Below the pieces are notes generated by a model. That model worked only from the letters and a program-made list of their open reading frames with translations, ran no database searches and was not told the DNA's origin. Shown here in pieces: positions 1 through 64,000 of a stretch of DNA of 64,000 nucleotides. The stretch lies in IMG/VR virus record IMGVR_UViG_3300046170_000323; one strand, 5' to 3'. The translations under genes were made by a program, and so were the position numbers. This stretch comes from a virus. Taxonomy: Duplodnaviria > Caudoviricetes. How positions within the stretch are numbered: position 1 is the first letter of the stretch; each line of letters starts with the position of its first letter.

Positions 1-1
1 T

Positions 2-331
2 GCATTCAAAAAGATGCCGATAGAAATACAGAAACAAAAACCTCGTTCTGTTCTCCAACACAACTACCACAAGTACGTTGTACGTTTTGAGGATCGGGAG
101 ACTCGTGACTTTATTAAGAAGTCTATAAAACAAACAGGGAAGTTCAAACCAGCTGTTCACTACGGTTGTCCACTTTCAGATCATGGTTGTTTTGATAACA
201 TAAACTTTCGTAAAGATGACACGCCTAATTCCAAGACCGCATCACAGACGATAATGTCACTACCTATCCATCCTTTCCTTACAGACGATGAGATAAATAC
301 CGTTATAGAATCAATCGTGGGAATATTATAG
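2..331 (+). CDS. DegT/DnrJ/EryC1/StrS sugar aminotransferase, C-terminal part (5' truncated by window)
   Basis: Frame open from base 2; C-terminal motifs YHKYVVR, VHY and SLPIHPFLTDDE typical of the family. Confidence 0.8.
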   Translation, partial: AFKKMPIEIQKQKPRSVLQHNYHKYVVRFEDRETRDFIKKSIKQTGKFKPAVHYGCPLSDHGCFDNINFRKDDTPNSKTASQTIMSLPIHPFLTDDEINTVIESIVGIL

Positions 332-332
332 T

Positions 333-1145
333 ATGAGTTCAGAAAAATTTGGATTTGGTATCGACTTCTATTTGACAAAGTCGTGTAACAAATCTTGCCA
401 TTATTGTACTGCATGGACAACTGAGATGAGAAATCTCGACATTGACATGGAGTTCGCAGCCCCTCTTCTTAAATGGTTATCACCATACAAAGCAAGAATC
501 AATCTTCTTGGTGGAGAACCTGCACTTACAAACAACTTAGATGAGATGATTGCAGAGATTAAGAAGTATCCTAATCTCACACCAGTTGTATTGTCTAACA
601 GTTTGATCAGAAAATTTTACCCTCACATCTTAGAAGATCCAGCCGTCCACTATGTGGAACATTTGGTATTGGACTTCTATGAAGATCGTATTGAGAAGTT
701 GGGCAACTATGACTTCCTAGAGGAAAACGAGAATAATAATTACAATGTGATTATCATGACTCCTAACTTCGAATTGTATAAGAAGAAACATGGACTCATG
801 GAACTGCATCACAAGAATACCTTGTTTAAAGAGTACAACTCAAGATCGCCCACTTACTCTACATTTGATCAGGAACCAGAGATGGTGAGACGTTTGTGTT
901 CTCTCTTCCCTCGTGTTCCAGTAATTGATTTTGAAATGAAAAAAATCCGACACTGTAGTAAAAAAGTTATCAACGGTTCTCGTCACTTTGATGTGACACA
1001 GGAGAACATTGATAAGATGATGAACTTCGATCTATTTGAATTCGAAAAGTACTGTCAAATGTGTACAGAGAAACTGTCTCGCAGAGGTAGTAAGATTGAA
1101 GCAGTGATGATGGATAAAATACTTGATAGGATGACAACAGCGTAA
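333..1145 (+). CDS. radical SAM protein
   Basis: CNKSCHYC (CxxxCxxC) and LLGGEP motifs. Confidence 0.8.
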   Translation: MSSEKFGFGIDFYLTKSCNKSCHYCTAWTTEMRNLDIDMEFAAPLLKWLSPYKARINLLGGEPALTNNLDEMIAEIKKYPNLTPVVLSNSLIRKFYPHILEDPAVHYVEHLVLDFYEDRIEKLGNYDFLEENENNNYNVIIMTPNFELYKKKHGLMELHHKNTLFKEYNSRSPTYSTFDQEPEMVRRLCSLFPRVPVIDFEMKKIRHCSKKVINGSRHFDVTQENIDKMMNFDLFEFEKYCQMCTEKLSRRGSKIEAVMMDKILDRMTTA

Positions 1146-2745
1146 TGGCACAGATCTTTGCCCAACCCCTAAACTTACATGATCATAACACATTCGACGG
1201 AAAGACACACATACAGTACGAGAGATACCCTGTATCATATCGTCGTAAACACTGTCACTGGCGGATAAAATATAACGAGAAGAATCCAGAACATCTCAGA
1301 ATGTTGGATCAACAAATTCCTTTTCAAAACATGTATAATGAATTGTTTGATCAAAACGCTGACTCTGAAACTATCCTCGCAATGAACCACACACTGAATG
1401 GTCTGAAACTGTACGGTGCGGATAGGTTCATTGAGAAGTTCGATGAATTTGGTAAAGATACCATTGGGTTCAATCCAAAAAACTTGTGGGACTATCAGGC
1501 ACAGGGTAATGTGTATTACACTGATCACCACCTCGCCCATGCAGCGCACACGTTCTTGTCTTCTGGTTACGAAGAGTCAGATATTTTTATCATCGATGGC
1601 GGTGGTAATATGTTCCGTTCTATCTTCGTTGACTCTAAAAAACAAGAAGTCGTTGATCTAAGTGATCATCTACCACTGGGTTGGTTGTGGAATGTCATGA
1701 CAAAAATTGGAGACTTTGGTGTACTTCAAGAAGGTAAACTTATGGGCCTCTGTAGGGTTACGGTAAGTTCGACATTCGTTGGTATGAGATATTCCATCTT
1801 ATGTTTGAAGAGTTCTGGAATCAGGCAGGTAAGTATTGGCCAGATCATCCATACTTCGAATCCTTCATGAAGAATGATAGTTGGAAAGTTGACATGGCTC
1901 ATACTCTACAACAGTTTACCTTAGATAAGATTGAAGAGATTGTATTACCATTGAAGACATCTAACAACCTATGTGTTGCAGGGGGTGTTGCATACAACGG
2001 TTATATGAACGAGATGTTAACCAAACACTGGGATAACGTTTATGTACCTTGTGCGCCTGGCGATGAGGGACAATCTATTGGTCTGTACATGCACGCTAAC
2101 TATGTTCTCAATGGAGAGGTAGACATCCCACCAATTTATATGGGGGATGAGTACGAAGTCGATCCACAGATCTTTGAAGGTTTGTCTGCAGAAGAGATGG
2201 ACTTTGATGACATCTGTTTAGTCGTTGCAAAAGAGATTGCGAATGGTGCAACAGTTGGTTGGCATCAAGGACGTGCGGAGAGTGGTAATCGTGCACTGGG
2301 TAATCGTAGTATTCTTGCAGATCCACGTGATGCTAGAATCAAAGACATTATCAATGGACGTATCAAGATGCGTGAAGACTTCCGTCCGTTTGCACCTAGT
2401 GTTCTGGTTGAACATTATCAAGACTATTTCGATACAAACCAACCAAGTCCATTCATGTCACGTATCATGCCTGTCAAGGAAGATAAGAAAGAGGTAATCC
2501 CTGGCGTCACTCACGTCGATGGAACCGCTCGTATCCAGACTGTTGATAAAGAGACTAATGAGAGATACTACAAAGTTATCGATGCATTCTATAAAGAGAC
2601 AGGTGTTCCTATGCTTGTTAACACCAGTTTCAATTGTCAAGAACCTGTGGTGGAGACACCGAAGAATGCAGTGGATACATTCAAGAGAACAGGACTTGAT
2701 ATTCTTGTGGTAGGGAATTGGCTAGTTAGAAAATGGAAAAAATAA
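1145..2745 (+). CDS. carbamoyltransferase (NodU/CmcH family), split by probable sequence indel near 1750-1757
   Basis: HHLAHAA, IDGGG and EGKLMGL in ORF 1145-1870; AGGVAYNG, GDEGQSIG, GRAESGNRALGNRSILADPR, FRPFAPSV and NTSFN in ORF 1801-2745; GYG resumes after a frame change. Confidence 0.85.
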
Positions 2746-3452
2746 ACTTATATAATAACACCATAGATCTTGACTATATGCGAACGTTAGTCAAATTTGG
2801 AGAAAGGTTTCCAGATCGTCAAAGTGATATCTGGGACTCTGTTTCTGCAAATCAGTTTGTTTCTAAAAAAGAACTGTTGACAACCATACTAGAAAGTGGT
2901 ATATTAACAGAGAAACTAACGGTAATAGTTATTGGATCTTGGTATGGATCTATCATCGTTCCTGTAATTGCGCCTTTGGTGAAGAAAGTAGTCTTGTTTG
3001 ATATTGACGAACAGACAACACATATGGCGTCAAACCTACACGATTATGATAACTGTGTTTACAGTACAGTGGACGTTACAAAATATAAGTCTGGAGAATT
3101 CGACACCGACGATCTGTTAATTATAAACACATCGTGTGAACATATGCAATCTATGTGTGATGTATTGGCACTTCAAAAATGCCCTTGGAATCACAAAAGA
3201 ACGCACTTTGCGTTTCAATCAAATAACATGTACGGTATCGAAGGACATGTGAACTGTAAAGACACAATAGATGATTTTAAGAAAGAACTGCCACCTCGTC
3301 ATCTAATTTTAAAACAACAAGGAATAACTGAAGAACGTGGCACCAGATATTTCTTATTCGGCATGTTACCGCCCAATCAATCGATGAGGTCAGATGGATC
3401 ACGTCAGTTGAATTTGAGGCAGAGAACAGAGCAAGGGGTTAAAAGAAAATGA
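2733..3452 (+). CDS. class I SAM-dependent methyltransferase-like protein
   Basis: VIVIGSWYG glycine loop followed by LFDID; INTSCEHM motif. Confidence 0.55.
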   Translation: MEKINLYNNTIDLDYMRTLVKFGERFPDRQSDIWDSVSANQFVSKKELLTTILESGILTEKLTVIVIGSWYGSIIVPVIAPLVKKVVLFDIDEQTTHMASNLHDYDNCVYSTVDVTKYKSGEFDTDDLLIINTSCEHMQSMCDVLALQKCPWNHKRTHFAFQSNNMYGIEGHVNCKDTIDDFKKELPPRHLILKQQGITEERGTRYFLFGMLPPNQSMRSDGSRQLNLRQRTEQGVKRK

Positions 3453-3985
3453 GTAATTTAAAAGAACTTACATGGGAACATCATGAGAAGGCTGAGACAT
3501 CTCAGTTCGCAACAACACTGATGAGTGGTGATATTACACCAAAAGAGTATCAGGAGTATTTGTTCAATCAGATGGTTTGTTATGGTGCACTTGAAGGTGC
3601 AGTAGATCTACCAGAAGAATACAAACGTGTGTTTCGTGCAAACGCAATCTTTGAAGACATGCATGAACTGATGAAAGAATTCAATCTTCAACCGATTGAA
3701 ACTGCACTAGAAACAACTGTAGAATACGTGAACTATATTGAGAGCATTAAGAATGATAACCATCGTCTTCTTGCACACTTGTATGTACGTCATTTTGGTG
3801 ACTTGCATGGTGGTCAGATGATCTCAAAGAAAGTGCCAGGCAGTGGTAAGTATTATCAGTTCGAAGATAGATATGAACTAATCAAAGGGATGCGTACATT
3901 ACTTGATGATTCGATGGCAGACGAAGCAAGAATTTGTTTTGATTTTGCATTTCGATCTTTCGAGGAAATGAGCACAGATGAGTGA
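3449..3985 (+). CDS. heme oxygenase (HemO/Ho1-like)
   Basis: LKELTWEHHEKAE proximal His helix; LAHLYVRHFGDLHGGQMI distal helix. Confidence 0.9.
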   Translation: MSNLKELTWEHHEKAETSQFATTLMSGDITPKEYQEYLFNQMVCYGALEGAVDLPEEYKRVFRANAIFEDMHELMKEFNLQPIETALETTVEYVNYIESIKNDNHRLLAHLYVRHFGDLHGGQMISKKVPGSGKYYQFEDRYELIKGMRTLLDDSMADEARICFDFAFRSFEEMSTDE

Positions 3986-4658
3986 GCACGCTGATAAGTT
4001 AAAAGGATTCGCATTTTTTCTCGAAACACAATTCGATAAATACCTCAACCAATGGGATAATAAAAAACACTTCCAACACCTTCATGGGTGGCAAGATGAT
4101 TTTTGGAATAGTGATCTCGTTGAAAAATGTCATCTTAAAACGATTGACTTGTTAGAAGAACGTAAACTATGGTTACTACATCTTAATATATTTCCACGGC
4201 CAGGCTGGGACATCCCTATCCTTGGTTGTGATATTGTTGCAGGCCCTAATAAGATTAGTGGTGCGTTCTTTGATTTTTCTCCAGTTGTCCATGACGATCA
4301 CGAAATGTGTAAACACTTCAATGATCAGACACAAAAGTTTACTTGGAAGAAACCACGTGAACTGCCTCCTTGGGCAAAGGAGATCTTCAGTGACCACATG
4401 ATGGCAATCGGAAACGTGCGTGGTGAGGAAACAGATAACTTCCTTCTTGCCATTTCCCAATTAATATGTTATTATCTAAAGAACATGGAAGATAAAGCAG
4501 TGCAGGTAGATTTCTCTACACGAGAGATCCTCAACAAGTATTGTATTAATCAGAAGAAGAATGATCAGTTGCACAACAGTATACGTGCAATGGGTATCAG
4601 TGACGAAGCAAAAGACTACTATGTAAACAACGTATTATTTGAAGAGATCAATGACTAA
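3978..4658 (+). CDS. pcyX: ferredoxin-dependent bilin reductase, PcyX/PcyA-like
   Basis: LHLNIFP, PILGCDIV, FFDFSPV and RELPPWAKEIFS motifs; overlaps heme oxygenase; PcyX versus PcyA not resolved without phylogeny. Confidence 0.75.
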   Translation: MSEHADKLKGFAFFLETQFDKYLNQWDNKKHFQHLHGWQDDFWNSDLVEKCHLKTIDLLEERKLWLLHLNIFPRPGWDIPILGCDIVAGPNKISGAFFDFSPVVHDDHEMCKHFNDQTQKFTWKKPRELPPWAKEIFSDHMMAIGNVRGEETDNFLLAISQLICYYLKNMEDKAVQVDFSTREILNKYCINQKKNDQLHNSIRAMGISDEAKDYYVNNVLFEEIND

Positions 4659-5415
4659 AACTTTACTTACCCTTGGGGATAGTTGGACAGACAGTGAATA
4701 TCCTGGCTATGCACCCAACGGTGTAGTAACTTGGGCTGAACAAGTAATAGAAAAGATGGAAGGTTGGAAACTCGTCAACCTTGCACAAGAAGCATCTGGT
4801 AATGAAAAAATTATGAAGACTGGTGTAGACTATCTTCGTGACAATACACCAGATGCAATCTGCGTGTTGTGGTCAGAACAACATAGAGAGGATTTCTACA
4901 ATCGTCATAACTTGATGCCTATCTCTGCAATGTATAATAAATCGTGTGATCCGAAGACTACAGAGATATACAACGTTGAGGCGGTTTATGATTCTCTTGT
5001 GAATACAAACTTACACTTAAATGTACCTAAAGAATATTTTAGAAACCTGTACATTCTTCAAAGTTTTGCAGACATGAAGGGTATACCGATATATCACGGA
5101 CAGGGTACTAAGTTGTGGTCGAAATGGATCTACAATAAGGTGGGAATGAAAGTTGGAAACCGATTGTGGCGAGAATGGTTAACTGCATTCATAGAGTGTG
5201 AGTACTTTGAGATGTTTGATAAAGATCACAAAAACTTTGTGGGATGGCCTATGCAACATGGTATTACCAGTAAGGGGTTTGCTTTCACCGAAAGGTTTGA
5301 TGGTAGACACAGAATATCTGGTGATGATCCACACCCTAATACAAAGGGACATGAAATGATTGCTTATGAGTTCTTGAAGAAACTAAAGGCAAAGGAAACA
5401 ATCGTCAATGCCTAA
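4639..5415 (+). CDS. SGNH/GDSL hydrolase-family protein
   Basis: GDSWT block I, GN block II, DPHPNTKGH block V. Confidence 0.8.
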   Translation: MKRSMTKTLLTLGDSWTDSEYPGYAPNGVVTWAEQVIEKMEGWKLVNLAQEASGNEKIMKTGVDYLRDNTPDAICVLWSEQHREDFYNRHNLMPISAMYNKSCDPKTTEIYNVEAVYDSLVNTNLHLNVPKEYFRNLYILQSFADMKGIPIYHGQGTKLWSKWIYNKVGMKVGNRLWREWLTAFIECEYFEMFDKDHKNFVGWPMQHGITSKGFAFTERFDGRHRISGDDPHPNTKGHEMIAYEFLKKLKAKETIVNA

Positions 5416-6179
5416 ACTTCTCGCAGTGGGATGCAGTTGGACAGATCAGAACTACAACACTCCAGTTAACGACGAACATGGTATAAAGACATGGCCGACA
5501 CTTCTTGGTGATTCCTTGGGGTACGAAACCGTTAACATGGGCATATCTGGTTCTGGTAACAACAGTATCATGAAACAGGCAATCAATGGTATCCACAGAG
5601 AGAATCCCGATTTGATCTGTGTCTTGTGGTCGAACCAAGGCAGAATTGATCTATGGAACTTCGAACACCTCTTGCCATTCAATCTATTTTTTGGTAATAT
5701 ACAGAATATAGAAAGGTGGTCATCGCTTAACTCAAAAGTTTGCGGCCACGATGGTAAGGAGACTTATACACGATGAGGAAGATTTAAATGTTATTGACGA
5801 GTTCTTTAGAAATATGTTTATTCTTAATGACATTGCAACTCATAGGAACATACCGATATACTTTGGTACGGCTATAAAAATATGGCCTCACACTCATTAT
5901 AAGGTTCAAAGCAAGAACGTTGATGAGGTTAAACGATATAAAAGATTCATGAAAGAGTGGATTAGAAACTCCTACTTTAATGAGTTCGATAAGAAGAAGT
6001 ATAAAGAAAAATTTATCGGGTGGCCATGGTTAGAAGAAGCGGGTGGTTTTACGATGGAAGAATTGTTGAAAGATAAAGATCGAAATCCGATACATCGTAT
6101 CTCAGTAGAAGATACTCACCCCAATGCAAAAGGACACGAGGTAATCGCAAATGAGTTTCTTAAGAAGATTAAAATATAA
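5408..6179 (+). CDS. second SGNH/GDSL hydrolase-family protein, split by probable extra G at 5744-5745
   Basis: GCSWT and GSGN in ORF 5408; DTHPNAKGH in ORF 5751; paralogous to upstream gene. Confidence 0.75.
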
Positions 6180-6257
6180 AATCCGAATTTTTTTCGCAAG
6201 ATGGGATAAAGATGAGGAACCAGAAACATTCATCTATGAAGAGGAAGATACAGGCAA

Positions 6258-6512
6258 ATGAATACAACTGTGGTGTCACTAACACCAGAAAAAATACATC
6301 ACGCTATTGCAGAACAAATCGCAAGAGGCGTACCATACATTGACGCATTGATTACTTACGCAGAAAAGAACAATCTGGAAATAGAATCTGTGGCTGATGT
6401 GATTAAAAAGTCCTCTATTCTAAAGGAAAAGATTCGCAGAGAGGCAACTGAACTTAGAATGGTAAAGAAACCCGAAGAAGAACAGCTTGATGTAACAACA
6501 TTATGTGATTGA
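6258..6512 (+). CDS. 33: gp33-like late promoter transcription co-activator
   Basis: YIDALITYAEKNNLEIESVADVI...LKEKIRREA pattern; lies just upstream of gp59-gp32. Confidence 0.75.
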   Translation: MNTTVVSLTPEKIHHAIAEQIARGVPYIDALITYAEKNNLEIESVADVIKKSSILKEKIRREATELRMVKKPEEEQLDVTTLCD

Positions 6513-7215
6513 TATGGCCAACTTGGAACCTCTAGGACTTCGATCATCAGAAGATCCCATTGAAAATATTAAAACAGTACTTGACAACTATGACCATATT
6601 GGTATATGGTTGAGTGGTGGTGCAGACTCAGCGTTGGGTTTGTATTTACTTCAGATGTATAATACGAATACAACTATCTTGCCTTTGCATGGTATGGACA
6701 TTCGTAGATGGAGAGATGGTCAAACAAAACTTTCTGAGGGTGCAACTGAAGACATCATAAAGGTGATAAGGAAAAGACAACCAGAAAAGTCTCATCTACT
6801 TCACGATATGTATTGTTTTGATTATGAAAAAGAGGACTGGGAGACTAAGGCAAAATATCACCAACCAGTTGAAGATGGACTACGTGCAGATGGGACAATA
6901 CAAGTCGCACTTAATTTTGTGACAAAGAACCCTCCAATCCAACTCCATAATCAACAAGAACCACGTAGAGATAATAAGAAAGCAAAGGTTCGGAGACCTT
7001 TCGCTCGACGTGATAAAAAATGGGTTGCAAGTTTGTATGAAGAATATGACTTGATGAAAGACCTATTCCCACTAACTGTATCTTGCATTTCGCCATGGGA
7101 TGAACCATGCAAACAATGTTTCTGGTGCAAGGAAAAGAAGTGGGCTTTTGGAATGTATGATGGTGGAATTAAAAATGATCGAATTACCAAAATATATAAA
7201 CGACGAGTCGTATAA
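6505..7215 (+). CDS. QueC-like PP-loop (adenine nucleotide alpha-hydrolase) protein
   Basis: LSGGADS PP-loop; C-terminal SC...PCKQCFWC Cys cluster. Confidence 0.65.
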   Translation: MIDMANLEPLGLRSSEDPIENIKTVLDNYDHIGIWLSGGADSALGLYLLQMYNTNTTILPLHGMDIRRWRDGQTKLSEGATEDIIKVIRKRQPEKSHLLHDMYCFDYEKEDWETKAKYHQPVEDGLRADGTIQVALNFVTKNPPIQLHNQQEPRRDNKKAKVRRPFARRDKKWVASLYEEYDLMKDLFPLTVSCISPWDEPCKQCFWCKEKKWAFGMYDGGIKNDRITKIYKRRVV

Positions 7216-7771
7216 GGTATACGTAACATACCTTGCAATGAAGAGACATTTCACTTCACCAAAGTACGATTATCATAAATATAATGGTAGAGTAAGTGCA
7301 TCGTTTGACTCTTTTAAGAAGCGAACGGATGCATATTATTTTGCAAAACTGTCAAAGAATGATGACTATGAGAACGTCCTTCTCGCACACATGATCAAGA
7401 ATCCAAACACTTGGATACGAGACGTTGTCGAGGATGACTACATTTACTTTGACTGGAAGAAAAAGATAGATGCGCTTGGCTATACCTTCAAGTCTGAACT
7501 CAAAAATTTAGACGACGACTGGAAGACAAATTTCATATCGCATGGTGGACAACACCCTTTGATTTTGACGTTGCGTTTGCAACAGAAGATCTCCTTGGAG
7601 ACGTTTACCATATTGACCCATGTCGCAAATATTTTTGATTATTGGGAGCAGAATTTGCTTGACAAATACGTGGCTTCTGATATAATACAACAATCAAGAA
7701 AGTACTTTCCCTTCTTGATGTTGGATGTGAAACGATTCAAGACTATGGTCAAGGATCACTTTGACATATAA
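7175..7771 (+). CDS. 59: gp59 helicase loader
   Basis: YLAMKRHFTSPKYDYHKYNG and ISLETF motifs; immediately upstream of gp32; start moved to ATG 7175. Confidence 0.85.
   Translation: MIELPKYINDESYKVYVTYLAMKRHFTSPKYDYHKYNGRVSASFDSFKKRTDAYYFAKLSKNDDYENVLLAHMIKNPNTWIRDVVEDDYIYFDWKKKIDALGYTFKSELKNLDDDWKTNFISHGGQHPLILTLRLQQKISLETFTILTHVANIFDYWEQNLLDKYVASDIIQQSRKYFPFLMLDVKRFKTMVKDHFDI
7659..7686 (+). promoter_or_regulatory. sigma70-type promoter upstream of gp32
   Basis: TTGACA-16 nt-TATAAT. Confidence 0.55.
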
Positions 7772-7800
7772 CACAACGCAAATACAACGTAATACAACGC
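7770..7800 (+). repeat. three imperfect AAYACAACG repeats in the gp32 leader
   Basis: aacacaacgc aaatacaacgt aatacaacgc just before AAGGAG RBS. Confidence 0.7.
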
Positions 7801-7817
7801 TATAAAGGAGAATAATT

Positions 7818-8762
7818 ATGGCATCAGACTTTAACGCACTCAAGAAGAACCGTTCTAAGTCACTAGACAAGTTGAATGCTCAACTTGACAAAATCACCAC
7901 AAAATCATATGCAGATCCCAATGAAGGGAAGTTTTGGAAACCAACTCGTGACAAAGCGGGTAATGGGTTTGCAATCATTCGTTTCTTGGCACCAACCCAA
8001 GGGGAAGAAGTGCCGTTTGTACGTATCTGGGATCATGGTTTCCAAGGGCCAACAGGTCAGTGGTATATCGAAAACTCTCTGACTACACTGAATCAAGACG
8101 ATCCAGTATCAGAGTATAACTCAAAACTGTGGAACTCTGGTGTGGAGTCCGACAAGGAACTCGCACGTAAACAGAAACGTCGACTGAAGTATGTGTCGAA
8201 CATCTTGGTGATCAAGGATTCAGCGAATCCTGAGAACGAAGGTCAAGTCTTCATGTACCAGTACGGTAAGAAGATCTTTGATAAACTCAACGATCTGATG
8301 AACCCTCAGTTTGAGGACGAGACTCCAGTAAACCCATTCGACTTCTGGGAAGGTGCAAACTTCCGTCTGAAGATTCGTAAGTTCGAAGGTTACCCAAACT
8401 ATGACAAGTCAGAGTTTGATGCGCCATCACCACTATTCGAAGATGATGCAGAAATCGAATCAGTATGGCAAAAGCAACACAAGTTGCAAGACCTTCTGGA
8501 TCCGTCAAACTTCAAATCATATTCTGAGTTGAAGGAAAAGTTGTACCGTGTCCTCGCATTGGATGACGCTGGCCCAACTGCACCTAGTGCATATGATGAT
8601 GAAGACGATGGACTGAATCTTGGGGCATCAATGCCTTCATCCGCTCCTACTCCATCACCTACGATGGCGGACGAGATCCCTTTTGATACCGCTCCTAGTT
8701 CAATGAATGTTGATGACGATGATGATGATCTTTCAATCTTCAAGGAACTCGCTAAAGGATAA
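7818..8762 (+). CDS. 32: gp32 single-stranded DNA-binding protein
   Basis: FWKPTRDKAGNGFAIIRFL, GQWYIENSLTTL, NPFDFWEGANF; acidic tail. Confidence 0.97.
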   Translation: MASDFNALKKNRSKSLDKLNAQLDKITTKSYADPNEGKFWKPTRDKAGNGFAIIRFLAPTQGEEVPFVRIWDHGFQGPTGQWYIENSLTTLNQDDPVSEYNSKLWNSGVESDKELARKQKRRLKYVSNILVIKDSANPENEGQVFMYQYGKKIFDKLNDLMNPQFEDETPVNPFDFWEGANFRLKIRKFEGYPNYDKSEFDAPSPLFEDDAEIESVWQKQHKLQDLLDPSNFKSYSELKEKLYRVLALDDAGPTAPSAYDDEDDGLNLGASMPSSAPTPSPTMADEIPFDTAPSSMNVDDDDDDLSIFKELAKG

Positions 8763-8768
8763 GACGGT

Positions 8769-9084
8769 ATGAGTAGTAAACAAACTTCTGATATTATCGA
8801 TTTCGATTTTGGATTCAGCTTTATTGATGATGAAATCGAAGAGGTAAAAGAAAAAAGCAGCGTCCGCTGAGGGCACTGCTGAAGAACTTGAAACACAACT
8901 CAGTAATCTCATGAATGAGAAGATTAGCTTAGAAGCAAGACTGGATAAACTGTTTAACTCAGTTGTTCCCTTCCTTGACAATCTATGTAAATCACCAGAG
9001 AAGAGTACAATTTTCTGGCCTGATCGTGTTGACAAGATCGACAACTACAAACAAAAGTTAAAGGCTATCGCTGAAGGAGATTAA
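8769..9084 (+). CDS. hypothetical protein (about 104 aa), split by probable extra A at 8851-8856
   Basis: ATG 8769 MSSKQTSDIIDFDFGFSF; removing one A gives an open frame to TAA 9084, filling the gp32-uvsX gap; absent from ORF track. Confidence 0.6.
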
Positions 9085-9085
9085 G

Positions 9086-10150
9086 GTGAGTCTATTAGAT
9101 AAAATGCTCAAATCAGGAGCAGTGAAGACTTCTTCAATTCTTTCTAAGTCAAAGTTTTTCGAGGCGAAGGATCCCATTCAAACGGAACTTCCCATCGTTA
9201 ACATTGCATTTAGTGGATCATTGAAGGGGGGATTAATCCCCGGCCTAACTGTAGTTGCAGGGCAGTCAAAGTCATTTAAGACTTTGCTGTCTCTGTACTG
9301 CATGAAGGCATATCTAGATAAGTACGAAGAAGGCGTGGCATTATTGTACGACTCTGAGTATGGTATTACACCAGAATATCTAGAAAGTTACAACATCGAC
9401 ACCAACCGTGTTATACATATTCCTGTAGAAGATGTTGAACAACTAAAGTTCGACATCACTAAGAGGTTGGACGAAGTAGACAAAGGTGATCGTGTATTCG
9501 TCATGATTGACTCTGTTGGTAATCTTGCATCTAAGAAAGAAGTCGAAGACGCTAAGAACGAGAAGGCAGTTGCCGACATGTCTCGTGCGAAAGCGTTGAA
9601 GTCTCTCTTCCGCATTATTACACCTAAGTTGACTGCAAAAGACATCCCTTGTCTTGCAATCAACCACGTCTATCAGGAAATCGGAATGTTTCCTAAGGCG
9701 ATTGTATCTGGTGGAACTGGTATCTATTACTCCGCAAACCAAATCTTTATCATCTCTAAATCGCAAGAGAAGGATGGTACAGATCTCGCAGGGTTTAAGT
9801 TTACTATCAACATCGAAAAGTCACGCTTCGTGAAAGAGAAGTCCAAACTTCCATTCACAGTTCTCTATGAGTCAGGTATTCAGAAGTGGTCATCATTATT
9901 TGACCTCGCACTGGACGCAGGGTTCATTGCCAAATCTACACAGGGATGGTATAATCTCGTAGATATGGATAGCGGTGAAGTTATCGAACCACGTCGACGT
10001 TTGAAAGATATCGAACAAGATGACGCATTCTTTGAGAAATTGGTTGCCAACGATGACTTTAACGTGTATATTGAGCGCAAGTTTAAATTAAACATGGCAC
10101 AGGCTGAAGATGATAGAAACAACGATACTGACGAACCTGATTCTGAATGA
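9086..10150 (+). CDS. uvsX: UvsX RecA-like recombinase
   Basis: AGQSKSFKT Walker A, YDSEYG, IDSVGNL, SGGTG motifs. Confidence 0.95.
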   Translation: MSLLDKMLKSGAVKTSSILSKSKFFEAKDPIQTELPIVNIAFSGSLKGGLIPGLTVVAGQSKSFKTLLSLYCMKAYLDKYEEGVALLYDSEYGITPEYLESYNIDTNRVIHIPVEDVEQLKFDITKRLDEVDKGDRVFVMIDSVGNLASKKEVEDAKNEKAVADMSRAKALKSLFRIITPKLTAKDIPCLAINHVYQEIGMFPKAIVSGGTGIYYSANQIFIISKSQEKDGTDLAGFKFTINIEKSRFVKEKSKLPFTVLYESGIQKWSSLFDLALDAGFIAKSTQGWYNLVDMDSGEVIEPRRRLKDIEQDDAFFEKLVANDDFNVYIERKFKLNMAQAEDDRNNDTDEPDSE

Positions 10151-11529
10151 GGAATACTACCGAAAGGTATATCCTTATCTGAAACCAGATTACTTTGAAG
10201 ACTCAAATCTGCGCAAGGTGTTTGACACCTTCGCAGACTACGTTGAGAAGTACAAAGAGCAACCTTCCTTGGAAGCTCTTAAACTCACACTAGACAAAAG
10301 AAAAGACTTCAACGAAGACAGTTACTCACAAGTGATGTCTGTGGTCAATACTTTTGCACGTGATGAGGAAACAGATAACAAGTTCTTGGTTGATGAAACT
10401 GAAAAGTTCTGCCAAGACCGTGATCTGTATAATTCTATACGGCAATCAATTCAGATTCTTGAGGGTGAAGGGGGTGGACTCGAAAAGGGTTCCATCCCCA
10501 AACTTCTTTCAGACTCTCTTGGGATTAGTTTCGACACCAGTGTTGGACACGACTTCCTAGAAGACTTTGAAGGTAGATATGAATTCTATCACCGTAAAGA
10601 AGAACGCATCCCCTTTGATATTGACATCATGAATAAGATTACCAAAGGTGGTCTGCCTCGTAAGTCTATGACTGTACTACTCGCCACGACTGGTGGTGGT
10701 AAGTCATTGATCAAATGTCACATGGCTGCGAACCATCTCATGTACGGTAAGAATGTTCTGTACATCACTATGGAGATGGCAGAAGAAGAGATTGGTAGAC
10801 GTATTGATGCAAACATCATGGACGTGACTATTGATGAGATATCAATCACTCCACGTGATGTGTTCGAGAAACGTATGAACAGGTACAAGTCTAAGACGCC
10901 AGGCAAGTTGGTTATTAAAGAATACCCAACTGGTTCTGCACACGTTGGACATATGCGACATCTGTTAAACGAACTTCGTATGAAAAAGAATTTTCAACCA
11001 GATATCATATTTGTTGATTACCTCAACATCTGTTCATCTGCACGTGTTCGTGGCGCAGCCGCAGCCAATTCATACACATTGGTGAAATCTATAGCAGAAG
11101 AGGTACGTGGTCTTGCGATGGAATTTAATTGTGCTGTGGTTACTTCGTCTCAATTCAATCGTGATGGTTATGGGAATAGTGACGTTGACCTTACTAATAC
11201 TAGCGAAAGTATGGGGATAACACACACAGCAGACGCAATCTTTGGTCTAGTTACGACAGAAGAACTAGGATGATCTTGGTCAGATTATGATCAAACAACT
11301 CAAAAATCGTTGGGGAGATCTTGGTTATTACAGAAAGTTCCTTGTAGGGGTTGACAGATCCAAGATGAAGATATATGATTTAGAAGAGAGTGCACAGGAC
11401 AATATCGGTCAGTCAAGTGACGATAGAGTAAATGGAAACAAGCCTGATGACACTCCTCTATTTGATAAAACTTCTATTGGTACAACTAAGAAGAAGGACA
11501 TTTTCAGTATGACTGAAGGCCTTCAATAA
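10110..11529 (+). CDS. 41: gp41 replicative DNA helicase, split by probable extra G at 11268
   Basis: LATTGGGKS Walker A, YITMEMAE, VDYLNI, SESMG; C-terminal IKQLKNRW in ORF 11287. Confidence 0.93.
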
Positions 11530-11530
11530 T

Positions 11531-11538
11531 GATAAATA
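11531..11538 (+). promoter_or_regulatory. T4 late-promoter-like octamer GATAAATA
   Basis: One mismatch to TATAAATA, 33 nt before ATG 11571. Confidence 0.45.
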
Positions 11539-11570
11539 GGATTACAGAAACATCTAAAACGAGTGAAAAG

Positions 11571-12629
11571 ATGAAATCCTTTAAACAACACCTCACCGAA
11601 TCTATTAAGGCAGAGGACTTTGAGGCTGCTATTGTAATTGGTTGGCACGAAATCACAGGACAGGAACTAAATCCTAGTGATGCTGGTATATCTGATAAGG
11701 TATACCAGTCTCTCGTTGCACAACCAGAATATATCGAAGCAGGCAAAAAGATTGCCACGTCTATCCAGAAACATTTCAAGTTAGGTAATAACGTGAAAGC
11801 AGAACAGTACGGACGTGCCAAGTCCAAACTGACTGGTTTTTGGAAAGGATACGGTGCTTCAGATATCACACCAAAGACTGATATCCTAATCGGTGACAAA
11901 AGATTGTCTCTAAAGATTGGTATGGCACAGTTGATGTCTGGTGGTAAATCAGAGTCAACTGCAACCTTTTATGCGGCTCTAGAAAAATCACAGATCAATG
12001 AATCTGCACAACTGGGTAAGGTAACAAAGATCTTTGACGACTTCGTCACTGCATCACTTGCGCCAGGCAAACTAAGACCTATCATCAAGTCAGGCGAGAA
12101 TGAACTCGTCAACCGTGGTGAGAAGGCACACAAATTAGTTATGCAAGAACTTGGTACTCTGTTCGAAGAGAACGAGAAGTTCAAGATTGAATTTGCACGT
12201 GAAGCAATGTCTGGTTTCATGAAGTACGGTGAGAACGCAAATGCTGCTGCAGAATTCATGGTGGTATCAGATCACGCAGGTTCCTCTACAAAGATTACAT
12301 CAGTATATGACGATGCGTACTGTAAGAAGATCGCAGATCAGATGAAACTACAAGCACGTTTCAAAACGTCATCACGCAAACTCAAAGGTAAGAAGACAGG
12401 CGAGTATAACTTCTGGTCTGTCATTTCTCTTATCGTAGATGCTAAACTAAACGAAGACGTTGACACTCTTGACGAGAACATGTTCAAACGTATTGTTTCT
12501 AAAATCAAAGGTAAACTGGGTAACGCACTTAAGAAGGCGAAGTCTTTTGTTAAATCAAAGGCATCAAACGTTCTTAAGTTTTTCGGCGTTGAACCCGATA
12601 TCAAAGTAAACGACAAGGTAGAATTCTAA
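11571..12629 (+). CDS. putative head-internal protein with possible PD-(D/E)XK-like fold
   Basis: N-terminus MKSFKQHLTE; TPKTDILIGDKRLSLK resembles a D...xLK nuclease core. Confidence 0.45.
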   Translation: MKSFKQHLTESIKAEDFEAAIVIGWHEITGQELNPSDAGISDKVYQSLVAQPEYIEAGKKIATSIQKHFKLGNNVKAEQYGRAKSKLTGFWKGYGASDITPKTDILIGDKRLSLKIGMAQLMSGGKSESTATFYAALEKSQINESAQLGKVTKIFDDFVTASLAPGKLRPIIKSGENELVNRGEKAHKLVMQELGTLFEENEKFKIEFAREAMSGFMKYGENANAAAEFMVVSDHAGSSTKITSVYDDAYCKKIADQMKLQARFKTSSRKLKGKKTGEYNFWSVISLIVDAKLNEDVDTLDENMFKRIVSKIKGKLGNALKKAKSFVKSKASNVLKFFGVEPDIKVNDKVEF

Positions 12630-13873
12630 TGCAAAAGTTCAGTCAGTTTACTAATTTGTTATCAGAAGAAAAAAACCTTCACATGACACATGCAGAGGAT
12701 GCAGTGATAGATGGTGGAGTGACTGGTACACGCAACGTAATTAATTACCTTCGTGCAATTAGAGATATGTTAGGTGGTAACACCAAAGCGCCTGTAAACC
12801 TTTCAGTAAAGTGGGATGGTGCGCCTGCAATCTTTGCAGGGGTTGATCCATCAGATGGTAAATTCTTTATTGCAAAGAAAGGTGTATTTAACAAAAACCC
12901 AAAAGTCTATAAGACTGCCCAAGAAATTGATGATGATAGTTCTATTAAAGGTGACCTCAACTCCAAATTTAAAGTAGCACTTTCAGAGTTCTCAAAACTT
13001 GGAATTGAAGGAGTGATACAAGGTGATTTCCTCTATACTACGGAAGATCTTTCGACGGATGCTATTGATGGAGAATCGTATGTTACTTTCCATCCTAATA
13101 CGATTGTTTATGCGATACCAAAGAAAAGCGAACTCGCTAAAAAAATATCAAGATCCAAGATCGGTGTGGTCTGGCATACAGTCTACAGAGGAGAATCTCT
13201 TGAGACAATGTCTGCAAGTTTTGGAGAGAAGATTACACCTAATCTCAAAGAAGTAAAATCTGTATGGGCAGTTGATGCCGTATTCGAAGATAAGTCTGGT
13301 AGTGTAACCATGACTGCAAAAGAAACGGCGGCGGTGACTAAGAAACTGAGTGCCGCTGGAATGATCTTCAGAACAATCAAAAAAGATATCCTTAATGAGT
13401 TAGGAAACAACGAAGAGTTGAACCTACGTGTTAACACGTTCATTAATACTAAAGTTCGTGAAGGACAACGTATTGGTAATCCTAAAACATTCGTTAAGGG
13501 ACTTGTAAAATATATTCAAGACTACTATCAAAAAGAAGCCGACAAAAAGAAAACTGAAAAAGGTAAGAAGACGCAGACAGATAAGATGTCTAAAGCGTTG
13601 ACAATGTTCAGTGACAAGAATACCAAAGAGATCGAAAAGGTATTCGAACTCTACAATCTATTAGTCGACACCAAGTTGATGGTTCTTGACAAACTTAATA
13701 AAGTAGATAGTTTAAAAACATTCCTTAAAACAAATAAGGGATATGAAGTTACTAATCCAGAAGGATTTGTTGCAATGGATCACTTGGGTAAGAACTCTCT
13801 TAAACTCGTAGATCGCCTTGCATTTAGTAAGGCAAACTTTGATCCTCAGTATATCAAAGGATGGCAGAAATAA
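12629..13873 (+). CDS. ligase/nucleotidyltransferase-like protein (DUF6267-like)
   Basis: KWDG, QGDFLY, PEGFV and KLVDR resemble ligase motifs I, III, IV and V. Confidence 0.55.
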   Translation: MQKFSQFTNLLSEEKNLHMTHAEDAVIDGGVTGTRNVINYLRAIRDMLGGNTKAPVNLSVKWDGAPAIFAGVDPSDGKFFIAKKGVFNKNPKVYKTAQEIDDDSSIKGDLNSKFKVALSEFSKLGIEGVIQGDFLYTTEDLSTDAIDGESYVTFHPNTIVYAIPKKSELAKKISRSKIGVVWHTVYRGESLETMSASFGEKITPNLKEVKSVWAVDAVFEDKSGSVTMTAKETAAVTKKLSAAGMIFRTIKKDILNELGNNEELNLRVNTFINTKVREGQRIGNPKTFVKGLVKYIQDYYQKEADKKKTEKGKKTQTDKMSKALTMFSDKNTKEIEKVFELYNLLVDTKLMVLDKLNKVDSLKTFLKTNKGYEVTNPEGFVAMDHLGKNSLKLVDRLAFSKANFDPQYIKGWQK

Positions 13874-14244
13874 TGGCAAACGTACATTACCTAAAACGAT
13901 CACATAACGAAGCAGTAATCAAAGTATACGTAACAGACTCATCTGGTGATACGGTTGATGTGGCTTTGTCAGACCTTATTGCTGATGGGGAAACATTTGA
14001 CTGCAGGTACAGGCTTCAGTAACTATTAAAGAAATCTTTTGGGGTTGTAAACACAATAAACACATAGACATCTCACGATGGGATGGAGCAAATGCGCACG
14101 GTCATTACTATCTCGTAAACTCAGGTTCTCAACGAATATGTTGGCTTTGTAGATGATGTATACTCAGGAAGAGATATAAGAATCATAGGTGATGGTGAAT
14201 TCCATTGTATAATGAAATTAACTAAGGTTAGTGGATATTCGTAA
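13873..14244 (+). CDS. hypothetical protein (about 120 aa) broken by about three probable indels
   Basis: ATG 13873 MANVHYLKRSHNE; pieces ASVTIKEIFWGCK and EYVGFVDDVYSGR...SGYS* in adjacent frames fill the gap. Confidence 0.45.
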
Positions 14245-14267
14245 CAGATTAGAAACGGAGAACAGTT

Positions 14268-14618
14268 ATGTTGAGAAGAATACCAGCAGTATTGTTAGGT
14301 ATTTTCCTAACAGTACCATTTAATGCACAGGCTGAACAGTTTGTGATGCCCATTGGGTTGAGGTGTGACACTGATGTCAACAACATCATAGACATGGTTC
14401 AAACAAAATATGGTGAAATTCCTTTCGCCAGTTCCGAAACTTTGGTACAAGTAGTACCACAGGGTACATGGTTGCCAGGCGTTACCTTGCAGTTTATCAA
14501 TCCCACATCTGGTTCATTCAGTATGATTATGATGGACGAAGCAACAGGTGCAGGGTGTATGGTAATCGCAGGTCAAAAAATGACTTCCGTTAATGGTTAT
14601 AAACCAACTACTAAATAA
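14268..14618 (+). CDS. hypothetical secreted protein
   Basis: Signal-peptide-like N-terminus ending AQA; GGAG RBS. Confidence 0.6.
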   Translation: MLRRIPAVLLGIFLTVPFNAQAEQFVMPIGLRCDTDVNNIIDMVQTKYGEIPFASSETLVQVVPQGTWLPGVTLQFINPTSGSFSMIMMDEATGAGCMVIAGQKMTSVNGYKPTTK

Positions 14619-14641
14619 AAGAAAAACTTGGAGACTAGACT

Positions 14642-15205
14642 ATGGGAATGATACGTGATCGTGGACATGATGGTGGAAATACTTGGCGGTGGTTAGTCAT
14701 CGAAAAGATGGTACGTCAAAACGGATGGACTAAGGGCGCAGAACTTGGTGTGTGGCAGGGACAAACCTTCACGCATCTTGTACGTACTTGTAAAAACCTA
14801 AATTTGATTGGGGTAGATCTTTATGCACCTCAACCACAAAATAATGGGCCAGAGAAATGGACTGCAGGTGAAAACGGACACCCTTGGGATCACGAAACAT
14901 ATTACAATCGTATGAAACAGTTTTGCGCACAGTATCCAGATCGTGCATTTATTCATAAGGATTATACTACAGCGGTAGCAGACACATTAGAAGACGAGAG
15001 TCTCGACTTTGTTTTTATCGATGCGGATCATGGTTATGAAGGATGTTCACGTGATATTGACGCATGGGCTCCAAAGGTGCGTAAAGGTGGATACATCATG
15101 GGACATGATATTCACTTTGACACTGTTCTCAAAGCCGTGACAGAACGTTACGGTGATAACTATAACGTAGAAGACGACTTCATTTGGTGGGTAGAAAAAC
15201 AATGA
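14642..15205 (+). CDS. class I SAM-dependent methyltransferase (Methyltransf_24-like)
   Basis: GAELGVWQG, GVDLY, DFVFIDADHGY and GGYIMGHD motifs. Confidence 0.85.
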   Translation: MGMIRDRGHDGGNTWRWLVIEKMVRQNGWTKGAELGVWQGQTFTHLVRTCKNLNLIGVDLYAPQPQNNGPEKWTAGENGHPWDHETYYNRMKQFCAQYPDRAFIHKDYTTAVADTLEDESLDFVFIDADHGYEGCSRDIDAWAPKVRKGGYIMGHDIHFDTVLKAVTERYGDNYNVEDDFIWWVEKQ

Positions 15206-15852
15206 ATATCGAAAAGAAAATAACTCAGATCTGGATTGGGCCAAACCCTGCGCCGATGGCATGGATGGACACTTGGAAAGAAAAACATCCAGAATGGGAA
15301 TATGAAATATTTACAGATCAGATGTTGAAGGATCGCAAATGGATGAACCAACATCTCATCGAACACTATTATAATAACAAGAGATGGGCAGGCGTTTCAG
15401 ATCTTATCCGTTACGAACTACTACTAGAACGTGGGGGTTTCTTTCCAGAGGCAGACATGGAGTGTTATCATAACACTGATGAACTGTTTACTTCCCCACC
15501 ACATATTGCATATACTTGTTATGAAAACGAATTGTATCGTGCAAACTTTGTACAACCAGTTCTTGCTTGCAATCCTGGCAATATGTTTGTTCGTATGTTG
15601 GTAGAGACACTACACCAACTTCGTGCAGATCAACTGCATTACGAACCATTCAGATCTACAGGTAATGAGTTCTTGAGTAAACATATTCCAATGAACCTAG
15701 ACAAAGTAAAAGTCTGGCCTTCACATTACTTCATCCCACAGTTCTATGTACGTGAGTCGAAGAGATATGACGGTACTGATAAGGTCTATGCGGAACATCA
15801 TTGGGGTTCTACTGGAATGCCTTGGACAAAACAGTACTCAACTGCTACCTAA
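15202..15852 (+). CDS. glycosyltransferase, GT32/DXD sugar-binding family
   Basis: KITQIWIG, TWKEKHPEWEY, SDLIRYELLLERGG..EAD; start at ATG 15202. Confidence 0.8.
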   Translation: MNIEKKITQIWIGPNPAPMAWMDTWKEKHPEWEYEIFTDQMLKDRKWMNQHLIEHYYNNKRWAGVSDLIRYELLLERGGFFPEADMECYHNTDELFTSPPHIAYTCYENELYRANFVQPVLACNPGNMFVRMLVETLHQLRADQLHYEPFRSTGNEFLSKHIPMNLDKVKVWPSHYFIPQFYVRESKRYDGTDKVYAEHHWGSTGMPWTKQYSTAT

Positions 15853-15962
15853 TGCATGGTGACAGAGGAAATATGCTCACCGTAAAGGTAATGGTTATTC
15901 TATGTGTGGTTTTACACTTTGTAGTCATACCAATATGGATGTGGAGTTTAGGATTACATTGA
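15852..15962 (+). CDS. 36-aa hydrophobic small protein
   Basis: Coupled to both neighbours (TAATG, TGAATG); one TM-like segment; below ORF-track cutoff. Confidence 0.5.
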   Translation: MHGDRGNMLTVKVMVILCVVLHFVVIPIWMWSLGLH

Positions 15963-16724
15963 ATGTTTATATCACACAAATACAAATTTATTTTTCTTAG
16001 AGTTCCGAAGACTGCCTCAACTAGTCTTTCGGAATTCTTTGTTCGTAACATAGACGATCCAGATGCATTTTACACAGACGTAGATGATGCAAATCTTGAT
16101 GGGACTGTGCCTCATGATAAACTCAAAGAGATTAGAGGAGTACACGAACACTACAAACCCTTCTCACACCTACATTTAAATCTAAAAGAACTCGTTGATC
16201 ATGGTATAGTAACACCAGAACAAATCAACGAGTATTATTGTTTTGCGGTTCTCAGAGATCCTATTGAAAGACAAAAGAGTTTTTACTACTTCTTTAAGAA
16301 GTGGGAAGATGAGAGATCTGGTAAGAAACCCTATGATATAGACGATTACAAATTCATGGCACCTAATGGGTGGTTTGATGGTGACAAGGCAACAGGTGAA
16401 GATAACTCTAAACTACTTCAGTCCGATTTCCTCATGTATGATGGTAAACAACAAGGTGAGTATTGGTTATATGAAAATATAATGGATCACCTTATAGAGT
16501 TTATGAATAAACTTGATTTGGAAATAAAACACCCATTGAAAAAACACAAATCAAATTTTAGAGTAGATAAAATTGATGAGTCCAAGTCATTTAATTTTGA
16601 TCACCAAGCAATCACCTCAATGAGACATTATTATAAAAATGACTTCAACTTATATTCATTATTAAAGAGACAATATCATGCAGACACAACGAGCTTACAT
16701 ACTTACAATAGACAAACCAATTAG
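15963..16724 (+). CDS. sulfotransferase family 2 protein
   Basis: FIFLRVPKTASTS 5'-PSB loop and VLRDPIERQKS 3'-PB motif. Confidence 0.85.
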   Translation: MFISHKYKFIFLRVPKTASTSLSEFFVRNIDDPDAFYTDVDDANLDGTVPHDKLKEIRGVHEHYKPFSHLHLNLKELVDHGIVTPEQINEYYCFAVLRDPIERQKSFYYFFKKWEDERSGKKPYDIDDYKFMAPNGWFDGDKATGEDNSKLLQSDFLMYDGKQQGEYWLYENIMDHLIEFMNKLDLEIKHPLKKHKSNFRVDKIDESKSFNFDHQAITSMRHYYKNDFNLYSLLKRQYHADTTSLHTYNRQTN

Positions 16725-17404
16725 TCGTGAATACGCACAACATGCATCTGCTTCTTGTGATGAGATAGGTCTCAACTGGGAGTACTTCGAAGGTTGGTGT
16801 GATATCCCTGGCGTTCTTGCATGGGCAAGATCGGGGATTAATTTGCGTATAAACGAGGGGAGACCAATTAAACTTCCCCCTGCAGATCTGGATTACCCAC
16901 CAAATCCAAACTTACCTATGGGTGAGAAAGCAGAGTGTTGTACGGTTGGTCATGCTGCGATATGGAAAAAGATTGCAGAGGGTGAAGAGGATGTAGGTAT
17001 TGTGTTAGAACATGATGCAATTATGTTACATTCTGTGGACATTGAAATACCAGAGAATAATATGGTTGTTTTAGGATACAAACTAGACAAACCTAATAGG
17101 TATGATCATTTGACTGCAGGGCCCTGCAGTGAGACTTGTACCAATCAGAGGACATGAAGGTGCACATGCATATGCGATGACTAAGAAAACAGCGCAGATA
17201 TTGATTGATGAGATCGAAACAGGTGGTCGATTAGGGTGTGTAGATAATGCATATTTCATCTTAAATCAAAGACGCACAAAGGTTCCTCTATGTATCGCAG
17301 ACCCAACACCCGCTTTAGGTTGGTTAAGGGCATCTACTATTTGGCAGGAATCTGCACATGTTAACTACGAATTTCTTGATTCATTCAAACAGAATTATAA
17401 ATAA
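16678..17404 (+). CDS. glycosyltransferase family 25-like, split by probable indel at 17119-17124
   Basis: CCTVGHAAIW, VLEHDA and downstream GAHAYAMT motifs. Confidence 0.7.
17396..17403 (+). promoter_or_regulatory. T4 late promoter TATAAATA
   Basis: Exact consensus 33 nt upstream of ATG 17436. Confidence 0.8.
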
Positions 17405-17435
17405 ACAGTAAAACACAAATTACAAGAGAATAATC

Positions 17436-20400
17436 ATGTACAACCTCAAAGAAACTGACAAAAAAGAAAAGAAGTCCAAGAAGAAGGATGTGATGAAATT
17501 CAAAGAGTTTGATCCTTCTCAGTACATCGAAACAGAACCGACACTCAAAGAAGCAAAGAGTGATACGGTTGTGTTTTCTTTTGGTCGTATGAATCCAGTG
17601 ACTATCGGTCACGAGAAACTTGTCAACAAGGTTAAGTCTGTTGCTAAATCCATGTCAGCCGATTCACGTGTCTATCTATCGCACACGCAGAATAATCAAA
17701 AAGATCCCCTCAGTTATAAAGACAAATACCGATTTGCGAGGAAAGCATTCGGGCCAATCATTATACAATCAAAAGCGAGACAAGTATTCCAAATCGCAGC
17801 CGAACTCGAAAAGGCGGGATACAAGAACATCGTCATGGTTGTTGGATCTGATCGTGTAGAAGAGTTCAAAAGAATTCTAGACAAGTACAACGGTAAGGAC
17901 TACGACTTCGCATCTATCAAAGTTGTTTCTGCTGGCGCACGTGATCCAGACGCAGATGGTGTTGAAGGAATGTCAGGTACAAAACTAAGAGGTATTGCCC
18001 AAAAGGGACAGTTTGACGACTATACAGATGAGAAGGGTAAGAAACAATTCGGTTTCAAAAGTGCTGCTGCATCTAAGTTGTCAGACAAAGACAAGATGGC
18101 AATGATGAAACTTGTTCAGAAGAACCTCGCAGAGGCGGAACTTCAAGAAGCGTTGACCAGACAACAACGTATGCAACGTGCACGTACATTCCGTAGAATC
18201 AAACATAAGATTAAAAAGGGACGTGAACGGGCGTCAAGAAAACGTGCAGGTATCGACAAGTTGCAGAAACGTGCCGCAAAGGGTGCAAGAAATCTCTTGA
18301 AAAAGAAAATGACTAAGGGACAAGACTACAAACAAATGTCTTATGGTCAAAGACAACAGGTCGATAATCGTCTGAAGAAAGTATCTCCTGCCCGTCTAAA
18401 AGCATTATCTAAACGTCTCTTACCTTCAGTGAAGAAGAAAGAGATGGAACGTATTAAGAACCGTAATAACAAATCTGAGGGTGTTGCACAGGACAGACAA
18501 GTCAAAGACATGCCGGGCACACAGCCAAAAAAGTACTATAGCGGGCTTGATAAAAAGGATAAGGAATCACGTGCAAGACAGTTTGCACGACAGGCGAAAA
18601 TGTCTGATGATGATCCACGTGCTTACAAACCCGCTCCTGGCGATAAGGAAGCGAAGACCAAACCGTCAAAACATACTAAGAAGTTTCAACAGATGTATGG
18701 TGAAGCAGATGCAGTTGCGGCTGCAAGAGAACGCATCAAACGTGAGAAACAGTCTGATAAAGATAAACACGATGCAATGATGGATCGTGCAAGAACTCAG
18801 GATACCAGATCTAAGAATCAAAAGACTGAGGCAATCTCCCCTGCACAACAGGCTGCGATTGCTATTGCAAAGAAAGCAAAAGGTCAGAAACCTAAGAATG
18901 AAGATGACGATCCATGTTGGGATACTCACAAGCAAGTTGGTATGAAGAAAAAGGGCGGCAAGATGGTTCCAGATTGTGTCCCTAAAAACGAATCAATTGC
19001 AGAAGAAGTTTCTCAGAAACAGATCAATGACCTAGAGAAATTTGCAGATCGTATTCTTGCGAAGTTCAAGATTGACGTGGAGTTTACTAAACACTTCGTT
19101 GATAGAATGAACGACAAGAGAAACACACCAGAAATTAAAGTTGCAGAACTTCAAAAGTTATTTAAAAAGATACAGAAGAATAAGGGCAAAGATGTTAAAG
19201 ACAATGAGGGTATTGAAGCAGTTCTTAAAGATCTGTCATCTGACTTAAACCTTCCAGTTGTAATTAAAACAAAAGGTGACGAGATCGAACTCGTCAATAA
19301 GACCATTATGAGAAAAAAAGATTTTAAAACACCTTCTAAGGTAATCAAGTACGAACAGTTTTCAAACATGGACGAAGCATCACGGGCGGACATGAGAGTA
19401 CGTAAAAGACCACACATGATGTTGAAGGCAGGGAATGCTGGAGTCAAGTTCGATGGTCGTTTCAAAATGTACAAGAAGAAACAGGTACTGAAAGACGAAG
19501 AGAAACCGTTGGAAGAATCATTTGAATCTATGGAGAACATGATCTTCGATCTAATGGAATCAACTGAAGCCGTGATTGCGGAAGATTCAGGCGAAGCACT
19601 TAAGAAGAAAGCAGAAAAATCTGGAATGCCTCTTGGTATTCTAAAGAAGGTTTTTGATCGTGGTGTTGCCGCATGGAGAACAGGACATAGGCCTGGCACT
19701 ACTGCAACTCAGTGGGGTCTTGCACGTGTCAACTCATTTGTAACTAAGTCTAAAGGTACTTGGGGTAAAGCAGACTCTGATCTTGCCGCAAAGGTTAGAA
19801 AAGAATCTGTTGATGAGGAAAAAGAATTAGAAAAAATCTTAACTACGGATGGTCGTATGAAATCGTTTAAAGAGAAACTCAGAAAACTGGGTTATAAAAA
19901 AATCGACGAAGGAAAGTCTTCTTCTGGATACGAACTGTACCACAATGATTTCTCCTCTGCAATGAAACATGCATACAAACATGCGAAAGACAAACTGAAA
20001 GTGGATATCGATCCTAATGAGATCGATGACAAAGTGGCAACTGGGCCTCGTAAACCTTCTAAGGGTAAAACGAATTCATATCGTTTGACAGATAAGTCTG
20101 GTAAAAAGGCAGTACAGATCCAAGTGTACAACATGGACGGTAAAAAATACGAACTGAACATGTACAAGGAAGACTTGGACGAAGCACCTCGACGTAAACG
20201 CCCACCTAAAATGACTGGTGACTCTATTGCAATTCAACGTGCAAAAGACGCAGAACTTAACAAAGCTCTTGGTCGTACAAAGACTGGACGTAAGAAACCA
20301 GTACGCAAAATGACATCTACCCAACGTTCACTTGCGTCATTACGTGGGGAAGAAGTAGAAAACATTGATGATCAGTTTGACGCTATCATCAAAGAGGCAG

Positions 20401-21491
20401 AATCAAACAAGAAATCTTATGGTGACCTTGTAGTAGAACTGACTGCCGCCGAGAAAAAACTTGTCAATCAAATGTATGACAAGAAAGGTAACCTCACACC
20501 ACTTGGTAAAAAGGTTATGAATCACGGTAAGAAAAAAGGTGACAAGGGTTACGTAGAATCAGTGGAAACACTAGAGGAAGGTGTAAACGATCCTGGCATC
20601 TTTAAGGCAGTGTTCCTCGCAGGTGGGCCAGGCAGTGGTAAATCATTTATGGTTGGTAAGACTGCATTGACTTCAATGGGATTGAAACTGATCAACTCAG
20701 ATCCTGCCTTCGAAGCGCAGTTGAAAAAAGTTGATTTGAAACCAACACCAGAAGACATCTTCACTGCTAAAGGACAGGATGCACGTGCAAAGGCGAAAGC
20801 ACTTACTGACAAAAAACAGGCACTTGCACTCGCAGGTAGACTTGGTCTGGTAATTGACGGTACTGGTAAGGACTATGAGAAAATTGCAAACCAAGCGATG
20901 TCACTCAAGAAGTTGGGTTATGAAGTCGGAATGATCTTTGTAAACACAAACTTGGAGACTGCAATCTCACGTGATGAAAAACGTTCTAGAACACTTGGTG
21001 CGAAAGAAGTAACCAATATGTGGAATGCAGTACAGAACAACATTGGTAAGTTCTCATCACTGTTTGGTGGGAACATGCAGATCGTTGATAACTCAGAAGG
21101 TGCAGACTTTGAGAAGGGTGCAACCAAAGCATATAAACAAATGAAGAAATGGGTTGCAAAAGATCCCAAGTCTCCAATGGCGAAAAAATGGATTGCCTCT
21201 GTGAAAGCACAACGTGGTATCACAGAAGACGATTTAGGTAAAATGATTAACAGTATGGTAGAGGGCAAAGATCAGGAAGATCTTTCAAAAACAGCTTCAC
21301 TATTTGAAAAGGATATTGTAATGGTTCGTGAAGGTTTGGACGTGAAGGAGAGTAAAGTACTTGAGTTGGGGAAACCAGAGACTACGAAGAAATATAAAAC
21401 TGAAACGCCTGGCGAGAAGCCGACGACAGAACCTCAGAGGTTTTCGCAGAGAATTAGAGAAAACATTCTCCGAAACCAAAGAAGAAAATAG
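17436..21491 (+). CDS. 1351-aa modular putative head-internal polyprotein (HIGH-type nucleotidyltransferase, putative BECR RNase, P-loop kinase and small modules)
   Basis: FGRMNPVTIGHEKL; FTKHFVDRMNDKR; LAGGPGSGKS with VIDGTG; hydrophobic-x-E motifs between modules; late promoter. Confidence 0.7.
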   Translation: MYNLKETDKKEKKSKKKDVMKFKEFDPSQYIETEPTLKEAKSDTVVFSFGRMNPVTIGHEKLVNKVKSVAKSMSADSRVYLSHTQNNQKDPLSYKDKYRFARKAFGPIIIQSKARQVFQIAAELEKAGYKNIVMVVGSDRVEEFKRILDKYNGKDYDFASIKVVSAGARDPDADGVEGMSGTKLRGIAQKGQFDDYTDEKGKKQFGFKSAAASKLSDKDKMAMMKLVQKNLAEAELQEALTRQQRMQRARTFRRIKHKIKKGRERASRKRAGIDKLQKRAAKGARNLLKKKMTKGQDYKQMSYGQRQQVDNRLKKVSPARLKALSKRLLPSVKKKEMERIKNRNNKSEGVAQDRQVKDMPGTQPKKYYSGLDKKDKESRARQFARQAKMSDDDPRAYKPAPGDKEAKTKPSKHTKKFQQMYGEADAVAAARERIKREKQSDKDKHDAMMDRARTQDTRSKNQKTEAISPAQQAAIAIAKKAKGQKPKNEDDDPCWDTHKQVGMKKKGGKMVPDCVPKNESIAEEVSQKQINDLEKFADRILAKFKIDVEFTKHFVDRMNDKRNTPEIKVAELQKLFKKIQKNKGKDVKDNEGIEAVLKDLSSDLNLPVVIKTKGDEIELVNKTIMRKKDFKTPSKVIKYEQFSNMDEASRADMRVRKRPHMMLKAGNAGVKFDGRFKMYKKKQVLKDEEKPLEESFESMENMIFDLMESTEAVIAEDSGEALKKKAEKSGMPLGILKKVFDRGVAAWRTGHRPGTTATQWGLARVNSFVTKSKGTWGKADSDLAAKVRKESVDEEKELEKILTTDGRMKSFKEKLRKLGYKKIDEGKSSSGYELYHNDFSSAMKHAYKHAKDKLKVDIDPNEIDDKVATGPRKPSKGKTNSYRLTDKSGKKAVQIQVYNMDGKKYELNMYKEDLDEAPRRKRPPKMTGDSIAIQRAKDAELNKALGRTKTGRKKPVRKMTSTQRSLASLRGEEVENIDDQFDAIIKEAESNKKSYGDLVVELTAAEKKLVNQMYDKKGNLTPLGKKVMNHGKKKGDKGYVESVETLEEGVNDPGIFKAVFLAGGPGSGKSFMVGKTALTSMGLKLINSDPAFEAQLKKVDLKPTPEDIFTAKGQDARAKAKALTDKKQALALAGRLGLVIDGTGKDYEKIANQAMSLKKLGYEVGMIFVNTNLETAISRDEKRSRTLGAKEVTNMWNAVQNNIGKFSSLFGGNMQIVDNSEGADFEKGATKAYKQMKKWVAKDPKSPMAKKWIASVKAQRGITEDDLGKMINSMVEGKDQEDLSKTASLFEKDIVMVREGLDVKESKVLELGKPETTKKYKTETPGEKPTTEPQRFSQRIRENILRNQRRK

Positions 21492-21502
21492 GGAGTAACT
21501 AA

Positions 21503-21658
21503 ATGATTAACTGGATTACAAAACGTTTAACTGAACGTACCACATGGGATGGAGCAGTATTGGTTGCAACAGGTGTTGCAATGATTCTAGTTCCTGTAGA
21601 TCTAATCGCATATGCCGCAATCTTCTACGGTGCATGGACAATGTGGAAGTCAGAGTAA
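21503..21658 (+). CDS. 51-aa membrane protein
   Basis: GGGAG RBS, two hydrophobic segments, abuts next ATG; absent from ORF track. Confidence 0.6.
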   Translation: MINWITKRLTERTTWDGAVLVATGVAMILVPVDLIAYAAIFYGAWTMWKSE

Positions 21659-22093
21659 ATGTATGAATACAGAGTTAAAATCCTTCGTGTAGTAGACGGT
21701 GACACAGTAGATGTGGACATCGATCTAGGTTTTGGTGTATGGTTGAAGAAGGAACGTGTACGTATTATGGGTATTGATACTCCAGAGTCACGTACGAGAG
21801 ATAAGGTCGAGAAGAAGTTCGGTATGGCTGCAAAGAAATGGGTAAAAGATCATATGCCTGTTGGTAGTCATCAGATTCTGAAGACTGAGATCGATAAGTC
21901 TGGTGAAGACAAAAAAGGTAAGTTTGGTCGCATCTTGGGAGACTTCCTCTTAGATGATGGTGAGCAAAGACTCACTGAAAAGATGACCGCCGCAGGGCAT
22001 TGTGTCCCTTACTTTGGTGGATCTAAAGAAGAAGTTCAGGCGTTACACATGAAGAACAGAGAACGTCTAATGCTGGAAGGTGTTGTAAAGTGA
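21659..22093 (+). CDS. thermonuclease (SNase)-like nuclease
   Basis: VVDGDTVD, RVRIMGIDTPE and GKFGRILG motifs. Confidence 0.85.
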   Translation: MYEYRVKILRVVDGDTVDVDIDLGFGVWLKKERVRIMGIDTPESRTRDKVEKKFGMAAKKWVKDHMPVGSHQILKTEIDKSGEDKKGKFGRILGDFLLDDGEQRLTEKMTAAGHCVPYFGGSKEEVQALHMKNRERLMLEGVVK

Positions 22094-22482
22094 AACGTTT
22101 TAAACAATATACTGTAGAAAATTTTGGTTTGTACGAGGGGGTAACAGTTCCCCTCGAATCTCCTATGATAGAAATAGATCCTATCGTATGTGAAGAGAAA
22201 GAACCAGAACTCAACTCTCCAAAAAGAAATAGTGGGGATGGCAAAAAGTATGTTGTTTATGTAAAGGATCCGAAGACAAGTAATGTCAGAAAGATAACAT
22301 TTGGGGATGAAAAGGGTGGATTGACATCTAAGATTGGTGACAGAGATGCAGCACGTGCATTTGCAAGTCGTCATAGTTGTGATACTAAGACTGATAAGAT
22401 GACGCCTGGATATTGGGCGTGTCGTCTACCGAAATATGCAAAACAGTTAGGATTAAGTGGTGGCGGAGATTACTTTTGGTAG
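22090..22482 (+). CDS. putative head-internal protein (DUF6321-like)
   Basis: N-terminus MKRFKQYTVE; KKYVVYVKDPKT...FASRHSC...GYWAC module. Confidence 0.5.
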   Translation: MKRFKQYTVENFGLYEGVTVPLESPMIEIDPIVCEEKEPELNSPKRNSGDGKKYVVYVKDPKTSNVRKITFGDEKGGLTSKIGDRDAARAFASRHSCDTKTDKMTPGYWACRLPKYAKQLGLSGGGDYFW

Positions 22483-22726
22483 GCCATATCTGGATGATGG
22501 GGGGTCAAGACGGTTTGACCATTTACGGGATGACTATGTTTGGCACAGAGATCATTACGACAGAACAGTACGTGTCATTGATGGGAACGGATGGCAGTTC
22601 CAGTTCGACGGATGTTTGCCCTTCCTCATCAGAAAGGGAACAACCTTCAGAATAGAACGTGGTGTGTACCACAGACTTATAAAGGGCGTTGACGAACTTC
22701 ACATCAATATTATAGAACATAAATAG
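22457..22726 (+). CDS. small cupin-like hypothetical protein
   Basis: WHRD...WQFQFD...YHRLIKG pattern; start uncertain. Confidence 0.5.
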   Translation: MVAEITFGRPYLDDGGSRRFDHLRDDYVWHRDHYDRTVRVIDGNGWQFQFDGCLPFLIRKGTTFRIERGVYHRLIKGVDELHINIIEHK

Positions 22727-22768
22727 ATATAGTTAATTAACGATCCAAATAACCTTAAGGATAAAACA

Positions 22769-24901
22769 ATGGACTTTAAAGATAAAATAGACAGTCTTTT
22801 CGGTACTCTGGTTCACCAGAAACTAGAAGAGAAAAAGAACACAGCAGAAGACGCATCAAACGACAAGTCTGATGACGGCGAAGGAATGGACAAAGTAGAT
22901 CCAAAGGCTGCGAAAAAGAAATTCAAAGATCGTAAAGATAAAGATCTGGACAACGATGGTGACATAGATTCATCCGATAAGTTCTTGCACAAGAGACGCA
23001 AGGCAATCGGTAAAGCTATGTCCAAAGATCAGAAAGACGAATCTGTAAAAAAGTCTGATGCGGTAGACCTCAGTGAAGGTGACATGAAGTCTGCCGCTAA
23101 AGAACTGGAATCATATGCCAAGAAGTCTGGTGGAATCGATAAGAAAGATTTCATGAAGGCAGTGGCGATGATGAAAAAGGGTGATGCAAAGGGTCTTGCG
23201 AAGTTTACTAACGATCAAGATACAGAACCACGTGATAAGATCATCGATATAGTTGCAAAACAAATCGGTGTACCCCAAGCAGAAAAGTTGTTTAGTGTCA
23301 GTATTCGTGAAGCAAAAGAGATGACTTCAGCGCAGAAGAAAGCGTTTGATAAACTGTACAAGAAACTAGACGGTGGCCCAGAACATCGTAAGATCAGACA
23401 GAAGATTCAGAATCCTGTCAAAGCAGATGATGCATTTCATGCAATGGTTAAGAAGATGGTTATGGGTGAGGATTACTCTCCACAGTCTATCGTAACTGAA
23501 GCGGAAGTCGAAGAAGGTAAACGTGGGTTTATCATGGCTGCAAAAGCTGCGAAGGCAAAAGGTGAAAAGACCTTTATGTTTGCAGGTAAAGAATATAACT
23601 GTGAAGACATCGATCTTGACGAGGCATCTAAAACTGTTGATGCAATGAAACAAATCGTTGACAAAAAACAGGCGATGAAAATCGACGGTGTTATGGTTGA
23701 CATGTTCACTGCTTCTGCAGTTACGCAGATTTACGACAAAGTAAATGATGCGAACAAGGCGAAGATGGACAAGATGAAAGCAACTCAACTTGCAAACATT
23801 GCAATGAAGATGTTGAAGAAAGAAGAGTTGGAAGAGGCCGCAAAGATGTGCGAGTCCTGTGGTAAAGTCCACGAAGGTTCTTGCATGGAAGAGATGAAGA
23901 ACACTCATGCGCTTATCAACACTGCAGACGGTAACAAAGTTGTTGCAATGGCATCATCTGAAGATGGTGTTAAACAATCTAAAGCATCTGCACAACGTCC
24001 ACCTATGTCAATCAAAGACAAGAACACTCTGAAGATTGTTAAACTTAAGAAACCTGTAAGTCAAAAGGCATCCGATAAAATAATGGGTCGTCCTTTGAAT
24101 GAGGAAACACTTGATGAGAAAATGTCATTCTCACCTAAAGAGGTTAAGATGGCAATCGGTGTTGCATCAGATAAAAGATATGCTGGTGGTAACATGACAG
24201 GTGCAGTCAAGGCAATCGATAAAATCAAAAAGGGTTTGTCAGACCATCCACAAGTCGCTGCAGTTCTAAAGAGACAGAACGAAGAGAAGGTGGAGTGCCC
24301 TCAGTGTGAAGGTAAAGGTTGTGATCATTGTGATAACAAAGGTTACCACACAGAATCTAAAAAGATGGCACTTGCAAAGAAACTTGCAAAGGTATCTGCG
24401 GCTTCTAAAAAGGGTAAATCAAAAGTAACTCTTAAGAAGGCGCCTTGGGACAAGAAAGAAACAGTCAATACTGAACCAGAATTAGAAGAAGCAAAAAACT
24501 ATGAGTACAAGGGCGGTAAAGTCCATATCTCTAAGAAAGACTTCCGCAAGGTTCACAAAGACTTTAAGAATGCAACAAAGGGTAAAGAACGTATGATGAT
24601 TCTTGATCCTAAAACGCAAGCATCTATATCTGTACCAGTTGTGTTCAAAGAAAGTTCTTTTAAAACCAAATTTAAGAATACCCTAAGTAAGAGACTTGCA
24701 GAAACAACTAAAACAGAAGAAAAATCTGATGAAGTTGCAAACAGATATAATGAACTTAAAACAATGCCGCCAGTGGAATTGATGAAACTTTATCAAAAGC
24801 ATGAAAGCGATGCCGACATAGATAAGGTTAAGAAAATGAGCAAAGACGAGATGATCTCGAAAATTGTTGAAAAAGAATTTCAAAACCAAGGAGAAGAATA
24901 A
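22769..24901 (+). CDS. 710-aa modular Lys/Glu-rich putative head-internal polyprotein
   Basis: Many hydrophobic-x-E motifs separating short modules; two CxxC pairs; CATAAATA upstream at about 22718. Confidence 0.6.
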   Translation: MDFKDKIDSLFGTLVHQKLEEKKNTAEDASNDKSDDGEGMDKVDPKAAKKKFKDRKDKDLDNDGDIDSSDKFLHKRRKAIGKAMSKDQKDESVKKSDAVDLSEGDMKSAAKELESYAKKSGGIDKKDFMKAVAMMKKGDAKGLAKFTNDQDTEPRDKIIDIVAKQIGVPQAEKLFSVSIREAKEMTSAQKKAFDKLYKKLDGGPEHRKIRQKIQNPVKADDAFHAMVKKMVMGEDYSPQSIVTEAEVEEGKRGFIMAAKAAKAKGEKTFMFAGKEYNCEDIDLDEASKTVDAMKQIVDKKQAMKIDGVMVDMFTASAVTQIYDKVNDANKAKMDKMKATQLANIAMKMLKKEELEEAAKMCESCGKVHEGSCMEEMKNTHALINTADGNKVVAMASSEDGVKQSKASAQRPPMSIKDKNTLKIVKLKKPVSQKASDKIMGRPLNEETLDEKMSFSPKEVKMAIGVASDKRYAGGNMTGAVKAIDKIKKGLSDHPQVAAVLKRQNEEKVECPQCEGKGCDHCDNKGYHTESKKMALAKKLAKVSAASKKGKSKVTLKKAPWDKKETVNTEPELEEAKNYEYKGGKVHISKKDFRKVHKDFKNATKGKERMMILDPKTQASISVPVVFKESSFKTKFKNTLSKRLAETTKTEEKSDEVANRYNELKTMPPVELMKLYQKHESDADIDKVKKMSKDEMISKIVEKEFQNQGEE

Positions 24902-25464
24902 TGCCACAATGGGGAGACACTGATACTCTGGCGGACGCACCAAAGTTCGAAACGCCAGTATTCACAATCGATGGATCCGATTCTGCAGTAGTAAGTGCAG
25001 TAGCGGACACTGTCGTTCTACCAAATCACGCACTGGAAACAGGCGTAAGAGTAAGATATGATGCATCAAACGTAACACCAATCGTTGGTCTTACAGATGG
25101 TGAAATGTATTTTATTATTCGTGTAGACGAAAACACAGTTAAACTTGCAACATCGTTGTCAAATGCGAATGCAGGTACACAGGTAAACATCACTAACGTT
25201 GGTGATGGTACTGAAGATACTATTCAAGTTGCACCTGCTGATCTGTTCTTCGTTGACCAAGACGAGGCCGCAGTAGAAAGTAACCGTAATAAAGGTATCC
25301 GTACTGCAGGTTGGAATAGTGTAGTAGAATATACTGATCAGAATGGTAACACACGCAGACGCATCGAACCACTTGTTGCAATGCGTAAGACTTCAGCAGA
25401 TGCTGGAGACGCAGGTTTGACTGGAACAACTGGTGACGAAGACGCAACAGTTGCAGATAGTTAA
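24901..25464 (+). CDS. putative virion structural protein
   Basis: Beta-rich acidic sequence; NHALETG...GLTDGEMYFIIRVDENTVKLATS module seen in phage structural proteins. Confidence 0.45.
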   Translation: MPQWGDTDTLADAPKFETPVFTIDGSDSAVVSAVADTVVLPNHALETGVRVRYDASNVTPIVGLTDGEMYFIIRVDENTVKLATSLSNANAGTQVNITNVGDGTEDTIQVAPADLFFVDQDEAAVESNRNKGIRTAGWNSVVEYTDQNGNTRRRIEPLVAMRKTSADAGDAGLTGTTGDEDATVADS

Positions 25465-25486
25465 TCTGGAAGTAGTTACCTAAATT

Positions 25487-25861
25487 ATGATATTAACAGA
25501 ATCAACCTTTTTAATGTATGCAATGAAACACTATGAGAATCCTCACTGTTCAGACATATCTGAATTCGAGGAAGACATGAAACGTTTCCAATATCTCAGG
25601 AAACTCTTTGGTCGATATAGACAAGAGAACGAGTTGAAGGAAAGGTTGATTCTGAATCATATGATAATCATATATAATGTGTTTGGGGAACAGGGAACGC
25701 CCATGTTATTCATGAAGTTGCCTGAATACCACGAATATTTAAAACCTTTTGTAGAGTACTTAAACTATATGCCAACAATCATACGGTATGATGGCATTGG
25801 AATACACCAAGATAGTATCAATGCAGACAGGCATATAATTCAAGTACTTAAGGAAATCTGA
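25487..25861 (+). CDS. conserved T4-like hypothetical protein
   Basis: YAMKHYENPHC...EFEEDMKRF...LKERLILNH pattern. Confidence 0.6.
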   Translation: MILTESTFLMYAMKHYENPHCSDISEFEEDMKRFQYLRKLFGRYRQENELKERLILNHMIIIYNVFGEQGTPMLFMKLPEYHEYLKPFVEYLNYMPTIIRYDGIGIHQDSINADRHIIQVLKEI

Positions 25862-26241
25862 TGGTAGTCGATTTATTTCTAGTATATTCTTTCATAAGGA
25901 AACTTGTCACACCATTTGACAAGTGGCCTGCATATGAACAGGGTATCATAGATGATAAGGGTAAGATCCTTATCAAGAGAAAGAACTTTCTGAAGAAAGC
26001 CCAACGTGATGCGTTTGGGATCTTCGATCTCATGATATTGAACCTCAAAAAAATACTTGCAAAAGTCCCTGGCGGACAATCAAAACTTGCATCCTATGCG
26101 GCTGCATTGTTTTTAATTAGAGAATGGCAACACTTTAGTGATGATTCGCTGTTGACAGAAGAAGTCAATGATGATATAATAGAGGAGTCACTAAAGAGAT
26201 TTGAATGTGAATATTTGAATCCTCTACTAAAGAAGGAATAG
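25861..26241 (+). CDS. conserved T4-like hypothetical protein
   Basis: FIRKLVTPFDKWPAYEQGIIDDKGKIL pattern; coupled start. Confidence 0.6.
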   Translation: MVVDLFLVYSFIRKLVTPFDKWPAYEQGIIDDKGKILIKRKNFLKKAQRDAFGIFDLMILNLKKILAKVPGGQSKLASYAAALFLIREWQHFSDDSLLTEEVNDDIIEESLKRFECEYLNPLLKKE

Positions 26242-26244
26242 ATT

Positions 26245-26442
26245 ATGGCAATTGGTATGGCATTTATCGCAAGGTATTTTGGTGGTAGTACACCCCATGC
26301 GATTAACGAATATTATGGGGTGGCGCCTGGCATCCCATCTAGTGGAACAATTAGATGGTCGGATTTCGACACGTATTTTCGTAACAGGGGTATTACGCCT
26401 GGCTTGACATCAGTGGAATTCGAATTAACTGCAGACGTATAA
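26245..26442 (+). CDS. 65-aa hypothetical protein
   Basis: Fills gap; YFGGSTPHAINEYYG..GIPSSGTI.WSDF motif. Confidence 0.45.
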   Translation: MAIGMAFIARYFGGSTPHAINEYYGVAPGIPSSGTIRWSDFDTYFRNRGITPGLTSVEFELTADV

Positions 26443-26451
26443 GGTAAAGTA

Positions 26452-26877
26452 ATGGCAAAGGGAACCATATTCAGAAAACCAGAGACTGCCAAAGAGTGGT
26501 CAAACCCTGAAGTACTCATTCAGGGTTATGGTCGTTTGAACCTTGAGACTTTGAAAAAGAAGATCGCCAAGGATCATGCAGACGCAATGCGTTTTTTGAA
26601 GATGGAGAACTATGATAATTACGAATATGCCATGAAAAACCTCATGGAGTTTGTTCAAGCAGTCTTAGATGTTGAGACTGAAATGAACGCACCCAGATAC
26701 AAACGTATGAAAAAGAGACTTAAAGAAGAACCTGCTAACAATGTAGGTGGTGGTAAAGTCGCTGGACTGGGAGTTGGTGCACAAGGAGAGCCTGGCTTTA
26801 CTAAGGCACAACAACGCAGATGGGTTAAGAAAAATCGTTCTAAAAGAAAAGATTTTGCCCAATTTATAAATAAGTAG
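26452..26877 (+). CDS. hypothetical protein, possibly head-internal
   Basis: RLKE followed by EPANNVGGGKVAGLG module. Confidence 0.5.
   Translation: MAKGTIFRKPETAKEWSNPEVLIQGYGRLNLETLKKKIAKDHADAMRFLKMENYDNYEYAMKNLMEFVQAVLDVETEMNAPRYKRMKKRLKEEPANNVGGGKVAGLGVGAQGEPGFTKAQQRRWVKKNRSKRKDFAQFINK
26865..26872 (+). promoter_or_regulatory. T4 late promoter TATAAATA
   Basis: Exact consensus 33 nt upstream of ATG 26905. Confidence 0.8.
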
Positions 26878-26904
26878 ACAATTAACTTTTATTAGGAGAT
26901 AACA

Positions 26905-27207
26905 ATGTCTGTAGAAAGTATTATTCAGTCGGCACTAGCGAATAATCCAATGCAAATGAAAAAAGATTTTGCGGATGAAATTTCTGGACGTGTACAGACT
27001 GCACTAGAAGCAAAGTATCAAGAAATGGTTGATGCACAGGAATCAGTTGAAGAGTCCGTAGAGGACATGATCGACGCAGAACTCGACGAAGGCAAAGTCA
27101 AAGAAGAAGATGACATGGAGTCTGATGAAGACGAAGATGATGATGAAATGCCTAAGAAGAAGAAAAAGTCTGACGACGATGAAGACGAAGATGAGGACGA
27201 CGAATAG
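26905..27207 (+). CDS. small acidic prohead-core-like protein (gp67-like)
   Basis: About 100 aa, very acidic tail, LDE motif, late promoter and AGGAG RBS. Confidence 0.5.
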   Translation: MSVESIIQSALANNPMQMKKDFADEISGRVQTALEAKYQEMVDAQESVEESVEDMIDAELDEGKVKEEDDMESDEDEDDDEMPKKKKKSDDDEDEDEDDE

Positions 27208-27218
27208 TCGTTAAATAG

Positions 27219-27710
27219 ATGTTTGCCTCAATTAAAATTGCTGCAGTTATTGTAGTCCTCGCTACCGGCGGGGTGGGTTACCTATACGTAACCAAACTTC
27301 AATCAGACTTAGAAACTGCACGTGCAAACGTGGCTAAGATGGAAGTTGCAGTTCAGACTGCAGAGGCAAGCATTAAAACTCTCCAAGAAGATACACAAAG
27401 ACTTAATGAGTTAAATCAGGGTCTACAGAATAATCTTCAGAGAGCGGAAGAGTACGGAGACGATCTCCGTCTAAAACTCCAGAGACATAATTTAACTGCA
27501 AGGGCTTTGAAAAACCCTGCTGATCTTGAAGGATCTATGAATGGTGCGACAGCAAAATTATGGCGTGAGTTGGAACAAGACACTGGTGGTAGTGGGAACG
27601 CTCCTCTGCCTAACTGGTTGCAGTCTGGTGACTCCAGAACCGAAAGTAGTGACGGTGACGGAGATACAGAAGACGACAATTCCGACAGTAGCACGTCCAA
27701 AACCGATTAA
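27219..27710 (+). CDS. inner-membrane spanin (Rz-like)
   Basis: N-terminal TM helix then long coiled coil; 3' end overlaps lipoprotein gene. Confidence 0.7.
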   Translation: MFASIKIAAVIVVLATGGVGYLYVTKLQSDLETARANVAKMEVAVQTAEASIKTLQEDTQRLNELNQGLQNNLQRAEEYGDDLRLKLQRHNLTARALKNPADLEGSMNGATAKLWRELEQDTGGSGNAPLPNWLQSGDSRTESSDGDGDTEDDNSDSSTSKTD

Positions 27711-27924
27711 CTTATCTGATACACGACTATATGTCGTTAATGAGGGTAACATTGACGAATTCTTAGATGAGTTCGAAAGTGTTAATGGTAATCGTGCGTT
27801 TGTTGCATTCTCAGTTAAAGATTATGAGAACCTTGCCCTTAATATTTCTGAACTGCGACGATATATAAAGCAACAAGGTGAAATTATTTTGTATTATGAG
27901 GACGCTGTGAAACCTGCCCCTTGA
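27541..27924 (+). CDS. outer-membrane spanin lipoprotein (Rz1-like)
   Basis: Lipobox LTGC after hydrophobic stretch, Pro-rich linker; overlaps i-spanin in another frame. Confidence 0.7.
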   Translation: MVRQQNYGVSWNKTLVVVGTLLCLTGCSLVTPEPKVVTVTEIQKTTIPTVARPKPINLSDTRLYVVNEGNIDEFLDEFESVNGNRAFVAFSVKDYENLALNISELRRYIKQQGEIILYYEDAVKPAP

Positions 27925-27970
27925 TAAATATCCTTAGTAATTAGGTATACTATTATTTGCGTAACAAATG

Positions 27971-27990
27971 AAACCCCGATTAGGGGTTTT
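27971..27990 (+). terminator. intrinsic terminator-like hairpin
   Basis: AAACCCC-GATTA-GGGGTTT followed by T. Confidence 0.55.
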
Positions 27991-28009
27991 ATCAATTCCA
28001 TCAAGGGGA

Positions 28010-28471
28010 ATGAACTTGTCAGAAGAATTAAACCAATTAAAAATAGACATTGCTTTAATTAAAAAAGACATCCGTCAAATCGAGCGTTTCTTCAACAAGG
28101 TTGATGAGACCGTTGACGCTATGTCTGGAATTGCAAAGGATCTGGCAGTTCAAGAACAGAAGAATGTTAACGCTAACCAAAAAATAAAGTTTCTTGATGC
28201 CAAGATTGATGAGAACACCAAGTCTCAACTTGAAGCACGTCTTGTATTGGCAGACCAATTGGATGATACACGTATAGAATTTCGTGATGCACTCGCCAAG
28301 GTCTCCTCTGTGGACGAGGACGGTATCAACGAGGTATTCGAAAAGATCCAGTCGTTAGAAGACCGTGTAGTCGATCTAGAACGTGCCAGATGGTACGGTA
28401 TGGGAGTCGCAGGCACAATTATCTTTATCCTAGGCATAATTTCTTTGGACTTTCTGCCTTTTAATGGTTGA
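28010..28471 (+). CDS. coiled-coil protein with C-terminal TM helix
   Basis: AAGGGG RBS before ATG 28010; heptad pattern; hydrophobic C-terminus. Confidence 0.55.
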   Translation: MNLSEELNQLKIDIALIKKDIRQIERFFNKVDETVDAMSGIAKDLAVQEQKNVNANQKIKFLDAKIDENTKSQLEARLVLADQLDDTRIEFRDALAKVSSVDEDGINEVFEKIQSLEDRVVDLERARWYGMGVAGTIIFILGIISLDFLPFNG

Positions 28472-28496
28472 CAAAGCTTTAATCTAGTGTTATAAT
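28468..28496 (+). promoter_or_regulatory. sigma70-type promoter upstream of primase
   Basis: TTGACA-17 nt-TATAAT. Confidence 0.8.
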
Positions 28497-28535
28497 CTCT
28501 CTAACAGTTAAACACACTTGGATACTTTTTATAAT

Positions 28536-29550
28536 ATGGTTGACTTTACAGATCTTCAGTACGCTCAGATGTTGTCTGGGCGCTTACAGAACTTTCGCAT
28601 ACGCAACACAAATCCCTACAAGATAAACTTTAGATGTCCTATCTGCGGTGACTCTCAGAAGTCACGCAGTAAGTCACGTGGTTGGTTGTTAGAGAAGGAG
28701 AACAAGTTCTTCTACTACTGTCACAACTGTGGCGCCAGTCACAACTTCTCCAACTTCCTTAAGACCGTAGACCACCTCATGTACAATGATTGGGTGGCTG
28801 AGAAGTTTATCAAAAAGGATAAAAAAGAACCTTTTTCTTTCGAAGATACTACCGAAAAGAAACTGACTGTTCTAAAGAAAAATCCCCTACGTTCTATAAA
28901 AAAAGTCTCTCAGTTGCATCACAATCACGCAATCAAAAGATATATAAGTAAGAGACACATTCCGGCACGTCACCATTATCGTCTGTATTATACCAAGGCG
29001 TTCAAGAAATGGATTAACGGAATTATACCTAATAAATTCGACAACGTAGAGAAGGACGATCCTCGCCTAATTATCCCATTCATTGATCAAAACGGTAAAG
29101 TATTTGGGGTATCGGCACGTGGATTTGATCCTAATGGTCTTCGTTATTTGACTATAATGTTCGAAGATCGTCCAAAGGTTTTCGGTCTCGATACTGTTGA
29201 CTTTAGTAAAGAGTATCATGTTGTTGAAGGAGCTTATTGACAGTTTATTCCTCTCGAATGCGGTTGCGATGGCAGGCGCTGAAGGAAACGTCGACGGTTT
29301 CGATAATATTGAGAATGCTGTATTTGTCTTTGATGCAGAACCACGCAACAAAGAGATACACAAACGAATGGAGAAGGTGATCAACAAAGGATACAGAATT
29401 TGTATCTGGCCTGAACAGATTTCGACAGTCGGTAAAGACATAAATGAGATGTATCTAAATGGCATGTCAAATGTCGAAGATATAATACGTGCTAATACGT
29501 TCAAAGGTTTAGAAGCAACCTTTAGATTACAAAAGTGGAGAAGAACATGA
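28536..29550 (+). CDS. 61: gp61 DNA primase, split by probable extra T near 29233
   Basis: FRCPICGDS...YYCHNCG zinc finger; VEG / IDSLFL / FDAEPRN TOPRIM motifs across the break. Confidence 0.92.
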
Positions 29551-30242
29551 AAGTTAGATTAATATCTTGCAGTCAACCTATCAAGGACAGCATCATTGGA
29601 TTAGAGGATGTACAGGACTTGATTGCATACTGTGCCAGAGTATCTAACCCCGATAACCAACTGAACTCTAAGACTTCAGACAAATTACTCAACTACCTTG
29701 CAAAACATAAACATTGGTCACCGTTTGAAATGGTGAACGCATGTATCGAAATTGAAACAACTCGTGATATTGCAAGACAACTACTACGACATCGTTCTAT
29801 GTGTTTCCAAGAATTTTCTCAGAGATATGCTGATCCTGTGAAAGAATTGGAATTCGTAAAACGTGAATGTCGTTTACAAGATCCAAAGAACCGCCAGAAC
29901 TCTATCGAAATAGAAGGTGATCCCGCCTTGGTTGAAAATCAGAAGAACCAAGAATTGATTGCTGAGTGGAATCGTAAACAGACTGGTGTAATTGAATTGG
30001 TGAAGAAGAACTACCAATGGGCAGTTGAACAGGGTATTGCAAAAGAACAAGCACGTGCCCTACTGCCAGAAGGTTTGACTGTATCAAGACTATATGCAAA
30101 CGCAACAATCCGTTCGTGGATTCATTACGTTGACTTGCGTTCTGCCAATGGTACACAAAAAGAACATATGGAGCTTGCGAAGGCAGTAGGTAAGGCAATT
30201 ACTGAAATATTCCCCCTCGCAGACAATTACATTAACAACTAG
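29547..30242 (+). CDS. thyX: flavin-dependent thymidylate synthase ThyX
   Basis: HWSPFE and RQLLRHRSMCFQEFSQRY signature. Confidence 0.95.
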   Translation: MKVRLISCSQPIKDSIIGLEDVQDLIAYCARVSNPDNQLNSKTSDKLLNYLAKHKHWSPFEMVNACIEIETTRDIARQLLRHRSMCFQEFSQRYADPVKELEFVKRECRLQDPKNRQNSIEIEGDPALVENQKNQELIAEWNRKQTGVIELVKKNYQWAVEQGIAKEQARALLPEGLTVSRLYANATIRSWIHYVDLRSANGTQKEHMELAKAVGKAITEIFPLADNYINN

Positions 30243-30258
30243 AACATTAGGATCAACT

Positions 30259-32577
30259 ATGACGCAAGTAACCAAGAGAGACGGCTCTAAAGAACTCCTC
30301 GACATCGAAAAACTTCACAAGGTAGTTTTTCACGCATGTGATGACATCACTGGTGTAAGTCCAAGTGAAGTAGAAATTAAAAGTCAAATTCAATTTTATG
30401 ATGGTATAACGACGAAGGAAATCCAAGAGACGTTAATCAAGGCTGCGGCTGATCTGATTGATGAGGACACACCCAACTACCAATACGTTGGTGGACGTTT
30501 GATTAACTATGCACTTCGTAAAGAAGTATATGGTCAGTACGAACCATGCACTGTAAAAGAATTGGTTGTCAGGAACATCGAAAGTGGTTTCTATGATGAA
30601 GAACTCATAGATAAGTATGATGACGAAGAGTGGGCAAAGATTGACTCATTCATCAAACATGGTCGTGATGAGAACCTAACATATGTTGCCATGGAACAAC
30701 TACGTGGTAAATACCTATGTCAGAACCGTGTCACAGGAGAGATCTTTGAGACTCCACAGATGTGTTATGCATTAATTGCAGTCACGTTGTTCGCAGACTA
30801 TCCTAAAGAAGAAAGATTAAAATGGGCGAAAGATTATTATGACGCTATTAGTTTACACGATATTAGCCTTCCTACGCCCGTCATGGCCGGTGTCCGTACG
30901 CCTATGCGTCAGTTTTCCTCTTGCGTTCTTATTGAGTCTGGGGATAGCCTTGATAGTATCAACGCAACTAGTTCTTCTATTGTCAAATATGTAAGTCAGA
31001 AAGCAGGTATTGGTATCGGTGGTGGTCAGATCCGAGCGATTGGATCTCCCATTCGTAAAGGTGACGCATACCATACAGGCATCATTCCCTTCTACAAACA
31101 CTTCCAGTCTGCAACTAAGTCCTGTTCACAGGGCGGTGTTCGTGGTGGTGCGGCGACTATCTACTATCCTATCTGGCACTATGAAGTCGAAGATATGTTG
31201 GTATTGAAGAACAACAAGGGTACAGAAGAGAACCGTGTGCGTCATATGGATTATGGTGTGCAGTTCAACAAACTCATGTACGAACGTCTCATCTCTGGTG
31301 GTGACATTACTTTGTTCTCTCCTAGTGACGTGCCTGGCTTGTATGATGCATTCTTTGCAGATCAAGATGCCTTCAAAGAAATCTATGAACGTGCAGAACG
31401 TAATACACGACTTCGTAAGAAAACTATCAAGGCAATTGATTTGTTCAGTTCCTTTATGGAAGAACGTAAGAACACAGGACGTATCTATCTACAGAACGTA
31501 GACAATGCAAATGATCATGGTTCATTCCTACCAGAGGTTGCACCAATCAGACAATCGAATCTTTGTGCCGAAATAGACTTGCCAACCAAACCATTACATG
31601 ATATAAATGACCCTGATGGTGAGATTAGTCTCTGTACACTGTCTGCAATCAACTGGGGTAATGTTCGTTCACCAAGAGACTTTGAACGTGCCTGTACTCT
31701 CGCTGTTCGTGGACTGGATGCGTTGTTGTCTTATCAGAACTATCCTATCCTTGCGGCACAACTCTCTACGGAGAAACGTAGACCTCTTGGAGTGGGCATT
31801 ATTAACTTCGCATACTTCATGGCGAAAAACGATTTGACTTATCAGGACATCACCCCACAAGGTTTGTCACTGATTGATGAGTACGCTGAAGCATGGTCAT
31901 ACTATCTGATCAAAGCATCTGCAGATCTTGCAGCTGAGAAGGGTGCACCAAGTGGTGTTATGGAAACAAAATATGGACATGGTATCACACCAAACATGAC
32001 ATACAAAACTGATCTTGATGAGTTGGTTAAACATAAAGAACGTATGCCATGGAAGAGTCTGCGTAATCAGTTGAAGAAGACTGGTATCAGAAACTCTACT
32101 CTGATGGCGTTGATGCCTAGTGAAACAAGTGCGCAGGTTGCAAATGCGACGAATGGTATCGAACCACCTCGTTCATTGATTTCAGTAAAACAGTCAAAAC
32201 ATGGCGTTTTGAAACAAGTTGTGCCTGAGTACAAAAGATTAAAGAATAAATATGATCTCCTATGGGATCAAAAGTCTCCTGTAGGTTACCTTAAAATTAT
32301 GGCTGTACTACAGAAATATATTGACCAAGGTATTAGTATCAACACCAGTTATAACCCTATCTTCTCAGAGAATGAAAAAATCTCTATGAGTGAGATGTTG
32401 CAACACGTATTAATGTTTTACAAGTACGGTGGAAAACAACTGTACTACTTCAATACGTATGACGGTCAGGGCGAAGTTGATGTCGACAAGATGATGCAAG
32501 AGACACCGATAGAACGATCTGAGTTCGAAGGTTCGGACGAAGAATATGACGATTATTGCGAAAGCTGCACGATATAG
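30259..32577 (+). CDS. nrdA: ribonucleotide reductase class Ia alpha subunit
   Basis: N-terminal ATP cone VTKRDG, QFSSCVL, QSNLCAEI, MPSETS, C-terminal CESC. Confidence 0.98.
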   Translation: MTQVTKRDGSKELLDIEKLHKVVFHACDDITGVSPSEVEIKSQIQFYDGITTKEIQETLIKAAADLIDEDTPNYQYVGGRLINYALRKEVYGQYEPCTVKELVVRNIESGFYDEELIDKYDDEEWAKIDSFIKHGRDENLTYVAMEQLRGKYLCQNRVTGEIFETPQMCYALIAVTLFADYPKEERLKWAKDYYDAISLHDISLPTPVMAGVRTPMRQFSSCVLIESGDSLDSINATSSSIVKYVSQKAGIGIGGGQIRAIGSPIRKGDAYHTGIIPFYKHFQSATKSCSQGGVRGGAATIYYPIWHYEVEDMLVLKNNKGTEENRVRHMDYGVQFNKLMYERLISGGDITLFSPSDVPGLYDAFFADQDAFKEIYERAERNTRLRKKTIKAIDLFSSFMEERKNTGRIYLQNVDNANDHGSFLPEVAPIRQSNLCAEIDLPTKPLHDINDPDGEISLCTLSAINWGNVRSPRDFERACTLAVRGLDALLSYQNYPILAAQLSTEKRRPLGVGIINFAYFMAKNDLTYQDITPQGLSLIDEYAEAWSYYLIKASADLAAEKGAPSGVMETKYGHGITPNMTYKTDLDELVKHKERMPWKSLRNQLKKTGIRNSTLMALMPSETSAQVANATNGIEPPRSLISVKQSKHGVLKQVVPEYKRLKNKYDLLWDQKSPVGYLKIMAVLQKYIDQGISINTSYNPIFSENEKISMSEMLQHVLMFYKYGGKQLYYFNTYDGQGEVDVDKMMQETPIERSEFEGSDEEYDDYCESCTI

Positions 32578-32587
32578 GGAAAAAGAA

Positions 32588-33721
32588 ATGGGCGTTTTTG
32601 ACACACAAAACAAAGCAGATCACACAAAAGTAAAAATGTTTTTGGATCCCACAGGGGGCCCAACCATTCAACGTTATGATCAGTTGAAATACAAATCCTT
32701 TGATAAACTGACTGATAGTCAACTTGGTTTCTTCTGGCGTCCAGAGGAAGTTGATATCTATAAGGATGCAAAGGACTTCAAAAGTCTTACTGAACATGAA
32801 CAACATATTTTTACAAGTAACCTAAAGAGACAGATCCTATTGGACTCTGTACAAGGTCGTGCGCCCGTAGAGGCGTTCGCACCTATTGTAAGTTTACCAG
32901 AGATTGAGAACTGGATACAGACATGGACATTCTCTGAGACAATCCACAGTCGTTCGTACACACACATCATTCGTAACGTGTACAGCAACCCAAGTAAAGT
33001 CTTTGATGAACTTATGGACATCCAAGAGATTGTTGAATGTGCAGATGATATCTCTCACTATTACGATAAATTAATTGAAATGAGTATGTGGTACAACTTG
33101 TTAGGTGAAGGTACACATCAGATTAATGGCACACGTAATGTGAAAGTAGATCTCTACGAACTGAAAAAACTTCTTTGGTTGACATTGATGAGTGTGAACA
33201 TTCTTGAAGGCGTACGTTTTTACGTATCTTTTGCATGTTCATGGGCATTCGCAGAACTCAAGAAGATGGAAGGTAATGCGAAGATCATTAAGTTGATTGC
33301 ACGTGATGAGAACCTTCACTTGGGTTCTACTCAGTTGATGTTACGTACACTCAAGAATAAAGACGATCCAGACTTTGCAAAGATCGCAGAAGAAACAAAA
33401 GACGAATGTATTAAAATGTTCGTCGACGCAGTAGACCAAGAGAAAGCATGGGCTAACTATTTGTTTAAAGATGGTTCCATGATTGGTCTTAACGCAGCCT
33501 TACTAAGTGATTATATTGAGTATATCTGCACTCGACGTATGAAACACGTTGATCTTGAATCTCCTTACAATGTTAAAAACAATCCTCTTCCTTGGACACA
33601 GAAGTGGATCTCAGGTGCAGAAGTCCAAGTCGCACCACAAGAGACAGAGATTACATCTTATGTTTCTGGTGGAACTAAACAAGACGTATCAGAGGAAACA
33701 TTCAAGGGGTTCAGCTTATGA
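32588..33721 (+). CDS. nrdB: ribonucleotide reductase class Ia beta subunit
   Basis: FFWRPEEVD, ETIHSRSY, LEGVRFY and RDENLH diiron motifs. Confidence 0.98.
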   Translation: MGVFDTQNKADHTKVKMFLDPTGGPTIQRYDQLKYKSFDKLTDSQLGFFWRPEEVDIYKDAKDFKSLTEHEQHIFTSNLKRQILLDSVQGRAPVEAFAPIVSLPEIENWIQTWTFSETIHSRSYTHIIRNVYSNPSKVFDELMDIQEIVECADDISHYYDKLIEMSMWYNLLGEGTHQINGTRNVKVDLYELKKLLWLTLMSVNILEGVRFYVSFACSWAFAELKKMEGNAKIIKLIARDENLHLGSTQLMLRTLKNKDDPDFAKIAEETKDECIKMFVDAVDQEKAWANYLFKDGSMIGLNAALLSDYIEYICTRRMKHVDLESPYNVKNNPLPWTQKWISGAEVQVAPQETEITSYVSGGTKQDVSEETFKGFSL

Positions 33722-33948
33722 CAGTAGAAATATACGGTAAAGACAATTGTGCATATTGCACGAAGGCAATTAATCTTGCGGAAATTCAACATATGAATTT
33801 TACCTATAAGAAACTTGGTGTGGACTTTAATCGTGACGAAATGTTATCCATGTTCCCATCTGCAAGAACTTTCCCTCAAATTAAAGTTGATGGACATTCG
33901 ATTGGTGGGTATGAACAGTTCATGGAGTATGTCAAGAAGGCAGCCTAA
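33718..33948 (+). CDS. glutaredoxin
   Basis: CAYC, TFPQI and IGGY motifs; follows nrdB. Confidence 0.92.
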   Translation: MTVEIYGKDNCAYCTKAINLAEIQHMNFTYKKLGVDFNRDEMLSMFPSARTFPQIKVDGHSIGGYEQFMEYVKKAA

Positions 33949-33987
33949 ATACTTCTAGATATTCTAGAGTAATGGTAAAGCGAAAAA

Positions 33988-35183
33988 ATGATATCAAAAG
34001 ATTATTTTGAAGACGTAATTCATCAATTTAAAACCGAAGGCAAATATAGAGTCTTCAACGATATACTCAGAGAGCGGGGGAAGTTTCCCCGCTCAATTTG
34101 GTATGGAAAATATGCACCAAAAAACATTGTTAACTGGTGTTCTAATGACTATCTCGGCATGGGACAAAATCAATATGTTATTGATGCCATGCATACCGCA
34201 CTAGATCAGACTGGTGCAGGTTCTGGTGGAACCAGAAATATCGGTGGTACATCACATTATCATGTGACACTTGAAGCAGTTCTTGCACAACACCACCAAA
34301 AAGAAGGTGCACTATTATTCTCCAGTGCATATGTTGCAAACGAGTGGTCACTCATTGCACTCAGTCGTATCATCCCCAACATAAGATTTATTTCAGATGA
34401 CAAGAATCATGCCTCATTGATTATGGGTATGAAACATAGTCGTGCGAGTAAGATGGTCTTCAGACATAATAACATGGAAGATCTAGAACACTGTCTCAAA
34501 CTGGCACAAATGGAAAACAAAACTCCATGTGTCGTGTTTGAATCTGTGTATTCTATGGATGGTGACGTAGGGAAAATTGAAGAAATATGTGATCTTGCAG
34601 ATAAATATGGTGCAATCACTTATATCGATGAAGTACATGCAGTGGGTCTATATGGAGACACTGGTGGTGGTTATTGTGAAAAGTTAGGTTTAGTAGAGAG
34701 GGTAGATATTATAAATGGAACACTGGGAAAAGCCTTTGGGGTTCAAGGTGGTTATATTGCTGGGGATAGTATTGTCGTTGACGCTATTAGGGCCTTGGCT
34801 TCTGGGTTCATCTTTACAACAAGTATCTCGCCCGTCATCTGCGCCGGAGCAATCGCCTCAATCAAATATCTCAGTGACCACACTACCATTCGTCAAGTCC
34901 ATCAAGAAAGAGCAAAGCACCCTAAAAGAAATGTTGAAGTACGCAGGCATTCCAGTACATGAGAGTGCGTGTACTCATATCGTTCCTGTGATGGTAAACA
35001 ATGCATTCAAGTGTAAAGAAGCATCTGATGATCTTCTAAATAATCATGGGATTTATATCCAACCTATTAATTATCCTACTGTCGAAGAAGGAACCGAAAG
35101 ATTGCGAATTGCACCAACCCCATTCCATGATGATGTGATGATGGTGGAACTCGTTCAAGCCCTTGAAGAAAGTTTTGTTATGA
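33988..35183 (+). CDS. hemA: 5-aminolevulinate synthase, with probable extra A near 34913 and near 35169
   Basis: [48 protein letters not shown]; C-terminal THIVPV and [20 protein letters not shown] in frame of ORF 34715. Confidence 0.9.
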
Positions 35184-35867
35184 TTTATGAAAACAAGTTT
35201 GGTAAGGTAGATATTCTACCAGATCCAGATTTTTGGGATGGACATATTATTGGTATTGCCATGTCAGGCGGTGCAGATAGTCTTATGTTATGTTACCTTG
35301 TTGCAAACACAATCAAGAAACTAAAACTAAATTCTTCTATACAACCTTACAATGGGTATGACATTCATGTACCACATGATTCTAATGCCGCCGTAAAAAC
35401 TCTCCCTACTCTTATCAGAAAATTTCCTACCGTAGATATCAAGTGGCCTATCTCCACAGTGTTTAATTCTAATGGTGAGGATAACAAAATGGATTATATC
35501 ACAAAACTCAGGAAGGCGCTTGCAGGTGCAACGTTCACGAGACACATTACTGGGATAACTCTTGGGCCACCATACAAGGTGCAGAACAGTTGGCCCAAAA
35601 ACGGTGAGTAACCAGAGGATTCGTAGAATACCAAATTACATGAGTGAGTCAGAAAGTGCATGGGATGACTGGCCTTTAGAGACTACTCCATTCAAGAATA
35701 TAGATAAAAGATTTGTAATACAATGTTACAAAGACTTTAAACAAATGAAATTGTTTCATCAAACAGTTTCGTGCACCACACCAACCAATGGAAATAAACC
35801 ATGTGGTAAGTGTTGGTGGGATTACGAGAGGGAATGGGCCCTCAACGAAGTACAGAAAAGATTATAA
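35180..35867 (+). CDS. second QueC-like PP-loop protein, split by probable indel at 35592-35601
   Basis: MSGGADS PP-loop; TVSC...PCGKCWW in ORF 35562. Confidence 0.6.
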
Positions 35868-35925
35868 CATGAATCAATTAGAATCAGCATTCTTTGGAAA
35901 GAGGATCTGGGAAAAGGAAAGTAAA

Positions 35926-36345
35926 ATGAGTAAAATTAAAAAGGCGTTTTGGTTTGTCTGTGGTATCCTGTGTTTAGGTATTGCTTATCTGGGAGTTATT
36001 CTGCCAGGCATTCCTTGGAGTACTCCTATTCTAGGTGCAGCGTTCTGTTTCGCAAAGTCTAGTGAGAAGTTCCACAACTGGATCATGAACCACAAGACCT
36101 TTGGCCCGTTTATCACAGAGTGGCAGACTTATAAAGTGTATCCACAAAAGGCAAAGTATTTGATGATGGCAGTAATGTCAACATCCTTGGCGGCAATGTA
36201 TTTCGGTACAGGCAATCCAAAGGCAACCTTATACCTGTTCATCTTGTTCGCATTGATTGTGACATGGGCATGGAGATTTCCTGGCTCAAAAGAAGAGTCG
36301 CAGAGACGAATTGATGCAGGTGAAAAACTGGGTTGGTTTAAATAA
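35926..36345 (+). CDS. YbaN/DUF454 family inner-membrane protein
   Basis: GILCLGIAYLGVILPGIPWSTPILGAAFCFAKSSEKFHNWIMNHKTFGPFI matches the family N-terminal pattern. Confidence 0.85.
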   Translation: MSKIKKAFWFVCGILCLGIAYLGVILPGIPWSTPILGAAFCFAKSSEKFHNWIMNHKTFGPFITEWQTYKVYPQKAKYLMMAVMSTSLAAMYFGTGNPKATLYLFILFALIVTWAWRFPGSKEESQRRIDAGEKLGWFK

Positions 36346-36548
36346 TGGATGAGAGGGAGAAAACCATCAGGGACTTGAAGGTTAGGATAGAGGAGTTGCG
36401 TGTTCGTACTGGATACTACAACAACCCACCATCCAAACCCAACACTGATGACATTCCCCCTCTAACACCAAAGAGTCAGGCTCGTAAGAATGTTGCCACA
36501 TCAGAGATGGATTCGTTAAAAGCAAAACTCATGGCAAAAAAGACTTGA
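36345..36548 (+). CDS. hypothetical protein
   Basis: Coupled start (TAATG). Confidence 0.55.
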   Translation: MDEREKTIRDLKVRIEELRVRTGYYNNPPSKPNTDDIPPLTPKSQARKNVATSEMDSLKAKLMAKKT

Positions 36549-36573
36549 CAAGACTTTTAATGTAGGATATAAT
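36545..36573 (+). promoter_or_regulatory. sigma70-type promoter
   Basis: TTGACA-17 nt-TATAAT. Confidence 0.7.
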
Positions 36574-36574
36574 T

Positions 36575-36967
36575 ATGGATGATTTGAAATTTACAACGTG
36601 CGGAGATTTTATGAAAGATCAAGAACAAGACAAATATGCTGTCGTGACAGTCATATCTCAATTCAGGCAACGATATGTAATGCCTGTGAGTAAACTACAG
36701 GAAAAGAATACAACCATTAGTCTGACTGATCATCCAGAACAGATCGTTCCTTGGGCAGAAGATGCAGTCACATGCGAAGAAACAAAAGAGTTCTCTCAAA
36801 AATGGTTGGGTGAACAGATTGTGGATACCTTTATTCTTGATGAAGAAAGAGCTCTTCAGTTGTTTGATCGTGATAATTCATACCTGTTGGAATTGACAAC
36901 GGAAAAGAAATTAGAAAGTATTCAAGATTGTTGGGAGAAAAAGAAAGATGTCAACTCTAAGAAATAA
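36575..36967 (+). CDS. hypothetical protein
   Basis: 130-aa ORF in gene-dense run. Confidence 0.6.
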   Translation: MDDLKFTTCGDFMKDQEQDKYAVVTVISQFRQRYVMPVSKLQEKNTTISLTDHPEQIVPWAEDAVTCEETKEFSQKWLGEQIVDTFILDEERALQLFDRDNSYLLELTTEKKLESIQDCWEKKKDVNSKK

Positions 36968-36974
36968 GTTTCAT

Positions 36975-37146
36975 ATGTATTTGGAAAAGTATAAAACGGC
37001 AATTCAGTCAGAAATTGAATTAGGGGCCTGATCACGACGATACTAAGAATTATTTTCTTATAGCTAATCAGACAAAGAAATCGCTTCAATATGATTTGCA
37101 GAAAGCAGAAGAGTATCTAGAAAGTTTGGTGCCAGATGATGGTTGA
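36975..37146 (+). CDS. hypothetical protein (about 56 aa), split by probable extra G at 37023-37026
   Basis: ATG 36975; removing one G gives an open frame to TGA 37146. Confidence 0.4.
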
Positions 37147-37396
37147 AATTTTTGGAACTCCGAACTGCGTCAACTGTGAGAAGGCGATGCGGATTTCAAA
37201 GGAATATGGATATGACTACGAGTACAAGAACATCACGTATAAAAGATATCGTGACGAACTTGAGTCGTATGTCGGTGTTGCAGAGTATTACGATTTACCA
37301 CTAGTCTTTGTTAATAAAAAGTACGTTGGACATTACTCTGAATGGGCGCAATATATTGAAGATCATATGGGGGGATTCGGGGATCAACCGATTTAA
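37136..37396 (+). CDS. glutaredoxin-like protein
   Basis: CVNC motif, LPLVFV..KYVG. Confidence 0.8.
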   Translation: MMVEIFGTPNCVNCEKAMRISKEYGYDYEYKNITYKRYRDELESYVGVAEYYDLPLVFVNKKYVGHYSEWAQYIEDHMGGFGDQPI

Positions 37397-37399
37397 GTT

Positions 37400-37627
37400 A
37401 TGGCAGGTAGAAAACTCAGAGAAGAAGCAGTTGGTGAACTGCAATTAGAAAAGAACGAGTTGGTTAGAGAAAACAAAGATCTCGTTTTTGAAAATGAATT
37501 AATTAGACGACAGAATATTATGTTGATGGAGACATTGGAAGCAGTTGCAACTGATGAAATTATCGCAGATCCTAATGTTCTCTTTCGTCTCAAAACTGTT
37601 TTAAAAAATATTGAGGAAATGCAATGA
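37400..37627 (+). CDS. hypothetical coiled-coil protein
   Basis: 75-aa ORF in operon-like run. Confidence 0.55.
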   Translation: MAGRKLREEAVGELQLEKNELVRENKDLVFENELIRRQNIMLMETLEAVATDEIIADPNVLFRLKTVLKNIEEMQ

Positions 37628-37842
37628 CGTGGGTATTAGTATTCGTCTATCTTTATGGTGGGGTGTCTTATGCGGAAACGTATGATGAATATCCCTCTAT
37701 GGTTACATGTTTTCAAGCCAGAGAAGAACTTGGTGCGGCCCAATCTGGACGCAGAGGGTATTTTCCAAATGGCCAACAGGCGCTGTGCATTCCGTACGAT
37801 ATCACGGCTGATGGAGTTACTCCATATGAACTAGATGAATAA
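37624..37842 (+). CDS. hypothetical protein
   Basis: ATGA-coupled; hydrophobic N-terminus, two Cys. Confidence 0.55.
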   Translation: MTWVLVFVYLYGGVSYAETYDEYPSMVTCFQAREELGAAQSGRRGYFPNGQQALCIPYDITADGVTPYELDE

Positions 37843-38506
37843 ACTTCCTCAACTCAAAAAAATTCGTCCTCTTACAGACAATCAACAACTAACGTTTGAT
37901 GCTTGGGAAAGAGGAAACAATCTGGTACTTGCAGGATCTGCAGGTACAGGTAAAACCTTCCTTGGATTGTATCTTGCACTGAAAGATGTGTTTGATGGAA
38001 ACACTCCGTATAGGAAGGTTATTGTCGTACGTTCAGTCGTACCTACAAGAGATATGGGATTCTTGCCTGGCGATGAACAGGAAAAGAAAGACGCATACAC
38101 TCGTCCCTACATTGGCATCACTGCAGAACTCTTTGGGAGATCTGATGCATGGTTAGGACTTCAAGTGAGTGAGAAAGTGCAGTTTGAATCCACATCTTTT
38201 ATTAGGGGATTGACGTGGGACGATGCAATCATCGTAGTTGATGAAATGCAGAACCTCAACTTCCACGAACTTGACTCTGTCATAACACGTGTAGGTGAGA
38301 ATACTAAACTCATCCTCTGTGGTGATTATTACCAGTCTGATTTCCACTGGGATACAGACAAAAAAGGGATCAGTAAATTTATCAAGATTATGAAAATGCT
38401 CGATAGGTTTAAAGTGATTGAATTCACATGGGAAGACATCGTAAGATCTGATCTTGTGAAAGATTACATTATGGTTAAAGAACAAATGAAAATAAAAGGA
38501 GTATAA
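37835..38506 (+). CDS. phoH: PhoH-like ATPase
   Basis: GSAGTGKT, RDMGFLPG, FIRGLT, VDEMQN, TRVG, CGDYYQSD motifs. Confidence 0.95.
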   Translation: MNKLPQLKKIRPLTDNQQLTFDAWERGNNLVLAGSAGTGKTFLGLYLALKDVFDGNTPYRKVIVVRSVVPTRDMGFLPGDEQEKKDAYTRPYIGITAELFGRSDAWLGLQVSEKVQFESTSFIRGLTWDDAIIVVDEMQNLNFHELDSVITRVGENTKLILCGDYYQSDFHWDTDKKGISKFIKIMKMLDRFKVIEFTWEDIVRSDLVKDYIMVKEQMKIKGV

Positions 38507-38509
38507 TAC

Positions 38510-38614
38510 TTGCAACGCCGTGTAAGAAAGAAAACATCGATTGGCAAATCGGTTCGATCAAAACTTTTACGTAAAGGGAATGTACGTAAAAAATATAGAG
38601 GACAGGGAAAGTAA
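38510..38614 (+). CDS. 34-aa highly basic peptide
   Basis: TTG start after AAGGAG; KTSIG...KKYRGQGK; stop abuts next ATG. Confidence 0.45.
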   Translation: MQRRVRKKTSIGKSVRSKLLRKGNVRKKYRGQGK

Positions 38615-38815
38615 ATGTTTAGCAAACAGTGCAAGGCTCACTTAGAAGAAGTGGGTGAGACTGGACTTCAACATATGGGGAAGGCACTAAAGATTGCAGT
38701 TACGCTGCAACTACTCGTTCCAGTCGTATTAGTTCATGCAGTCGCACCACGTTTTTTCAAGAAGACTGCTTCAACTGCAATGAAAGATATCGTTAAAGAT
38801 AGGAATAAAACATGA
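38615..38815 (+). CDS. small membrane protein (DUF6356-like)
   Basis: HLEEVGET..QH....VHAVAP.F...AS pattern. Confidence 0.55.
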   Translation: MFSKQCKAHLEEVGETGLQHMGKALKIAVTLQLLVPVVLVHAVAPRFFKKTASTAMKDIVKDRNKT

Positions 38816-38904
38816 CTTTAATTTTTGAAAGAGTGGGCAACACTGTGTACGCACGAGAGTTTGGTTCACACCCTAGTACGAGGTGGGTATATAAAACGTT
38901 ATGA
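38812..38904 (+). CDS. 30-aa hypothetical peptide
   Basis: ATGA-coupled at both ends; IFERVGNTVYAREFG. Confidence 0.45.
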   Translation: MTLIFERVGNTVYAREFGSHPSTRWVYKTL

Positions 38905-39614
38905 AACGATTTATCTTCGATGTAGATGGGACACTCACACCTAGTCGTTCAAAGATCAATTCAGAATTTCTGGATTGGTTTCTTGATTTTTGCGACAGAG
39001 AAAAGGTGTGGTTAGTAACTGGTTCTGATTACCCAAAAACTCTTGAGCAGTTGGGTAAAGAACTATGTGAAAAAGTTGTGACTGTTTATAACTGTTCTGG
39101 TAACGATGTCTTCTTTAAAGGAAAACGTGTTAACACTAAATCGTTTGAACCGCCCAAAGAGTTGTATGACTTAATGCATGGGTGGTTACAAAGTAGTTCG
39201 TTTCCATTACGCACAGGTAACCACATCGAAGAACGCAGGGGTACAATCAACTTCAGTATCGTTGGACGTAACTGTACACTGGGTGAAAGAAAACTCTATA
39301 TTAAACATGACGAGGCAACTAGAGAACGTGAGTCTATAGCACTTCAAATTAATATGGAGTTCCCTACTATCACTGCTGCAGTTGGTGGGGAAACAGGAAT
39401 AGACATCTACAGAAAAGGTGGAGACAAGTCGCAAATCCTAGATGACTTCGACGCTCCATATTCTGAGATCTATTTCTTTGGAGATAGGATGGAACAAGGG
39501 GGTAATGACTATCCCCTTTCCGTACATTTGAAATCAAAACAAGTTTTTGCAGTCAAAGACTGGAAAGACACTTGGGAAATACTGAAGACACTAGATAGTA
39601 GCGATAGTCTCTGA
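38901..39614 (+). CDS. phosphomannomutase, HAD-IIB (eukaryote-type PMM) family
   Basis: FDVDGTLT, IEERRGTINFSIVGRN and FFGD...GGNDY motifs. Confidence 0.85.
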   Translation: MKRFIFDVDGTLTPSRSKINSEFLDWFLDFCDREKVWLVTGSDYPKTLEQLGKELCEKVVTVYNCSGNDVFFKGKRVNTKSFEPPKELYDLMHGWLQSSSFPLRTGNHIEERRGTINFSIVGRNCTLGERKLYIKHDEATRERESIALQINMEFPTITAAVGGETGIDIYRKGGDKSQILDDFDAPYSEIYFFGDRMEQGGNDYPLSVHLKSKQVFAVKDWKDTWEILKTLDSSDSL

Positions 39615-39917
39615 TAGAGTCCAACCTGCTGCTTCCAACGTTGCTTTGTTTACGTTTGTATCTGCAGGCCATGCACCACGGTAATCATCCCATGCAGAGT
39701 TCAACCAAGTTCTTTCGAACTCCATTGTTTGTGTTGCTTCGGTGTACGTGATTTCAATAAAGAAATCTCCAGTAATAGCTGCAGACTCTAAAGCATTAAG
39801 GTGATCAGAGTCACCACTTGCAATACAGATATCTCTGATCGCTGCAATTGCATCATCTTCGTTGGCGTAATTCACATCACTGGTGTTTACATAAGTCACT
39901 GTTTGTATGACAGACAT
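39591..39917 (-). CDS. acidic hypothetical protein, lone minus-strand late gene
   Basis: AGGAG RBS and exact TATAAATA on the minus strand upstream. Confidence 0.65.
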   Translation of the reverse strand: MSVIQTVTYVNTSDVNYANEDDAIAAIRDICIASGDSDHLNALESAAITGDFFIEITYTEATQTMEFERTWLNSAWDDYRGAWPADTNVNKATLEAAGWTLSETIATI

Positions 39918-39955
39918 CTTTCATTCTCCTAAACTGGATTGTAAGTTTACATAAG

Positions 39956-39963
39956 TATTTATA
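39956..39963 (-). promoter_or_regulatory. T4 late promoter TATAAATA (minus strand)
   Basis: TATTTATA on plus strand, 39 nt upstream of ORF 39917. Confidence 0.7.
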
Positions 39964-39986
39964 AAAGTAATAAACGGACTACTAAA

Positions 39987-40814
39987 ATGTTTTTCAACCG
40001 CTTCATGCAATTCTCCACCCTGATCACTTCAATTGCAATTGCAGTTGTGGCGGCCTACTTTTCTGTAATAGGTCTCGCAACTATTTTTGCAGGTGCAGAA
40101 CTTGCAGTAATCATAATGGCATCTATATTAGAGTTAGGTAAACTCGTAAGTGCAGTATGGTTGCACATCTACTGGAAGTCAGTAAGTCTTTTCAGTAAAC
40201 TCTATCTCTTACTCGCAGTATTAGTACTTATGCTTATTACGTCAATGGGTATTTTTGGATACTTATCAAAAGCGCATATCGAAACTGGTGCGTCTGGTGG
40301 TGAGTATAAGGCACAGATAGAACGTATTGAAAACAGAATCAATCGTCAAAACACAACTATCGCACGTGCAAATAAAACACTCGACGATCTTGACACTGCA
40401 CTAGACAAGTACAATGAACTTGGTGCAGTTACCAGAGGATTGAATGCACGTAAGGATCAGACAGAACAACGTGCACAGTTGAACGATGCGATTGATGAAG
40501 CGTATAACAAAATCGATGAATACAACGAAGATATCGCAGACATCAAAATCAACATTCGTGCATACGAGGTAGAAGTCGGCCCTATTAAGTATATTGCTGA
40601 ACTCGTCTATGGTGACAGGGCAGAAGAAATGACAGGGGATGCGATTAGATATGTTATGTTACTCATCATCTTCGTATTCGATCCCCTTGCGGTTATCCTA
40701 TTGATCACGTCTACCAAGGCAATCAAAGAACAGAGGAAACCACCAGTGAGACGATCTAAGAAGAACGTCTCTTACATTGACCCTAAAGATATAGTGAAGA
40801 TGGACTCTATTTAA
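39987..40814 (+). CDS. membrane protein with three N-terminal TM helices, coiled coil and C-terminal TM
   Basis: Hydrophobicity pattern; FVFDPLA motif. Confidence 0.65.
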   Translation: MFFNRFMQFSTLITSIAIAVVAAYFSVIGLATIFAGAELAVIIMASILELGKLVSAVWLHIYWKSVSLFSKLYLLLAVLVLMLITSMGIFGYLSKAHIETGASGGEYKAQIERIENRINRQNTTIARANKTLDDLDTALDKYNELGAVTRGLNARKDQTEQRAQLNDAIDEAYNKIDEYNEDIADIKINIRAYEVEVGPIKYIAELVYGDRAEEMTGDAIRYVMLLIIFVFDPLAVILLITSTKAIKEQRKPPVRRSKKNVSYIDPKDIVKMDSI

Positions 40815-41552
40815 TGAATGAACATGAATATTATGAATCACTGAGAAATCGTTATCAAACTGCCTGTTTCAAACAAGACCAAATACCAGATAAAGAACTA
40901 ATAGAAAAGATCCTCAAAGAGTCAGTCGAGTCGACGCCTGTATTCAATGGGGATTATCACTATGCAATCGATGTCTTTGGGGCCTGAATATTCGTTCGAC
41001 AAACGAAAGGTTTGTCTGCAAACCATAGAAGATAAACGTTATCGAAAGATGTTTGACAGTCGTAAGAAGGGTGAGTATGGCATTTCTACACTGTATCATG
41101 AGTTATCTTTATTTGAACAACAGATCGAAGATTTTAAAATGAAGGAAAAGGGTTTCAGTGTGTTGGCAAAACATGCTAAAACTATGACCTTCAACATGCA
41201 AGTCATGGCGCCTTATCTCCTTCTCTTCAGATATTCACCAGATCAGTTCATCCACTATGATAAGGAAGAAGGTTCTAAGGCGAAGAAGACAAAGTCAATA
41301 CAGGCGTCCATGACTAATGCATATGCTATTAGTATCATTGCAGATCACTATGGAGTTCAAAGTGGTTTCTGTGGATGTTTCATCCTCAACGACGAAAACG
41401 TAAATGAAGTTTTCTACAATGACGAAGACGTTTGGTTTATGATGGGTCTTGGTTATAAAGAAGATTGGTGTTACAGTGCAGAAGGATCTAAACATCATAG
41501 ACTAAGACAAGAAGAAAAACCCACTCACGACAAGGTGGTGAACTGGGCCTAA
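40814..41552 (+). CDS. nitroreductase-like protein, split by probable extra G at 40979-40982
   Basis: N-terminal RNRYQTACFKQDQIPDKELIEKIL; C-terminal GVQSGFCGC and MGLGY. Confidence 0.6.
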
Positions 41553-41581
41553 ATATCTCTATTAGACATGGAGATTTTATT

Positions 41582-42148
41582 ATGAACATCGCAGGCATAG
41601 ATTACAGTTTGACTTCACCTGCCATATGTGTACACTCAGGTGACACATGGGATTACAAAAACTGTCAATTTTATTATATGGTAAAACGTGACAAATTGTT
41701 GCATCCAGAAAAACAATTCAATGCAACCATGTATCCCGAATATGACCACGACATCGAAAGGTTCGAAAAACTTTCAGACTGGTCTCTCAATATCCTCAAA
41801 AAACATAATGTTACAGACGCACACATCGAAGGTTATGCTTTCGGTGCAGTTGGTCGTGTCTTTCAAATTGCGGAGAACGCAGGGCATCTCAAGTATCAGA
41901 TCCACAAAGCAGGTATGGTACAAGCGGTTCATGCTCCGACTGTGATCAAAAAATTCGCAACAGGAAAGGGTAATGCGACAAAAGAAAAGATGTATGATGC
42001 ATTTTTTTCTGAAACAGGGGTTGACATTCGTGAAAAAGTTGGTATAATATCATTTAAACAATGGAACCCTATCAGTGACATTGTGGACGCATATTATATC
42101 GCAAAACACGGTTTTGTCAAGGAGAAAGAAAATGCAGATCAGTCGTAA
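41582..42148 (+). CDS. RuvC-like Holliday junction resolvase
   Basis: GIDYSLT, IEGYA, KKFATGKGNATK and DIVDAY catalytic motifs. Confidence 0.85.
   Translation: MNIAGIDYSLTSPAICVHSGDTWDYKNCQFYYMVKRDKLLHPEKQFNATMYPEYDHDIERFEKLSDWSLNILKKHNVTDAHIEGYAFGAVGRVFQIAENAGHLKYQIHKAGMVQAVHAPTVIKKFATGKGNATKEKMYDAFFSETGVDIREKVGIISFKQWNPISDIVDAYYIAKHGFVKEKENADQS
42021..42048 (+). promoter_or_regulatory. sigma70-type promoter inside RuvC-like gene
   Basis: TTGACA-16 nt-TATAAT. Confidence 0.5.
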
Positions 42149-42359
42149 GAGTTCCCTCACAGGTATCTATCGCACACGTGAGGTAAAAGTGAAAGAAAAA
42201 GATTATGAATTGTGGGAGAAGGGATACGCAAGTATCATGGATGCTATGCCTTATCTGAATGAGAATGACCGAACGTTCCTCTTGGCAGGTATTACGGATG
42301 ATGAGTGGAGACAGGCATTCTCATCTGAAATAAGTAGTATAGTAAACGACAAGTTCTAG
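42132..42359 (+). CDS. hypothetical protein
   Basis: GGAG RBS before ATG 42132. Confidence 0.6.
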   Translation: MQISRKSSLTGIYRTREVKVKEKDYELWEKGYASIMDAMPYLNENDRTFLLAGITDDEWRQAFSSEISSIVNDKF

Positions 42360-42367
42360 GAGACCTC

Positions 42368-42550
42368 ATGGAAACGACATGGTTACTATTGTCATATGTT
42401 GCAGGCACAGGTATCGGTTGGTATATCGGTAACAGTAGAAATATGGAACAAACTGTAGGCGCACTTATTGACCGACTTATCAAAGATGGTTATATTAAAA
42501 CTAAAGGACACGGTTCAGACGCCGAGTTGTTGAAACACTGGGAAGAGTAA
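42368..42550 (+). CDS. small membrane protein
   Basis: AGGAG RBS; N-terminal TM segment. Confidence 0.55.
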   Translation: METTWLLLSYVAGTGIGWYIGNSRNMEQTVGALIDRLIKDGYIKTKGHGSDAELLKHWEE

Positions 42551-43189
42551 ATGAGTATTATTATCTTTAATGGCCCACCCAAATCGGGTAAGGACGAAGC
42601 AGCGTCTTATTTCAAGAGACGTGGTTTTGCACATCTTAGTTTTAAACACCAACTGTTTAAGGAAACAATCAATGAGTTTGCTGTTGATACTATATGGTTC
42701 ATGGATGGTTTTAATGACCGTTCTACTAAAGAACGTCCAGAAGATGAACTTCGTGGAATGTCTCGTCGAGAGGCAATGATCCACACATCAGAAGATGTTA
42801 TCAAACCAAAATATGGTAAGTCATTTTTTGGTGACAAGGTCGCAGAAGAACTTGACATTGGTAACGAGTACGTTATCAGTGACGGTGGTTTTGTAGAAGA
42901 ACTTGAACCTATCATTGATAAGATTGGTGCAGATAATATTCTTCTCGTTCAACTCGTACGAGATGGTTGCACATACGAATATGATTCCCGCCGATACTTT
43001 AACGGTTACTGTATTAAAGAATTCATCAATGGATATAAATCAGACTTTCAAACTCAGTATCTACTAGAAACTGAGATGCCTTTGACCACCTATCGCATAT
43101 ATAATAATGGAACCCTTTCTGGATTCCATCACTCCTTGGAGAAAATATACGAAATGGTCATCGGGAGAGAAGATGAAACTGACAGCTGA
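42551..43189 (+). CDS. deoxynucleoside monophosphate kinase (gp1-like)
   Basis: NGPPKSGKD P-loop, REAMI and VISDGGF..E motifs. Confidence 0.75.
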   Translation: MSIIIFNGPPKSGKDEAASYFKRRGFAHLSFKHQLFKETINEFAVDTIWFMDGFNDRSTKERPEDELRGMSRREAMIHTSEDVIKPKYGKSFFGDKVAEELDIGNEYVISDGGFVEELEPIIDKIGADNILLVQLVRDGCTYEYDSRRYFNGYCIKEFINGYKSDFQTQYLLETEMPLTTYRIYNNGTLSGFHHSLEKIYEMVIGREDETDS

Positions 43190-43391
43190 ACAACATGGCG
43201 AAATGGTTTTTCATATCTTGTTTAATGATTATCACAGACCCTTTGTAAAAGGCAAAGCGAACAAATCAAAGATTGAAGACCAAATTATAATCGGTATGTA
43301 CAAAAAGGAAATCCCACCATGTACACAAGCAGACGTAGACATGGTAGTACTCTTAGTAAATGATCTTATTGCAAATGGTATTGACAACTAA
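43173..43391 (+). CDS. hypothetical protein
   Basis: GGGAGAG RBS before ATG 43173. Confidence 0.55.
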   Translation: MKLTAEQHGEMVFHILFNDYHRPFVKGKANKSKIEDQIIIGMYKKEIPPCTQADVDMVVLLVNDLIANGIDN

Positions 43392-43409
43392 TTAATATGG
43401 AAGTTCGTA

Positions 43410-44168
43410 ATGGTTGAGAAATTAGTCGGTATACCCCGGCCTAATATTGTGAACCTCAAAGAATGCGAGGATCGTCGAGAGTATATGTCTAATGCGCTTA
43501 GTGCATTGGGTGTAGACCTTGTACGGTTTTATCAATTTGAACGGTATGAAAACTCCAATGTAAAAGCCTTCTGTGATGACATGATCGAACCTTACTGGAT
43601 CGACAAGGGTACAACAACCTCACACCTACTCACAATCAAAACATGGTTAGAAGAAACGGACGAAGAGGTTGGTCTGTTCATGGAAGATGACGTGGATTTC
43701 TCTACAGTCCAACACTGGAACTTCACCTTCGAAGAGTTTCTCTCAAGGATGGGTACAAAGTGGGGCGCACTACAATTAGGTATCGTACACGAAGGAACTC
43801 CTAACATGGTTCCTCGTAAACGTGAACAACAAGATCATGGACTTCAGTGTTACATGTTAAAACGTAGATATGCAACTAAGTTAGTTAAGTTCTATTTCAA
43901 TCAGGGGGATGACACGATACATTATAGAATGCCCGTTGGGGCGGCGTTGTCTTTAGAGAACGCAGTCTTATGGGGGTTTGACAGAGTATTTACCTTTCCA
44001 CTGTTTAACCACAATGTGACAGAGTTCACATCAAACAACATCTTCAGTCCAAACGCACAGGTTCAAGCGTCTATAAGATCCTATCATACCATTAGAGCAT
44101 GGTGGGAGAATACAGGCAGAAACCTCAGTCTGGATGAAATATTCGAAAACAACACAATAGATTACTAA
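43410..44168 (+). CDS. glycosyltransferase family 25-like protein
   Basis: IVNLKECEDRR, SHLLTI, MEDDVD, ALQLG pattern. Confidence 0.7.
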   Translation: MVEKLVGIPRPNIVNLKECEDRREYMSNALSALGVDLVRFYQFERYENSNVKAFCDDMIEPYWIDKGTTTSHLLTIKTWLEETDEEVGLFMEDDVDFSTVQHWNFTFEEFLSRMGTKWGALQLGIVHEGTPNMVPRKREQQDHGLQCYMLKRRYATKLVKFYFNQGDDTIHYRMPVGAALSLENAVLWGFDRVFTFPLFNHNVTEFTSNNIFSPNAQVQASIRSYHTIRAWWENTGRNLSLDEIFENNTIDY

Positions 44169-44179
44169 AAGGAAAAATT

Positions 44180-45142
44180 ATGAGCGTAGTATATAAAGGT
44201 CAAGTGATTGATTCTGAACTATCTAAAAACTCGTTTGGTGGCACAGAAATGATGCGTGAACGAGTTATCAAGAATGTAGACCCACAGTGGTTGGATAAAG
44301 TTGCAATTCACTTTTCTCGTCCACGTCAATTGTTCGATGATGTATTGAACATCATGTACTGCCACGATCTTGCAGAAGATCCAGAGAATAATATTCTTGC
44401 GAATGGTGGATGGCAAAAGTTTGATCACTTTGTCTTTGTCTCTGCATGGCAACGTGACCAATACATAGATAGGTTTGGTATCCCTTATTCGAAGAGTACC
44501 GTAATCTACAATGCGGTGGAAACACAATATGACCCTTATCAAAAAGATGTGGAAACAATTCGTTTCATTTATCACACTACTCCTCATAGGGGTTTGGAGC
44601 TTCTCGTTCCTATTTTTGATTCTCTATCTCAGCATTTTCCTAATATTCATTTGGATGTTTATTCGTCTTTTGGGATTTACGGTTGGGAACAGAGGGACGA
44701 ACCATACAAACCTCTTTTCGAAAGAATCGAAAACCACGAAAAAATGACCTATCATGGGCATCAACCCAATGATGTTGTCTTGGAAGCTTTGAAGAAGTCT
44801 CACATCTTTCTCTATCCAAACATCTGGAAAGAGACATCGTGTATTGCAATGATCGAAGCAATCAAAAACCAATGTATTGTCATTCATCCAAACTACGGTG
44901 CATTGACAGAGACTGCGGCTAATGCGACAATCGTTTACGAATATAACGAAGACAAGGGTGCACATGCGAACTATGCATTCTCCATTGCTGCACAACTCCT
45001 CAAAGTTCAACAGGAGAACCCAAACTATTTTAATCGTTTCACATTCAGTGATCGATACAACCTTGCGAGAAACAATATCGATTCCTTCACAAACGTGTGG
45101 AATCAGGTTCTCTCGCTACTAGTACAGGAGTCCGAAAAATAA
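44180..45142 (+). CDS. glycosyltransferase, GT-B fold (GT4-like)
   Basis: GGTE, HTTPHRGL and YPNIWKETSCIAMIEA motifs. Confidence 0.85.
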   Translation: MSVVYKGQVIDSELSKNSFGGTEMMRERVIKNVDPQWLDKVAIHFSRPRQLFDDVLNIMYCHDLAEDPENNILANGGWQKFDHFVFVSAWQRDQYIDRFGIPYSKSTVIYNAVETQYDPYQKDVETIRFIYHTTPHRGLELLVPIFDSLSQHFPNIHLDVYSSFGIYGWEQRDEPYKPLFERIENHEKMTYHGHQPNDVVLEALKKSHIFLYPNIWKETSCIAMIEAIKNQCIVIHPNYGALTETAANATIVYEYNEDKGAHANYAFSIAAQLLKVQQENPNYFNRFTFSDRYNLARNNIDSFTNVWNQVLSLLVQESEK

Positions 45143-45146
45143 CAGC

Positions 45147-45175
45147 TTGACATTACTGCCAAAATGTACTACAAT
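45147..45175 (+). promoter_or_regulatory. sigma70-type promoter upstream of rnh
   Basis: TTGACA-17 nt-TACAAT. Confidence 0.7.
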
Positions 45176-45207
45176 TATGGTAATGTAAATTTGTTGGAAA
45201 TTATAAT

Positions 45208-46074
45208 ATGGCAATCTTAGTAGATTTTAATCAGGTGATGCTCGCCTCGTTCTTCGCAGCGACTGGTGGTCACGCCAATGAAAATGACATTGACGAGTCA
45301 ATGATTCGTCACATGTTTCTCAATTCAATTCGTTTCAACCGTAAGAAGTTTACGGAAGAATGGGGCGAAATTATTATTTGTTGTGATAGTAAGAATGTAT
45401 GGCGAAAAGATATATATCCTTACTACAAGGCAAATCGGAAGAAGGCTCGTAATGAGTCTGATATCGACTGGAACAAACTTTTTACAGTTGTTCACAAGAT
45501 TCGTGACGAACTAGACGAATTCTTTCCTTACAAAGTCATAAATATTGATCGATGTGAGGCAGATGATATTATTGGAACAATCTGTCACCGTGAAGGAACT
45601 GAACTAAATACAGGTAGTGAAAAGTATTTGATCTTGTCTGGTGACAAGGATTATATTCAATTACATAACTATGCAAACGTTGGTCAGTATGATCCAGTAC
45701 GTAAACGGTGGATCCGCAATGATAATCCTGAGAGATATTTCAAGGAGCATCTATTGAAGGGTGACGCAGGGGATGGAGTACCAAATGTTCTCTCTCCAGA
45801 TAACTGTTTAGCGATTGGTGAACGTCAAAGACCAATGACTTCCAAGAGACTATACACTCTTTTGGATCAAGGTGAAAAGGGAATGTCTGAAGAAGTTCTT
45901 TCTGCATTCCATCGTAATCGCATGATGATTGATCTGAATGAAGTGCCCCAAAACTATAAAGACGAAATTGTAGAGAAGTTTGATGAAGAAAAAACAGTTG
46001 GTAGAGAACACCTCTTCAACTTCTTTGTTAAAAATAAACTAAAGAACCTTCTCACTGATATACAGGACTTTTAA
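45208..46074 (+). CDS. rnh: T4 RNase H (5'-3' exonuclease)
   Basis: LVDFNQ, YKANRKK, EADDIIG, SGDKDY and KGDAGDGVPN motifs. Confidence 0.95.
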   Translation: MAILVDFNQVMLASFFAATGGHANENDIDESMIRHMFLNSIRFNRKKFTEEWGEIIICCDSKNVWRKDIYPYYKANRKKARNESDIDWNKLFTVVHKIRDELDEFFPYKVINIDRCEADDIIGTICHREGTELNTGSEKYLILSGDKDYIQLHNYANVGQYDPVRKRWIRNDNPERYFKEHLLKGDAGDGVPNVLSPDNCLAIGERQRPMTSKRLYTLLDQGEKGMSEEVLSAFHRNRMMIDLNEVPQNYKDEIVEKFDEEKTVGREHLFNFFVKNKLKNLLTDIQDF

Positions 46075-46076
46075 AA

Positions 46077-46511
46077 ATGAAACGATTGGCGATATCTATC
46101 GTATTGGAACGTGCCGCAAAAATGCGGTCAAAGAAAGAAAAGACAGAGTGGCTACAGGCTCACGACTCAGTACCTATGCGCACATGTCTTAGATTGTTGT
46201 ATGACGAAGGTGCAGAATTCCTTGTACCAGATGAAGCTCCACCCTATAACAAAAATCAGACACCTGATGAAGGTATGATGTTATATCACGAGTTTCGAAA
46301 ACTTCGCATCTTTGTAAGAGGTGGTGGTTACGATAACCTAAACCAAACAAAGAGAGAATCTCTGTTCATCGGACTACTAGAAGACGTTTGTGAGTCTGAT
46401 GCAGATATGCTCTGTAAGATGATCACTCGACAGAAGATCAAAGGTCTTACAAAAGCAACAGTGGAAGAAGCATTTCCACGTATTTTTATAGATCCAATCA
46501 AACTGAGTTAA
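46077..46511 (+). CDS. conserved T4-like hypothetical protein (DUF6433-like)
   Basis: PDEAPPY and KRESLFIGLLE patterns; follows rnh. Confidence 0.6.
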   Translation: MKRLAISIVLERAAKMRSKKEKTEWLQAHDSVPMRTCLRLLYDEGAEFLVPDEAPPYNKNQTPDEGMMLYHEFRKLRIFVRGGGYDNLNQTKRESLFIGLLEDVCESDADMLCKMITRQKIKGLTKATVEEAFPRIFIDPIKLS

Positions 46512-46517
46512 AGGACA

Positions 46518-46688
46518 ATGGCAAAAAAATTCAAGAACTTCCGCAAAAATGATCATTACGATGATGAATGGGGCGATGTTAATGAAGACCGTCTCAAAGA
46601 AAAAGAACGTGCTAAAAAGAATAAGCAACGTAAGCAAGAAGTACGTGAACGAAAACACATAGCGTTTAAAGACTTTAGAGATAATTGA
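46518..46688 (+). CDS. 56-aa charged hypothetical protein
   Basis: AAGGA RBS; open frame to TGA 46688; below ORF-track cutoff. Confidence 0.55.
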   Translation: MAKKFKNFRKNDHYDDEWGDVNEDRLKEKERAKKNKQRKQEVRERKHIAFKDFRDN

Positions 46689-46718
46689 AAAAAATTTGAA
46701 TTAATTTCAAATTAGGGC

Positions 46719-46747
46719 TTGACATTTGGTGCATTATAGACTATATT
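46719..46747 (+). promoter_or_regulatory. early sigma70-type promoter
   Basis: TTGACA-17 nt-TATATT with AT-rich upstream tract. Confidence 0.8.
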
Positions 46748-46776
46748 AATAGTGTACTAAGAAAGAAAGATATATT

Positions 46777-47361
46777 ATGTTTGCTACTAAAGAAAAAACC
46801 ATCCTCACCGATTGTGACGGAGTTCTATTAGACTGGGAGTACGCTTTCGGTCAATGGATGTACCGGCATGGTTATCGGGTTGTCCAAGATGGTTGCTATG
46901 ATATGGATACCAAATACGGTATCGAACGGAAAGAATCAAAACGGTTGGTTCGGATGTTCAACGAGTCTGCTTGGATTCGGAAATTGCCTCCTCTTCGGGA
47001 CGCAATAAAATACGTGAAAAAACTCCACGAAGAACATGGATATGTATTCCATGCGATTACTAGTTTGAGTAACGATCAATACGCTCAACATCTACGGTCT
47101 AAGAACCTTCGGGAACTCTTTGGTGAGACTGCCTTCGAACGGTATGTCTACCTTGACACTGGTGCTGATAAGGACGACGAACTCGAACCTTATCGGGGAA
47201 CTGGTTGTTACTGGGTTGAAGATAAACCTGAGAACGCTGACTTAGGTCACGATCTTGGCCTAGATACTTTACTAGTCGCCCACAGTCACAACGTAAGTTA
47301 CGATGGCCCTGTCAAGCGGGTTCGGGACTGGAAGGAGATTTACCATATTATCACAGGATAG
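46777..47361 (+). CDS. HAD-family 5'(3')-deoxyribonucleotidase-like protein
   Basis: TDCDGVLLDW, ITS and VEDK motifs. Confidence 0.8.
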   Translation: MFATKEKTILTDCDGVLLDWEYAFGQWMYRHGYRVVQDGCYDMDTKYGIERKESKRLVRMFNESAWIRKLPPLRDAIKYVKKLHEEHGYVFHAITSLSNDQYAQHLRSKNLRELFGETAFERYVYLDTGADKDDELEPYRGTGCYWVEDKPENADLGHDLGLDTLLVAHSHNVSYDGPVKRVRDWKEIYHIITG

Positions 47362-47364
47362 AGT

Positions 47365-47616
47365 ATGCCAACATACAACTTTAAAAACATAAATACTAAT
47401 GAAGAATTTGAGGTCACTATGAAAATTAGTGACCTTGACGCATATAAGGAAGCGCATCCTGAGTTGAAACAATTCATATCGAAACCACCATCTATTGGTG
47501 ATTCGGTTCGTTTAGGGTTGAGGAAACCAGATGCAGGCTTTCGTGATGTACTAAAAAATGTGAAGCAACACCACCCTGGCTCTAGAAATATCCAGAACAA
47601 GATAAACGATTGGTAA
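47365..47616 (+). CDS. FmdB-like small protein
   Basis: MPTYNF.N..T N-terminus and DAGFRDVL pattern. Confidence 0.55.
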   Translation: MPTYNFKNINTNEEFEVTMKISDLDAYKEAHPELKQFISKPPSIGDSVRLGLRKPDAGFRDVLKNVKQHHPGSRNIQNKINDW

Positions 47617-47617
47617 G

Positions 47618-47911
47618 ATGCCGAGATTAACAGTTAAAGGTCACTTTCATGTAGGACACGCTTCTCCTACACCAAACCCCTTTCATAAAACTCCGTACGT
47701 AGCGGGGCAAGATAAGGTGTGGGGTGGTGGAAGAGAAGTGATCCGTATTGGTGACAAAACTGGTTGTGGAGATCCCGCTGTTGGTGGATCATCTAAAGTT
47801 CGTGCGGCTGGGTCTTTTGTGCATAGGTTTGGTGATGCAACAGGTGGTCATGGATCTTGGGTTGCGAATAGTTCAGCAGGTGGCTTGTTTAAGATTAACG
47901 TAGGACAATGA
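47618..47911 (+). CDS. PAAR-like spike-tip protein (gp5.4-like)
   Basis: RIGDKTGCGD, GSSKV and HRFGD repeats; His/Cys metal ligands. Confidence 0.75.
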   Translation: MPRLTVKGHFHVGHASPTPNPFHKTPYVAGQDKVWGGGREVIRIGDKTGCGDPAVGGSSKVRAAGSFVHRFGDATGGHGSWVANSSAGGLFKINVGQ

Positions 47912-47912
47912 T

Positions 47913-48314
47913 ATGGCAAATCCAGACTATGCTGCGTTACTTGCACAGATCGCTGCAGAAACGGATCCAGTTCTAAGACAAGCGTTAATTGATCAAGCAT
48001 ATTCCTTCCAAGAGGAATTGACTGATGAAGAAATTGAACTATTTGAATATACACAGTTTGGTTATATTGATCCAAACCCTGGCGTCTTTCAAGACACGAG
48101 TGCATTTTACTTTACGCCAGGCTATGTCGATGTTGATTATGTTATCACGGCCGCAACCTCGTATGTAGATATATATTATGTAGCAAATAATTATTTTGAA
48201 GATGCATTTGGTACTGAACCAGAATACGCTGCCTTCGTCGGTAACTACTTCGACGACACTGGTGCGAACACTGGCGGGCCATATGATCCAAGCGATTATA
48301 TATCACAATTTTAA
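47913..48314 (+). CDS. acidic hypothetical protein
   Basis: 133-aa ORF between spike tip and fibre. Confidence 0.55.
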   Translation: MANPDYAALLAQIAAETDPVLRQALIDQAYSFQEELTDEEIELFEYTQFGYIDPNPGVFQDTSAFYFTPGYVDVDYVITAATSYVDIYYVANNYFEDAFGTEPEYAAFVGNYFDDTGANTGGPYDPSDYISQF

Positions 48315-48332
48315 GGGCGGAGACTCTACTAA

Positions 48333-51300
48333 ATGGCGATTACAAAACGAATTACAAAAGGTTCATCCCTCACGTATCAAGAGATGGATGACAACCTCGA
48401 GCAGATTGCCCCCTCGCACCAGTTCTACTGGATCTATTCAAATCCCTGCAGGGACTACTGCAGAACGTGACAGTTCGCCAGCAGCAGGTTATCTGAGGTA
48501 CAACAACCAACTCAACCAGTTTGAAGGATACACCACTTCTTGGGGTGCACTCGCTGGCGGAGGCGGAGGCGGTGGTGAAGTAAACCAAAACGCATTCAGT
48601 ACTTTCTCAGTATCTGGTCAAACCAATATTGATGCGGATAGTTCAACTGACACTATCAACTTCGCCGCAGGTTCGAACATCACTCTGACAACAAACGCAT
48701 CGACTGATACTCTTACTATCGCTGCGTCATTCTCACAAGACTTTGCATACAGTTCCTTGACTGGTACACCTACTACAGTGTCAGGTTACGGTATTACAGA
48801 TGCACAACCACTTCTTGTGTCTGGTACAAATATCAAGACTGTTAACGGCAACTCTCTTATGGGTTCTGGTGATATCTCACTTACTGCCTCTACAGATTGG
48901 TCGACGATCACAAACAAACCAAACACAATATCAGGTTTTGGCATTATCGATGCATTCGATGGTGCATACTCTTCGTTGACAGGCACTCCTACAACCTTGT
49001 CTGGTTATGGTATTACAGATGGGCAGTCAACTCTCGTATCTGGTTCTTCAATCAAAACAATCAATGGTGTTTCTGTTCTTGGTTCTGGTGACTTAACAGT
49101 TACAGGATCTTATGGAGACTCTGATGTTTCTTCACACCTCAACACATTAAGTGCGACAACTGGACAAGTTCTTTCTTGGACAGGTATCGACTTCCAGTGG
49201 ATTGCGGCAGGCGGTGGTGGTGGATCTGAGACAGATCCAGTCGTAGGTGGAATCACTGGTATTGTTAAGGCGGATGGTAGTGGTAATATATCTGCTGCAG
49301 TTTCGGGTACAGATTATTCAACTTTCGATGGTGACTGGAACAGTCTCACTAATACACCCACAACTCTTACTGATGCAGGCATTGTTGCAGGTCTTCTTGA
49401 TTTAACAAATTCTAATAGTAACAATATCAACGATGGTTCAGCTGGACAATACCTTCAAACGGATGGAAATGGAAACTTTAGTTTTTCAACCGTATCAGGT
49501 GGCGGCGGTGGTGCATCTGCATGGACTGCTCTTTCTGATACACCTAACAACTATGTTGGTGCACAAAACCAAGTCGTTACAGTTAACTCTCAGGCAACAG
49601 GATTAACATTTACAACTCTTAACTCTGGTGCAGAATCAAACGATCTATCATCTATTGTTACTTGGGACATTGTACCAGATGCATACATTTCTAATACAAG
49701 TGTCGTACAACACCAATCAGATCTTCGTATTACAGAAAGTCAAATCACTGACTTACAGGCCTATCTTCTAACTGAAACTGATCCAGTCTTTAGTGCACAT
49801 ACTACTGCAAACATCAACAACGGCAGTGGTTTTCTTGCACAAGATGGTGCAGGTAACTGGTTCTACGATTCGAACACCTTATATCACAAGTACGGCTGTA
49901 GAAACAGATCCAGTCTTTACTGCGCATACAACGTATGACATTGTTCAAGGCACAGGTCTACTTGGAAACTTGGGAACTGCAAACTCTTGGTATTATGATT
50001 CAAACACATACATTCAAGGTTCAGATGTTCCAGACAACGAGACTGATCCAATCTTTAGTGCGCATACTACATCAAGCATCAACAACGGTTCTGGTTTCCT
50101 AAAACAAGACGGAGCGGGTAACTGGTTTTATGACTCGAACACATATGTAACATCTGCAGGTTCTGAAACAGATCCTGTTTTCACTGCGCATACCACATAC
50201 AATATCGCTAATGGTCTTGGATTGTTGAAGAACGATGGTGGTGGAACATGGTCATATGATAACGCTACTTACCTATCAGCTGAACTAGATCCAATCTTCG
50301 ATGCGCATACAACGTCTGACATTGTAGATGGTGAAGGTTTCCTAAGACAAGACAGTGCGAACAACTGGTATTGGGATGCAAATACTTACATTACAGCGAA
50401 TGATATCCCTGCATCTTCACTTACTCTAGACGATGTTACCACGAACGGTAGTTCCACAACTAACTCAATTGAAGTTGGTGCGGCGACAGTCGGCGGTGTT
50501 AACGTCATGTTGGAAGGTTCGAACAATGCACTTTTGTCAAACGGTGCATCATTCATTACCTTAGAAGATCTAAGTGCAACTGGTGACGTAACCTATGATA
50601 ACACAACTGGTGTGTTCTCTGCAAACATTGTGTCTACTGGAATTGAATTAAACGATCTTACTGCGATTGACGATCCAACACCAAGTGGAAACGGTTCACT
50701 AAGTTACTCTAGTTCTAACGGTACATTTGTATTCACTCCACCAGATCTTTCTGGACTAGGCGGAGGCGGTGGATCTGAAACAGATCCAGTCTTTGGTGCT
50801 TCTGCAGTTGCAAACGTTGTGGCAGCCGGATCAGGTACAGATGGTTTCTTGAGAAACTATAACGGTGAGTGGTACTATGATGCAAACACTTACAGTACTT
50901 CTACAGTCGCAAACCTTGATGATCTAGGAGATGTATCAATTTCTGGTCTTGCAGATAACGAAACCCTGCTTTGGGATTCGGGACAATCTGTGTTTGTAAA
51001 CGGTACGATAGACTCTCTTATAGATACGCATTTAAATCAATCAAACCCAACAACTGGATATGTTCTTTCTTGGGATGGTGCAGATTATGCATGGGTCGCA
51101 CAGTCAGGTGGTGGCGGCGGTGGTGGTATCGCATTAACAGACTTGAGTGCATCAACTGCAGCTGCAGGTACTGCAGATCTATCTTATGACAATACAACTG
51201 GTGTGTTTACTTACACTCCACCAGATTTAAGTAGTTATCTGACTTCATATACAGACACTCTGGCAGATGTAACCAATAGAGGAAATACCTCTACGGCAGG

Positions 51301-53605
51301 TATTACTGTAAATGGTAATCTAGATGTGGCAGGTGGTGCAAGTGATGGTGGTAAGATTACTCTCAACTACGGTCAGACAGGTTCGCCTTCTTCTTCAAGT
51401 ACCAACTGGTCTTACTTAGAAGTAGAACGTGGTTCTTTGTCGAACGTAAGTATTCGTTGGCATGAAGGGTTTGATCGTTGGGAATTCACTAACGATGGTA
51501 CTAATTTTACAGAACTTGGCGCCCAAACAATACCAACATTAGATGCTGTAATGGGAGCGGGTGATGAGACGAACAACCCTCTAACACTCTACAGAGGTAC
51601 TGATGGTAATATCAACGAAGGTACTCTGAAGTTTGAAACTAGAGATACTACGCCAACTCTTGGTCAGGCAATAGGTGACATCCAATGGTATGGCGATACT
51701 GATACAGATCCAATCACCAGTACTCTTGGTGAAATGGCAAGACTCAGTGCAAACAAACATTCGAATAATTACACTGGTGGTGTAGACGTTGGACAAATGG
51801 TATTTGGTGTAACGGTTAACACAACACTAACTCCAGCATTAAAAATAGGTGACACACCTGCTGGAGGCAACCCGACTTCAACCACATATGCTACGCACTT
51901 TGAAAACCTTCCTGTATGGATGGAAGACTCACTTAGAATTTATGAAACAGTTACTGATACTGCAGACATTACCAGTGATGCTGATATTGCAGGTTTGAAA
52001 TTAACTGCATTAGATGGTTTGGGTAATTATAAAGACCGTGTTTCATTGTCTCATCAAAATAATATTGCTAGGTTAAATGTTACAGATCGTGTTAATGATG
52101 ACGAATATACAGAATTGATTATGATTCCAAGTCAAACGTCAATGCTTTCTGTTAACTATAAAGCATCAGGTGGATCTACGAGTTCGTATGATGTCTGGCA
52201 CGATTATAACGGTGGTCAAAAAGTCATAGATGAAATCACAGACGAAAATGTCTTACACAAGTTTGGTAGTTATGCAAATACTGAATACATAACTGAAAGA
52301 AGTGACTTCGGTGGTTTCAATGGTGGATCTTCTAATGGTGCTGATCTTGTGCCAAGTAGCGCACAGAATGGTTCTCTCGCTTTCTTTAATTGGCCAGATA
52401 CCTTAAATGGTACTGCAGGGGCAAACAGATATATCCCTGCAGGTCACGCAGAAGAAGTTGTACATGGAATGGGTATTCTCCGTGACGGTGGACAACACTC
52501 TTTAGGTGCACAAAGATGGGATCCATTCGGCGGCCCAGATTTTAGAGTAAGTGTAGATAATACAGGCGGTAGTGCCACAGGTCTTGGTGGACTTGTTTAC
52601 ATGTTTGGTGGTACATCAATTTCAAATGATGATACTCCTGTCACAACAATTATTACAAACCAAAACTATAACGCAACTGATGGTACGATCATTTCGCAGA
52701 CGAGTTATAGAACAGGTCAAAACACAACTACTTTCGATCATGAAGAATATGCAAGAGTAACTGTATCAGCGGTAGATGTCACTAGTGGGACAGAGGATGC
52801 AAAGATAGTTCATGCCGTACAAAAGGCAGGAACTCTTACTGATATGCTCGAAGTAAGTCCTGATGGAATTGATGTTGATGGTGATGTCACAATCGATAAT
52901 AGAAATAGACTTAGGTTGGCAGATGCAGGTGTTGATAAGGCACTGATTGGACTTAACCAAGGTAAATATCTATACATGGGATCAGAAGGTACTAATTCAG
53001 ATCCAAGAATAAGGTTTGATGGTGAAGCGACTCAGGCGGCAATTGTGCCTACACTCCCTGCAGGTTCAACAACATCAGGTGCTTCTGGATACCTAAACTT
53101 AGGTTCCACAACTTCTGCATTTAAAGAAATCCACTTAACTGATGGTGTGGTTTTTCCTGATGCTGGTGGCACTAATACCACAACTTCAAGTAATACTCTC
53201 GACTCATATGAAGAGGGCACTTTCACACCAAACCTTACAGGAACAGGTGGAGCATTCAGTGGTGCATCCTATGGCACTCAAAGTGGCAAGTACACTAAGA
53301 TTGGAGATACTGTTCATATCCAAGTGCATCTAGTTTGTTCTGCGGTAACTGGTGGTAGTGGATCTCTAGCAGTAGGTAACCTTCCGTTTACTATAGGAGG
53401 CGCTTGTGGTGCATCAATAGGATATGTCAGTGGGTTGAATGTCGATGAGACCACATTCACGCAATTCGGTTTGTACACAACTACCAGCGGAGGCGCAAGA
53501 CTCATATTTACTAAAACAGGTGATAATGCTGCCGCTGGTGAGGTATTGATTAGTGAGTTTACATCAGCATTCAACATAGTATTCACTGCCACATACAAAG
53601 TTTAA
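48333..53605 (+). CDS. long tail fibre protein (about 1750 aa) with probable indels near 48410 and 49878
   Basis: MAITKRITKGSSLTYQEMDDN start; Gly/Ser/Thr-rich; ETDP repeats continue across the 49878 break; C-terminal YEEGTFTP...YTKIGDTV...NLPF module. Confidence 0.85.
49765..50890 (+). repeat. about 40-aa ETDPxFxAHTT...GxW(F/Y)YDxNTY protein repeats (6 copies)
   Basis: Copies start near 49775, 49903, 50039, 50167, 50281 and 50777. Confidence 0.85.
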
Positions 53606-53645
53606 ATTAACCCTTTCGGAGATTGGGTCGGACAGGAGAAAATAA

Positions 53646-53897
53646 ATGGCTTTAGAAAAAGTAACAACACAAGATAAAATTGAGATCGTAGGCGATTACA
53701 AAATCGTGCAGGTTCGTACAAAAACCGCAATCATAGAAGATGGAGTTGAAATCTCCTCAAGTTTTCACCGACATGTCGTTGCGCCAGATGCAGACATCAC
53801 AAGTGAAAGCGCAGATGTTCAAGCCATTTGTAATGTAGTTCATACTGATGAAGTTAAAGCAGCTTATCTCGCACATCTTGCGGAAGAAAGCGCTTGA
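53646..53897 (+). CDS. small tail-fibre-associated protein
   Basis: AGGAG RBS directly after fibre; KIEIVG..VQVRT...FHRHV pattern. Confidence 0.6.
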   Translation: MALEKVTTQDKIEIVGDYKIVQVRTKTAIIEDGVEISSSFHRHVVAPDADITSESADVQAICNVVHTDEVKAAYLAHLAEESA

Positions 53898-53922
53898 CAA
53901 CCTAAAATTTATTTGTTATAAT
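53894..53922 (+). promoter_or_regulatory. sigma70-type promoter
   Basis: TTGACA-17 nt-TATAAT. Confidence 0.85.
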
Positions 53923-53944
53923 ATGAAAAGAAATTGGAGATAGT

Positions 53945-54619
53945 ATGTTTAATCATGTAGACCACGGCATTGAGTTGCCCAAATTAACTAGGGAAACGAA
54001 AGAGTCTGGTCGAAAATACTTTACTCCAGAAGGAAATGCATACCCCTCAATCACAACAGTCCTCGGCATTCTATCGAAACAATCGATTGCAGAATGGCGA
54101 AGACGTGTGGGTGCAGAGGAAGCAAATAGAATCTCTCGCAGGGCAGCAGGACGTGGGACTGCAGTACACAAACTTGCGGAAGACTATATAGATAACGTGC
54201 AAAATTGGCAGGACAAACATATGCCTGCAAACCTCTTCACGTTCAATACAATTAAAAGACTGATTGATGAGAACCTTAATAATGTTTGGTTTCAAGAAGA
54301 ATTCTTATATAGTGATAAACTCAAAACGGCAGGTCAAGTAGACTGCATTGCTGAGTGGGATGGTGAGTTGTCGATAATCGACTTCAAGACTTCTAGAAAA
54401 CTCAAAAAGGAAGATCACATTCAGAATTACTTTATGCAGGCATCTTTTTATGCGGCTGCATTCTTGGAAAGAACAGGTGTTCCTATCAAACAAGCTGTCA
54501 TCCTCATTGCGGTTGACGATAACGAACCACAGGTGTTCAAGGTAGATACATTCGACTACCTCGAACATTTTTGGTCAGTAAGGAGCGCATATGCTGAACT
54601 CTATGAGGGAGAAGGATGA
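53945..54619 (+). CDS. Cas4-like PD-(D/E)XK exonuclease
   Basis: YPSITTVL, RGTAVH, AGQVDC, IIDFKTS and QASFYA motifs. Confidence 0.85.
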   Translation: MFNHVDHGIELPKLTRETKESGRKYFTPEGNAYPSITTVLGILSKQSIAEWRRRVGAEEANRISRRAAGRGTAVHKLAEDYIDNVQNWQDKHMPANLFTFNTIKRLIDENLNNVWFQEEFLYSDKLKTAGQVDCIAEWDGELSIIDFKTSRKLKKEDHIQNYFMQASFYAAAFLERTGVPIKQAVILIAVDDNEPQVFKVDTFDYLEHFWSVRSAYAELYEGEG

Positions 54620-54688
54620 TGATCCTCGTCGAGATGATCCTCACGACGATTGTACACACTGGTTAGGAAAGATGTAAGGAAATATATT

Positions 54689-54910
54689 ATGGAATCAAAG
54701 TTGCTATATGATGATAGACATGGTGGCCCTTATGATAGGGGTGGTGCTGACAGTTACTATGGAAGAGGGTTCAGACCCCACTACTTTGTAGGTGATACAT
54801 ATCGATCTGATGCTGTTGAGTTAGAAGACATGACACCAGAAGAGATCACTGCTTACTCTGCAGGTTACCGTGATAACGAAGACGATGGTAATTTTAAGGA
54901 TTGGGGATAA
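54689..54910 (+). CDS. hypothetical protein
   Basis: AAGGA RBS; HGGPYDRGGADSYYGR motif. Confidence 0.65.
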   Translation: MESKLLYDDRHGGPYDRGGADSYYGRGFRPHYFVGDTYRSDAVELEDMTPEEITAYSAGYRDNEDDGNFKDWG

Positions 54911-55017
54911 TGTACACAGTTAACGGAAAAAGGTTCAATTGCGTTTTAGATGCAATTGACTACAGAGATCATTTGGACGCTCATTATATAAAGGTAGTTT
55001 GGGAGACACATGCGTAA
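54910..55017 (+). CDS. 35-aa hypothetical peptide
   Basis: TAATG-coupled start; open to TAA 55017. Confidence 0.4.
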   Translation: MYTVNGKRFNCVLDAIDYRDHLDAHYIKVVWETHA

Positions 55018-55072
55018 CCTAAATACAGTCAGAAGGTCATCTTCTACCCCGATACAATTAGACGGAGGTTCA

Positions 55073-55480
55073 ATGATCGAATTACCCAAAACTAAAACGA
55101 GATACATCATCATTGATGACAGTAATGGTGTGTTCTTAGGAACATACACAATGGCTGACTTTGAGGAAGAAATTGAAAGTAACTTTCTTCAAGAAGGCGA
55201 GTATATCGCTCAAGAAGATTTAGACAAATCCTTTGCACTCTTCGCAAAGGACAATCCATTCTCAATCCATCGTGCCTGTTCCTTCGCATCAGTCGAAGAA
55301 GCACAACGGTTCATCAAAGATAGTTTCGGAAAGACTGCCAAGAACCTCAAACTTGATGCCTTTCCAGTTGAGACAACAACCTATTATCCAGATATTGTTG
55401 ACCTTATCAAGTCTGGATATTCACAACATACATTCGATATGTTGGACGGACTAGAAAGTCCCTCAAAAAAAATGCATTAA
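55073..55480 (+). CDS. hypothetical protein
   Basis: GGAGG RBS before ATG 55073. Confidence 0.65.
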   Translation: MIELPKTKTRYIIIDDSNGVFLGTYTMADFEEEIESNFLQEGEYIAQEDLDKSFALFAKDNPFSIHRACSFASVEEAQRFIKDSFGKTAKNLKLDAFPVETTTYYPDIVDLIKSGYSQHTFDMLDGLESPSKKMH

Positions 55481-55495
55481 AATCAAAAAAAGTGC

Positions 55496-55524
55496 TTGAC
55501 ATTTGTTTTTAAAACGTTTATACT
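55496..55524 (+). promoter_or_regulatory. early sigma70-type promoter
   Basis: TTGACA-17 nt-TATACT with A-tract upstream. Confidence 0.8.
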
Positions 55525-55568
55525 GTGTGTATAAATTGAGTTTAACCTCTCGTAAAGGAGAAATACAA

Positions 55569-56525
55569 ATGGCACATGAACTAGAAATCGTTGGTGGTGA
55601 AGCACAAATGGCCTACCGTGAGAGCAAGGGTCTTCCTTGGCATGGACTAGGTACACCAGTACATGATTTTATGTCACCACAGATGATGATGGAAGCAGCT
55701 GGTCTCGACTGGGACGTTGAGAAAGTTGATACCTTTATTCGTTACAAAGGTGACAATGTAAAAACAGGACAACAAGCACTTGTTCGTTCTACAGATGGTA
55801 AGATCCTCACACAAGTAGGTGAAGGATGGAATCCAGTACAGAACGCAGAAGCGTTCGAATTCTTCACAGAGTTTGTATCTAACGGTGACATGATCATGGA
55901 CACTGCAGGTTCACTTAAAGGCGGTCAGATCGTCTGGGCACTTGCAGATGTACGTGATGGTTTTGAACTGTTTGGTGGTGACGAAGTGAAAGGTTACCTT
56001 CTGTTCTCAAACCCACACCAGTACGGTAAAGCAATCGACATCAAGTTCGTAATGGAACGTGTTGTCTGCAATAACACACTGACTGTGGCACTGAACGAAA
56101 AGGGTATGCCTGGCGTTCGTATCAATCACCGTTCGCAGTTCAATGCAGATATGGTGAAACAGACTCTTGGTATCGGACACAATCGTGTAGAACGTTTCAA
56201 AGAAGCTGCAGAGTTTCTTGGTTCAAAGAACTACAACAAGTTCGATCTTCAGAAGTTCCTTGGTGATGTATTCGGTACGTCTGCAAAGGAAGGTAAAGAT
56301 CTTTCTCGTACTGCAGAACGTGCACTTGAGATTGTCGAGACACAGCCTGGAAATGAGTTCAAGCCTGGCTCATGGTGGAATGCATACAATGCAGTGACTT
56401 ACATGACTGACCACGAACTTGGTCGTTCTGCAGACACTCGTATGACTTCTGCATGGTTTGGTGTTAACGCAAAACGTAAAGTTGATGCCTTAAACACTGC
56501 ATTAGAGTACGCAGAATCTGCATAA
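55569..56525 (+). CDS. DUF932-family protein
   Basis: MAHE..PWHGLG, AGLDWDV, VQN.EAF, TAGSLKGG, RVVCNNTL, W.AYNAVT motifs. Confidence 0.9.
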   Translation: MAHELEIVGGEAQMAYRESKGLPWHGLGTPVHDFMSPQMMMEAAGLDWDVEKVDTFIRYKGDNVKTGQQALVRSTDGKILTQVGEGWNPVQNAEAFEFFTEFVSNGDMIMDTAGSLKGGQIVWALADVRDGFELFGGDEVKGYLLFSNPHQYGKAIDIKFVMERVVCNNTLTVALNEKGMPGVRINHRSQFNADMVKQTLGIGHNRVERFKEAAEFLGSKNYNKFDLQKFLGDVFGTSAKEGKDLSRTAERALEIVETQPGNEFKPGSWWNAYNAVTYMTDHELGRSADTRMTSAWFGVNAKRKVDALNTALEYAESA

Positions 56526-56529
56526 GGTT

Positions 56530-56549
56530 GGGGGGATTTCCCCCCTTTT
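56530..56549 (+). terminator. intrinsic terminator
   Basis: G6-ATTT-C6 hairpin followed by TTTT. Confidence 0.8.
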
Positions 56550-56566
56550 CCTCGAAAGGATAAAAT

Positions 56567-57298
56567 ATGCGTGTTATGTTAACAGGTCACAGAGGTTTTA
56601 TAGGTAGTTACCTATATGATCGATTGGTAGATGAAGGTATGGATGTTGAAGGCTACGATATCATAAGTGGTCAAGATCTCTTCGACTGCCCTCTACCAAA
56701 AGATCCCCCTGATCAGATTATCCATCTCGCAGGCCTAAGTGGTGTGCGTGATAGTATGAAAGATCCAGCGGGATACTGGCGTAATAATGTTGAAGTATCT
56801 AAAAGATTATTCGAACGTTATCCTCGTACCAGAATTCTATATGCGAGTTCTTCTAGTATATACGAACCAGACTTGAATCCATATGCTGCGAGTAAGTATA
56901 TTGTGGAAGAGTCGGCACAAAGACACCCCAACACATTAGGAATGCGATTCCATACTGTATATTCAGATAAACCACGTAAGGGAATGTTCTTACAAAAGTT
57001 ACTGGATGATGAGTTAGAATACGTTACTACTCACAGACGTGACTTTATTCATTTAGAGGATCTCTGTGATGCAATCCAATTGTTGATGGAACATCCCATA
57101 GGCGGATATACAGATATAGGTACAGGAGATCCAGTAAAGGTTTCGGATCTAGCGCCCAGTTCATTACCAGTAAAATTGAACACACCAAATGAAAGAGAAT
57201 ACACTTGTGCAGATATTCACAATCTGCAAGATCTAGGATGGACACCCATTCATGATGTGAGGAAACTAAAACATGGCGTACAGAACAGCCCAGAGTGA
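56567..57298 (+). CDS. NAD-dependent epimerase/dehydratase
   Basis: TGHRGFIG, HLAG, YASSSS, YAASK and RDFIH motifs. Confidence 0.92.
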   Translation: MRVMLTGHRGFIGSYLYDRLVDEGMDVEGYDIISGQDLFDCPLPKDPPDQIIHLAGLSGVRDSMKDPAGYWRNNVEVSKRLFERYPRTRILYASSSSIYEPDLNPYAASKYIVEESAQRHPNTLGMRFHTVYSDKPRKGMFLQKLLDDELEYVTTHRRDFIHLEDLCDAIQLLMEHPIGGYTDIGTGDPVKVSDLAPSSLPVKLNTPNEREYTCADIHNLQDLGWTPIHDVRKLKHGVQNSPE

Positions 57299-57644
57299 TG
57301 TCAGAGAAAAGTTTGATATCAATCTAATTGACGAAGTATTAGAACACTCAGGTGGGGCGCTATATGCTCTTACAGTACCATTGAAGAATGGAAGGAACAT
57401 CCTTACCCATTCTAATCTGTCTTGGAACTGGAGTGTTCTATATGATTGTAAATATAATGACACAGAGAAGATATGGGAAAGTCATATTAATCTGTGGAAA
57501 CGTGGACAAGAGAAAGCAGGACTCTCTACTCGTCGAAAGAAAGTCTCAAAGAAAATGTGGGACGATCTGGAAAAGAAATGGAAGAAAGAAAAAAGCGAAT
57601 CAAAGAGCACGTTCATTGCGTGTGGAAAAAAAGATGGCGATTGA
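57273..57644 (+). CDS. hypothetical protein
   Basis: 123-aa ORF in operon-like run. Confidence 0.55.
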   Translation: MAYRTAQSDVREKFDINLIDEVLEHSGGALYALTVPLKNGRNILTHSNLSWNWSVLYDCKYNDTEKIWESHINLWKRGQEKAGLSTRRKKVSKKMWDDLEKKWKKEKSESKSTFIACGKKDGD

Positions 57645-58044
57645 ACGTGTAGCTGCAGAAGAGTTGAGAAAGAAACTCGCAGAAGAAGAAAAGATCCAAA
57701 GAGATCTGGCGATGAAACGCATCATGGAAGAAGAACCGCCGAAAGATGTTAGAACTGTTAAGACACGTAAAAGACGTACCAAGGCAGAAGTAAAGGCAGC
57801 GAAGGCGGCAGAGAGTACCTTAGATGCATTCATGGAGAAACCTAAACGGAAACCTAGAAAAAAGAAAGTTGTCAAGAAGTATAAGACTGCAGAGTTTCAA
57901 GCACTCACTAAACCACAACTAATACATATAGGTAGCAAACAATTCAAAACAAAACTCGACAGTCGTAAGAAGAAAGATGATCTGGTTAAAGATCTTATGA
58001 AAGCGCAACGAGAGTTTTTTAAACCAAAGGGTAAGAAGAAATGA
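57634..58044 (+). CDS. Lys-rich hypothetical protein
   Basis: Start moved to ATG 57634 (MAIERV); very basic. Confidence 0.6.
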   Translation: MAIERVAAEELRKKLAEEEKIQRDLAMKRIMEEEPPKDVRTVKTRKRRTKAEVKAAKAAESTLDAFMEKPKRKPRKKKVVKKYKTAEFQALTKPQLIHIGSKQFKTKLDSRKKKDDLVKDLMKAQREFFKPKGKKK

Positions 58045-58466
58045 TCATACACGAACCCACATCAAATACTGCTGGTGTAATTGAACACTACAGTGATCCA
58101 AACGGGCCGACTGTAACTTATGTTTTGACAACAGATTTATATCAACCTAGTGCGAACGTACAGTTTACTGCAGATGTGTTTTATCAAAACCCAGCGAATG
58201 AAGATTTTGGAAATCATTACTTTGGGATTTATCAGCGTGGGACTAATACTTACATTTGCAACGCAGATCAGGTTGAAGACTATATGATTGGTATGGTAGA
58301 GAATGATGATGGCGACTTAGTCTATTCATCTAATCGTCATGACCACAAGTCGTTTGATAATGGAAACATGATTGACGGTGGTCGTGACTACCTGCATTCT
58401 GCAGGGGAAGTTCAATATTACAAAATTGCTAACGGAGAGTTTTATGAAGTACGCATTGATGGTTAA
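58041..58466 (+). CDS. hypothetical protein
   Basis: ATGA-coupled; YSSNRHD..MIDGGRDY motif. Confidence 0.65.
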   Translation: MIIHEPTSNTAGVIEHYSDPNGPTVTYVLTTDLYQPSANVQFTADVFYQNPANEDFGNHYFGIYQRGTNTYICNADQVEDYMIGMVENDDGDLVYSSNRHDHKSFDNGNMIDGGRDYLHSAGEVQYYKIANGEFYEVRIDG

Positions 58467-58638
58467 TTATGACTACGCAAGTGGTAATGATTCAGATTGG
58501 GTTTATGTAAACGCAGCAGGTATGGAAAGTTCTATGCCACAAATGTATGAAGATTTTGATAGTGCTTATCAGGCTGCGACAGTTTGGATGCAACAGAACA
58601 AAGGACAGTCGAAGGTTGTAGAGTACTTGTCTGAATGA
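58444..58638 (+). CDS. hypothetical protein
   Basis: GGAG RBS before ATG 58444. Confidence 0.55.
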   Translation: MKYALMVNYDYASGNDSDWVYVNAAGMESSMPQMYEDFDSAYQAATVWMQQNKGQSKVVEYLSE

Positions 58639-58856
58639 TATACAAGTGGTTTGGTACGGTATGTTTTCTATCGGCCGCAATTCTGTTGTCAGCTAACATC
58701 GAATGGTCTCGTTATGGTTTCTTTGTTTTCCTTACTGGTCACATAGTACTGAGTTATTACTTCTGGTTTAGACAAAAAGATGCAGCTCTCGCAACACAGA
58801 ATACTTGTTTTATTCTGATTGATGCAATGGGTATATACAGGTGGTTTATTGCTTGA
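58635..58856 (+). CDS. small three-TM membrane protein
   Basis: Three hydrophobic segments; ATGA-coupled. Confidence 0.6.
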   Translation: MIYKWFGTVCFLSAAILLSANIEWSRYGFFVFLTGHIVLSYYFWFRQKDAALATQNTCFILIDAMGIYRWFIA

Positions 58857-59142
58857 AGACTTCTTAGAAGATGATCCACAGATCATATCTGAACAAATAC
58901 GCCTGCGCATACGCCTGTGCGTGTATGCGTACGCTTACGAGATTGCGAACGAAACTCTGATACCAGATCACGAATTTGATGCAATGTGTCTAAAGGTTGA
59001 TCCGTCCATAGAGACAGGTAACGAAAAGATGGATGCGTGGTTCAAGAAAGAGTTCGATCCATCTACAGGACAATGGATCCACAAACACCCAGAACTTGGC
59101 CGTATTGTGGACATCTACAAGAAATATTATCAAAAAAGTTGA
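58819..59142 (+). CDS. stand-alone protein resembling NAD-dependent DNA ligase domain Ia
   Basis: YAYAYEIANETLIPDHEFD resembles LigA YxYY..DxPxxxDxEYD; start uncertain. Confidence 0.5.
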   Translation: MMQWVYTGGLLLEDFLEDDPQIISEQIRLRIRLCVYAYAYEIANETLIPDHEFDAMCLKVDPSIETGNEKMDAWFKKEFDPSTGQWIHKHPELGRIVDIYKKYYQKS

Positions 59143-59161
59143 TTTTTTTTCAAAAAAAGGC

Positions 59162-59190
59162 TTGCCTTTTGCTTCAATAAGCATTATATT
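59162..59190 (+). promoter_or_regulatory. early sigma70-type promoter
   Basis: TTGCCT-17 nt-TATATT; shares TATATTAATAGTGTA with the 46719 promoter. Confidence 0.7.
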
Positions 59191-59225
59191 AATAGTGTAA
59201 GTTGAGAAAAGAAAGAGAGTTTGAT

Positions 59226-59564
59226 ATGAAAAACAATGCAATGAACGTCCTGATCGAAAAAATCAAAGAAGACTACCTTGCGTGGCATACACGTAGAGGC
59301 GAAGAAATGTCTCCTCACGCCCTTAAAATGATCGAAGAATTCAACAATGGTCTTGAGATCAAACAAGGTCGTAAGTACACAAAGATTATTTCAAACCGTT
59401 CAGTTTGGGGTTTCATCGTGAACACTGAAAACGATAAGAAGTTTCAGTTCGGTGATATTCTGAAAGCAGCAGGTTGGGCGACACCCACTCGTAACGCTGC
59501 ACGTGGTAACATCTTCAATGATGAGTATCATGTAAACTGGACTGGCCCTGATTACTTGGTTTAA
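59226..59564 (+). CDS. conserved phage early hypothetical protein
   Basis: KYTKII..SVWGFI...GDILKAAGW.TP...RGNI pattern. Confidence 0.65.
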   Translation: MKNNAMNVLIEKIKEDYLAWHTRRGEEMSPHALKMIEEFNNGLEIKQGRKYTKIISNRSVWGFIVNTENDKKFQFGDILKAAGWATPTRNAARGNIFNDEYHVNWTGPDYLV

Positions 59565-59575
59565 GGAGAACTGAA

Positions 59576-59851
59576 ATGAAAATACCTCAAGTAAAACCCG
59601 ATTGGAATACAGGCATCTACATTGGAAACGGTGTAGTAGCCAAAGAACCTACAGATGAAATTGCGCAAATGCAAAAAGAGTATGAGTTTTTCAGTAACAT
59701 GTTAAAGACACTGGAACGTAAGAAAAAGAACTCGCCTGGCAACTGGACGCCAGGCAATGGTTTCGCAAAGATGAAATGTCGTGAACGCATTGCAGCACTT
59801 GAAGCAGCGTTTGATAAAATTGATTATATGACACAGGTGGTATACGACTAA
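59576..59851 (+). CDS. hypothetical protein
   Basis: AAGGAG RBS. Confidence 0.65.
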   Translation: MKIPQVKPDWNTGIYIGNGVVAKEPTDEIAQMQKEYEFFSNMLKTLERKKKNSPGNWTPGNGFAKMKCRERIAALEAAFDKIDYMTQVVYD

Positions 59852-60042
59852 TGATTACTGTAGATCTAAAAGGCCCACAGGGCAATGCATTCTATCTCAT
59901 GGGTTACGCTCAGACACTCTCAGACAATCTTGGGATTGATGCAGAACCGATTATAGAAGATATGCAATCGGGTGACTATGGTCATCTTTGTGAAGTCTTC
60001 GAAGAACACTTTGGCGATTACGTGGAGTTAGTTGATGCATGA
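59851..60042 (+). CDS. hypothetical protein
   Basis: Coupled start; VDLKGPQGNAF...SGDY pattern. Confidence 0.65.
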   Translation: MITVDLKGPQGNAFYLMGYAQTLSDNLGIDAEPIIEDMQSGDYGHLCEVFEEHFGDYVELVDA

Positions 60043-60295
60043 CGTTGATGAATGGGAACAATCTGTCATTGATAATGCAGTATCTTATTCAGTAGTTGCC
60101 TTTACTCCTCAGAGAGGGTCTCAGGCGGTGCCTGAGTTACCTTCTTTTGATATTGCATATGAGACTGCAGAGAACACTCTAGCGCAAGACGGGCGTGTAC
60201 GGGCGTGCATGATATACGCAGTCAATGAATACAACAACCATGCAATGGTTGGATCTCTTAACTCTCATGGATGGACACCTGTAGAAAGGAAGTAG
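60032..60295 (+). CDS. hypothetical protein
   Basis: Overlapping start, stop abuts next ATG. Confidence 0.55.
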   Translation: MMHDVDEWEQSVIDNAVSYSVVAFTPQRGSQAVPELPSFDIAYETAENTLAQDGRVRACMIYAVNEYNNHAMVGSLNSHGWTPVERK

Positions 60296-60925
60296 ATGTC
60301 TCAACAACAACCTAAAATAGGCGGACACATTTATCGTGCGTTCCCTACACCACTGTATAGAGAAACTTTAAATCTTGATAAGACTATTATCAATCCTATC
60401 TTAAGAGATATGGAGTTCCGTAGATTGCCCAGTGATGATGGGTGGTCAAGTCCAAGTAATTATATTTTGGATGAAGATCTTGCACCTGTAAAACCTCTCA
60501 TCCAACAACAGATGGATAATTTCGGTTACAACCATATGAAATTTAAAAAGTCTCAAACCTTTGAGATAACCAACAGTTGGGTGATGAAACACAAAGAGGG
60601 TGACTTGGCTGGAATGCACTGGCATTCTAACAGTCTCTTCTCTGGTATTCTCTATCTACAATGCGATCCGCAATCTGGAGACTTGATTTTTGTTAATCAA
60701 CAAAACTGGAACAATAATATATTTTCATTTGATTATGAAGAAGACTCTCCACTAAACCAAGACTCAATTGCGACAACGCCAGGCGAAGGAGATATCATTA
60801 TCTTCCCATCCAAGACGTATCATATGGTGACACCATCTAGATCAAAAGATATGCGTTTTTGTATTGCATTTAACGTATGGGTAAGGGGAGATGTCGGTAG
60901 AAGTAACGCTCAAGTTACTCTCTGA
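60296..60925 (+). CDS. 2OG-Fe(II) oxygenase (TIGR02466-like)
   Basis: HWHSNSLFSGILY (HxH), IIIFPS..YHMV and RFCIAFN motifs. Confidence 0.85.
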   Translation: MSQQQPKIGGHIYRAFPTPLYRETLNLDKTIINPILRDMEFRRLPSDDGWSSPSNYILDEDLAPVKPLIQQQMDNFGYNHMKFKKSQTFEITNSWVMKHKEGDLAGMHWHSNSLFSGILYLQCDPQSGDLIFVNQQNWNNNIFSFDYEEDSPLNQDSIATTPGEGDIIIFPSKTYHMVTPSRSKDMRFCIAFNVWVRGDVGRSNAQVTL

Positions 60926-61069
60926 CCACTTCTAAACTCTATCCACAACTTCTCTTTCTTAGTTAAAGGGGGGCTTGAATGTATATCCCTTATGTGGGAT
61001 GAATATTCTGCCCTCTTTTTCTAATTGTTCTGGTGTTGTCTCAAAGTTGCATATTTCTATCTTTTTCAT
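60910..61069 (-). CDS. possible 52-aa protein, needs removal of one base in the G run at 60968-60973
   Basis: ATG at 61069 directly after upstream minus-strand gene. Confidence 0.3.
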
Positions 61070-61079
61070 TCTAATATCA

Positions 61080-61689
61080 CTAGTTAGCCAATGGGTTGTC
61101 TAGTGCCCTCTGTAACTTGTTAGTAATGTCAGTTTCTAATGTCGACAGATCACGTTCTACTTTGTTCTCTAAGTCAGTCATACGCTGATCATTAGACGAA
61201 CGAAGCGCATTGGGCCTTTTCATCATAATCGTTCTGAAGAGCATCCCTTTTGTTTTCAAAACGTTCTTCTGCGTTCTGAATGATTTCTCTTACTTCGTTT
61301 TCTTGTTCTCTGAGTTTGTCCTCAATTCTGTCGACAGTTTTTTCAATGCCCAGAATATCATCACGTAACCCTTGTTTAATGTCACGTGTGTATGAAATTG
61401 CCTCTTCGATACGAACTAGGTTCTCATCCATCTTAAGGATGACCTTTTCGTTCTCAGCCGCAATTGCGTCTACATCTATGTTCTGTACGATCTCTTTCAT
61501 GTCAGTATAATCTTTATATACTTCAAATGCACCGTATAACGAACCACCTATCGCACCAAGTAGTGCGAACAATGCCCCGATAGTAGTAGGGGTCATTGTA
61601 ATACCGAAGATTTTCATCTTCTTATTCTTTAATTCTTCAACCTCATTCTCAAATGCTTCAAGACCGTCACCTAAGTCTTTTTCAGCCAT
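61080..61689 (-). CDS. membrane-anchored coiled-coil protein, probable extra base at 61212-61216
   Basis: TM segment then heptads; removing one base extends ORF to ...RALDNPLAN*. Confidence 0.65.
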
Positions 61690-61992
61690 TTATTTTCCCT
61701 TTGTAGTCTTCCTTTTTTTAGACTCAACCGCATCTAAACGTTTTTCAATATCATCGATTTTCTTAGTGATCTTTGGATACTTCTTTCTCCAAGCGTCTTC
61801 TGGTTGTTCTAACCAAGTCCAACCCCAACGTTCTACTAAGAAGTCCATTGCATTGTCAAACTTCGCATACAACCACAACGCCATACGTGTCGTTGAGAAC
61901 CAAGTTGAAAATGCAAGACCAATAATCGATCCTGCTATTGCAGTATAGATCCATAGTCGATCCCCTGTCATCTGTGTAATCATATCCCACAT
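61690..61992 (-). CDS. membrane protein
   Basis: N-terminal TM helix; abuts neighbours. Confidence 0.6.
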   Translation of the reverse strand: MWDMITQMTGDRLWIYTAIAGSIIGLAFSTWFSTTRMALWLYAKFDNAMDFLVERWGWTWLEQPEDAWRKKYPKITKKIDDIEKRLDAVESKKRKTTKGK

Positions 61993-62724
61993 TACACTAC
62001 ACCCTTCGTTGCGGCGACATAGTTATCCATGCCGTGATCTTTTGCACCGTCGAGTATTCCTGATTTCCATCCTCTCCACTTATCTTTGATCATCTGCCAC
62101 GTAGTTAACTTACGGATATTACCATAAAAGTTTATATACTGTAACTTACCGTGGTGTTTGTATCCCATAATAAACAATGGAACTTTTGTTACAATGTCGT
62201 TATTGTTTACATATCTCATATGTGGAGTTGAGATGTGTTTAACGAATTTGCGTGTACCAACTCTGGGCGAACCGAAAGTTGTTAACTGTTCTACCTTTAC
62301 TGCTTCCTCTAAACGAGAAGTCGCAATCGTTGCCATTGCTGCACCAAGTGAGTGACCAGTAATATAGATCTTTTTACCTTGGTGTCCTTTAGTCTTACCG
62401 TTATCTCCGCCCCAATGTTTCATAATTGGATTCCAGAGTTTATCAGTCTCACCTCTAAAACCTGAGTGGACTAAACCGTGAGTCATTGCGCCACGTGGAA
62501 TCGCATTAAGATCTGCAAGAACATCTGAAAGTTCTGAGGGTTCTGTTCCTCTAAATGCGAGTACATATTCGTTTTTATTCCAAATTGCGTGGCATTGTGC
62601 ACCACCCTTTTCGAAAAACTTGTGTCCAGTATATCCAAGTTCTTTCATACGTGGTTTTGCTTCTTTACCGTCAAGGTACGCTAAAAGCGGCCAACTTGGC
62701 CATTTTGTGACAAACTTCTGACAT
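61992..62724 (-). CDS. class 3 lipase (alpha/beta hydrolase), probable extra base near 62685
   Basis: AFRGTE, VHSGF, ITGHSLGAAMAT, TFGSPRVG, DIVTKVP and DH motifs; true start probably ATG 62724. Confidence 0.88.
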
Positions 62725-62732
62725 TTACTCTC

Positions 62733-63173
62733 CTAGTCCGTTTCGAACTCTATGCCTCCGCCATTGTTTAATTTGCGTAGTGCATCTAATTCTGCTTGTA
62801 ACTTTAAAACTTCTAATCTTTTTTTCCTCAACTCTAATTCATATAATGAATTGCAGTTGATTCTCTGTTTTGGTTTGTCGAGAGGTATTGTTATCCTTGC
62901 ATACACACCCACGTCTCTCGAACTCTCAAATCCATCCGCACCGTTGTTGCCAAATGGACTCTCATAGTTATCTATAATACCAGTCACGCCAAATTCTAAA
63001 TTAGTAGAACCACCTATTGAGTTCTTACAATCCAAACCATCAGGAGTTCTGATACTGTCTTGTCCATAGGAACCACCTGAGTTGGGAATCGCAAGGTTGA
63101 TACCACTTGTTTCTGATTGTGCAGTTGATGAAATAAACATAATCATTAATGCACTCATAATAAACCGTTTCAT
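62733..63173 (-). CDS. secreted hypothetical protein
   Basis: Signal-peptide-like N-terminus, two Cys, C-terminal coiled coil. Confidence 0.65.
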   Translation of the reverse strand: MKRFIMSALMIMFISSTAQSETSGINLAIPNSGGSYGQDSIRTPDGLDCKNSIGGSTNLEFGVTGIIDNYESPFGNNGADGFESSRDVGVYARITIPLDKPKQRINCNSLYELELRKKRLEVLKLQAELDALRKLNNGGGIEFETD

Positions 63174-63566
63174 TTAATATAGCCTTCTCTCTTTGACCTT
63201 GGAACAAATCCTAGACTTAATTGCAGTTCGTTTCAGATTTTCTTTCCTCAGTTTAGACTTCGAACAAATGTACACAACTCTTTTTACATCTCCTCGTTGT
63301 ATATAAATTTCTATTGTCGCACTTGTTAAATATGGTATCTTATATACCTTATATTTAGATACAAATGGGATTGGTTGCCAATCTCCATCAAAAACACCCA
63401 CCTCATAATATTCCACATCACTACGTTTATTAAACATCGTCATGGTGGTAGCATAAAGCCCGTCCATGAAAGATGGTCTAAACTTAGGATATGTTGGCAC
63501 CATTTCGTGTGCGTTGACACTGGTTGTAAAAACCAGTGCCAATAAAATGTATAATGCTTTCTTCAT
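63174..63566 (-). CDS. secreted protein, possibly pilus-chaperone-like Ig fold
   Basis: Signal peptide ending VNA; beta-rich; start moved to MKKALY. Confidence 0.55.
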   Translation of the reverse strand: MKKALYILLALVFTTSVNAHEMVPTYPKFRPSFMDGLYATTMTMFNKRSDVEYYEVGVFDGDWQPIPFVSKYKVYKIPYLTSATIEIYIQRGDVKRVVYICSKSKLRKENLKRTAIKSRICSKVKERRLY

Positions 63567-63664
63567 AATCTCTTTCTTAAGTATCATCACGGACATCCAC
63601 CTAATCTTCTACATGTTGGACTAGGGTTCACTACTGGTGAAGGGGTTCCGCTAGATCCTCCCTT

Positions 63665-64000
63665 TCATTGAGCAATGCACTCAGCAGTTACAAGCGCAGT
63701 ATAGTTACCGCCTGGAAATGCTTTAGATCCACCCATAGTCGCAACAGATGAAGTCTCAAACCATGTAGATCCAGTTGCAGTCAGATCATAACGATCTGTC
63801 ATTCCAAGTTCTACCTTGTTTGTTTCGTACGATCCCATACCTGTGGCATCAGACATTGCATCTACTTCAGTATCACCAGTCCAAGTTACTACGTCTGGCA
63901 GATTTGGAGATGAACTGAATTCAGTTGGTGGCGTAATTTCTACGTAATATGCATCAGCGAGTGATACGTCCACACGAATACGTGCATCTTCACCACCATC
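63665..64000 (-). CDS. fimbrial/pilin-like beta protein, C-terminal part (truncated by window)
   Basis: Frame open to window end; ends FPGGNYTALVTAEC (G-x-Y-x-x-x-V-T strand). Confidence 0.45.
   Translation of the reverse strand, partial: DGGEDARIRVDVSLADAYYVEITPPTEFSSSPNLPDVVTWTGDTEVDAMSDATGMGSYETNKVELGMTDRYDLTATGSTWFETSSVATMGGSKAFPGGNYTALVTAECIAQ

Follow-up and report, generated by a model that had tools for sequence, protein, structure and literature searches.

Restriction-type words in an uncultured marine phage persist where a flanking base pair creates GGC/GCC, a footprint suggestive of protective DNA modification

The 64,000-nucleotide stretch of DNA analysed here (the window, positions 1..64000), from an abundant T4-like phage of seawater, carries a signature along its whole length, in which CGCG and GGWCC are absent, and CCWGG, CCGG, ACGGG and GGAGG are kept only with the flanking G:C pair that makes GGC/GCC. 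Modification of the middle pair of GGC/GCC is the most economical cause of this footprint, and we give slightly better than even odds to restriction-site avoidance combined with a protective covalent modification on that pair. We infer from the footprint that such a modification exists in this phage, and likewise which base carries it and what installs it.

Several patterns emerge from exact word counts. First, there are 34 CCWGG sites in the window and all 34 are GCCWGG or CCWGGC, 21 of them with both the 5′ G and the 3′ C; every one of the ten CCAGG sites is GCCAGGC. Secondly, the nine CCGG sites (9240..9243, and those starting at 18513, 27265, 28962, 30887, 34844, 43436, 46863 and 50826) each have exactly one flank, being GCCGGD or its complement; the doubly flanked GCCGGC, for which twofold protection would be predicted, does not occur, with just 1.6 expected. 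Thirdly, GGACC, GGTCC and CGCG each have a count of zero. The recount thus recovers the same sites and absences as an earlier sequence-only reading of this DNA, and the signature is stronger than had been described. That reading also noted that GGSCC is common, and 34 are present, although these need no protection argument because Gly-Pro must be encoded by GGNCC.

Expected counts come from 1000 synonymous shuffles, each preserving both the encoded proteins and all dinucleotides. No HCCWGGD is observed against 43.1 expected (shuffle minimum 29), no HCCGGD against 15.7 (minimum 6), no CGCG against 45.4 (minimum 28) and no GGWCC against 32.3 (minimum 21), so that all four fall below the minimum of the 1000 shuffles and the pattern is not due to chance, as had been claimed. 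Depletion of restriction-type words relative to a null that preserves protein, codons and dinucleotides is the mark of restriction-site avoidance, and is plainly present. There are 21 GCCAGGC where 1.2 would be expected (z 18.7), and the flanked CCGG sites of the window are at neutral expectation (9 versus 9.0) with bare sites at 0 versus about 16. The words lost absolutely or strongly against the codon-aware nulls are CGCG, GGWCC, CGATCG, GACGTC, GGTACC, GCATGC, CCATGG and CCGG, and several 6-bp palindromes are at 0 versus 8–17 expected over 136.8 kb. CCATGG is present 6 times with 21.5 expected, and the proposal that CCWWGG is unconstrained therefore does not wholly hold. AGCT is depleted about twofold although it contains GC, and GATC is abundant in the window.

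In an unbiased scan, no terminal trinucleotide other than GGC rescued depleted words. When the strongly depleted 5-mers are pooled, those ending in GGC survive at 59 versus 56 expected (obs/exp 1.05), compared to an obs/exp of 0.04 for those ending in GGA, GGG or GGT, and 0/27 for those ending in CGC; the core proposal that sites are purged unless covered by GGC/GCC is thus sustained. G/C-rich palindromes containing GGC or GCC are undepleted (obs/exp 0.99), and those without either stand at 0.66. Over 136.8 kb, a C follows ACGGG in 23/24 instances, GGAGG in 19/23 and HCCGG in 100%, and flanked CCGG, CTCGG and GGAGG are near neutral expectation. Sites overlapping one short motif escape depletion and others do not, which is the generic expectation for a protective modification.

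The flank rule seen with CCWGG holds on both strands for ACGGG and GGAGG, and in the template cases read on the coding strand the G is found at G|CCCGT in 6/6, G|CCGAG in 3/4 and G|CCTCC in 2/3. Because the rescue is symmetric on both strands, the effect is on double-stranded DNA. Neither CGCGGC nor GGCGCG is rescued, and CAGC is when a C follows, which puts the critical base pair at the centre of GGC/GCC and favours GCC over any GC. A GC within CGCG, TGC or AGCT gives no rescue; the footprint would thus put that pair at the C after G, but only in GCC.

The CCWGG sites show how far this constraint reaches into coding choices. Within genes, 33/33 are in-frame Pro-Gly pairs (CCW-GGN), an unavoidable codon pair. 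The earlier argument that Pro-Gly codons are insufficient as a cause stands in part only: the existence of the sites is explained by them, and the choice of glycine codon is not, with the rare GGC used in 33/35 Pro-Gly cases compared to 12% genome-wide (P 6e-28) and GGT in 0/35, though it makes up 55% genome-wide. By hand count, the preceding codon ends in G in 24/26 cases whose amino acid has such a codon, and CCWGGC is followed by G, A or T, but never by C. The GCCAGGC at 3835..3841 (+ strand) is a doubly flanked example, consisting of a G-ending codon, Pro CCA and Gly GGC; further doubly flanked CCWGG sites start at 2056, 4200, 10899, 12063, 14475, 19692, 20628, 21408, 26326, 26398, 26791, 31333, 36004, 38066, 48117, 56109, 56364, 59735, 59750 and 60779. 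The CCTGGC at 2500..2505 (+) is singly flanked and follows an Ile ATC codon that has no G-ending synonym. Such a lack of the 5′ G is forced at eight of ten + strand sites (2500, 4702, 15574, 16807, 20592, 36280, 47575 and 48078), and in the other two the G is possible but missing (18636, after GCT, and 26068, after GTC). Only two sites use Gly GGA in place of GGC, the GCCTGGA at 22404..22410 (+) and a second at 56345-56351, and both keep the 5′ G. The site at 63710..63716 lies in a minus-strand gene and follows the same rule, its coding strand reading TTT CCA GGC (Phe-Pro-Gly). Flanked CCWGG in codon phases 1 and 2 is seen 0 times with 7.6 expected, and any protection of CCWGG is therefore incomplete.

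A purely translational preference for Pro-Gly as CCW-GGC, added to ordinary CCWGG avoidance and leaving GGC no role in the DNA, would explain why all CCWGG are Pro-Gly and why the 3′ flank is the glycine wobble base. We find it scarcely credible, since the 5′ flank falls on the wobble position of the codon before and is nevertheless G in nearly all free cases, rescue extends to the template strand and to non-Gly contexts such as G|CCCGT and G|CCGG, and the phages S-SM1, S-TIM5 and HTVC008M have no CCW-GGC preference; it is already contradicted by the strand symmetry.

The signature spans the whole ∼211-kb genome of near-identical relatives, in which CCWGG is flanked in 26/26, 20/20, 21/21, 4/4 and 5/5 instances across the 72.8 kb upstream and the structural module, with CGCG and GGWCC both at zero in these regions. 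The isolate Methylophilales phage Melnitz has an identical signature, and its 4-mer obs/exp values correlate with those of this genome (r 0.81); GATC, abundant in the window, is strongly avoided in Melnitz despite the shared GGC footprint. The signature is kept across phage lineages only ∼40% identical in DNA polymerase, and was not found in HTVC008M (which infects SAR11), S-SM1 or S-TIM5. A DUF932 protein (55503..56525, +) is present in step with the signature in the few genomes compared, and we regard it as a lead only. The phage itself is present in runs of 17 studies.

A different flank rule is seen in phage P-HM1, in which CCWGGY is kept and CCWGGR lost, and no C5 methylase was found there, so flank-dependent avoidance can exist with other rules. 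There may be no modification in the present phage, and the nucleases or defence systems driving avoidance may themselves be flank-sensitive, binding HCC... and failing to cut if G stands before the CC end, such that GCC-flanked sites are not targets; the failure to find a modifying gene in the lineage and the near-neutral numbers of flanked CCGG, CTCGG and GGAGG would both fit. We consider this unlikely, however, because at least four unrelated words (CCWGG, CCGG, CCCGT and CCTCC) would need the same H/D flank, to which Melnitz adds TCAGG and GCGGG. Moreover, flanked CCWGG should then be neutral in all frames, contrary to its absence outside Pro-Gly, and the second flank is still selected though one would do. 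The same rule also appears in Melnitz, which infects an OM43 Methylophilales strain, and phage S-B43, where GC modification is proven, has the same footprint.

The DNA of S-B43, a Synechococcus cyanophage, carries 5gcxmC at GC, as determined by LC-MS and nanopore sequencing (Yang et al., Nat Commun 2025, PMC12783734), the product of a CmoA/CmoX/CmoY pathway of cytosine C5-carboxymethylation yielding 5cxmC and then 5gcxmC (PMC12783734; PDB 8YF3). Its genome keeps 8 CCGG sites compared to ∼121 expected and 8/8 are GCCGG; no TGT was found in it. The best solved relative of the Melnitz C5 enzyme is SpCmoX (8YF3, E 6e-76), and the enzyme is a CmoX homologue (38% identical, SPPC motif present) in which Leu replaces the carboxylate-binding R350 of CmoX, as it does in 19/19 homologues of this type; no partner CmoA was found for the Melnitz-type enzyme. 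In 80 IMG/VR loci encoding Melnitz-type enzymes, CCWGG is flanked in 145/149 instances. By this comparison the closest precedent is the CmoX C5-carboxymethylase acting at GC in S-B43, and not dPreQ0. A GCC-type C5 enzyme, put forward earlier as an alternative, thus gains better precedents in Melnitz and S-B43, although the gene family is absent from the lineage studied here.

Under the preferred reading of a modified middle pair in GGC/GCC, the genome would have been purged of words cut by restriction-type nucleases, namely CGCG, GGWCC, CCWGG, CCGG, CCCGT/ACGGG, CCTCC/GGAGG and several 6-bp palindromes, and words that are unremovable or arise by chance would be kept only if a neighbouring G or C gives GGC on one strand and GCC on the other. 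The modification would be covalent and post-replicative, sitting either on the cytosine that immediately follows G in GCC or on the guanine opposite, and the modified pair would prevent the cutting of every site containing it. Selection could then act at two levels, removing sites wherever synonymous codons permit, and fixing the Pro-Gly-forced CCNGG as ..G CCW GGC with one or, preferably, both strands covered.

The search for a modifying enzyme covered the window, the 117.8-kb relative record G001, the contig L112 and the contigs of the structural module, together ∼209 kb out of 211.5 kb. PF00145, PF01555, PF01702 and PF00303 have no match in G001, and a custom HMM of the CmoX/Melnitz family has none over the ∼209 kb (best E 0.38). 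In tblastn searches of the same ∼209 kb there is no CmoA, CmoX or CmoY, with SpCmoA and SpCmoY giving nothing at E 1e-2 or 1e-3 in any lineage piece, and neither a DNA methylase nor a TGT appears in precomputed Pfam tables for the contigs that represent the rest of the genome. G001 also has no dCMP/dUMP hydroxymethylase of the ThyA family (PF00303), as would mark a T-even type of hydroxymethyl-pyrimidine; the window encodes only ThyX (29535-30242). Because no known DNA-modifying gene is present, the enzyme presumably either belongs to an unrecognised family or is supplied by the host.

If the host supplies it, a methylase, orphan or RM-linked, whose motif includes GCC/GGC would modify the DNA and the phage sequence would merely have adapted. 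The missing phage gene and the type II DNA methylase reported for the Melnitz host (PMC9004378) lend this some support, but we think it decidedly unlikely given that the signature is kept between phages so divergent in DNA polymerase, that it is missing from the SAR11 phage HTVC008M, and that a search restricted to close relatives of the Melnitz enzyme found none among 185,579 species genomes of bacteria and archaea. C5, N4 and N6 methylases, CmoX, DpdA and hydroxymethylases are all absent from an essentially complete genome, and on these grounds we tentatively suggest, at clearly less than even odds, that the lineage uses a GGC/GCC-specific modification installed by a family not yet recognised as DNA-modifying.

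The sequence-only reading had favoured a 7-deazaguanine, dPreQ0 or a derivative, placed at GGC by DpdA. The precedent is siphophage CAjan, in which GA and GGC carry dPreQ0 and cutting by HaeIII is prevented (Kot et al., NAR 2020, PMC7544227). Within the window a radical-SAM protein (333-1145) has weak QueE-like scores, and a 236-residue protein (6505-7215) resembles QueC-like families over their final 60 residues (Pfam E 2e-4, PHROGs 1e-9). However, the radical-SAM protein does equally well against many families of no common kind, all its scores being below cut-offs, and the QueC-like match is partial. There is no TGT/DpdA candidate (PF01702) in G001 even at E 0.1, nor in the Pfam tables of the remaining contigs, and FolE and QueD were not seen in the general Pfam scans and tables consulted. 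The footprint-sharing Melnitz and S-B43 carry C5-cytosine enzymes instead, and S-B43 has no TGT. The deazaguanine proposal is therefore not supported, and we judge it very improbable.

Isolated indels relative to the relatives are in all 16/16 cases one-base insertions in this assembly, with 14/16 adjoining GC and 12/16 at RGC; they are not present in contigs of four public runs. An extra base after AGCT at 29234 (+) splits a primase-like gene into 28518-29240 and 29197-29550, and the others are at 5726, 8851, 11267, 14002, 14131, 17119, 34914, 35160, 35594, 37023, 40982, 57594, 60973, 61214 and 62686. As a hint, these insertions would fit native-DNA reads stuttering at a modified base.

With a footprint of this kind, sequence alone can reveal a motif-specific DNA modification in uncultured phages that are widespread in seawater, together with its motif (GGC/GCC), the base pair probably affected and the nucleases that the phage has to withstand. 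Through it the CmoX chemistry, published in late 2025, is tied to an evolutionary signature that can be measured, and this signature is now also seen in a cultured phage of OM43, Melnitz, with an enzyme that is different at the residue selecting the cofactor. Because the present lineage shows the full signature but no known enzyme, the search for a new DNA-modifying activity becomes directly testable, and if an unrecognised family is indeed responsible, Pro-Gly fixed as G-CCW-GGC could be used to detect hidden modifications in metagenomes. A practical warning is that systematic insertions of one base at the motif are present in assemblies of phages like this one.

Comparison with known systems shows both likenesses and departures. 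Classical palindrome avoidance in phages shares the strong or absolute loss of restriction words, but here the loss is conditional on a 1-bp flank making one trinucleotide and reaches the choice of Pro-Gly codon pairs; no description of such avoidance was found in the literature searched. Chlorovirus short-motif cytosine methylases include M.CviPI (GC) and M.CviJI (RGCY), and the resemblance lies in 2–4 bp GC-centred motifs and in the clustering of the assembly insertions at RGC(Y). However, no PF00145 gene was found here, and RGCY is not the protective context because CCWGGC is never followed by C. CAjan is similar in having GGC as a modified motif and in the protection of restriction sites that contain it, but differs in its DpdA/TGT and preQ0 pathway, which was not found here, and in its modification of GA, for which there is no sign of protection here, GATC being abundant in this phage and strongly avoided in Melnitz. 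In contrast to the CmoA/CmoX/CmoY system, this lineage lacks all three genes, and with them a C5 fold bearing SPPC and Arg350; its footprint is also narrower than the GC motif of S-B43, being GGC/GCC with CGCG, CTGCAG and AGCT unprotected. S-B43 is nonetheless a marine T4-like phage (Kyanoviridae) of ∼214 kb, with a post-replicative, short-motif, restriction-blocking modification on the cytosine after G, and its genome bears the same CCGG footprint as the window.

In the window, each of the 34 CCWGG sites is preceded by G or followed by C, with both flanks present in 21, and each of the ten CCAGG sites takes the form GCCAGGC. The nine CCGG sites are likewise all flanked, and GGACC, GGTCC and CGCG do not occur (0 each), such that the recount agrees in every number with the sequence-only reading in which this pattern was first described. 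For comparison, shuffled versions were made by exchanging the third bases of codons that agree in amino acid, first two bases and next base, a procedure that preserves the proteins and all dinucleotides. Over 1000 shuffles the expected numbers are 43.1 bare CCWGG sites, i.e. those lacking both flanks (minimum 29), 15.7 bare CCGG sites, 45.4 CGCG and 32.3 GGWCC, and no bare site of either kind is observed; GCCWGGC is present 21 times versus 1.2 expected. The flank bias is thus absent from codon-shuffled controls, and the pattern is genuine, well outside anything expected by chance.

The position of these sites within genes is informative. All 33 genic CCWGG sites begin at codon position 1 and are CCW-GGN Pro-Gly pairs; the 34th, at 16807, is outside the gene calls and was scored as intergenic, but lies in frame 1 of a longer open reading frame (16678–17157) in which it would also read Pro-Gly. 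Because Pro-Gly must be encoded as CCNGG and cannot escape both CCWGG and CCGG, coding accounts for the existence of these sites, but leaves their flanks unexplained. Of the 35 glycine codons counted after proline, 33 are GGC, compared to 12% of glycine codons overall (P 6e-28), and none is GGT, which constitutes 55% of glycine codons (P 5e-13). To the left, the preceding codon ends in G at 24 of the 34 sites, and eight of the ten sites without a 5′ G follow Ile, Tyr, Asn, Asp, Phe or His, none of which has a G-ending codon. This choice of codons on both sides of Pro-Gly identifies the palindrome-like GCCWGGC as the object of selection, a feature belonging to the DNA duplex rather than to the message. 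Outside of the Pro-Gly frame 7.6 flanked CCWGG sites are expected and none is seen, so the flank reduces the cost of CCWGG without abolishing it.

When all 4–6-mers are scanned for a biased 3′ neighbor, words ending in GG and followed by C rank at the top. In the window these include CCWGG, ACGGG (12/13 followed by C), GGAGG (9/12) and HCCGG (9/9), and the coding-strand complements behave alike, with a preceding G at 6/6 CCCGT, 3/4 CCGAG and 2/3 CCTCC; over the 136.8 kb of the window plus the upstream part of its near-identical relative G001, the fractions are 23/24 for ACGGG and 19/23 for GGAGG. When all strongly depleted 5-mers are pooled, those that form GGC from their two final bases and the neighbor survive 59 times versus 56 expected, whereas the observed/expected ratio for GGA, GGG and GGT endings is 0.04, CGC is found in 0 of 27, and no rescuing trinucleotide other than GGC emerges from this pool. 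G/C-rich palindromes containing GGC or GCC are not depleted (172 versus 173.7 expected), and those without either have a ratio of 0.66 with many zeros. These data support the earlier proposal that sites survive where GGC/GCC shields them. There is no rescue of CGCGGC or GGCGCG, and a following C rescues CAGC in part; this places the critical base pair in the middle of GGC/GCC and defines the context as GCC rather than any GC. GpC as the motif is rejected, both by the absence of CGCG and the need of CAGC for a following C, and by the depletion in Melnitz, a Methylophilales phage isolate, of the GC-containing CTGCAG, ACCTGC and AGCT. RGCY is similarly rejected as the protective context, as the base after CCWGGC is G in 13, A in 11, T in 8 and C in 0, and no single degenerate motif fits all of the depleted words (ACAGG, for example, is undepleted). 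The rescues of CTCGG and TTCAGG in the window are not replicated in the upstream 72 kb, and rescue of TCAGG is strong only in Melnitz. We also note that AGC/GCT-containing words fall short of expectation in almost every context (CAGC 176/253, AGCA 247/356, AGCT 68/146, GCTA 85/137), and that the serine codon AGC is used 34 times across the window compared to 285 for AGT.

We lean towards an explanation in which restriction is avoided and a GGC/GCC-centered modification gives protection, conferred by an enzyme that did not emerge from the gene searches. The main rival for the flank counts, that the nucleases are themselves sensitive to the flanking bases, seems to us unlikely.

An independent hint of modification comes from isolated one-base indels, for which the window was compared with five independent assemblies of its relatives. 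All 16 are insertions in the window assembly (at 5726, 8851, 11267, 14002, 14131, 17119, 29234, 34914, 35160, 35594, 37023, 40982, 57594, 60973, 61214 and 62686); a GC dinucleotide adjoins the run in 14 of them, and 12 occur at AGC or GGC. Those at 29234 and 34914 split primase-like and aminotransferase genes, respectively, and a carbamoyltransferase gene at 1145–2745 is probably broken in the same manner. Five insertions were tested and are missing from the contigs of four public runs. We infer that such duplications beside one motif could be the effect of a bulky template modification in native-DNA sequencing.

The window derives from a large marine T4-like myovirus with a G+C content of 40%, and its genes are on the + strand up to ~61.1 kb and on the − strand thereafter. 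They include gp33, gp59 and gp32 (6258–8762), UvsX, a gp41-type helicase, ThyX, NrdA, NrdB, PhoH, RNase H, a heme oxygenase/bilin reductase pair, and several sugar-modifying genes. A 236-residue protein encoded between gp33 and gp59 (6505–7215) matches QueC-like families over its final 60 residues only (PHROG 1550, E 1e-9). Small ATP-sulfurylase-like and APS-kinase-like proteins (G001 29451–30314, equivalent to L067:9451–10314, and window 15963–16724) are accompanied by sulfotransferases, UDP-glucose dehydrogenase, cytidylyltransferases, several glycosyltransferases and phosphomannomutase, a set of similarities that suggests synthesis of both an activated sulfate donor and a sulfated glycan by the phage.

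A near-identity search of the phage collection with the window gave no match, and a distant search returned only Melnitz and cyanophages. Coverage of the lineage beyond the window was rebuilt from the IMG/VR record G001 (117,770 bp), which spans window positions 1–44,937 at 98.9% identity and adds 72.8 kb upstream, and by walking along metagenome contigs. Near-identical relatives are common; identical proteins are encoded on contigs as long as 211,489 bp, and the stretch is present in contigs of runs from 17 seawater studies. Outside the window, the genomes of the relatives follow the same rule, with CCWGG flanked at 26/26, 20/20, 21/21, 4/4 and 5/5 sites, CCGG at 5/5, 3/3, 2/2 and 3/3, and neither CGCG nor GGWCC present. 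Past the window end, the structural module of the relatives (L226, L227, L231) contains four giant genes, 3280, 2025, 3763 and 1859 residues in length; Peptidase_S74 domains lie beside two of them, and all four follow the CCWGG rule. Among more distant IMG/VR contigs, some follow the CCWGG rule despite the presence of CGCG or GGWCC, and others lack the rule.

Melnitz is an isolate with the whole signature. Its CCWGG sites are flanked at 68/68, 67 of them in the Pro-Gly frame, and its CCGG sites at 15/15, with a single CGCG and no GGWCC; a following C is present at 15/16 ACGGG, 13/16 GGAGG and 25/31 TCAGG. Its 4-mer observed/expected ratios correlate with those of the window at r = 0.81, compared to 0.16 for P-HM1. 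The signature is absent from HTVC008M, S-SM1 and S-TIM5, and P-HM1 has a different, partial flank rule. P-HM1 (L102–L111) avoids RGCY words on both strands (AGCT 310/889, AGCC 56/226, GGCC 32/61), has no GCGC or CCGG, and contains CCWGG almost solely as Pro-Gly, in which the glycine codon is GGC (72) or GGT (46) and only very rarely GGA (3); it has this rule of its own and carries no C5 methylase. Despite their common GGC footprint, the 64-kb window contains 369 GATC sites and Melnitz only 23 in 141.5 kb (~190 expected), a contrast that is likely host-specific.

Searches for a modifying gene covered the whole genome of the lineage apart from ~2.7 kb that lies in two giant genes for virion proteins. 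Neither PF00145, PF01555, PF01702 nor PF00303 has a match in G001, its DNA polymerase region included; the check for a DpdA/TGT enzyme or C5 methyltransferase was thus negative in this record (PF01702 and PF00145), and the deazaguanine (dPreQ0) chemistry favored in the sequence-only reading is not supported. A PF00145 search over 37 IMG/VR fragments was uninformative because these are 6–44% complete. Neither an HMM combining SpCmoX with sequences of the Melnitz type nor tblastn queries of CmoA, CmoX and CmoY gave a match in the window, G001, L112 or the structural-module contigs; precomputed Pfam tables for the latter list only virion and glycan genes, and the sole match to methylase signatures by regular expression is a glycosyltransferase. 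Supply of the modification by the host is the other main rival, and we consider it less likely still than flank-sensitive nucleases.

The island between the sliding clamp and polymerase encodes a UDP-sugar dehydrogenase, a cytidylyltransferase, a GT-like protein, a GmrSD-like DUF262-HNH nuclease, a DruA/DUF4338 protein and a MazG-like protein. The DruA/DUF4338 protein beside the DNA polymerase is discounted as the determinant, since HTVC008M, which lacks the signature, encodes a copy with 51% identity. Its 456-residue neighbor (L208:6985–8352, equivalent to G001 18985–20352) is discounted as a modifier, as it resembles GmrSD-type nucleases, which cut modified DNA; such a nuclease is therefore encoded by the very phage that is proposed to modify its DNA. 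Proteins common to the window lineage and Melnitz but missing from signature-negative phages are limited to a DUF932 protein, a cell-wall hydrolase and small unknowns. The DUF932 protein (window 55503–56525) co-varies with the signature across the small number of genomes examined for it, with 50–54% identity to homologues in Melnitz and the signature-positive contigs L010, L013, L023 and L024, and none in HTVC008M, S-SM1, S-TIM5, P-HM1 or S-B43. Its predicted structure (pLDDT 63) matches only DUF932/DUF945 clusters in AFDB and nothing in the PDB, so that the fold gives no functional lead, and the literature found gives no function.

The sequence-only reading offered a GCC-type C5 methyltransferase as its alternative, and although that gene is absent from the lineage, C5-cytosine chemistry has a stronger precedent than the deazaguanine route. 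Melnitz gene 5 (4010–5227; L119:111–1328) is annotated as HhaI-like. Among solved structures its best match is 8YF3 (E 6e-76), namely SpCmoX, the enzyme by which Synechococcus phage S-B43 carboxymethylates cytosine at C5 (PMC12783734). The Melnitz-type subfamily is widespread, with at least 178 IMG/VR contigs encoding members 75–100% identical (L120–L199 among them), and at 80 such loci CCWGG is flanked at 145/149 sites; a search of bacterial genomes found no close relatives of the Melnitz enzyme. The enzyme retains SPPC (the SPPC-P motif), but has leucine at the position of the carboxylate-binding R350 of SpCmoX and N304 of HhaI in 19/19 sampled homologues, where CmoX has arginine and ordinary methylases asparagine. 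With this substitution, and no CmoA or CmoY partner in Melnitz, its chemistry may differ from that of SpCmoX. In S-B43, SpCmoX acts with CmoA and CmoY to produce 5gcxmC at the GC motif, which blocks HhaI, and ~75% of GC sites in virions are modified (PMC12783734). CCGG is the most depleted word in the S-B43 genome (L211–L221), with 8 sites versus ~121 expected, and ACCGGT, GTCGAC and GACGTC have few or no sites. All eight surviving CCGG sites are GCCGG or CCGGC, and the footprint of the window thus has a counterpart of the same kind in a phage whose modification of the C after G is proven.

Follow-up and report, generated by a model that had tools for sequence, protein, structure and literature searches.

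The genome of the uncultured marine T4-like myovirus studied here (~212 kb) has lost restriction-type words almost entirely, and the words still present are those in which a GCY/RGC trinucleotide has its middle C:G pair inside the site. The stretch analysed, hereafter the window, comprises positions 1-64000 of the virus record IMGVR_UViG_3300046170_000323 (Duplodnaviria; Caudoviricetes), and a composite genome of 211,585 bp (~211.6 kb) was assembled from near-identical contigs. Both the purge, which extends over the whole window (1..64000), and the shield rule are read directly from the sequence, by counts against shuffles. From them we infer that the DNA is chemically modified at the shield, and we give a probability of roughly 60% to the reading that a lineage-constant modification at GCY/RGC shields the surviving sites.

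Expectations for the window come from 200 synonymous-codon shuffles, in which protein sequence and codon usage are kept, and from dinucleotide-preserving shuffles. The original prediction held that CCWGG and CCGG occur only beside a G or C which completes GGC or GCC, that GGACC, GGTCC and CGCG are absent, and that CCWWGG and GGATCC are unconstrained, and a recount reproduces all of this site by site. Each of the 34 CCWGG has G on its 5' side or C on its 3' side (CCWGGC in 31 cases, GCCWGG in 24, both flanks in 21, GCCTGGA in 3), all 10 CCAGG are GCCAGGC, and all 9 CCGG are GCCGG or CCGGC. Unflanked forms are missing at the codon-aware level, too: HCCWGGD is found 0 times against 43.3 +/- 4.7, HCCGGD 0 against 33.1, GGWCC 0 against 44.2 (GGACC and GGTCC 0 each) and CGCG 0 against 65.4, while the doubly flanked GCCWGGC reaches 21 against 1.3, so that synonymous shuffling does not reproduce the flank bias. 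HCCNGGD is likewise at 0 against 58.3 +/- 8.2 in the dinucleotide-preserving shuffles. GGCCC (n=16) and GGGCC (n=18) are common, and the controls CCWWGG (38 against 36.0) and GGATCC (9 against 10.4) stay near the codon-shuffled expectation. CGRYCG has two matches against 18.1 expected, at 48148..48153 and 58672..58677, and both are CGGCCG, the sole member of that family with an internal GCC/GGC. The single copy of CTCGAG (48396..48401) reads GCTCGAG on the minus strand, a GCT shield. The site-and-flank pattern is confirmed and is stronger than first described.

Why do such sites exist at all? Pro-Gly always encodes CCNGG, so these sites cannot be recoded away, and indeed 116 of the 121 CCNGG are in-frame Pro-Gly; in the window, 32 of the 34 CCWGG begin at codon position 1 of a plus-strand gene. 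The earlier view that Pro-Gly codon choice alone does not explain the pattern therefore stands for the flanks and fails for the existence of the sites. Where CCNGG is Pro-Gly, 84% of the Gly codons are GGC, a codon with a 12% share of Gly genome-wide, and a G directly precedes 80 of the 116 Pro-Gly, where 18.1 would be expected (p = 1e-37). Before Pro-Gly, Thr is ACG in 14 of 15 cases and Lys is AAG in 7 of 8, while before other Pro codons AAA outnumbers AAG by 129 to 3. Both flanks are under selection at Pro-Gly. The plus-strand GCCTGGC at 2055..2061, in which CCT-GGC is in-frame Pro-Gly, is a doubly shielded site of this forced kind, and the plus-strand GCCTGGA at 22404..22410 has GGA for Gly and owes its single shield to the final G of the preceding codon. 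In the same manner every Gly-Pro entails a GGNCC, which accounts for the many GGSCC, and Gly there is written GGC or GGG.

The rule reaches far beyond these words. Over 18 motif families in the composite genome, a set partly chosen post hoc with the data already seen, exposed sites number 19 against 1362.8 expected (O/E 0.014) and shielded ones 544 against 460.6 (O/E 1.18). An unbiased flank scan over all 4-6-mer cores gave G before CC as the dominant rescue context (9 cores). Rescue is seen for unrelated and asymmetric motifs, sense and antisense, the same shield acting on at least 12 unrelated motifs on both strands, and the rule holds on non-coding DNA as well. CCCGT has 29 shielded copies and 1 exposed (100 expected), CCTCC 27 and 13 (181 expected), and all 8 CCATGG are shielded. 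At the other end of a site a pyrimidine is needed: CCCGC is followed by Y 59 times and by R 4 times, and the corresponding counts are 28 and 3 for TCCTGC, 12 and 0 for GTCCGC, and 11 and 1 for GCACGC. Since sites that enclose only "CY" and sites that enclose only "GC" overlap just in the central C:G, this pair is the critical one. The shield first proposed, GGC/GCC, does act as such, but it is too narrow a motif, as GCT/AGC shields too. Motifs whose sequence precludes a GCY centre do not occur at all (CGCG, GGWCC, CGATCG, CGACCG, GACGTC, GGTACC). Within CGRYCG, the composite genome has 0 of 27 expected CGATCG and 0 of 30 CGACCG/CGGTCG, and 3 of 5.8 CGGCCG, the only survivor, in which the shield acts from inside the site. 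Among 6-mers with GCC/GGC and without AGC/GCT, 0 of 129 are depleted below 0.2, compared with 40 of 1432 among those that lack GCC/GGC, AGC/GCT and TCG/CGA. As shielded copies of recodable motifs occur in about the expected number, protection looks complete and more than merely a better flank. Exceptions are CCGG, still scarce when shielded (21 against 56), and the 13 exposed CCTCC. In having palindromic 4-6-mers counter-selected, many at zero and far below codon-aware expectation, the phage resembles classical restriction-site avoidance, but it differs in extreme breadth (about 18 families), in being conditional on a trinucleotide, and in its coupling to codon choice at unremovable dipeptides.

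The pattern is repeated outside the window. In the upstream 72.8 kb, taken from an IMG/VR contig 98.9% identical to the window, 26 of 26 CCWGG and 5 of 5 CCGG are flanked and both GGWCC and CGCG are at 0; in the composite genome the figures are 115 of 115 and 21 of 21, with GGWCC at 0 against 183 and CGCG at 0 against 230 expected. The independent assemblies G002, G005, G003, G006 and L131 give the same picture. The shield is constant among relatives, whereas the purge of GGWCC, CCCGC and TCCTGC is confined to some lineages, as would be expected if the phage trait is fixed and the host nucleases that it meets vary. Relative to the outgroup, AGC/GCT is reduced to 0.37 and GGC/GCC to 0.62, ACT/AGT, AAC/GTT and GAC/GTC are enriched alongside the AGC/GCT depletion, and TGCA is enriched. 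Depletion of the putatively marked motif itself counts against the modification reading to the extent that it needs an extra assumption, for example that the mark is costly or that some nucleases depend on the modification. It is to be noted that the window differs from G002 (98.9% identical) by 16 uncompensated 1-bp indels, at least 10 of which lie in or abut RGC/GCY, GGGCCC at 17119..17124 being one, against about 2 of 16 by a rough estimate that was not computed. This clustering is suggestive, and may come from read errors tied to the motif where native, modified DNA was sequenced.

The reading that we favour would run as follows. Many restriction-type nucleases press on the phage lineage, and about 18 site families have been purged almost to zero through synonymous recoding. 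A constant, sequence-specific mark would lie on the central pair of 5'-GCY-3'/5'-RGC-3', either on C of GCY or else on G of RGC, and a nuclease site that encloses the marked pair would be protected, so that selection against that site would be absent. The unrecodable sites of Pro-Gly (CCNGG) and Gly-Pro (GGNCC) would be brought under the shield by codon choice, with GGC for Gly plus a preceding codon ending in G in the former, and GGC or GGG in the latter. The core of the original prediction, a purge by restriction-type selection with survival under a GGC/GCC-linked mark, is thus strongly supported and generalises, while the two mechanisms that it named, a 7-deazaguanine and a GCC-type C5 methyltransferase, are without gene support. 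As to the writer, we tentatively prefer an enzyme of unrecognised kind, encoded by the phage, that would make a bulky mark, short of even odds; its main alternative, installation of the mark by the host, seems to us rather unlikely.

Part of the purge might be explained differently, as self-avoidance of the phage's own host-DNA-degrading nuclease or nucleases, in the way of chloroviruses. This would complement the shield by modification, and we hold it possible, at odds clearly below even. The gene at 11529..12629 (plus strand) encodes a 366-aa protein, conserved across hundreds of marine phage contigs, with no Pfam match and no match at sequence level. Its AlphaFold2 model, built on a 34-sequence alignment (pLDDT 76.9), has a predicted restriction-endonuclease fold of the HinP1I/MspI/HhaI kind: Foldseek ranks MspI and HinP1I first, VIA-align gives Z of 10.2 for HinP1I (185 aligned, rmsd 4.0), 8.9 for MspI and 6.9 for HhaI, the next being 4.7, and with 171-204 residues aligned to these three enzymes the fold takes in the greater part of the catalytic domain. 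The catalytic residues of this enzyme family are D...(N/Q/E)xK, and in the predicted model two adjacent strands bear an invariant TD118...S127-x-K129. No methyltransferase partner is recognisable for this protein, and SNase and PD-(D/E)XK genes are also in the genome. However, a shared predicted fold would be no proof of an active sequence-specific nuclease, no single 4-mer is absent from all carriers of the gene, L133 has a homologue yet shows neither purge nor AGC depletion, and L012 shows the footprint with no homologue found. The 414-aa DUF6267 protein (12629..13873, plus strand) is encoded next to the 366-aa protein in three lineages and one gene away from it in L133, and is speculatively a candidate for a partner activity. 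In chloroviruses, CviJI-type restriction-modification combines a virus-borne nuclease that cuts RG^CY with a self-protecting modification, and leaves words of the YGCR type, TGCA among them, untouched. The present phage, also a large virus, is alike in a putative specificity of 2-3 bp centred on GC and in its enriched TGCA, and unlike in that no M.CviJI-like methyltransferase is found and the predicted nuclease fold resembles HinP1I/MspI.

It might also be that there is no modification, and that the nucleases reject G before CC or Y after GC, their true targets being longer, for example HCCWGGD. A single protective flank suffices, just as for a dimer losing one half-site, and a second flank rule looks like such specificity: every one of the 144 CGWCG is TCGWCG or CGWCGA, VCGWCGB being at 0 against about 95, while copies with a T flank are as many as expected and double flanks show no excess. 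A TCG/CGA flank leaves CGCG, CGATCG and CTCGAG without rescue, and shields no other motif. A flank rule is therefore possible without a general shield, through, for instance, a nuclease's own 7-bp specificity. For GCY/RGC, however, more than ten unrelated palindromic and asymmetric specificities would have to share one trinucleotide exception at either end, and the survival of CGGCCG alone of CGRYCG, the strong second-flank selection at Pro-Gly and the indel clustering would stay unexplained. We thus regard it as improbable.

If the mark is real, what could write it? Of the DNA-modifying enzyme families that we looked for, not one was found in contigs spanning the whole genome, an observation that weighs against the favoured reading. 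A phage-encoded C5 or N4 cytosine methyltransferase for GCC/GCY, or a GpC pathway of C5 methyltransferase, TET and glycosyltransferase, would fit in that short specificities resembling GCY are known, such as those of GpC phage methyltransferases, and in that the genome has many glycosyltransferase and sugar-tailoring genes. The chlorovirus M.CviJI, for example, is specific for RGCY. Nonetheless the C5, N4/N6, D12, N6_Mtase and Dam families (PF00145, PF01555, PF02086, PF02384, PF05869) have no match in G002 and G005, which together span the ~211.6 kb, nor has Tet_JBP (PF12851). No ORF pairs PCQ with ENV, and (D/N/S)PP(Y/F/W/H), including DPPY, is absent from every enzyme-sized ORF, and this route appears very improbable. 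A 187-aa Methyltransf_24 domain protein (14642..15205, plus strand) bears the PHROG family label 'DNA methyltransferase', and is unlikely as the writer, being present also in relatives without the footprint. A 239-aa clade-restricted protein (2733..3452, plus strand), with faint SAM-methyltransferase similarity only, is a weak lead; its single-sequence model is unusable (pLDDT 39). Phage GpC-specific cytosine hypermodification has been described (bioRxiv 10.1101/2023.12.21.572611), and the putative mark here is similar in lying possibly on cytosine in a GpC-type context with sugar-tailoring enzymes nearby, and dissimilar in the need for a 3' pyrimidine (GCY) and in the absence of C5 methyltransferase or Tet_JBP domains.

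Still less probable is a 7-deazaguanine (dPreQ0 or dG+) placed at GGC by DpdA, as in phages CAjan and 9g. In Escherichia phage CAjan, dPreQ0 is found at GA and GGC and the mark at GGC blocks HaeIII (PMC7544227); our phage would be alike in a short-motif mark that includes GGC and protects overlapping sites such as GGCC of HaeIII, and CAjan's mark is likewise motif-limited and post-replicative rather than genome-wide. CAjan is, however, a Queuovirinae siphovirus and this is a ~212-kb marine T4-like myovirus; its shielding motif is RGC/GCY, GA gives no shield (HCCWGGA 0), and no DpdA or preQ0 synthesis genes were detected. TGT/DpdA (PF01702) has no match in G002, G003, G004, G005 or G006, while 14 of 14 control genomes matched. 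In the six-frame set of the composite genome, phmmer reached at best E = 2.8 with 9g DpdA and E = 0.18 with 9g DpdA, FolE, QueD, Gat-QueC and QueE, and no homologue of these five is found in contigs spanning the whole genome. A PP-loop, QueC-like ATPase (35178..35864, plus strand; 228 aa in G002, frameshifted in the window) just reaches the QueC cut-off (22.3 against 22 bits), but the partial G003 contig has no copy although the neighbouring ALAS gene is kept there, so it is not a consistent marker.

As little probable is a codon-pair or translational preference, mutation bias or assembly artefact, for, even though nearly all CCNGG are Pro-Gly with one favoured codon pair and the trinucleotide shifts could hint at a mutational component, it is largely refuted by the synonymous-codon shuffles and independent assemblies, by the rule on both strands and non-coding DNA, and by exact zeros against expectations of 180-236, out of reach for bias alone.

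Taking the modification reading further, it might be possible that widespread marine T4-like phages write a probably bulky GCY/RGC mark by an enzyme family new to DNA modification, with DUF6267 or one of the so far unassigned genes for sugar, radical-SAM or carbamoyl-transfer chemistry as candidates, and pair it with the phage-borne HinP1I/MspI-like nuclease as a module of attack and self-protection, the purge handling most sites and the shield the rest; such a picture is an unlikely one as a whole.

For clusters of C5-methyltransferase, TET (5mYOX) and glycosyltransferase genes, it was doubted by the authors that sparse marks protect a genome (PMC8256090; bioRxiv 10.1101/2023.12.21.572611). 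On the favoured reading, a sparse mark limited to a trinucleotide is able to protect all 212 kb, provided that the genome is recoded around it, and the recoding extends to codon choice at Pro-Gly and Gly-Pro. The motif of a modification, down to its critical base pair, would then be readable from sequence alone, as the context in which purged words are tolerated, and the footprint directs attention to a writer not yet recognised, in phages that are abundant in the sea and uncultured.

The window is part of the genome of a T4-like myovirus with a GC content of 40%, and it codes for gp32, gp59, UvsX, a gp41-type helicase, class I ribonucleotide reductase, ThyX, RNase H and PhoH. A nucleotide search of isolated phages gave nothing close to it, its best protein-level matches among isolates are distant T4-like phages, and its UvsX is less than 58% identical to that of any isolate. 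Several metagenome assemblies, including marine ones (Tara), contain near-identical contigs, and samples linked to the window or its relatives include ERZ23491323, DRR337518/19/26 and the Tara sample of the related contig L131. One of these near-identical contigs, G002, corresponds to window 1-44937 at 98.9% identity, and another, G005, overlaps both the end of the window and the start of G002, giving a closed composite genome of 211,585 bp; among contigs that encode one of its proteins, the largest measures 219 kb. The virus has a heme and bilin auxiliary gene set (window 3449-4658 and 33988-35181) consisting of heme oxygenase, ferredoxin-dependent bilin reductase and a bona fide 5-aminolevulinate synthase (ALAS; TIGR01821, 470 bits). 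As ALAS is the alphaproteobacterial route to 5-aminolevulinate, a host outside the cyanobacteria is possible. There is also a very large content of sugar and tailoring genes (G002 44.6-72.8 kb; window 1-3452, 14642-21491, 43410-45142 and 56567-57298): two NodU/CmcH-type carbamoyltransferases, a DegT aminotransferase, glycosyltransferases, several radical-SAM proteins (one a B12-dependent KedN5-like C-methyltransferase), a sulfotransferase, nitroreductases, TauD, a fatty-acid desaturase and a 1351-aa cytidylyltransferase/DUF5824/zeta-toxin-like protein. Beyond the window, giant structural ORFs of 3763, 3283, 2025, 1859 and 1299 aa lie in series (G005 42.9-74.9 kb).

Which restriction-type sites are left in such a genome? 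The original prediction had stated that CCWGG and CCGG survive only where GGC or GCC overlaps them, and a recount of the window found every one of its counts and coordinates correct. When synonymous codons were shuffled so as to leave all proteins and the codon usage of the genome unchanged, 43.3 HCCWGGD, 33.1 HCCGGD, 44.2 GGWCC and 65.4 CGCG were expected in the window, and none of the four occurs; GCCWGGC, expected 1.3 times, is found 21 times, and CCWWGG and GGATCC stand at expectation. The flank bias is thus not reproduced by codon shuffles. A dinucleotide-preserving null agrees for HCCNGGD (0 against 58.3 +/- 8.2). Upstream of the window, over 72.8 kb, all 26 CCWGG and all five CCGG are flanked in the same way, as are 115 of 115 and 21 of 21 in the composite.

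Can the pattern be a consequence of protein sequence? It had been argued that Pro-Gly does not explain it, and this holds for the flanks but not for the existence of the sites, since 116 of the 121 CCNGG in the composite are in-frame Pro-Gly, which is always CCN-GGN and cannot be recoded away. Of these 116 positions, 98 have GGC as the Gly codon, although it accounts for 11.6% of Gly codons overall, and 80 are preceded by a codon ending in G, against 18.1 expected from usage of the same amino acids ahead of other prolines (p = 1e-37). Before Pro-Gly, Thr is ACG in 14 of 15 cases and Lys is AAG in seven of eight, while before other Pro codons AAA outnumbers AAG by 129 to 3. No Pro-Gly in the composite is left without one or the other protective flank (0/116). 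Gly-Pro is likewise always GGN-CCN, so that GGSCC is common; each of the 128 Gly-Pro is written with GGC or GGG, and GGT and GGA, which together account for 80% of Gly codons, are never used there. In the composite both dipeptides are fewer than amino-acid composition predicts (Pro-Gly 116 and Gly-Pro 128, against 170).

The protection extends far beyond CCWGG and CCGG. When all 4-6-mer cores were scanned without bias for those purged except after one given 5' base, only two recurrent rescue contexts emerged, G|CC (nine cores) and T|CG (four cores). G|CC rescues CCWGG, CCSGG, CCGG, CCTCC, CCCGT, CCGAG, CCATGG and CCCGCA; CCCGT, for example, has 29 shielded copies and one exposed where 100 are expected, and all eight CCATGG are shielded. 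G|CT restores CTCGG and CTCGAG to the general level of GCT. The opposite geometry, in which GC stands at the end of the site and a pyrimidine follows, also rescues: copies followed by a pyrimidine or a purine number 59 and 4 for CCCGC, 28 and 3 for TCCTGC, 12 and 0 for GTCCGC, and 11 and 1 for GCACGC. The only element that the two geometries have in common is the central C:G pair of GCY/RGC, which therefore appears to carry the protecting feature. This GCY rule predicts which motifs stand at zero: those never able to hold a GCY centre (CGCG, GGWCC, CGATCG, CGACCG/CGGTCG, GACGTC and GGTACC) are all absent where 27 to 236 are expected, and the sole CGRYCG left is the one that holds GCC, CGGCCG, with three sites in the composite, two of them in the window at 48148 and 58672. 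Over 18 motif families, part of which were picked after the data had been seen, shielded copies number 544 against 460.6 expected and exposed copies 19 against 1362.8, and the classical families alone (CCWGG, CCSGG, CCGG, GGNCC, CGRYCG, GRCGYC, CCATGG and CTCGAG) agree. It makes no difference to the rule whether the DNA is sense, antisense or non-coding.

This shield would be explained most economically by a DNA modification specific to GCY/RGC sites. The generality of the shield is strong though indirect evidence for a hidden protective mark, the central idea of the original prediction, and we put its probability at about 0.6. Recodable motifs, where shielded, are as frequent as neutrality predicts. 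Protection against a wide range of nucleases thus looks complete, which would favour a bulky group over a methyl group. There is a precedent for a motif-limited mark of this kind in phage CAjan, where dPreQ0 at GA and GGC blocks HaeIII (PMC7544227). GpC-specific pathways of C5-methyltransferase, TET and glycosyltransferase are also known in phages, although their authors doubted that marks so sparse protect a genome (PMC8256090; bioRxiv 10.1101/2023.12.21.572611).

A flank rule by itself is not proof of modification, as the second one illustrates. All 144 CGWCG in the composite are TCGWCG or CGWCGA (e.g., composite coordinates 200, 4112 and 6207); VCGWCGB is absent where about 95 copies are expected (0 against 21.3 in the window), and T-flanked copies are at their expected number. 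TCG/CGA is ruled out as a further general shield, as CGCG, CGATCG and CTCGAG gain no protection from it, and the CGWCG rule may thus reflect the 7-bp specificity of a single nuclease. What speaks for GCY is the wide range of motifs and geometries that it covers.

Another possibility, for part of the purge, is that the phage avoids sites of a nuclease of its own. A 366-aa protein encoded on the plus strand at window 11529-12629, next to the helicase gene, matches no Pfam family, and its model (pLDDT 77, from a 34-sequence alignment) has good structural matches only to the restriction endonucleases HinP1I, MspI and HhaI (Z 10.2, 8.9 and 6.9; the next is 4.7). This predicted restriction-type nuclease has no recognisable methyltransferase partner, which is why self-avoidance is possible. 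Its gene, with more than 330 metagenome homologues, some with Tara records, adjoins one for DUF6267 (window 12629-13873) in the three lineages studied; in the contig L133, another carrier, a single gene separates the two. A search for a 4-mer missing from all carriers of the nuclease-fold gene, however, gave none.

What enzyme would place a mark at GCY/RGC? The original prediction had named 7-deazaguanine or a C5-methyltransferase and the genes for them, and this chemistry and these enzymes are not borne out. In the contigs covering the whole genome, Pfam family searches found no TGT/DpdA, C5-methyltransferase, N6_N4, D12, N6_Mtase, Dam or Tet_JBP domain; QueC and RE_HaeIII were also among the families searched, with results overall negative or borderline. 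Phage 9g DpdA, FolE, QueD, Gat-QueC and QueE have no homologues by phmmer, and a regex screen for methyltransferase motifs found DPPY in no enzyme-sized ORF and PCQ paired with ENV in no ORF. Weaker leads failed as well: a 187-aa Methyltransf_24 protein is present also in outgroups and has as its nearest solved relative a small 'methyltransferase domain protein', a 239-aa faintly SAM-methyltransferase-like protein gave an uninformative Atlas search and an unusable single-sequence fold, and no copy of a PP-loop/QueC-like protein was found in the partial contig of the relative G003. DUF6267 offered no structural or literature lead. An incomplete comparison of gene content between clade and outgroup nominated no writer. 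The writer would therefore come from the host or be a phage enzyme of a kind not yet recognised.

A lead of another kind, not proof, comes from the assembly itself. Between the window and G002 there are 454 substitutions and 28 gap columns, and single-base insertions in the window (1751/1754, 11267, 34914, 35160, 35594 and others) break genes, among them those for a 532-aa carbamoyltransferase, the 472-aa gp41-type helicase and the 397-aa ALAS. Since these genes are intact in other assemblies, the insertions are probably read errors carried into the window's assembly; most of the gene-splitting ones lie at RGC/GCY. At least 10 of 16 uncompensated one-base indels are in or abut RGC/GCY, where about two would be expected if such positions make up, by rough estimate, 10-15% of the sequence. 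They lie in GGGCCC (17119), GGGGCC (37023 and 40982), GGCCC (35594), AGCCC (35160), GCT (5726), AGCT (29234) and GGCT (14011), between two AGC (34914) and in an A-run abutting AGC (8851). Native long reads typically show motif-linked indels across modified bases, and the AGC/GCT sites among them fit GCY/RGC better than GGC alone.

The shield motif is itself rare. AGC and GCT occur 281 and 282 times in the window against 629 and 458 in codon shuffles, depleted equally on both strands, while TGCA (490 against 355) and GATC (369 against 287) are enriched. Relative to the outgroup the clade has AGC/GCT at 0.37 and, more mildly, GGC/GCC at 0.62. Speculatively, this might come from a cost of the mark or from modification-dependent host nucleases.

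AGC/GCT depletion always accompanies the shield footprint among relatives. Those with UvsX of at least 85% identity (G003, G006 and loci L012-L023 and L103-L109) have no exposed CCNGG or CCGG and a 2-3-fold depletion of AGC/GCT, and those at 79% or below, including the 99-kb contig G004, have no footprint at all. The purged motifs vary: GGWCC is purged in the window lineage and G006 but not in G003, CCCGC in the window lineage and G006, and TCCTGC in the window lineage only; the CGWCG flank rule is common to G003 and G006, and the L013/L104 lineage purges neither CGCG nor CGWCG. The same syndrome appears in a Tara contig, L131, in which one window gene has a 56%-identical counterpart (exposed CCNGG 0 against about 52, GGNCC 0 against 23, AGC observed/expected 0.47, CGCG at normal frequency), and is absent from L133, another carrier of that gene. 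L131 also encodes curli-type CsgF and CsgG, FecR and a CHASE2-guanylate cyclase at 1-4741. A constant shield with varying purged motifs is what would be expected if the trait is fixed in the phage and the nucleases of its hosts vary. If the mark exists, as we consider somewhat probable, the phage would couple a mark of a known kind, a motif-limited DNA modification, to a genome-wide recoding.

Follow-up and report, generated by a model that had tools for sequence, protein, structure and literature searches.

An N-terminal leader resembling the T4 capsid targeting sequence on unrelated proteins of a T4-superfamily myophage

Results

Three genes at the locus carry a common leader

The 64,000-nucleotide stretch of viral DNA analysed here (the window) comes from a myophage of the T4 superfamily. 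In it, three genes encode unrelated proteins bearing an N-terminal leader of the pattern M-x-x-[FY]-x-x-[FYH]-[LI]-x-E or a variant of it, and the consensus of the window's leader genes is M-[KIL]-x-F-K-x-[FYH]-[IL]-x-E. The corresponding features are as follows:

11531..11538, + strand: T4-type late-promoter-like motif GATAAATA, 33 nt 5' of the ATG at 11571
11571..11600, + strand: leader 1, MKSFKQHLTE (F4, H7, L8, E10); matrix score 23.4, the best of 2632 start-type codons
11571..12629, + strand: candidate cargo protein 1, 352 aa, possible PD-(D/E)XK-type nuclease (fold match, invariant block)
12629..12667, + strand: leader 2, variant MQKFSQFTNLLSE (F4, F7; L-x-E displaced to residues 11-13); matrix score 6.7
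12629..13873, + strand: candidate cargo protein 2, DUF6267, RNA-ligase-like covalent nucleotidyltransferase (Pfam PF19782, E 1e-105)
22090..22119, + strand: leader 3, MKRFKQYTVE, GTG start (F4, Y7, T8, E10); matrix score 18.6, second of 2632
22090..22482, + strand: candidate cargo protein 3, 130 aa, function not assigned (phrog_7595)

Scores are from a nine-column matrix trained on DUF6267 homologues of other contigs (57 distinct N-termini, window copy excluded) and applied to the 2632 ATG, GTG and TTG codons of open reading frames of at least 50 aa in all six frames of the window. The training N-termini score 15.8-26.9, a range that includes the two top-ranking codons, 11571 and 22090. The 12629 start ranks third and matches over residues 1-7. 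The leader is real and significant.

A sequence-only reading of this DNA had proposed five N-termini resembling the T4 capsid targeting sequence (CTS). All five peptides are present, those at 11571 and 22090 are strong matches and that at 12629 is a genuine variant, but the other two did not hold up. The codon at 17493 (MKFKEF) scores -23 and is probably not an N-terminus, the gene starting at 17436. The internal MKSFKE at 19857 does no better than the upper edge of the noise (3.4; next score, 2.5) and is not kept in homologues of that module. The same reading saw the leader genes as outlining an injected cargo block; unrelated products do bear the leader, but the block is interrupted: the genes at 13.9-17.4 kb, one methyltransferase-like (phrog_2675) and others sulfotransferase-like and glycosyltransferase-like by sequence reading, lack it, as does the nuclease gene at 21659 described below.

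Leader-bearing proteins at 11571, 12629 and 22090

For the first gene, 11571 is favoured over 11529 as the start because the 33-nt spacing to GATAAATA equals that of TATAAATA before 17436 and 26905. M1 and E10 of its leader are invariant in 13 homologues, and are kept even where an 85-aa domain is inserted behind the leader, which stays at the extreme N-terminus. The protein has no Pfam match and belongs to phrog_22045, where no function is annotated. Its homologues contain an invariant block, T-P-K-x-D ... S-L-K-x-G, and its best PDB fold match is the restriction endonuclease HinP1I, a weak match (E 0.02, probability 0.91-0.93). The earlier label "nuclease-like" rests on this weak match, and assignment to the PD-(D/E)XK type is a possibility.

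Most of the 80 DUF6267 homologues of the 12629 protein begin with a canonical 10-mer, such as MKSYNQYIAE or MKTFKKFIAE. The top 50 VIA-align matches to its AF2 model (pLDDT 82.7) are all RNA or DNA ligases, with Z scores of 8.9 for Naegleria RNA ligase, 7.9 for REL1 and 7.6 for T4 Rnl2, and K61-W-D-G64, G132-D133, E378-G379 and K392 are invariant in 20 homologues. This fold and the invariant KxDG bear out the description of the product as ligase-like. In the AF2 models, leader 1 and residues 1-17 of the 12629 protein have pLDDT below 50; together with the N-terminal position retained upon domain insertion, this suggests that the leader is detachable.

Leader 3 is preceded by a Shine-Dalgarno-like GGAAGGTG, and homologues of the 22090 protein have an ATG start and the same leader. 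The protein has no Pfam match at E<=5, so that the label "DUF6321-like" previously attached to it is not supported. Two neighbouring genes without a canonical leader encode further candidates:

21659..22093, + strand: staphylococcal-nuclease homologue without leader, candidate member of the cargo set (PF00565, E 1.6e-9)
22769..24901, + strand: 710-aa modular protein without canonical leader, candidate head-internal protein (phrog_22379, phrog_4359)

The N-terminus of the former, MYEYRVKILR, does not match the leader matrix. The latter follows CATAAATA (22718-22725, 44 nt 5' of 22769), has 10 L/I-x-E sites versus 5.3 ± 2.1 in shuffles, and has a D-N-D-G-D module in common with Syn9 gp185. Its two PHROGs also match a leader-bearing protein encoded between the portal and prohead protease genes of the complete relative G003. 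The protein encoded at 24901, which adjoins the block, has PHROG matches of two kinds, "head protein" and baseplate/tail-fibre.

A polyprotein with leader-like junctions

Between the second and third leader genes lies a gene for a long multi-module protein (in the site sequences, a slash after the final Glu marks the presumed cut):

17396..17403, + strand: T4-type late promoter consensus TATAAATA, 33 nt 5' of the ATG at 17436
17436..21491, + strand: polyprotein, 1351 aa, with cytidylyltransferase-like, uncharacterised, DUF5824 and P-loop kinase modules joined at L/I-x-E sites (Pfam, PHROG)
17436..17552, + strand: its N-terminal 39 residues, a K-rich stretch, an internal CTS-like K-F-K-E-F, then Y-I-E-T-E and T-L-K-E/A; layout kept in relatives
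17580..17885, + strand: cytidylyltransferase-like domain (PF01467, E 0.009; phrog_3041, E 3e-91)
19569..19583, + strand: junction AVIAE/D ahead of the DUF5824 module; aligns with the leader end QIIAE/A of the stand-alone homologue L057_18593
20565..20579, + strand: junction ETLEE/G ahead of the kinase module; aligns with FKRFLEE/G and similar leader ends of 7 stand-alone kinase homologues
20604..20996, + strand: P-loop kinase module, Zeta_toxin / AAA_33 type (Pfam E 1.3e-6, 1.8e-5)

The N-terminus proposed earlier, MKFKEF, gives way to a 39-residue region ending TLKE/A, and in relatives a K-rich extension likewise precedes a conserved internal K-x-F-K-E-F-D motif. Codon 17493 is probably not a start; it encodes Leu in a 99%-identical contig (L002). 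TLKE/A aligns with SLTE/A, the canonical-leader end of the stand-alone homologue L074, and modules of the polyprotein are found elsewhere as stand-alone leader-bearing proteins. The chain contains 15 L/I-x-E sites versus 9.9 ± 2.7 in shuffles, a modest excess of ~2 sd, and Pfam found in it no peptidase for processing in cis, such as a zincin-like MPTase. In profile searches against the PDB, the kinase module matched PSTK (0.004), zeta toxin (0.015) and T4 polynucleotide kinase (0.15).

The leader is constrained at the protein level across relatives

A scan of 80 related, uncultured contigs (1.03 Mb) gave 95 further leader matches outside DUF6267 versus ~1.5 expected. Each of these matches falls on the coding strand, 92 of them no more than 40 codons from the opening of the reading frame. 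The carriers span some 25 unrelated protein families (~28 sequence clusters), among them HD_4, HAD phosphatase, PAP2, RimK ATP-grasp, P-loop kinase, cytidylyltransferase-like and RNA-ligase-like proteins and many of no assigned function. Of 87 distinct leaders, 84 have F/Y at position 4, 83 have F/Y/H at position 7, 77 have I/L/V at position 8 and 83 have E at position 10.

The likeness could instead lie in the nucleic acid, as a common translation-initiation region, regulatory element or gene-shuffling recombination cassette, with the peptide incidental. Gene shuffling at short conserved regulatory sequences is known in T4-type phages, and the leaders are A/T-rich and located at gene starts. 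However, identical leader residues in different families use the same codon in 54.5% of cases versus 51.7% expected, and identity between families is 0.43 at third codon positions versus 0.59-0.60 at first and second. The 30 nt upstream are not conserved (0.32 identity), and some leaders sit two residues in from the start or persist as relics within fusion proteins. Since synonymous sites are randomised and third positions much less conserved, the leader is under constraint at the protein rather than the DNA level, and this constraint is common to unrelated families. The nucleic-acid explanation, which we regard as very improbable, is largely refuted by this codon and upstream-identity analysis.

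The leader shares its key positions with the T4 capsid targeting sequence

The T4 internal proteins IPI, IPII and IPIII carry a CTS processed by gp21 (Mullaney and Black; reviewed in PMC9026906, PMC3012670). In IPIII, targeting depends on residues 4 and 7 and processing on residues 8 and 10, gp21 cutting at L/I-x-E (PMC9026906). The conserved leader positions, 4, 7, 8 and 10, are those mapped experimentally for T4 targeting and gp21 cleavage, and in both systems a 10-residue N-terminal leader with aromatics at 4 and 7, I/L at 8 and Glu at 10 is found on non-homologous proteins. The T4 CTS, MKTYQEFIAE, scores 11.7 on our matrix, and the derived DNA pattern, run over the 169-kb T4 genome, selects ipII, ipIII and gene 61.1 and nothing else (reversed control, 0).

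The likeness extends to head machinery and late-promoter-like motifs. The complete relatives G003 and G004 encode a Peptidase_S77 (gp21; E 1e-34 to 1e-37) adjoining the gp22 scaffold and gp23, and in G003 the leader-bearing gene between portal and protease sits where T4 has its prohead-core genes 67 and 68. The gp21 protease was found only in relatives with 57-71% identity in DUF6267, and the head module is absent from the window and its 63%-complete source record. Late-promoter-like motifs accompany the genes: NATAAATA precedes the starts at 11571 and 17436 by 33 nt and that at 22769 by 44 nt, and across loci ATAAATA occurs within 70 nt upstream of 45 of 96 leader genes versus 155 of 1097 other open reading frames, a baseline that includes non-gene frames.

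A leader-bearing orthologue is detected in cyanophage virions

The cytidylyltransferase-like domain of the polyprotein is 43% identical (E 1e-37) to SSM1_190 of cyanophage S-SM1, the cyanophage core protein T4-GC190 (Sullivan et al. 2010, PMC3037559). The S-SM1 and Syn9 copies start MKKFSAFLNE and MKKFSAFLSE; the former scores 17.2 and is the only strict-pattern match in the 174-kb S-SM1 genome. T4-GC190 lies between the gp41 helicase and gp61 primase genes, beside a DUF6267-like gene, the same place as the window polyprotein. It is a single enzyme of ~385 aa, whereas in the window the domain is the first enzymatic one of a 1351-aa fusion whose N-terminal region is longer and non-canonical. 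Table S8 of PMC3037559 lists the T4-GC190 "cytidylyltransferase" in purified S-SM1 virions with 25 peptide counts, together with its neighbours GC1453, 1454 and 1455; a targeting leader is not mentioned in that table or in the main text as searched.

The leader could instead be a docking peptide for another purpose (sliding clamp, chaperone, or degradation or sorting tag) on proteins that act unpackaged in the infected cytoplasm. A short helical N-terminal peptide with two aromatics three apart bears a loose resemblance to motifs that bind the clamp or other partners, the majority of carriers have the look of enzymes acting on nucleic acids or nucleotides in the cytoplasm, and the Syn9 and S-PM2 virion proteomics given in PMC3037559 did not detect T4-GC190. 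A near-invariant Glu10 with I/L8, however, fits a protease site rather than a clamp motif, and the same pattern selects experimentally proven T4 CTS proteins. With the sole S-SM1 leader gene encoding a virion-detected protein, one G003 leader gene in the head operon and late-promoter motifs enriched, we consider this explanation improbable.

Alternatively, the leader could direct virion proteins to the baseplate, tail or capsid surface, or only into scaffold that is degraded and expelled, in which case nothing functional would be delivered. The S-SM1 mass spectrometry in Table S8 gives neither location in the virion nor leader removal, the protein at 24901 has the mixed head and baseplate/tail-fibre matches noted above, and the K- and E-rich modular proteins resemble T4 scaffold and core proteins that are chopped up and discarded (PMC9026906). 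Intact, conserved catalytic motifs in the carriers (ligase-like KxDG, P-loop kinase, HD) would be odd in discarded material, and in T4 this leader type specifically marks head-internal injected proteins (PMC9026906, PMC12373910); we give this account little credence.

Discussion

Our preferred reading, to which we assign a probability of about three in four, is that the three window genes encode unrelated proteins whose detachable leader is the counterpart of the T4 CTS, serving in loading, gp21 cleavage and delivery. Packaging of the leader-bearing enzymes in the virion is likely because the leader is constrained at the protein level at the positions mapped in T4, the pattern recovers ipII and ipIII, relatives encode gp21 and gp22, and an orthologue is present in S-SM1 virions. 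The suggestion that the leader marks a packaged set is well supported by such comparisons, to which its non-homologous carriers and the late-promoter-like motifs also contribute. Several observations count against this reading: leader 2 departs from the canonical form at positions 8-10, leader 3 has T rather than L/I at position 8, the polyprotein lacks a canonical N-terminal leader and has a modest excess of L/I-x-E sites, the protease is seen in relatives only, and T4-GC190 was not detected in Syn9 and S-PM2 virions.

The proposed system would differ from known ones in several respects. The known cargoes of T-even phages inhibit GmrSD-type restriction enzymes and are small and non-enzymatic (PMC12373910), whereas those proposed for the window are large and enzyme-like and include a 1351-aa polyprotein; the window leader genes lie in the uvsX-41...61 region, those of T4 at ip loci. 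The lineage is distant from the T-evens, with Stenotrophomonas phage DLP6 as the nearest isolate; the locus shows synteny with marine cyanophages. Polyvalent proteins (Iyer, Burroughs, Anand, de Souza and Aravind 2017, PMC5512222) of portal-terminase phages likewise join several unrelated effector or enzyme domains in one chain, and their predicted fate is packaging, processing and delivery along with the DNA. In contrast to these, the window polyprotein would not be cut in cis; the prohead protease would act on its L/I-x-E junctions in trans, and a CTS-type propeptide, not fusion to MuF or portal domains, would bring about its entry. In the giant phages phiKZ, 201phi2-1 and SPN3US, a protease related to gp21 cleaves many proteins of the head interior after Glu, and these are ejected into the host (PMC9026906), but cleavage is at S/A-x-E, behind long propeptides without a short common leader, rather than at L/I-x-E in a T4-type 10-mer.

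We infer the following course. The leader genes would be transcribed late, and the leader, mainly through residues 4 and 7, would dock each protein on the scaffolding core of the assembling prohead. A gp21-family prohead protease would then cut after the Glu of [LI]-x-E, freeing the mature enzyme inside the head. The 17436 polyprotein would be a chain of cargo modules behind a longer N-terminal propeptide, its junctions keeping [LI]-x-E where stand-alone leaders end, and would be loaded as one piece and then cut into several enzymes. At the next infection the mature enzymes would leave with the DNA and probably be delivered into the host, where, possibly before transcription starts as proposed earlier, they may carry out cutting, healing and sealing steps of RNA repair.

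Genomic setting of the leader-bearing genes

Nearly all long ORFs of the window lie on the + strand, and they include ribonucleotide reductase as well as the following genes:

9086-10150, UvsX
10110-11273, gp41-type helicase
~27968-29240, primase pieces

A megablast search with this region matched none of 50,697 phage records. At the protein level the nearest isolate is Stenotrophomonas phage DLP6 (50% identity for the product of the DUF6267 gene at 12629), and hundreds of T4-like cyanophages gave matches as well. A 117.8-kb IMG/VR contig with a CheckV completeness of 63% encodes a DUF6267 protein 99% identical to that of the window. Based on the protein matches to DLP6 and T4-like cyanophages, together with its gene content, the window can be assigned to a T4-superfamily myophage of an uncultured lineage.

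The helicase gene is seemingly split, as the 387-aa ORF at 10110-11273 is followed in another frame by an 80-aa ORF (11287-11529) that matches the C-terminal end of a DnaB-like helicase PHROG (phrog_19, positions 552-604 of 621); possible causes are a frameshift, an error of assembly or a genuine split. The primase likewise seems to occupy two ORFs (27968-28471 and 28518-29240).

A ten-residue leader, or a variant of it, is present at three of five candidate sites

The capsid targeting sequence (CTS) of T4 is the classic route by which phages load passenger proteins, and it also serves as a delivery tool. In the T4 internal protein IPIII the N-terminal 10 residues are enough for incorporation into the head, with residues 4 and 7, both aromatic, chiefly governing targeting, residues 8 and 10 governing processing, and the prohead protease gp21 cleaving after the Glu of L/I-x-E (PMC9026906). 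The sequence-only reading had proposed that four N-termini in the window (11571, 12629, 17493 and 22090) and one internal peptide (19857) resemble this signal and outline a block of injected cargo. All five peptides were found at these coordinates.

As training material we used 80 IMG/VR loci encoding homologues of the 12629 protein (Pfam DUF6267), which nearly all begin M-x-x-[FYL]-x-x-[FY]-[LI]-x-E (e.g. MKSYNQYIAE, MKTFKKFIAE), with this leader sitting just ahead of a conserved KN-x-HM-x-H-x-ED block. A log-odds matrix derived from 57 distinct 10-mers, with the window's own copy left out, was applied to every ATG, GTG and TTG in ORFs of at least 50 aa in all six frames of the window (2632 codons). 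The start at 11571 (MKSFKQHLTE) ranked first with a score of 23.4 and that at 22090 (MKRFKQYTVE) second with 18.6, both inside the range of the training set (15.8-26.9). The 12629 start was third (6.7) and the internal 19857 site fourth (3.4), noise began at 2.5, and 17493 scored -23.

The 11571 leader has F4/H7 at the targeting positions and L8 and E10 at the processing positions, while the 22090 leader has F4/Y7 followed by T8-V9-E10; we regard both as strong cases of a CTS-like leader. The 12629 protein carries a true variant in which residues 1-7 (M-Q-K-F-S-Q-F, thus F4/F7) fit and the L-x-E is displaced to residues 11-13 (L11-S12-E13). The remaining two sites failed. Position 17493 lies within the following gene:

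17436-21491, 1351-aa polyprotein; by Pfam and PHROG a cytidylyltransferase-like domain, unknown modules, DUF5824 and a Zeta_toxin/AAA_33-type P-loop kinase

A gene start at 17493 is rejected on the grounds of a Leu at that codon in the 99%-identical contig, of the promoter-like spacing at 17436, and of the layout that relatives conserve, in which Met and a K-rich stretch lead into K-x-F-K-E-F-D-x-x-K-Y-I-x-x-E-P-x-L-x-E-A, followed by the enzyme domain. The internal 19857 peptide is a chance match and not a relic leader, as homologues of its module do not keep it. Scanning the motif over the window and its relatives showed that the leader is real and non-random.

The block of leader-bearing genes is interrupted by a 3.5-kb insert of leaderless genes (13.9-17.4 kb), including methyltransferase-like (phrog_2675) and sulfotransferase-like genes. 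The insert is closed by overlapping ORFs at 16678-17157 and 17129-17404 which, read from sequence, resemble two halves of one glycosyltransferase-family-25-like gene and are another possible frameshift. Further downstream, a 51-aa ORF (21503-21658) with a hydrophobic stretch reading like a transmembrane segment directly precedes a staphylococcal-nuclease homologue (21659-22093), which has no leader of its own and shares 4 nt with the leader gene at 22090.

The leader is a modular signal constrained at the peptide level

The survey of the leader outside DUF6267 genes covered all 80 loci, with 28,122 start-type codons in 1.03 Mb, at a score cut-off of at least 10. We found 95 such positions, where column-permuted matrices and residue-shuffled peptides gave ~1.5. 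Every one of the 95 shares the strand of the DUF6267 gene, and 92 lie no more than 40 codons from the stop that opens the ORF, as compared to 40% of all candidates. With the leader stripped, the carriers fall into ~28 BLAST clusters, that is, they are otherwise non-homologous. Pfam assigned carriers to HD_4, HAD phosphatase, PAP2, RimK-type ATP-grasp with a Zn-protease domain, P-loop kinases and cytidylyltransferase-like enzymes, and left most carrier families as unknowns. Of the 87 distinct non-DUF6267 leaders, 81 have F at position 4 (84 have F or Y), 83 have F, Y or H at position 7, 77 have I, L or V at position 8 and 83 have E at position 10, and most have A, G, K or S at position 11. In the family of the 11571 protein the leader remains at the extreme N-terminus despite an 85-residue extra domain inserted after it, and in AlphaFold models of the 11571 and 12629 proteins it lies outside the fold with a pLDDT below 50.

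Identical residues in leaders of different families and loci use the same codon in 54.5% of cases versus 51.7% expected from codon usage. Leader identity is 0.59, 0.60 and 0.43 at codon positions 1, 2 and 3, respectively, and just 0.32 in the 30 nt upstream. Since codon sharing is near expectation and identity is low at third positions and upstream, the constraint acts on the peptide, and a DNA-level cassette or regulatory element is ruled out.

In the cytidylyltransferase genes of five more distant relatives (L069, L072, L076, L078 and L080) the leader is offset from the start by two residues, as in M-E-I-K-S-F-S-D-Y-L-V-E and M-S-I-K-S-F-S-D-F-L-T-E. As the matrix is anchored on Met1 it misses such offset leaders, and the count of leader genes is thus an underestimate.

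The leader resembles the T4 capsid targeting sequence

The four mapped determinants of the T4 CTS, positions 4, 7, 8 and 10, are the conserved positions of the leaders found here. The T4 CTS itself, MKTYQEFIAE, scores 11.7 on a matrix that holds no T4 sequence. As a positive control, the pattern M-K-x-[FY]-x-x-[FY]-h-x-E was back-translated and searched in the 168.9-kb T4 genome, where it gave three matches (ipII, ipIII and gene 61.1) and none when reversed. The third is a hypothetical gene:

NC_000866.4 18966-19130 (L097:1366-1530, - strand), T4 gene 61.1, 54-aa gp61.1 with the start MKTFKEFIKE

gp61.1 matches the full CTS pattern and is the sole T4 match besides ipII and ipIII. Gene 61.1 is flanked by genes 61 and 41, and the same interval also houses leader genes in the window and in cyanophages. 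By gene order, the gp41-gp61 interval is a hotspot of leader genes, T4 gene 61.1 included.

The CTS, and the CTS-based packing of varied proteins by T4-like phages, are already established for T-even coliphages, in which the known cargoes are small GmrSD inhibitors (PMC12373910). Our literature search, necessarily incomplete, turned up no paper on this leader beyond the T-even phages, whether for cyanophage-like or DLP6-like T4 relatives, and no account of a CTS-bearing enzyme or polyprotein cargo or of DUF6267.

Relatives encode the head machinery, and late-promoter motifs are enriched at leader genes

The evidence for gp21 and for the scaffold gp22 comes from relatives, as the window and its 63%-complete source record are without a head module. 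Two relatives with complete genomes, one of 194.6 kb with terminal repeats and one of 195.3 kb, both encode a gp21-family protease (Peptidase_S77, PF03420; E 1e-37 and 1e-34) and a phrog_237 scaffold. The head genes of the first relative (G003) run in the order portal, 516-aa leader protein, small ORF, inserted gene, protease, scaffold and major capsid protein, the leader protein being:

G003 (L088) 96556-98106, - strand, 516-aa protein with the leader MKTFSKLLSE, between portal and prohead protease

The protein takes the slot of the T4 prohead-core genes 67 and 68. It has PHROGs 4359 and 22379 in common with the 710-aa modular protein at 22769 in the window. The inserted gene ahead of the protease encodes 274 aa, with an N-terminus that is homing-endonuclease-like by eye. 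Of 6500 candidates across the G003 genome, the matrix identified ten as leader-bearing starts; eight fall into two groups (23-24 kb and 37-40 kb), a ninth is the head-operon gene and the tenth lies elsewhere. A complex prediction for a leader-bearing N-terminus (50 aa) with the G003 gp22 scaffold scored 0.00, which counts neither for nor against an interaction.

With regard to timing, NATAAATA occurs 33-44 nt upstream of the genes at 11571, 17436 and 22769; TATAAATA stands 33 nt before the ATG at 17436 and GATAAATA at equal spacing before 11571. Of 96 leader genes, 45 (47%) have the T4-type late-promoter core ATAAATA within the preceding 70 nt, versus 155 of 1097 other ORFs (14%). At the level of promoter motifs, leader genes thus appear to be expressed late, as in a T4-type CTS system.

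A peptide of this kind could instead be a docking tag for some other partner. This explanation is a poorer fit to the T4 match, to the logic of a protease site at residues 8-10 and to the leader protein in the head operon, all of which favour a capsid-targeting leader.

A leader-bearing protein has been detected in cyanophage virions

The block is syntenic with cyanophage regions, whose gene order is uvsX, gp41, (mazG), hypotheticals, a DUF6267-like gene, a 'cytitidyltransferase', modular K/E-rich proteins and gp61. In the mass spectrometry counts given by Sullivan et al. 2010 for purified virions of cyanophage S-SM1, the T4-GC190 'cytidylyltransferase' is represented by 25 peptides, as compared to 25 for gp6, 22 for gp22 and 18 for gp20; the flanking GC1453, GC1454 and GC1455 were detected, as were GC425 and GC426, and GC190 was undetected in the virion studies of S-PM2 and Syn9 (PMC3037559). 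In the main-text passages matched by our search terms and in Table S8 of that paper, no leader is mentioned (PMC3037559). We found that the S-SM1 T4-GC190 protein, SSM1_190, starts with MKKFSAFLNE (score 17.2) and its Syn9 counterpart gp184 with MKKFSAFLSE (16.9), and that under a strict F4 pattern these are the sole matches in the 174-kb and 177-kb genomes. The cytidylyltransferase-like domain of the window polyprotein has 43% identity with SSM1_190 (E 1e-37). On the published counts, therefore, a leader-bearing member of the cargo set has been found in virions.

The flanking genes contribute less. BLAST of the window proteins at 22769 and 24901 against virion-detected S-SM1 neighbours (GC1454, GC425) gave nothing at E<=1e-3, and among the cyanophage proteins compared they matched Syn9 gp185 and gp188 alone. 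Since direct links to GC1454 and GC425 are missing, this part of the synteny argument is weak.

Leader proteins might also be located in the virion elsewhere than in the head interior. A location of this kind sits less well with the correspondence to T4, the protease-site logic and the head-operon member. We therefore favour the interpretation, to which we give a probability of roughly three in four, that the leader is a T4-type capsid-targeting and cleavage leader marking enzymes packaged in the head.

The polyprotein may be loaded as one chain

Single modules of the 17436 polyprotein are homologous to many small stand-alone leader proteins in other contigs. Three junctions still carry the leader's cleavage half, at precisely the point where the leader of the stand-alone homologue ends (slash):

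TLKE/A in the polyprotein, SLTE/A in a homologue; ahead of the transferase domain
AVIAE/D in the polyprotein, QIIAE/A in a homologue; ahead of DUF5824
ETLEE/G in the polyprotein, FKRFLEE/G in seven homologues; ahead of the kinase

L/I-x-E sites number 15 in the polyprotein versus 9.9 ± 2.7 in shuffles, and 10 in the 710-aa protein at 22769 versus 5.3 ± 2.1; expectation is not exceeded in UvsX, the helicase, NrdA or a 1270-aa late protein. The junctions and the excess of sites fit a scheme in which the polyprotein would be loaded as one chain and then cut inside the head. With several unrelated effector domains in one phage polypeptide, it resembles the polyvalent proteins (PMC5512222); those usually carry an in-cis processing peptidase, however, and a Pfam search of the window polyprotein detected no peptidase domain.

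Predicted activities of the cargo

The description of the 12629 product as ligase-like was supported at the level of predicted fold and conserved motifs. All of the top 50 VIA-align matches to the DUF6267 model (pLDDT 82.7) are nucleotidyltransferase domains of RNA or DNA ligases, among them Naegleria RNA ligase (Z 8.9 over 182 residues, rmsd 3.5), T. brucei REL1 (7.9), T4 Rnl2 (7.6), Trl1 (7.5) and T4 Rnl1 (7.2). K61-W-D63-G64, G132-D133, E378-G379 and K392 are invariant across 20 homologues. From the KxDG element, motifs III, IV and V and the modelled fold, DUF6267 is predicted to be a covalent nucleotidyltransferase. A sequence profile of DUF6267 retrieved nothing from PDB sequences, so the relationship to ligases is remote, and Foldseek searches of the PDB with the 11571 and DUF6267 models gave weak matches throughout.

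The 11571 protein, considered as a possible PD-(D/E)XK nuclease (alpha/beta core, catalytic D ... (D/E/S/Q)-x-K), has an invariant T-P-K-x-D ... S-L-K block (D104 and S113-L-K115); its best fold match, the restriction endonuclease HinP1I, is weak (E 0.02, TM 0.30-0.40; model pLDDT 67.5). Matches of the kinase module are also weak (PSTK 0.004, zeta toxin 0.015, T4 polynucleotide kinase 0.15). The label 'DUF6321-like' for the 22090 product had to be dropped, as no Pfam family matched at E<=5 and the sole match was phrog_7595, of unknown function. Given a ligase-like fold and weak nuclease and kinase matches, the proposal that the cargo cuts, heals and seals, or repairs RNA, is plausible and unproven, and we consider it rather unlikely at present.

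A possible injected enzyme kit across the T4 superfamily

A broader and equally speculative model is that one capsid-targeting code, kept throughout the T4 superfamily (coliphage T4, marine cyanophages and the lineage of the window), loads an injected enzyme kit that repairs or pre-empts defence damage before phage gene expression begins. The kit would comprise an RNA-ligase-like enzyme, a PNK/PSTK-like kinase and a nuclease, joined in relatives by a HAD phosphatase and an HD hydrolase; part of it would be made as polyproteins that the head protease separates. It would enter with the DNA and might act on defence-damaged tRNA or RNA, or on nucleotide pools.

Should the 10-residue code also operate in remote T4-like phages that are abundant in the environment, injected proteins would become predictable from sequence, those of uncultured phages included. 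It would also account for a long-standing oddity, the presence of an apparent metabolic enzyme, the core 'cytidylyltransferase', in purified cyanophage virions. Phages would then be delivering complete enzymes, and polyproteins of enzymes, at time zero of infection, possibly as a set resembling RNA repair, which would bear on their ways of pre-empting abortive-infection and RNA-targeting defences.
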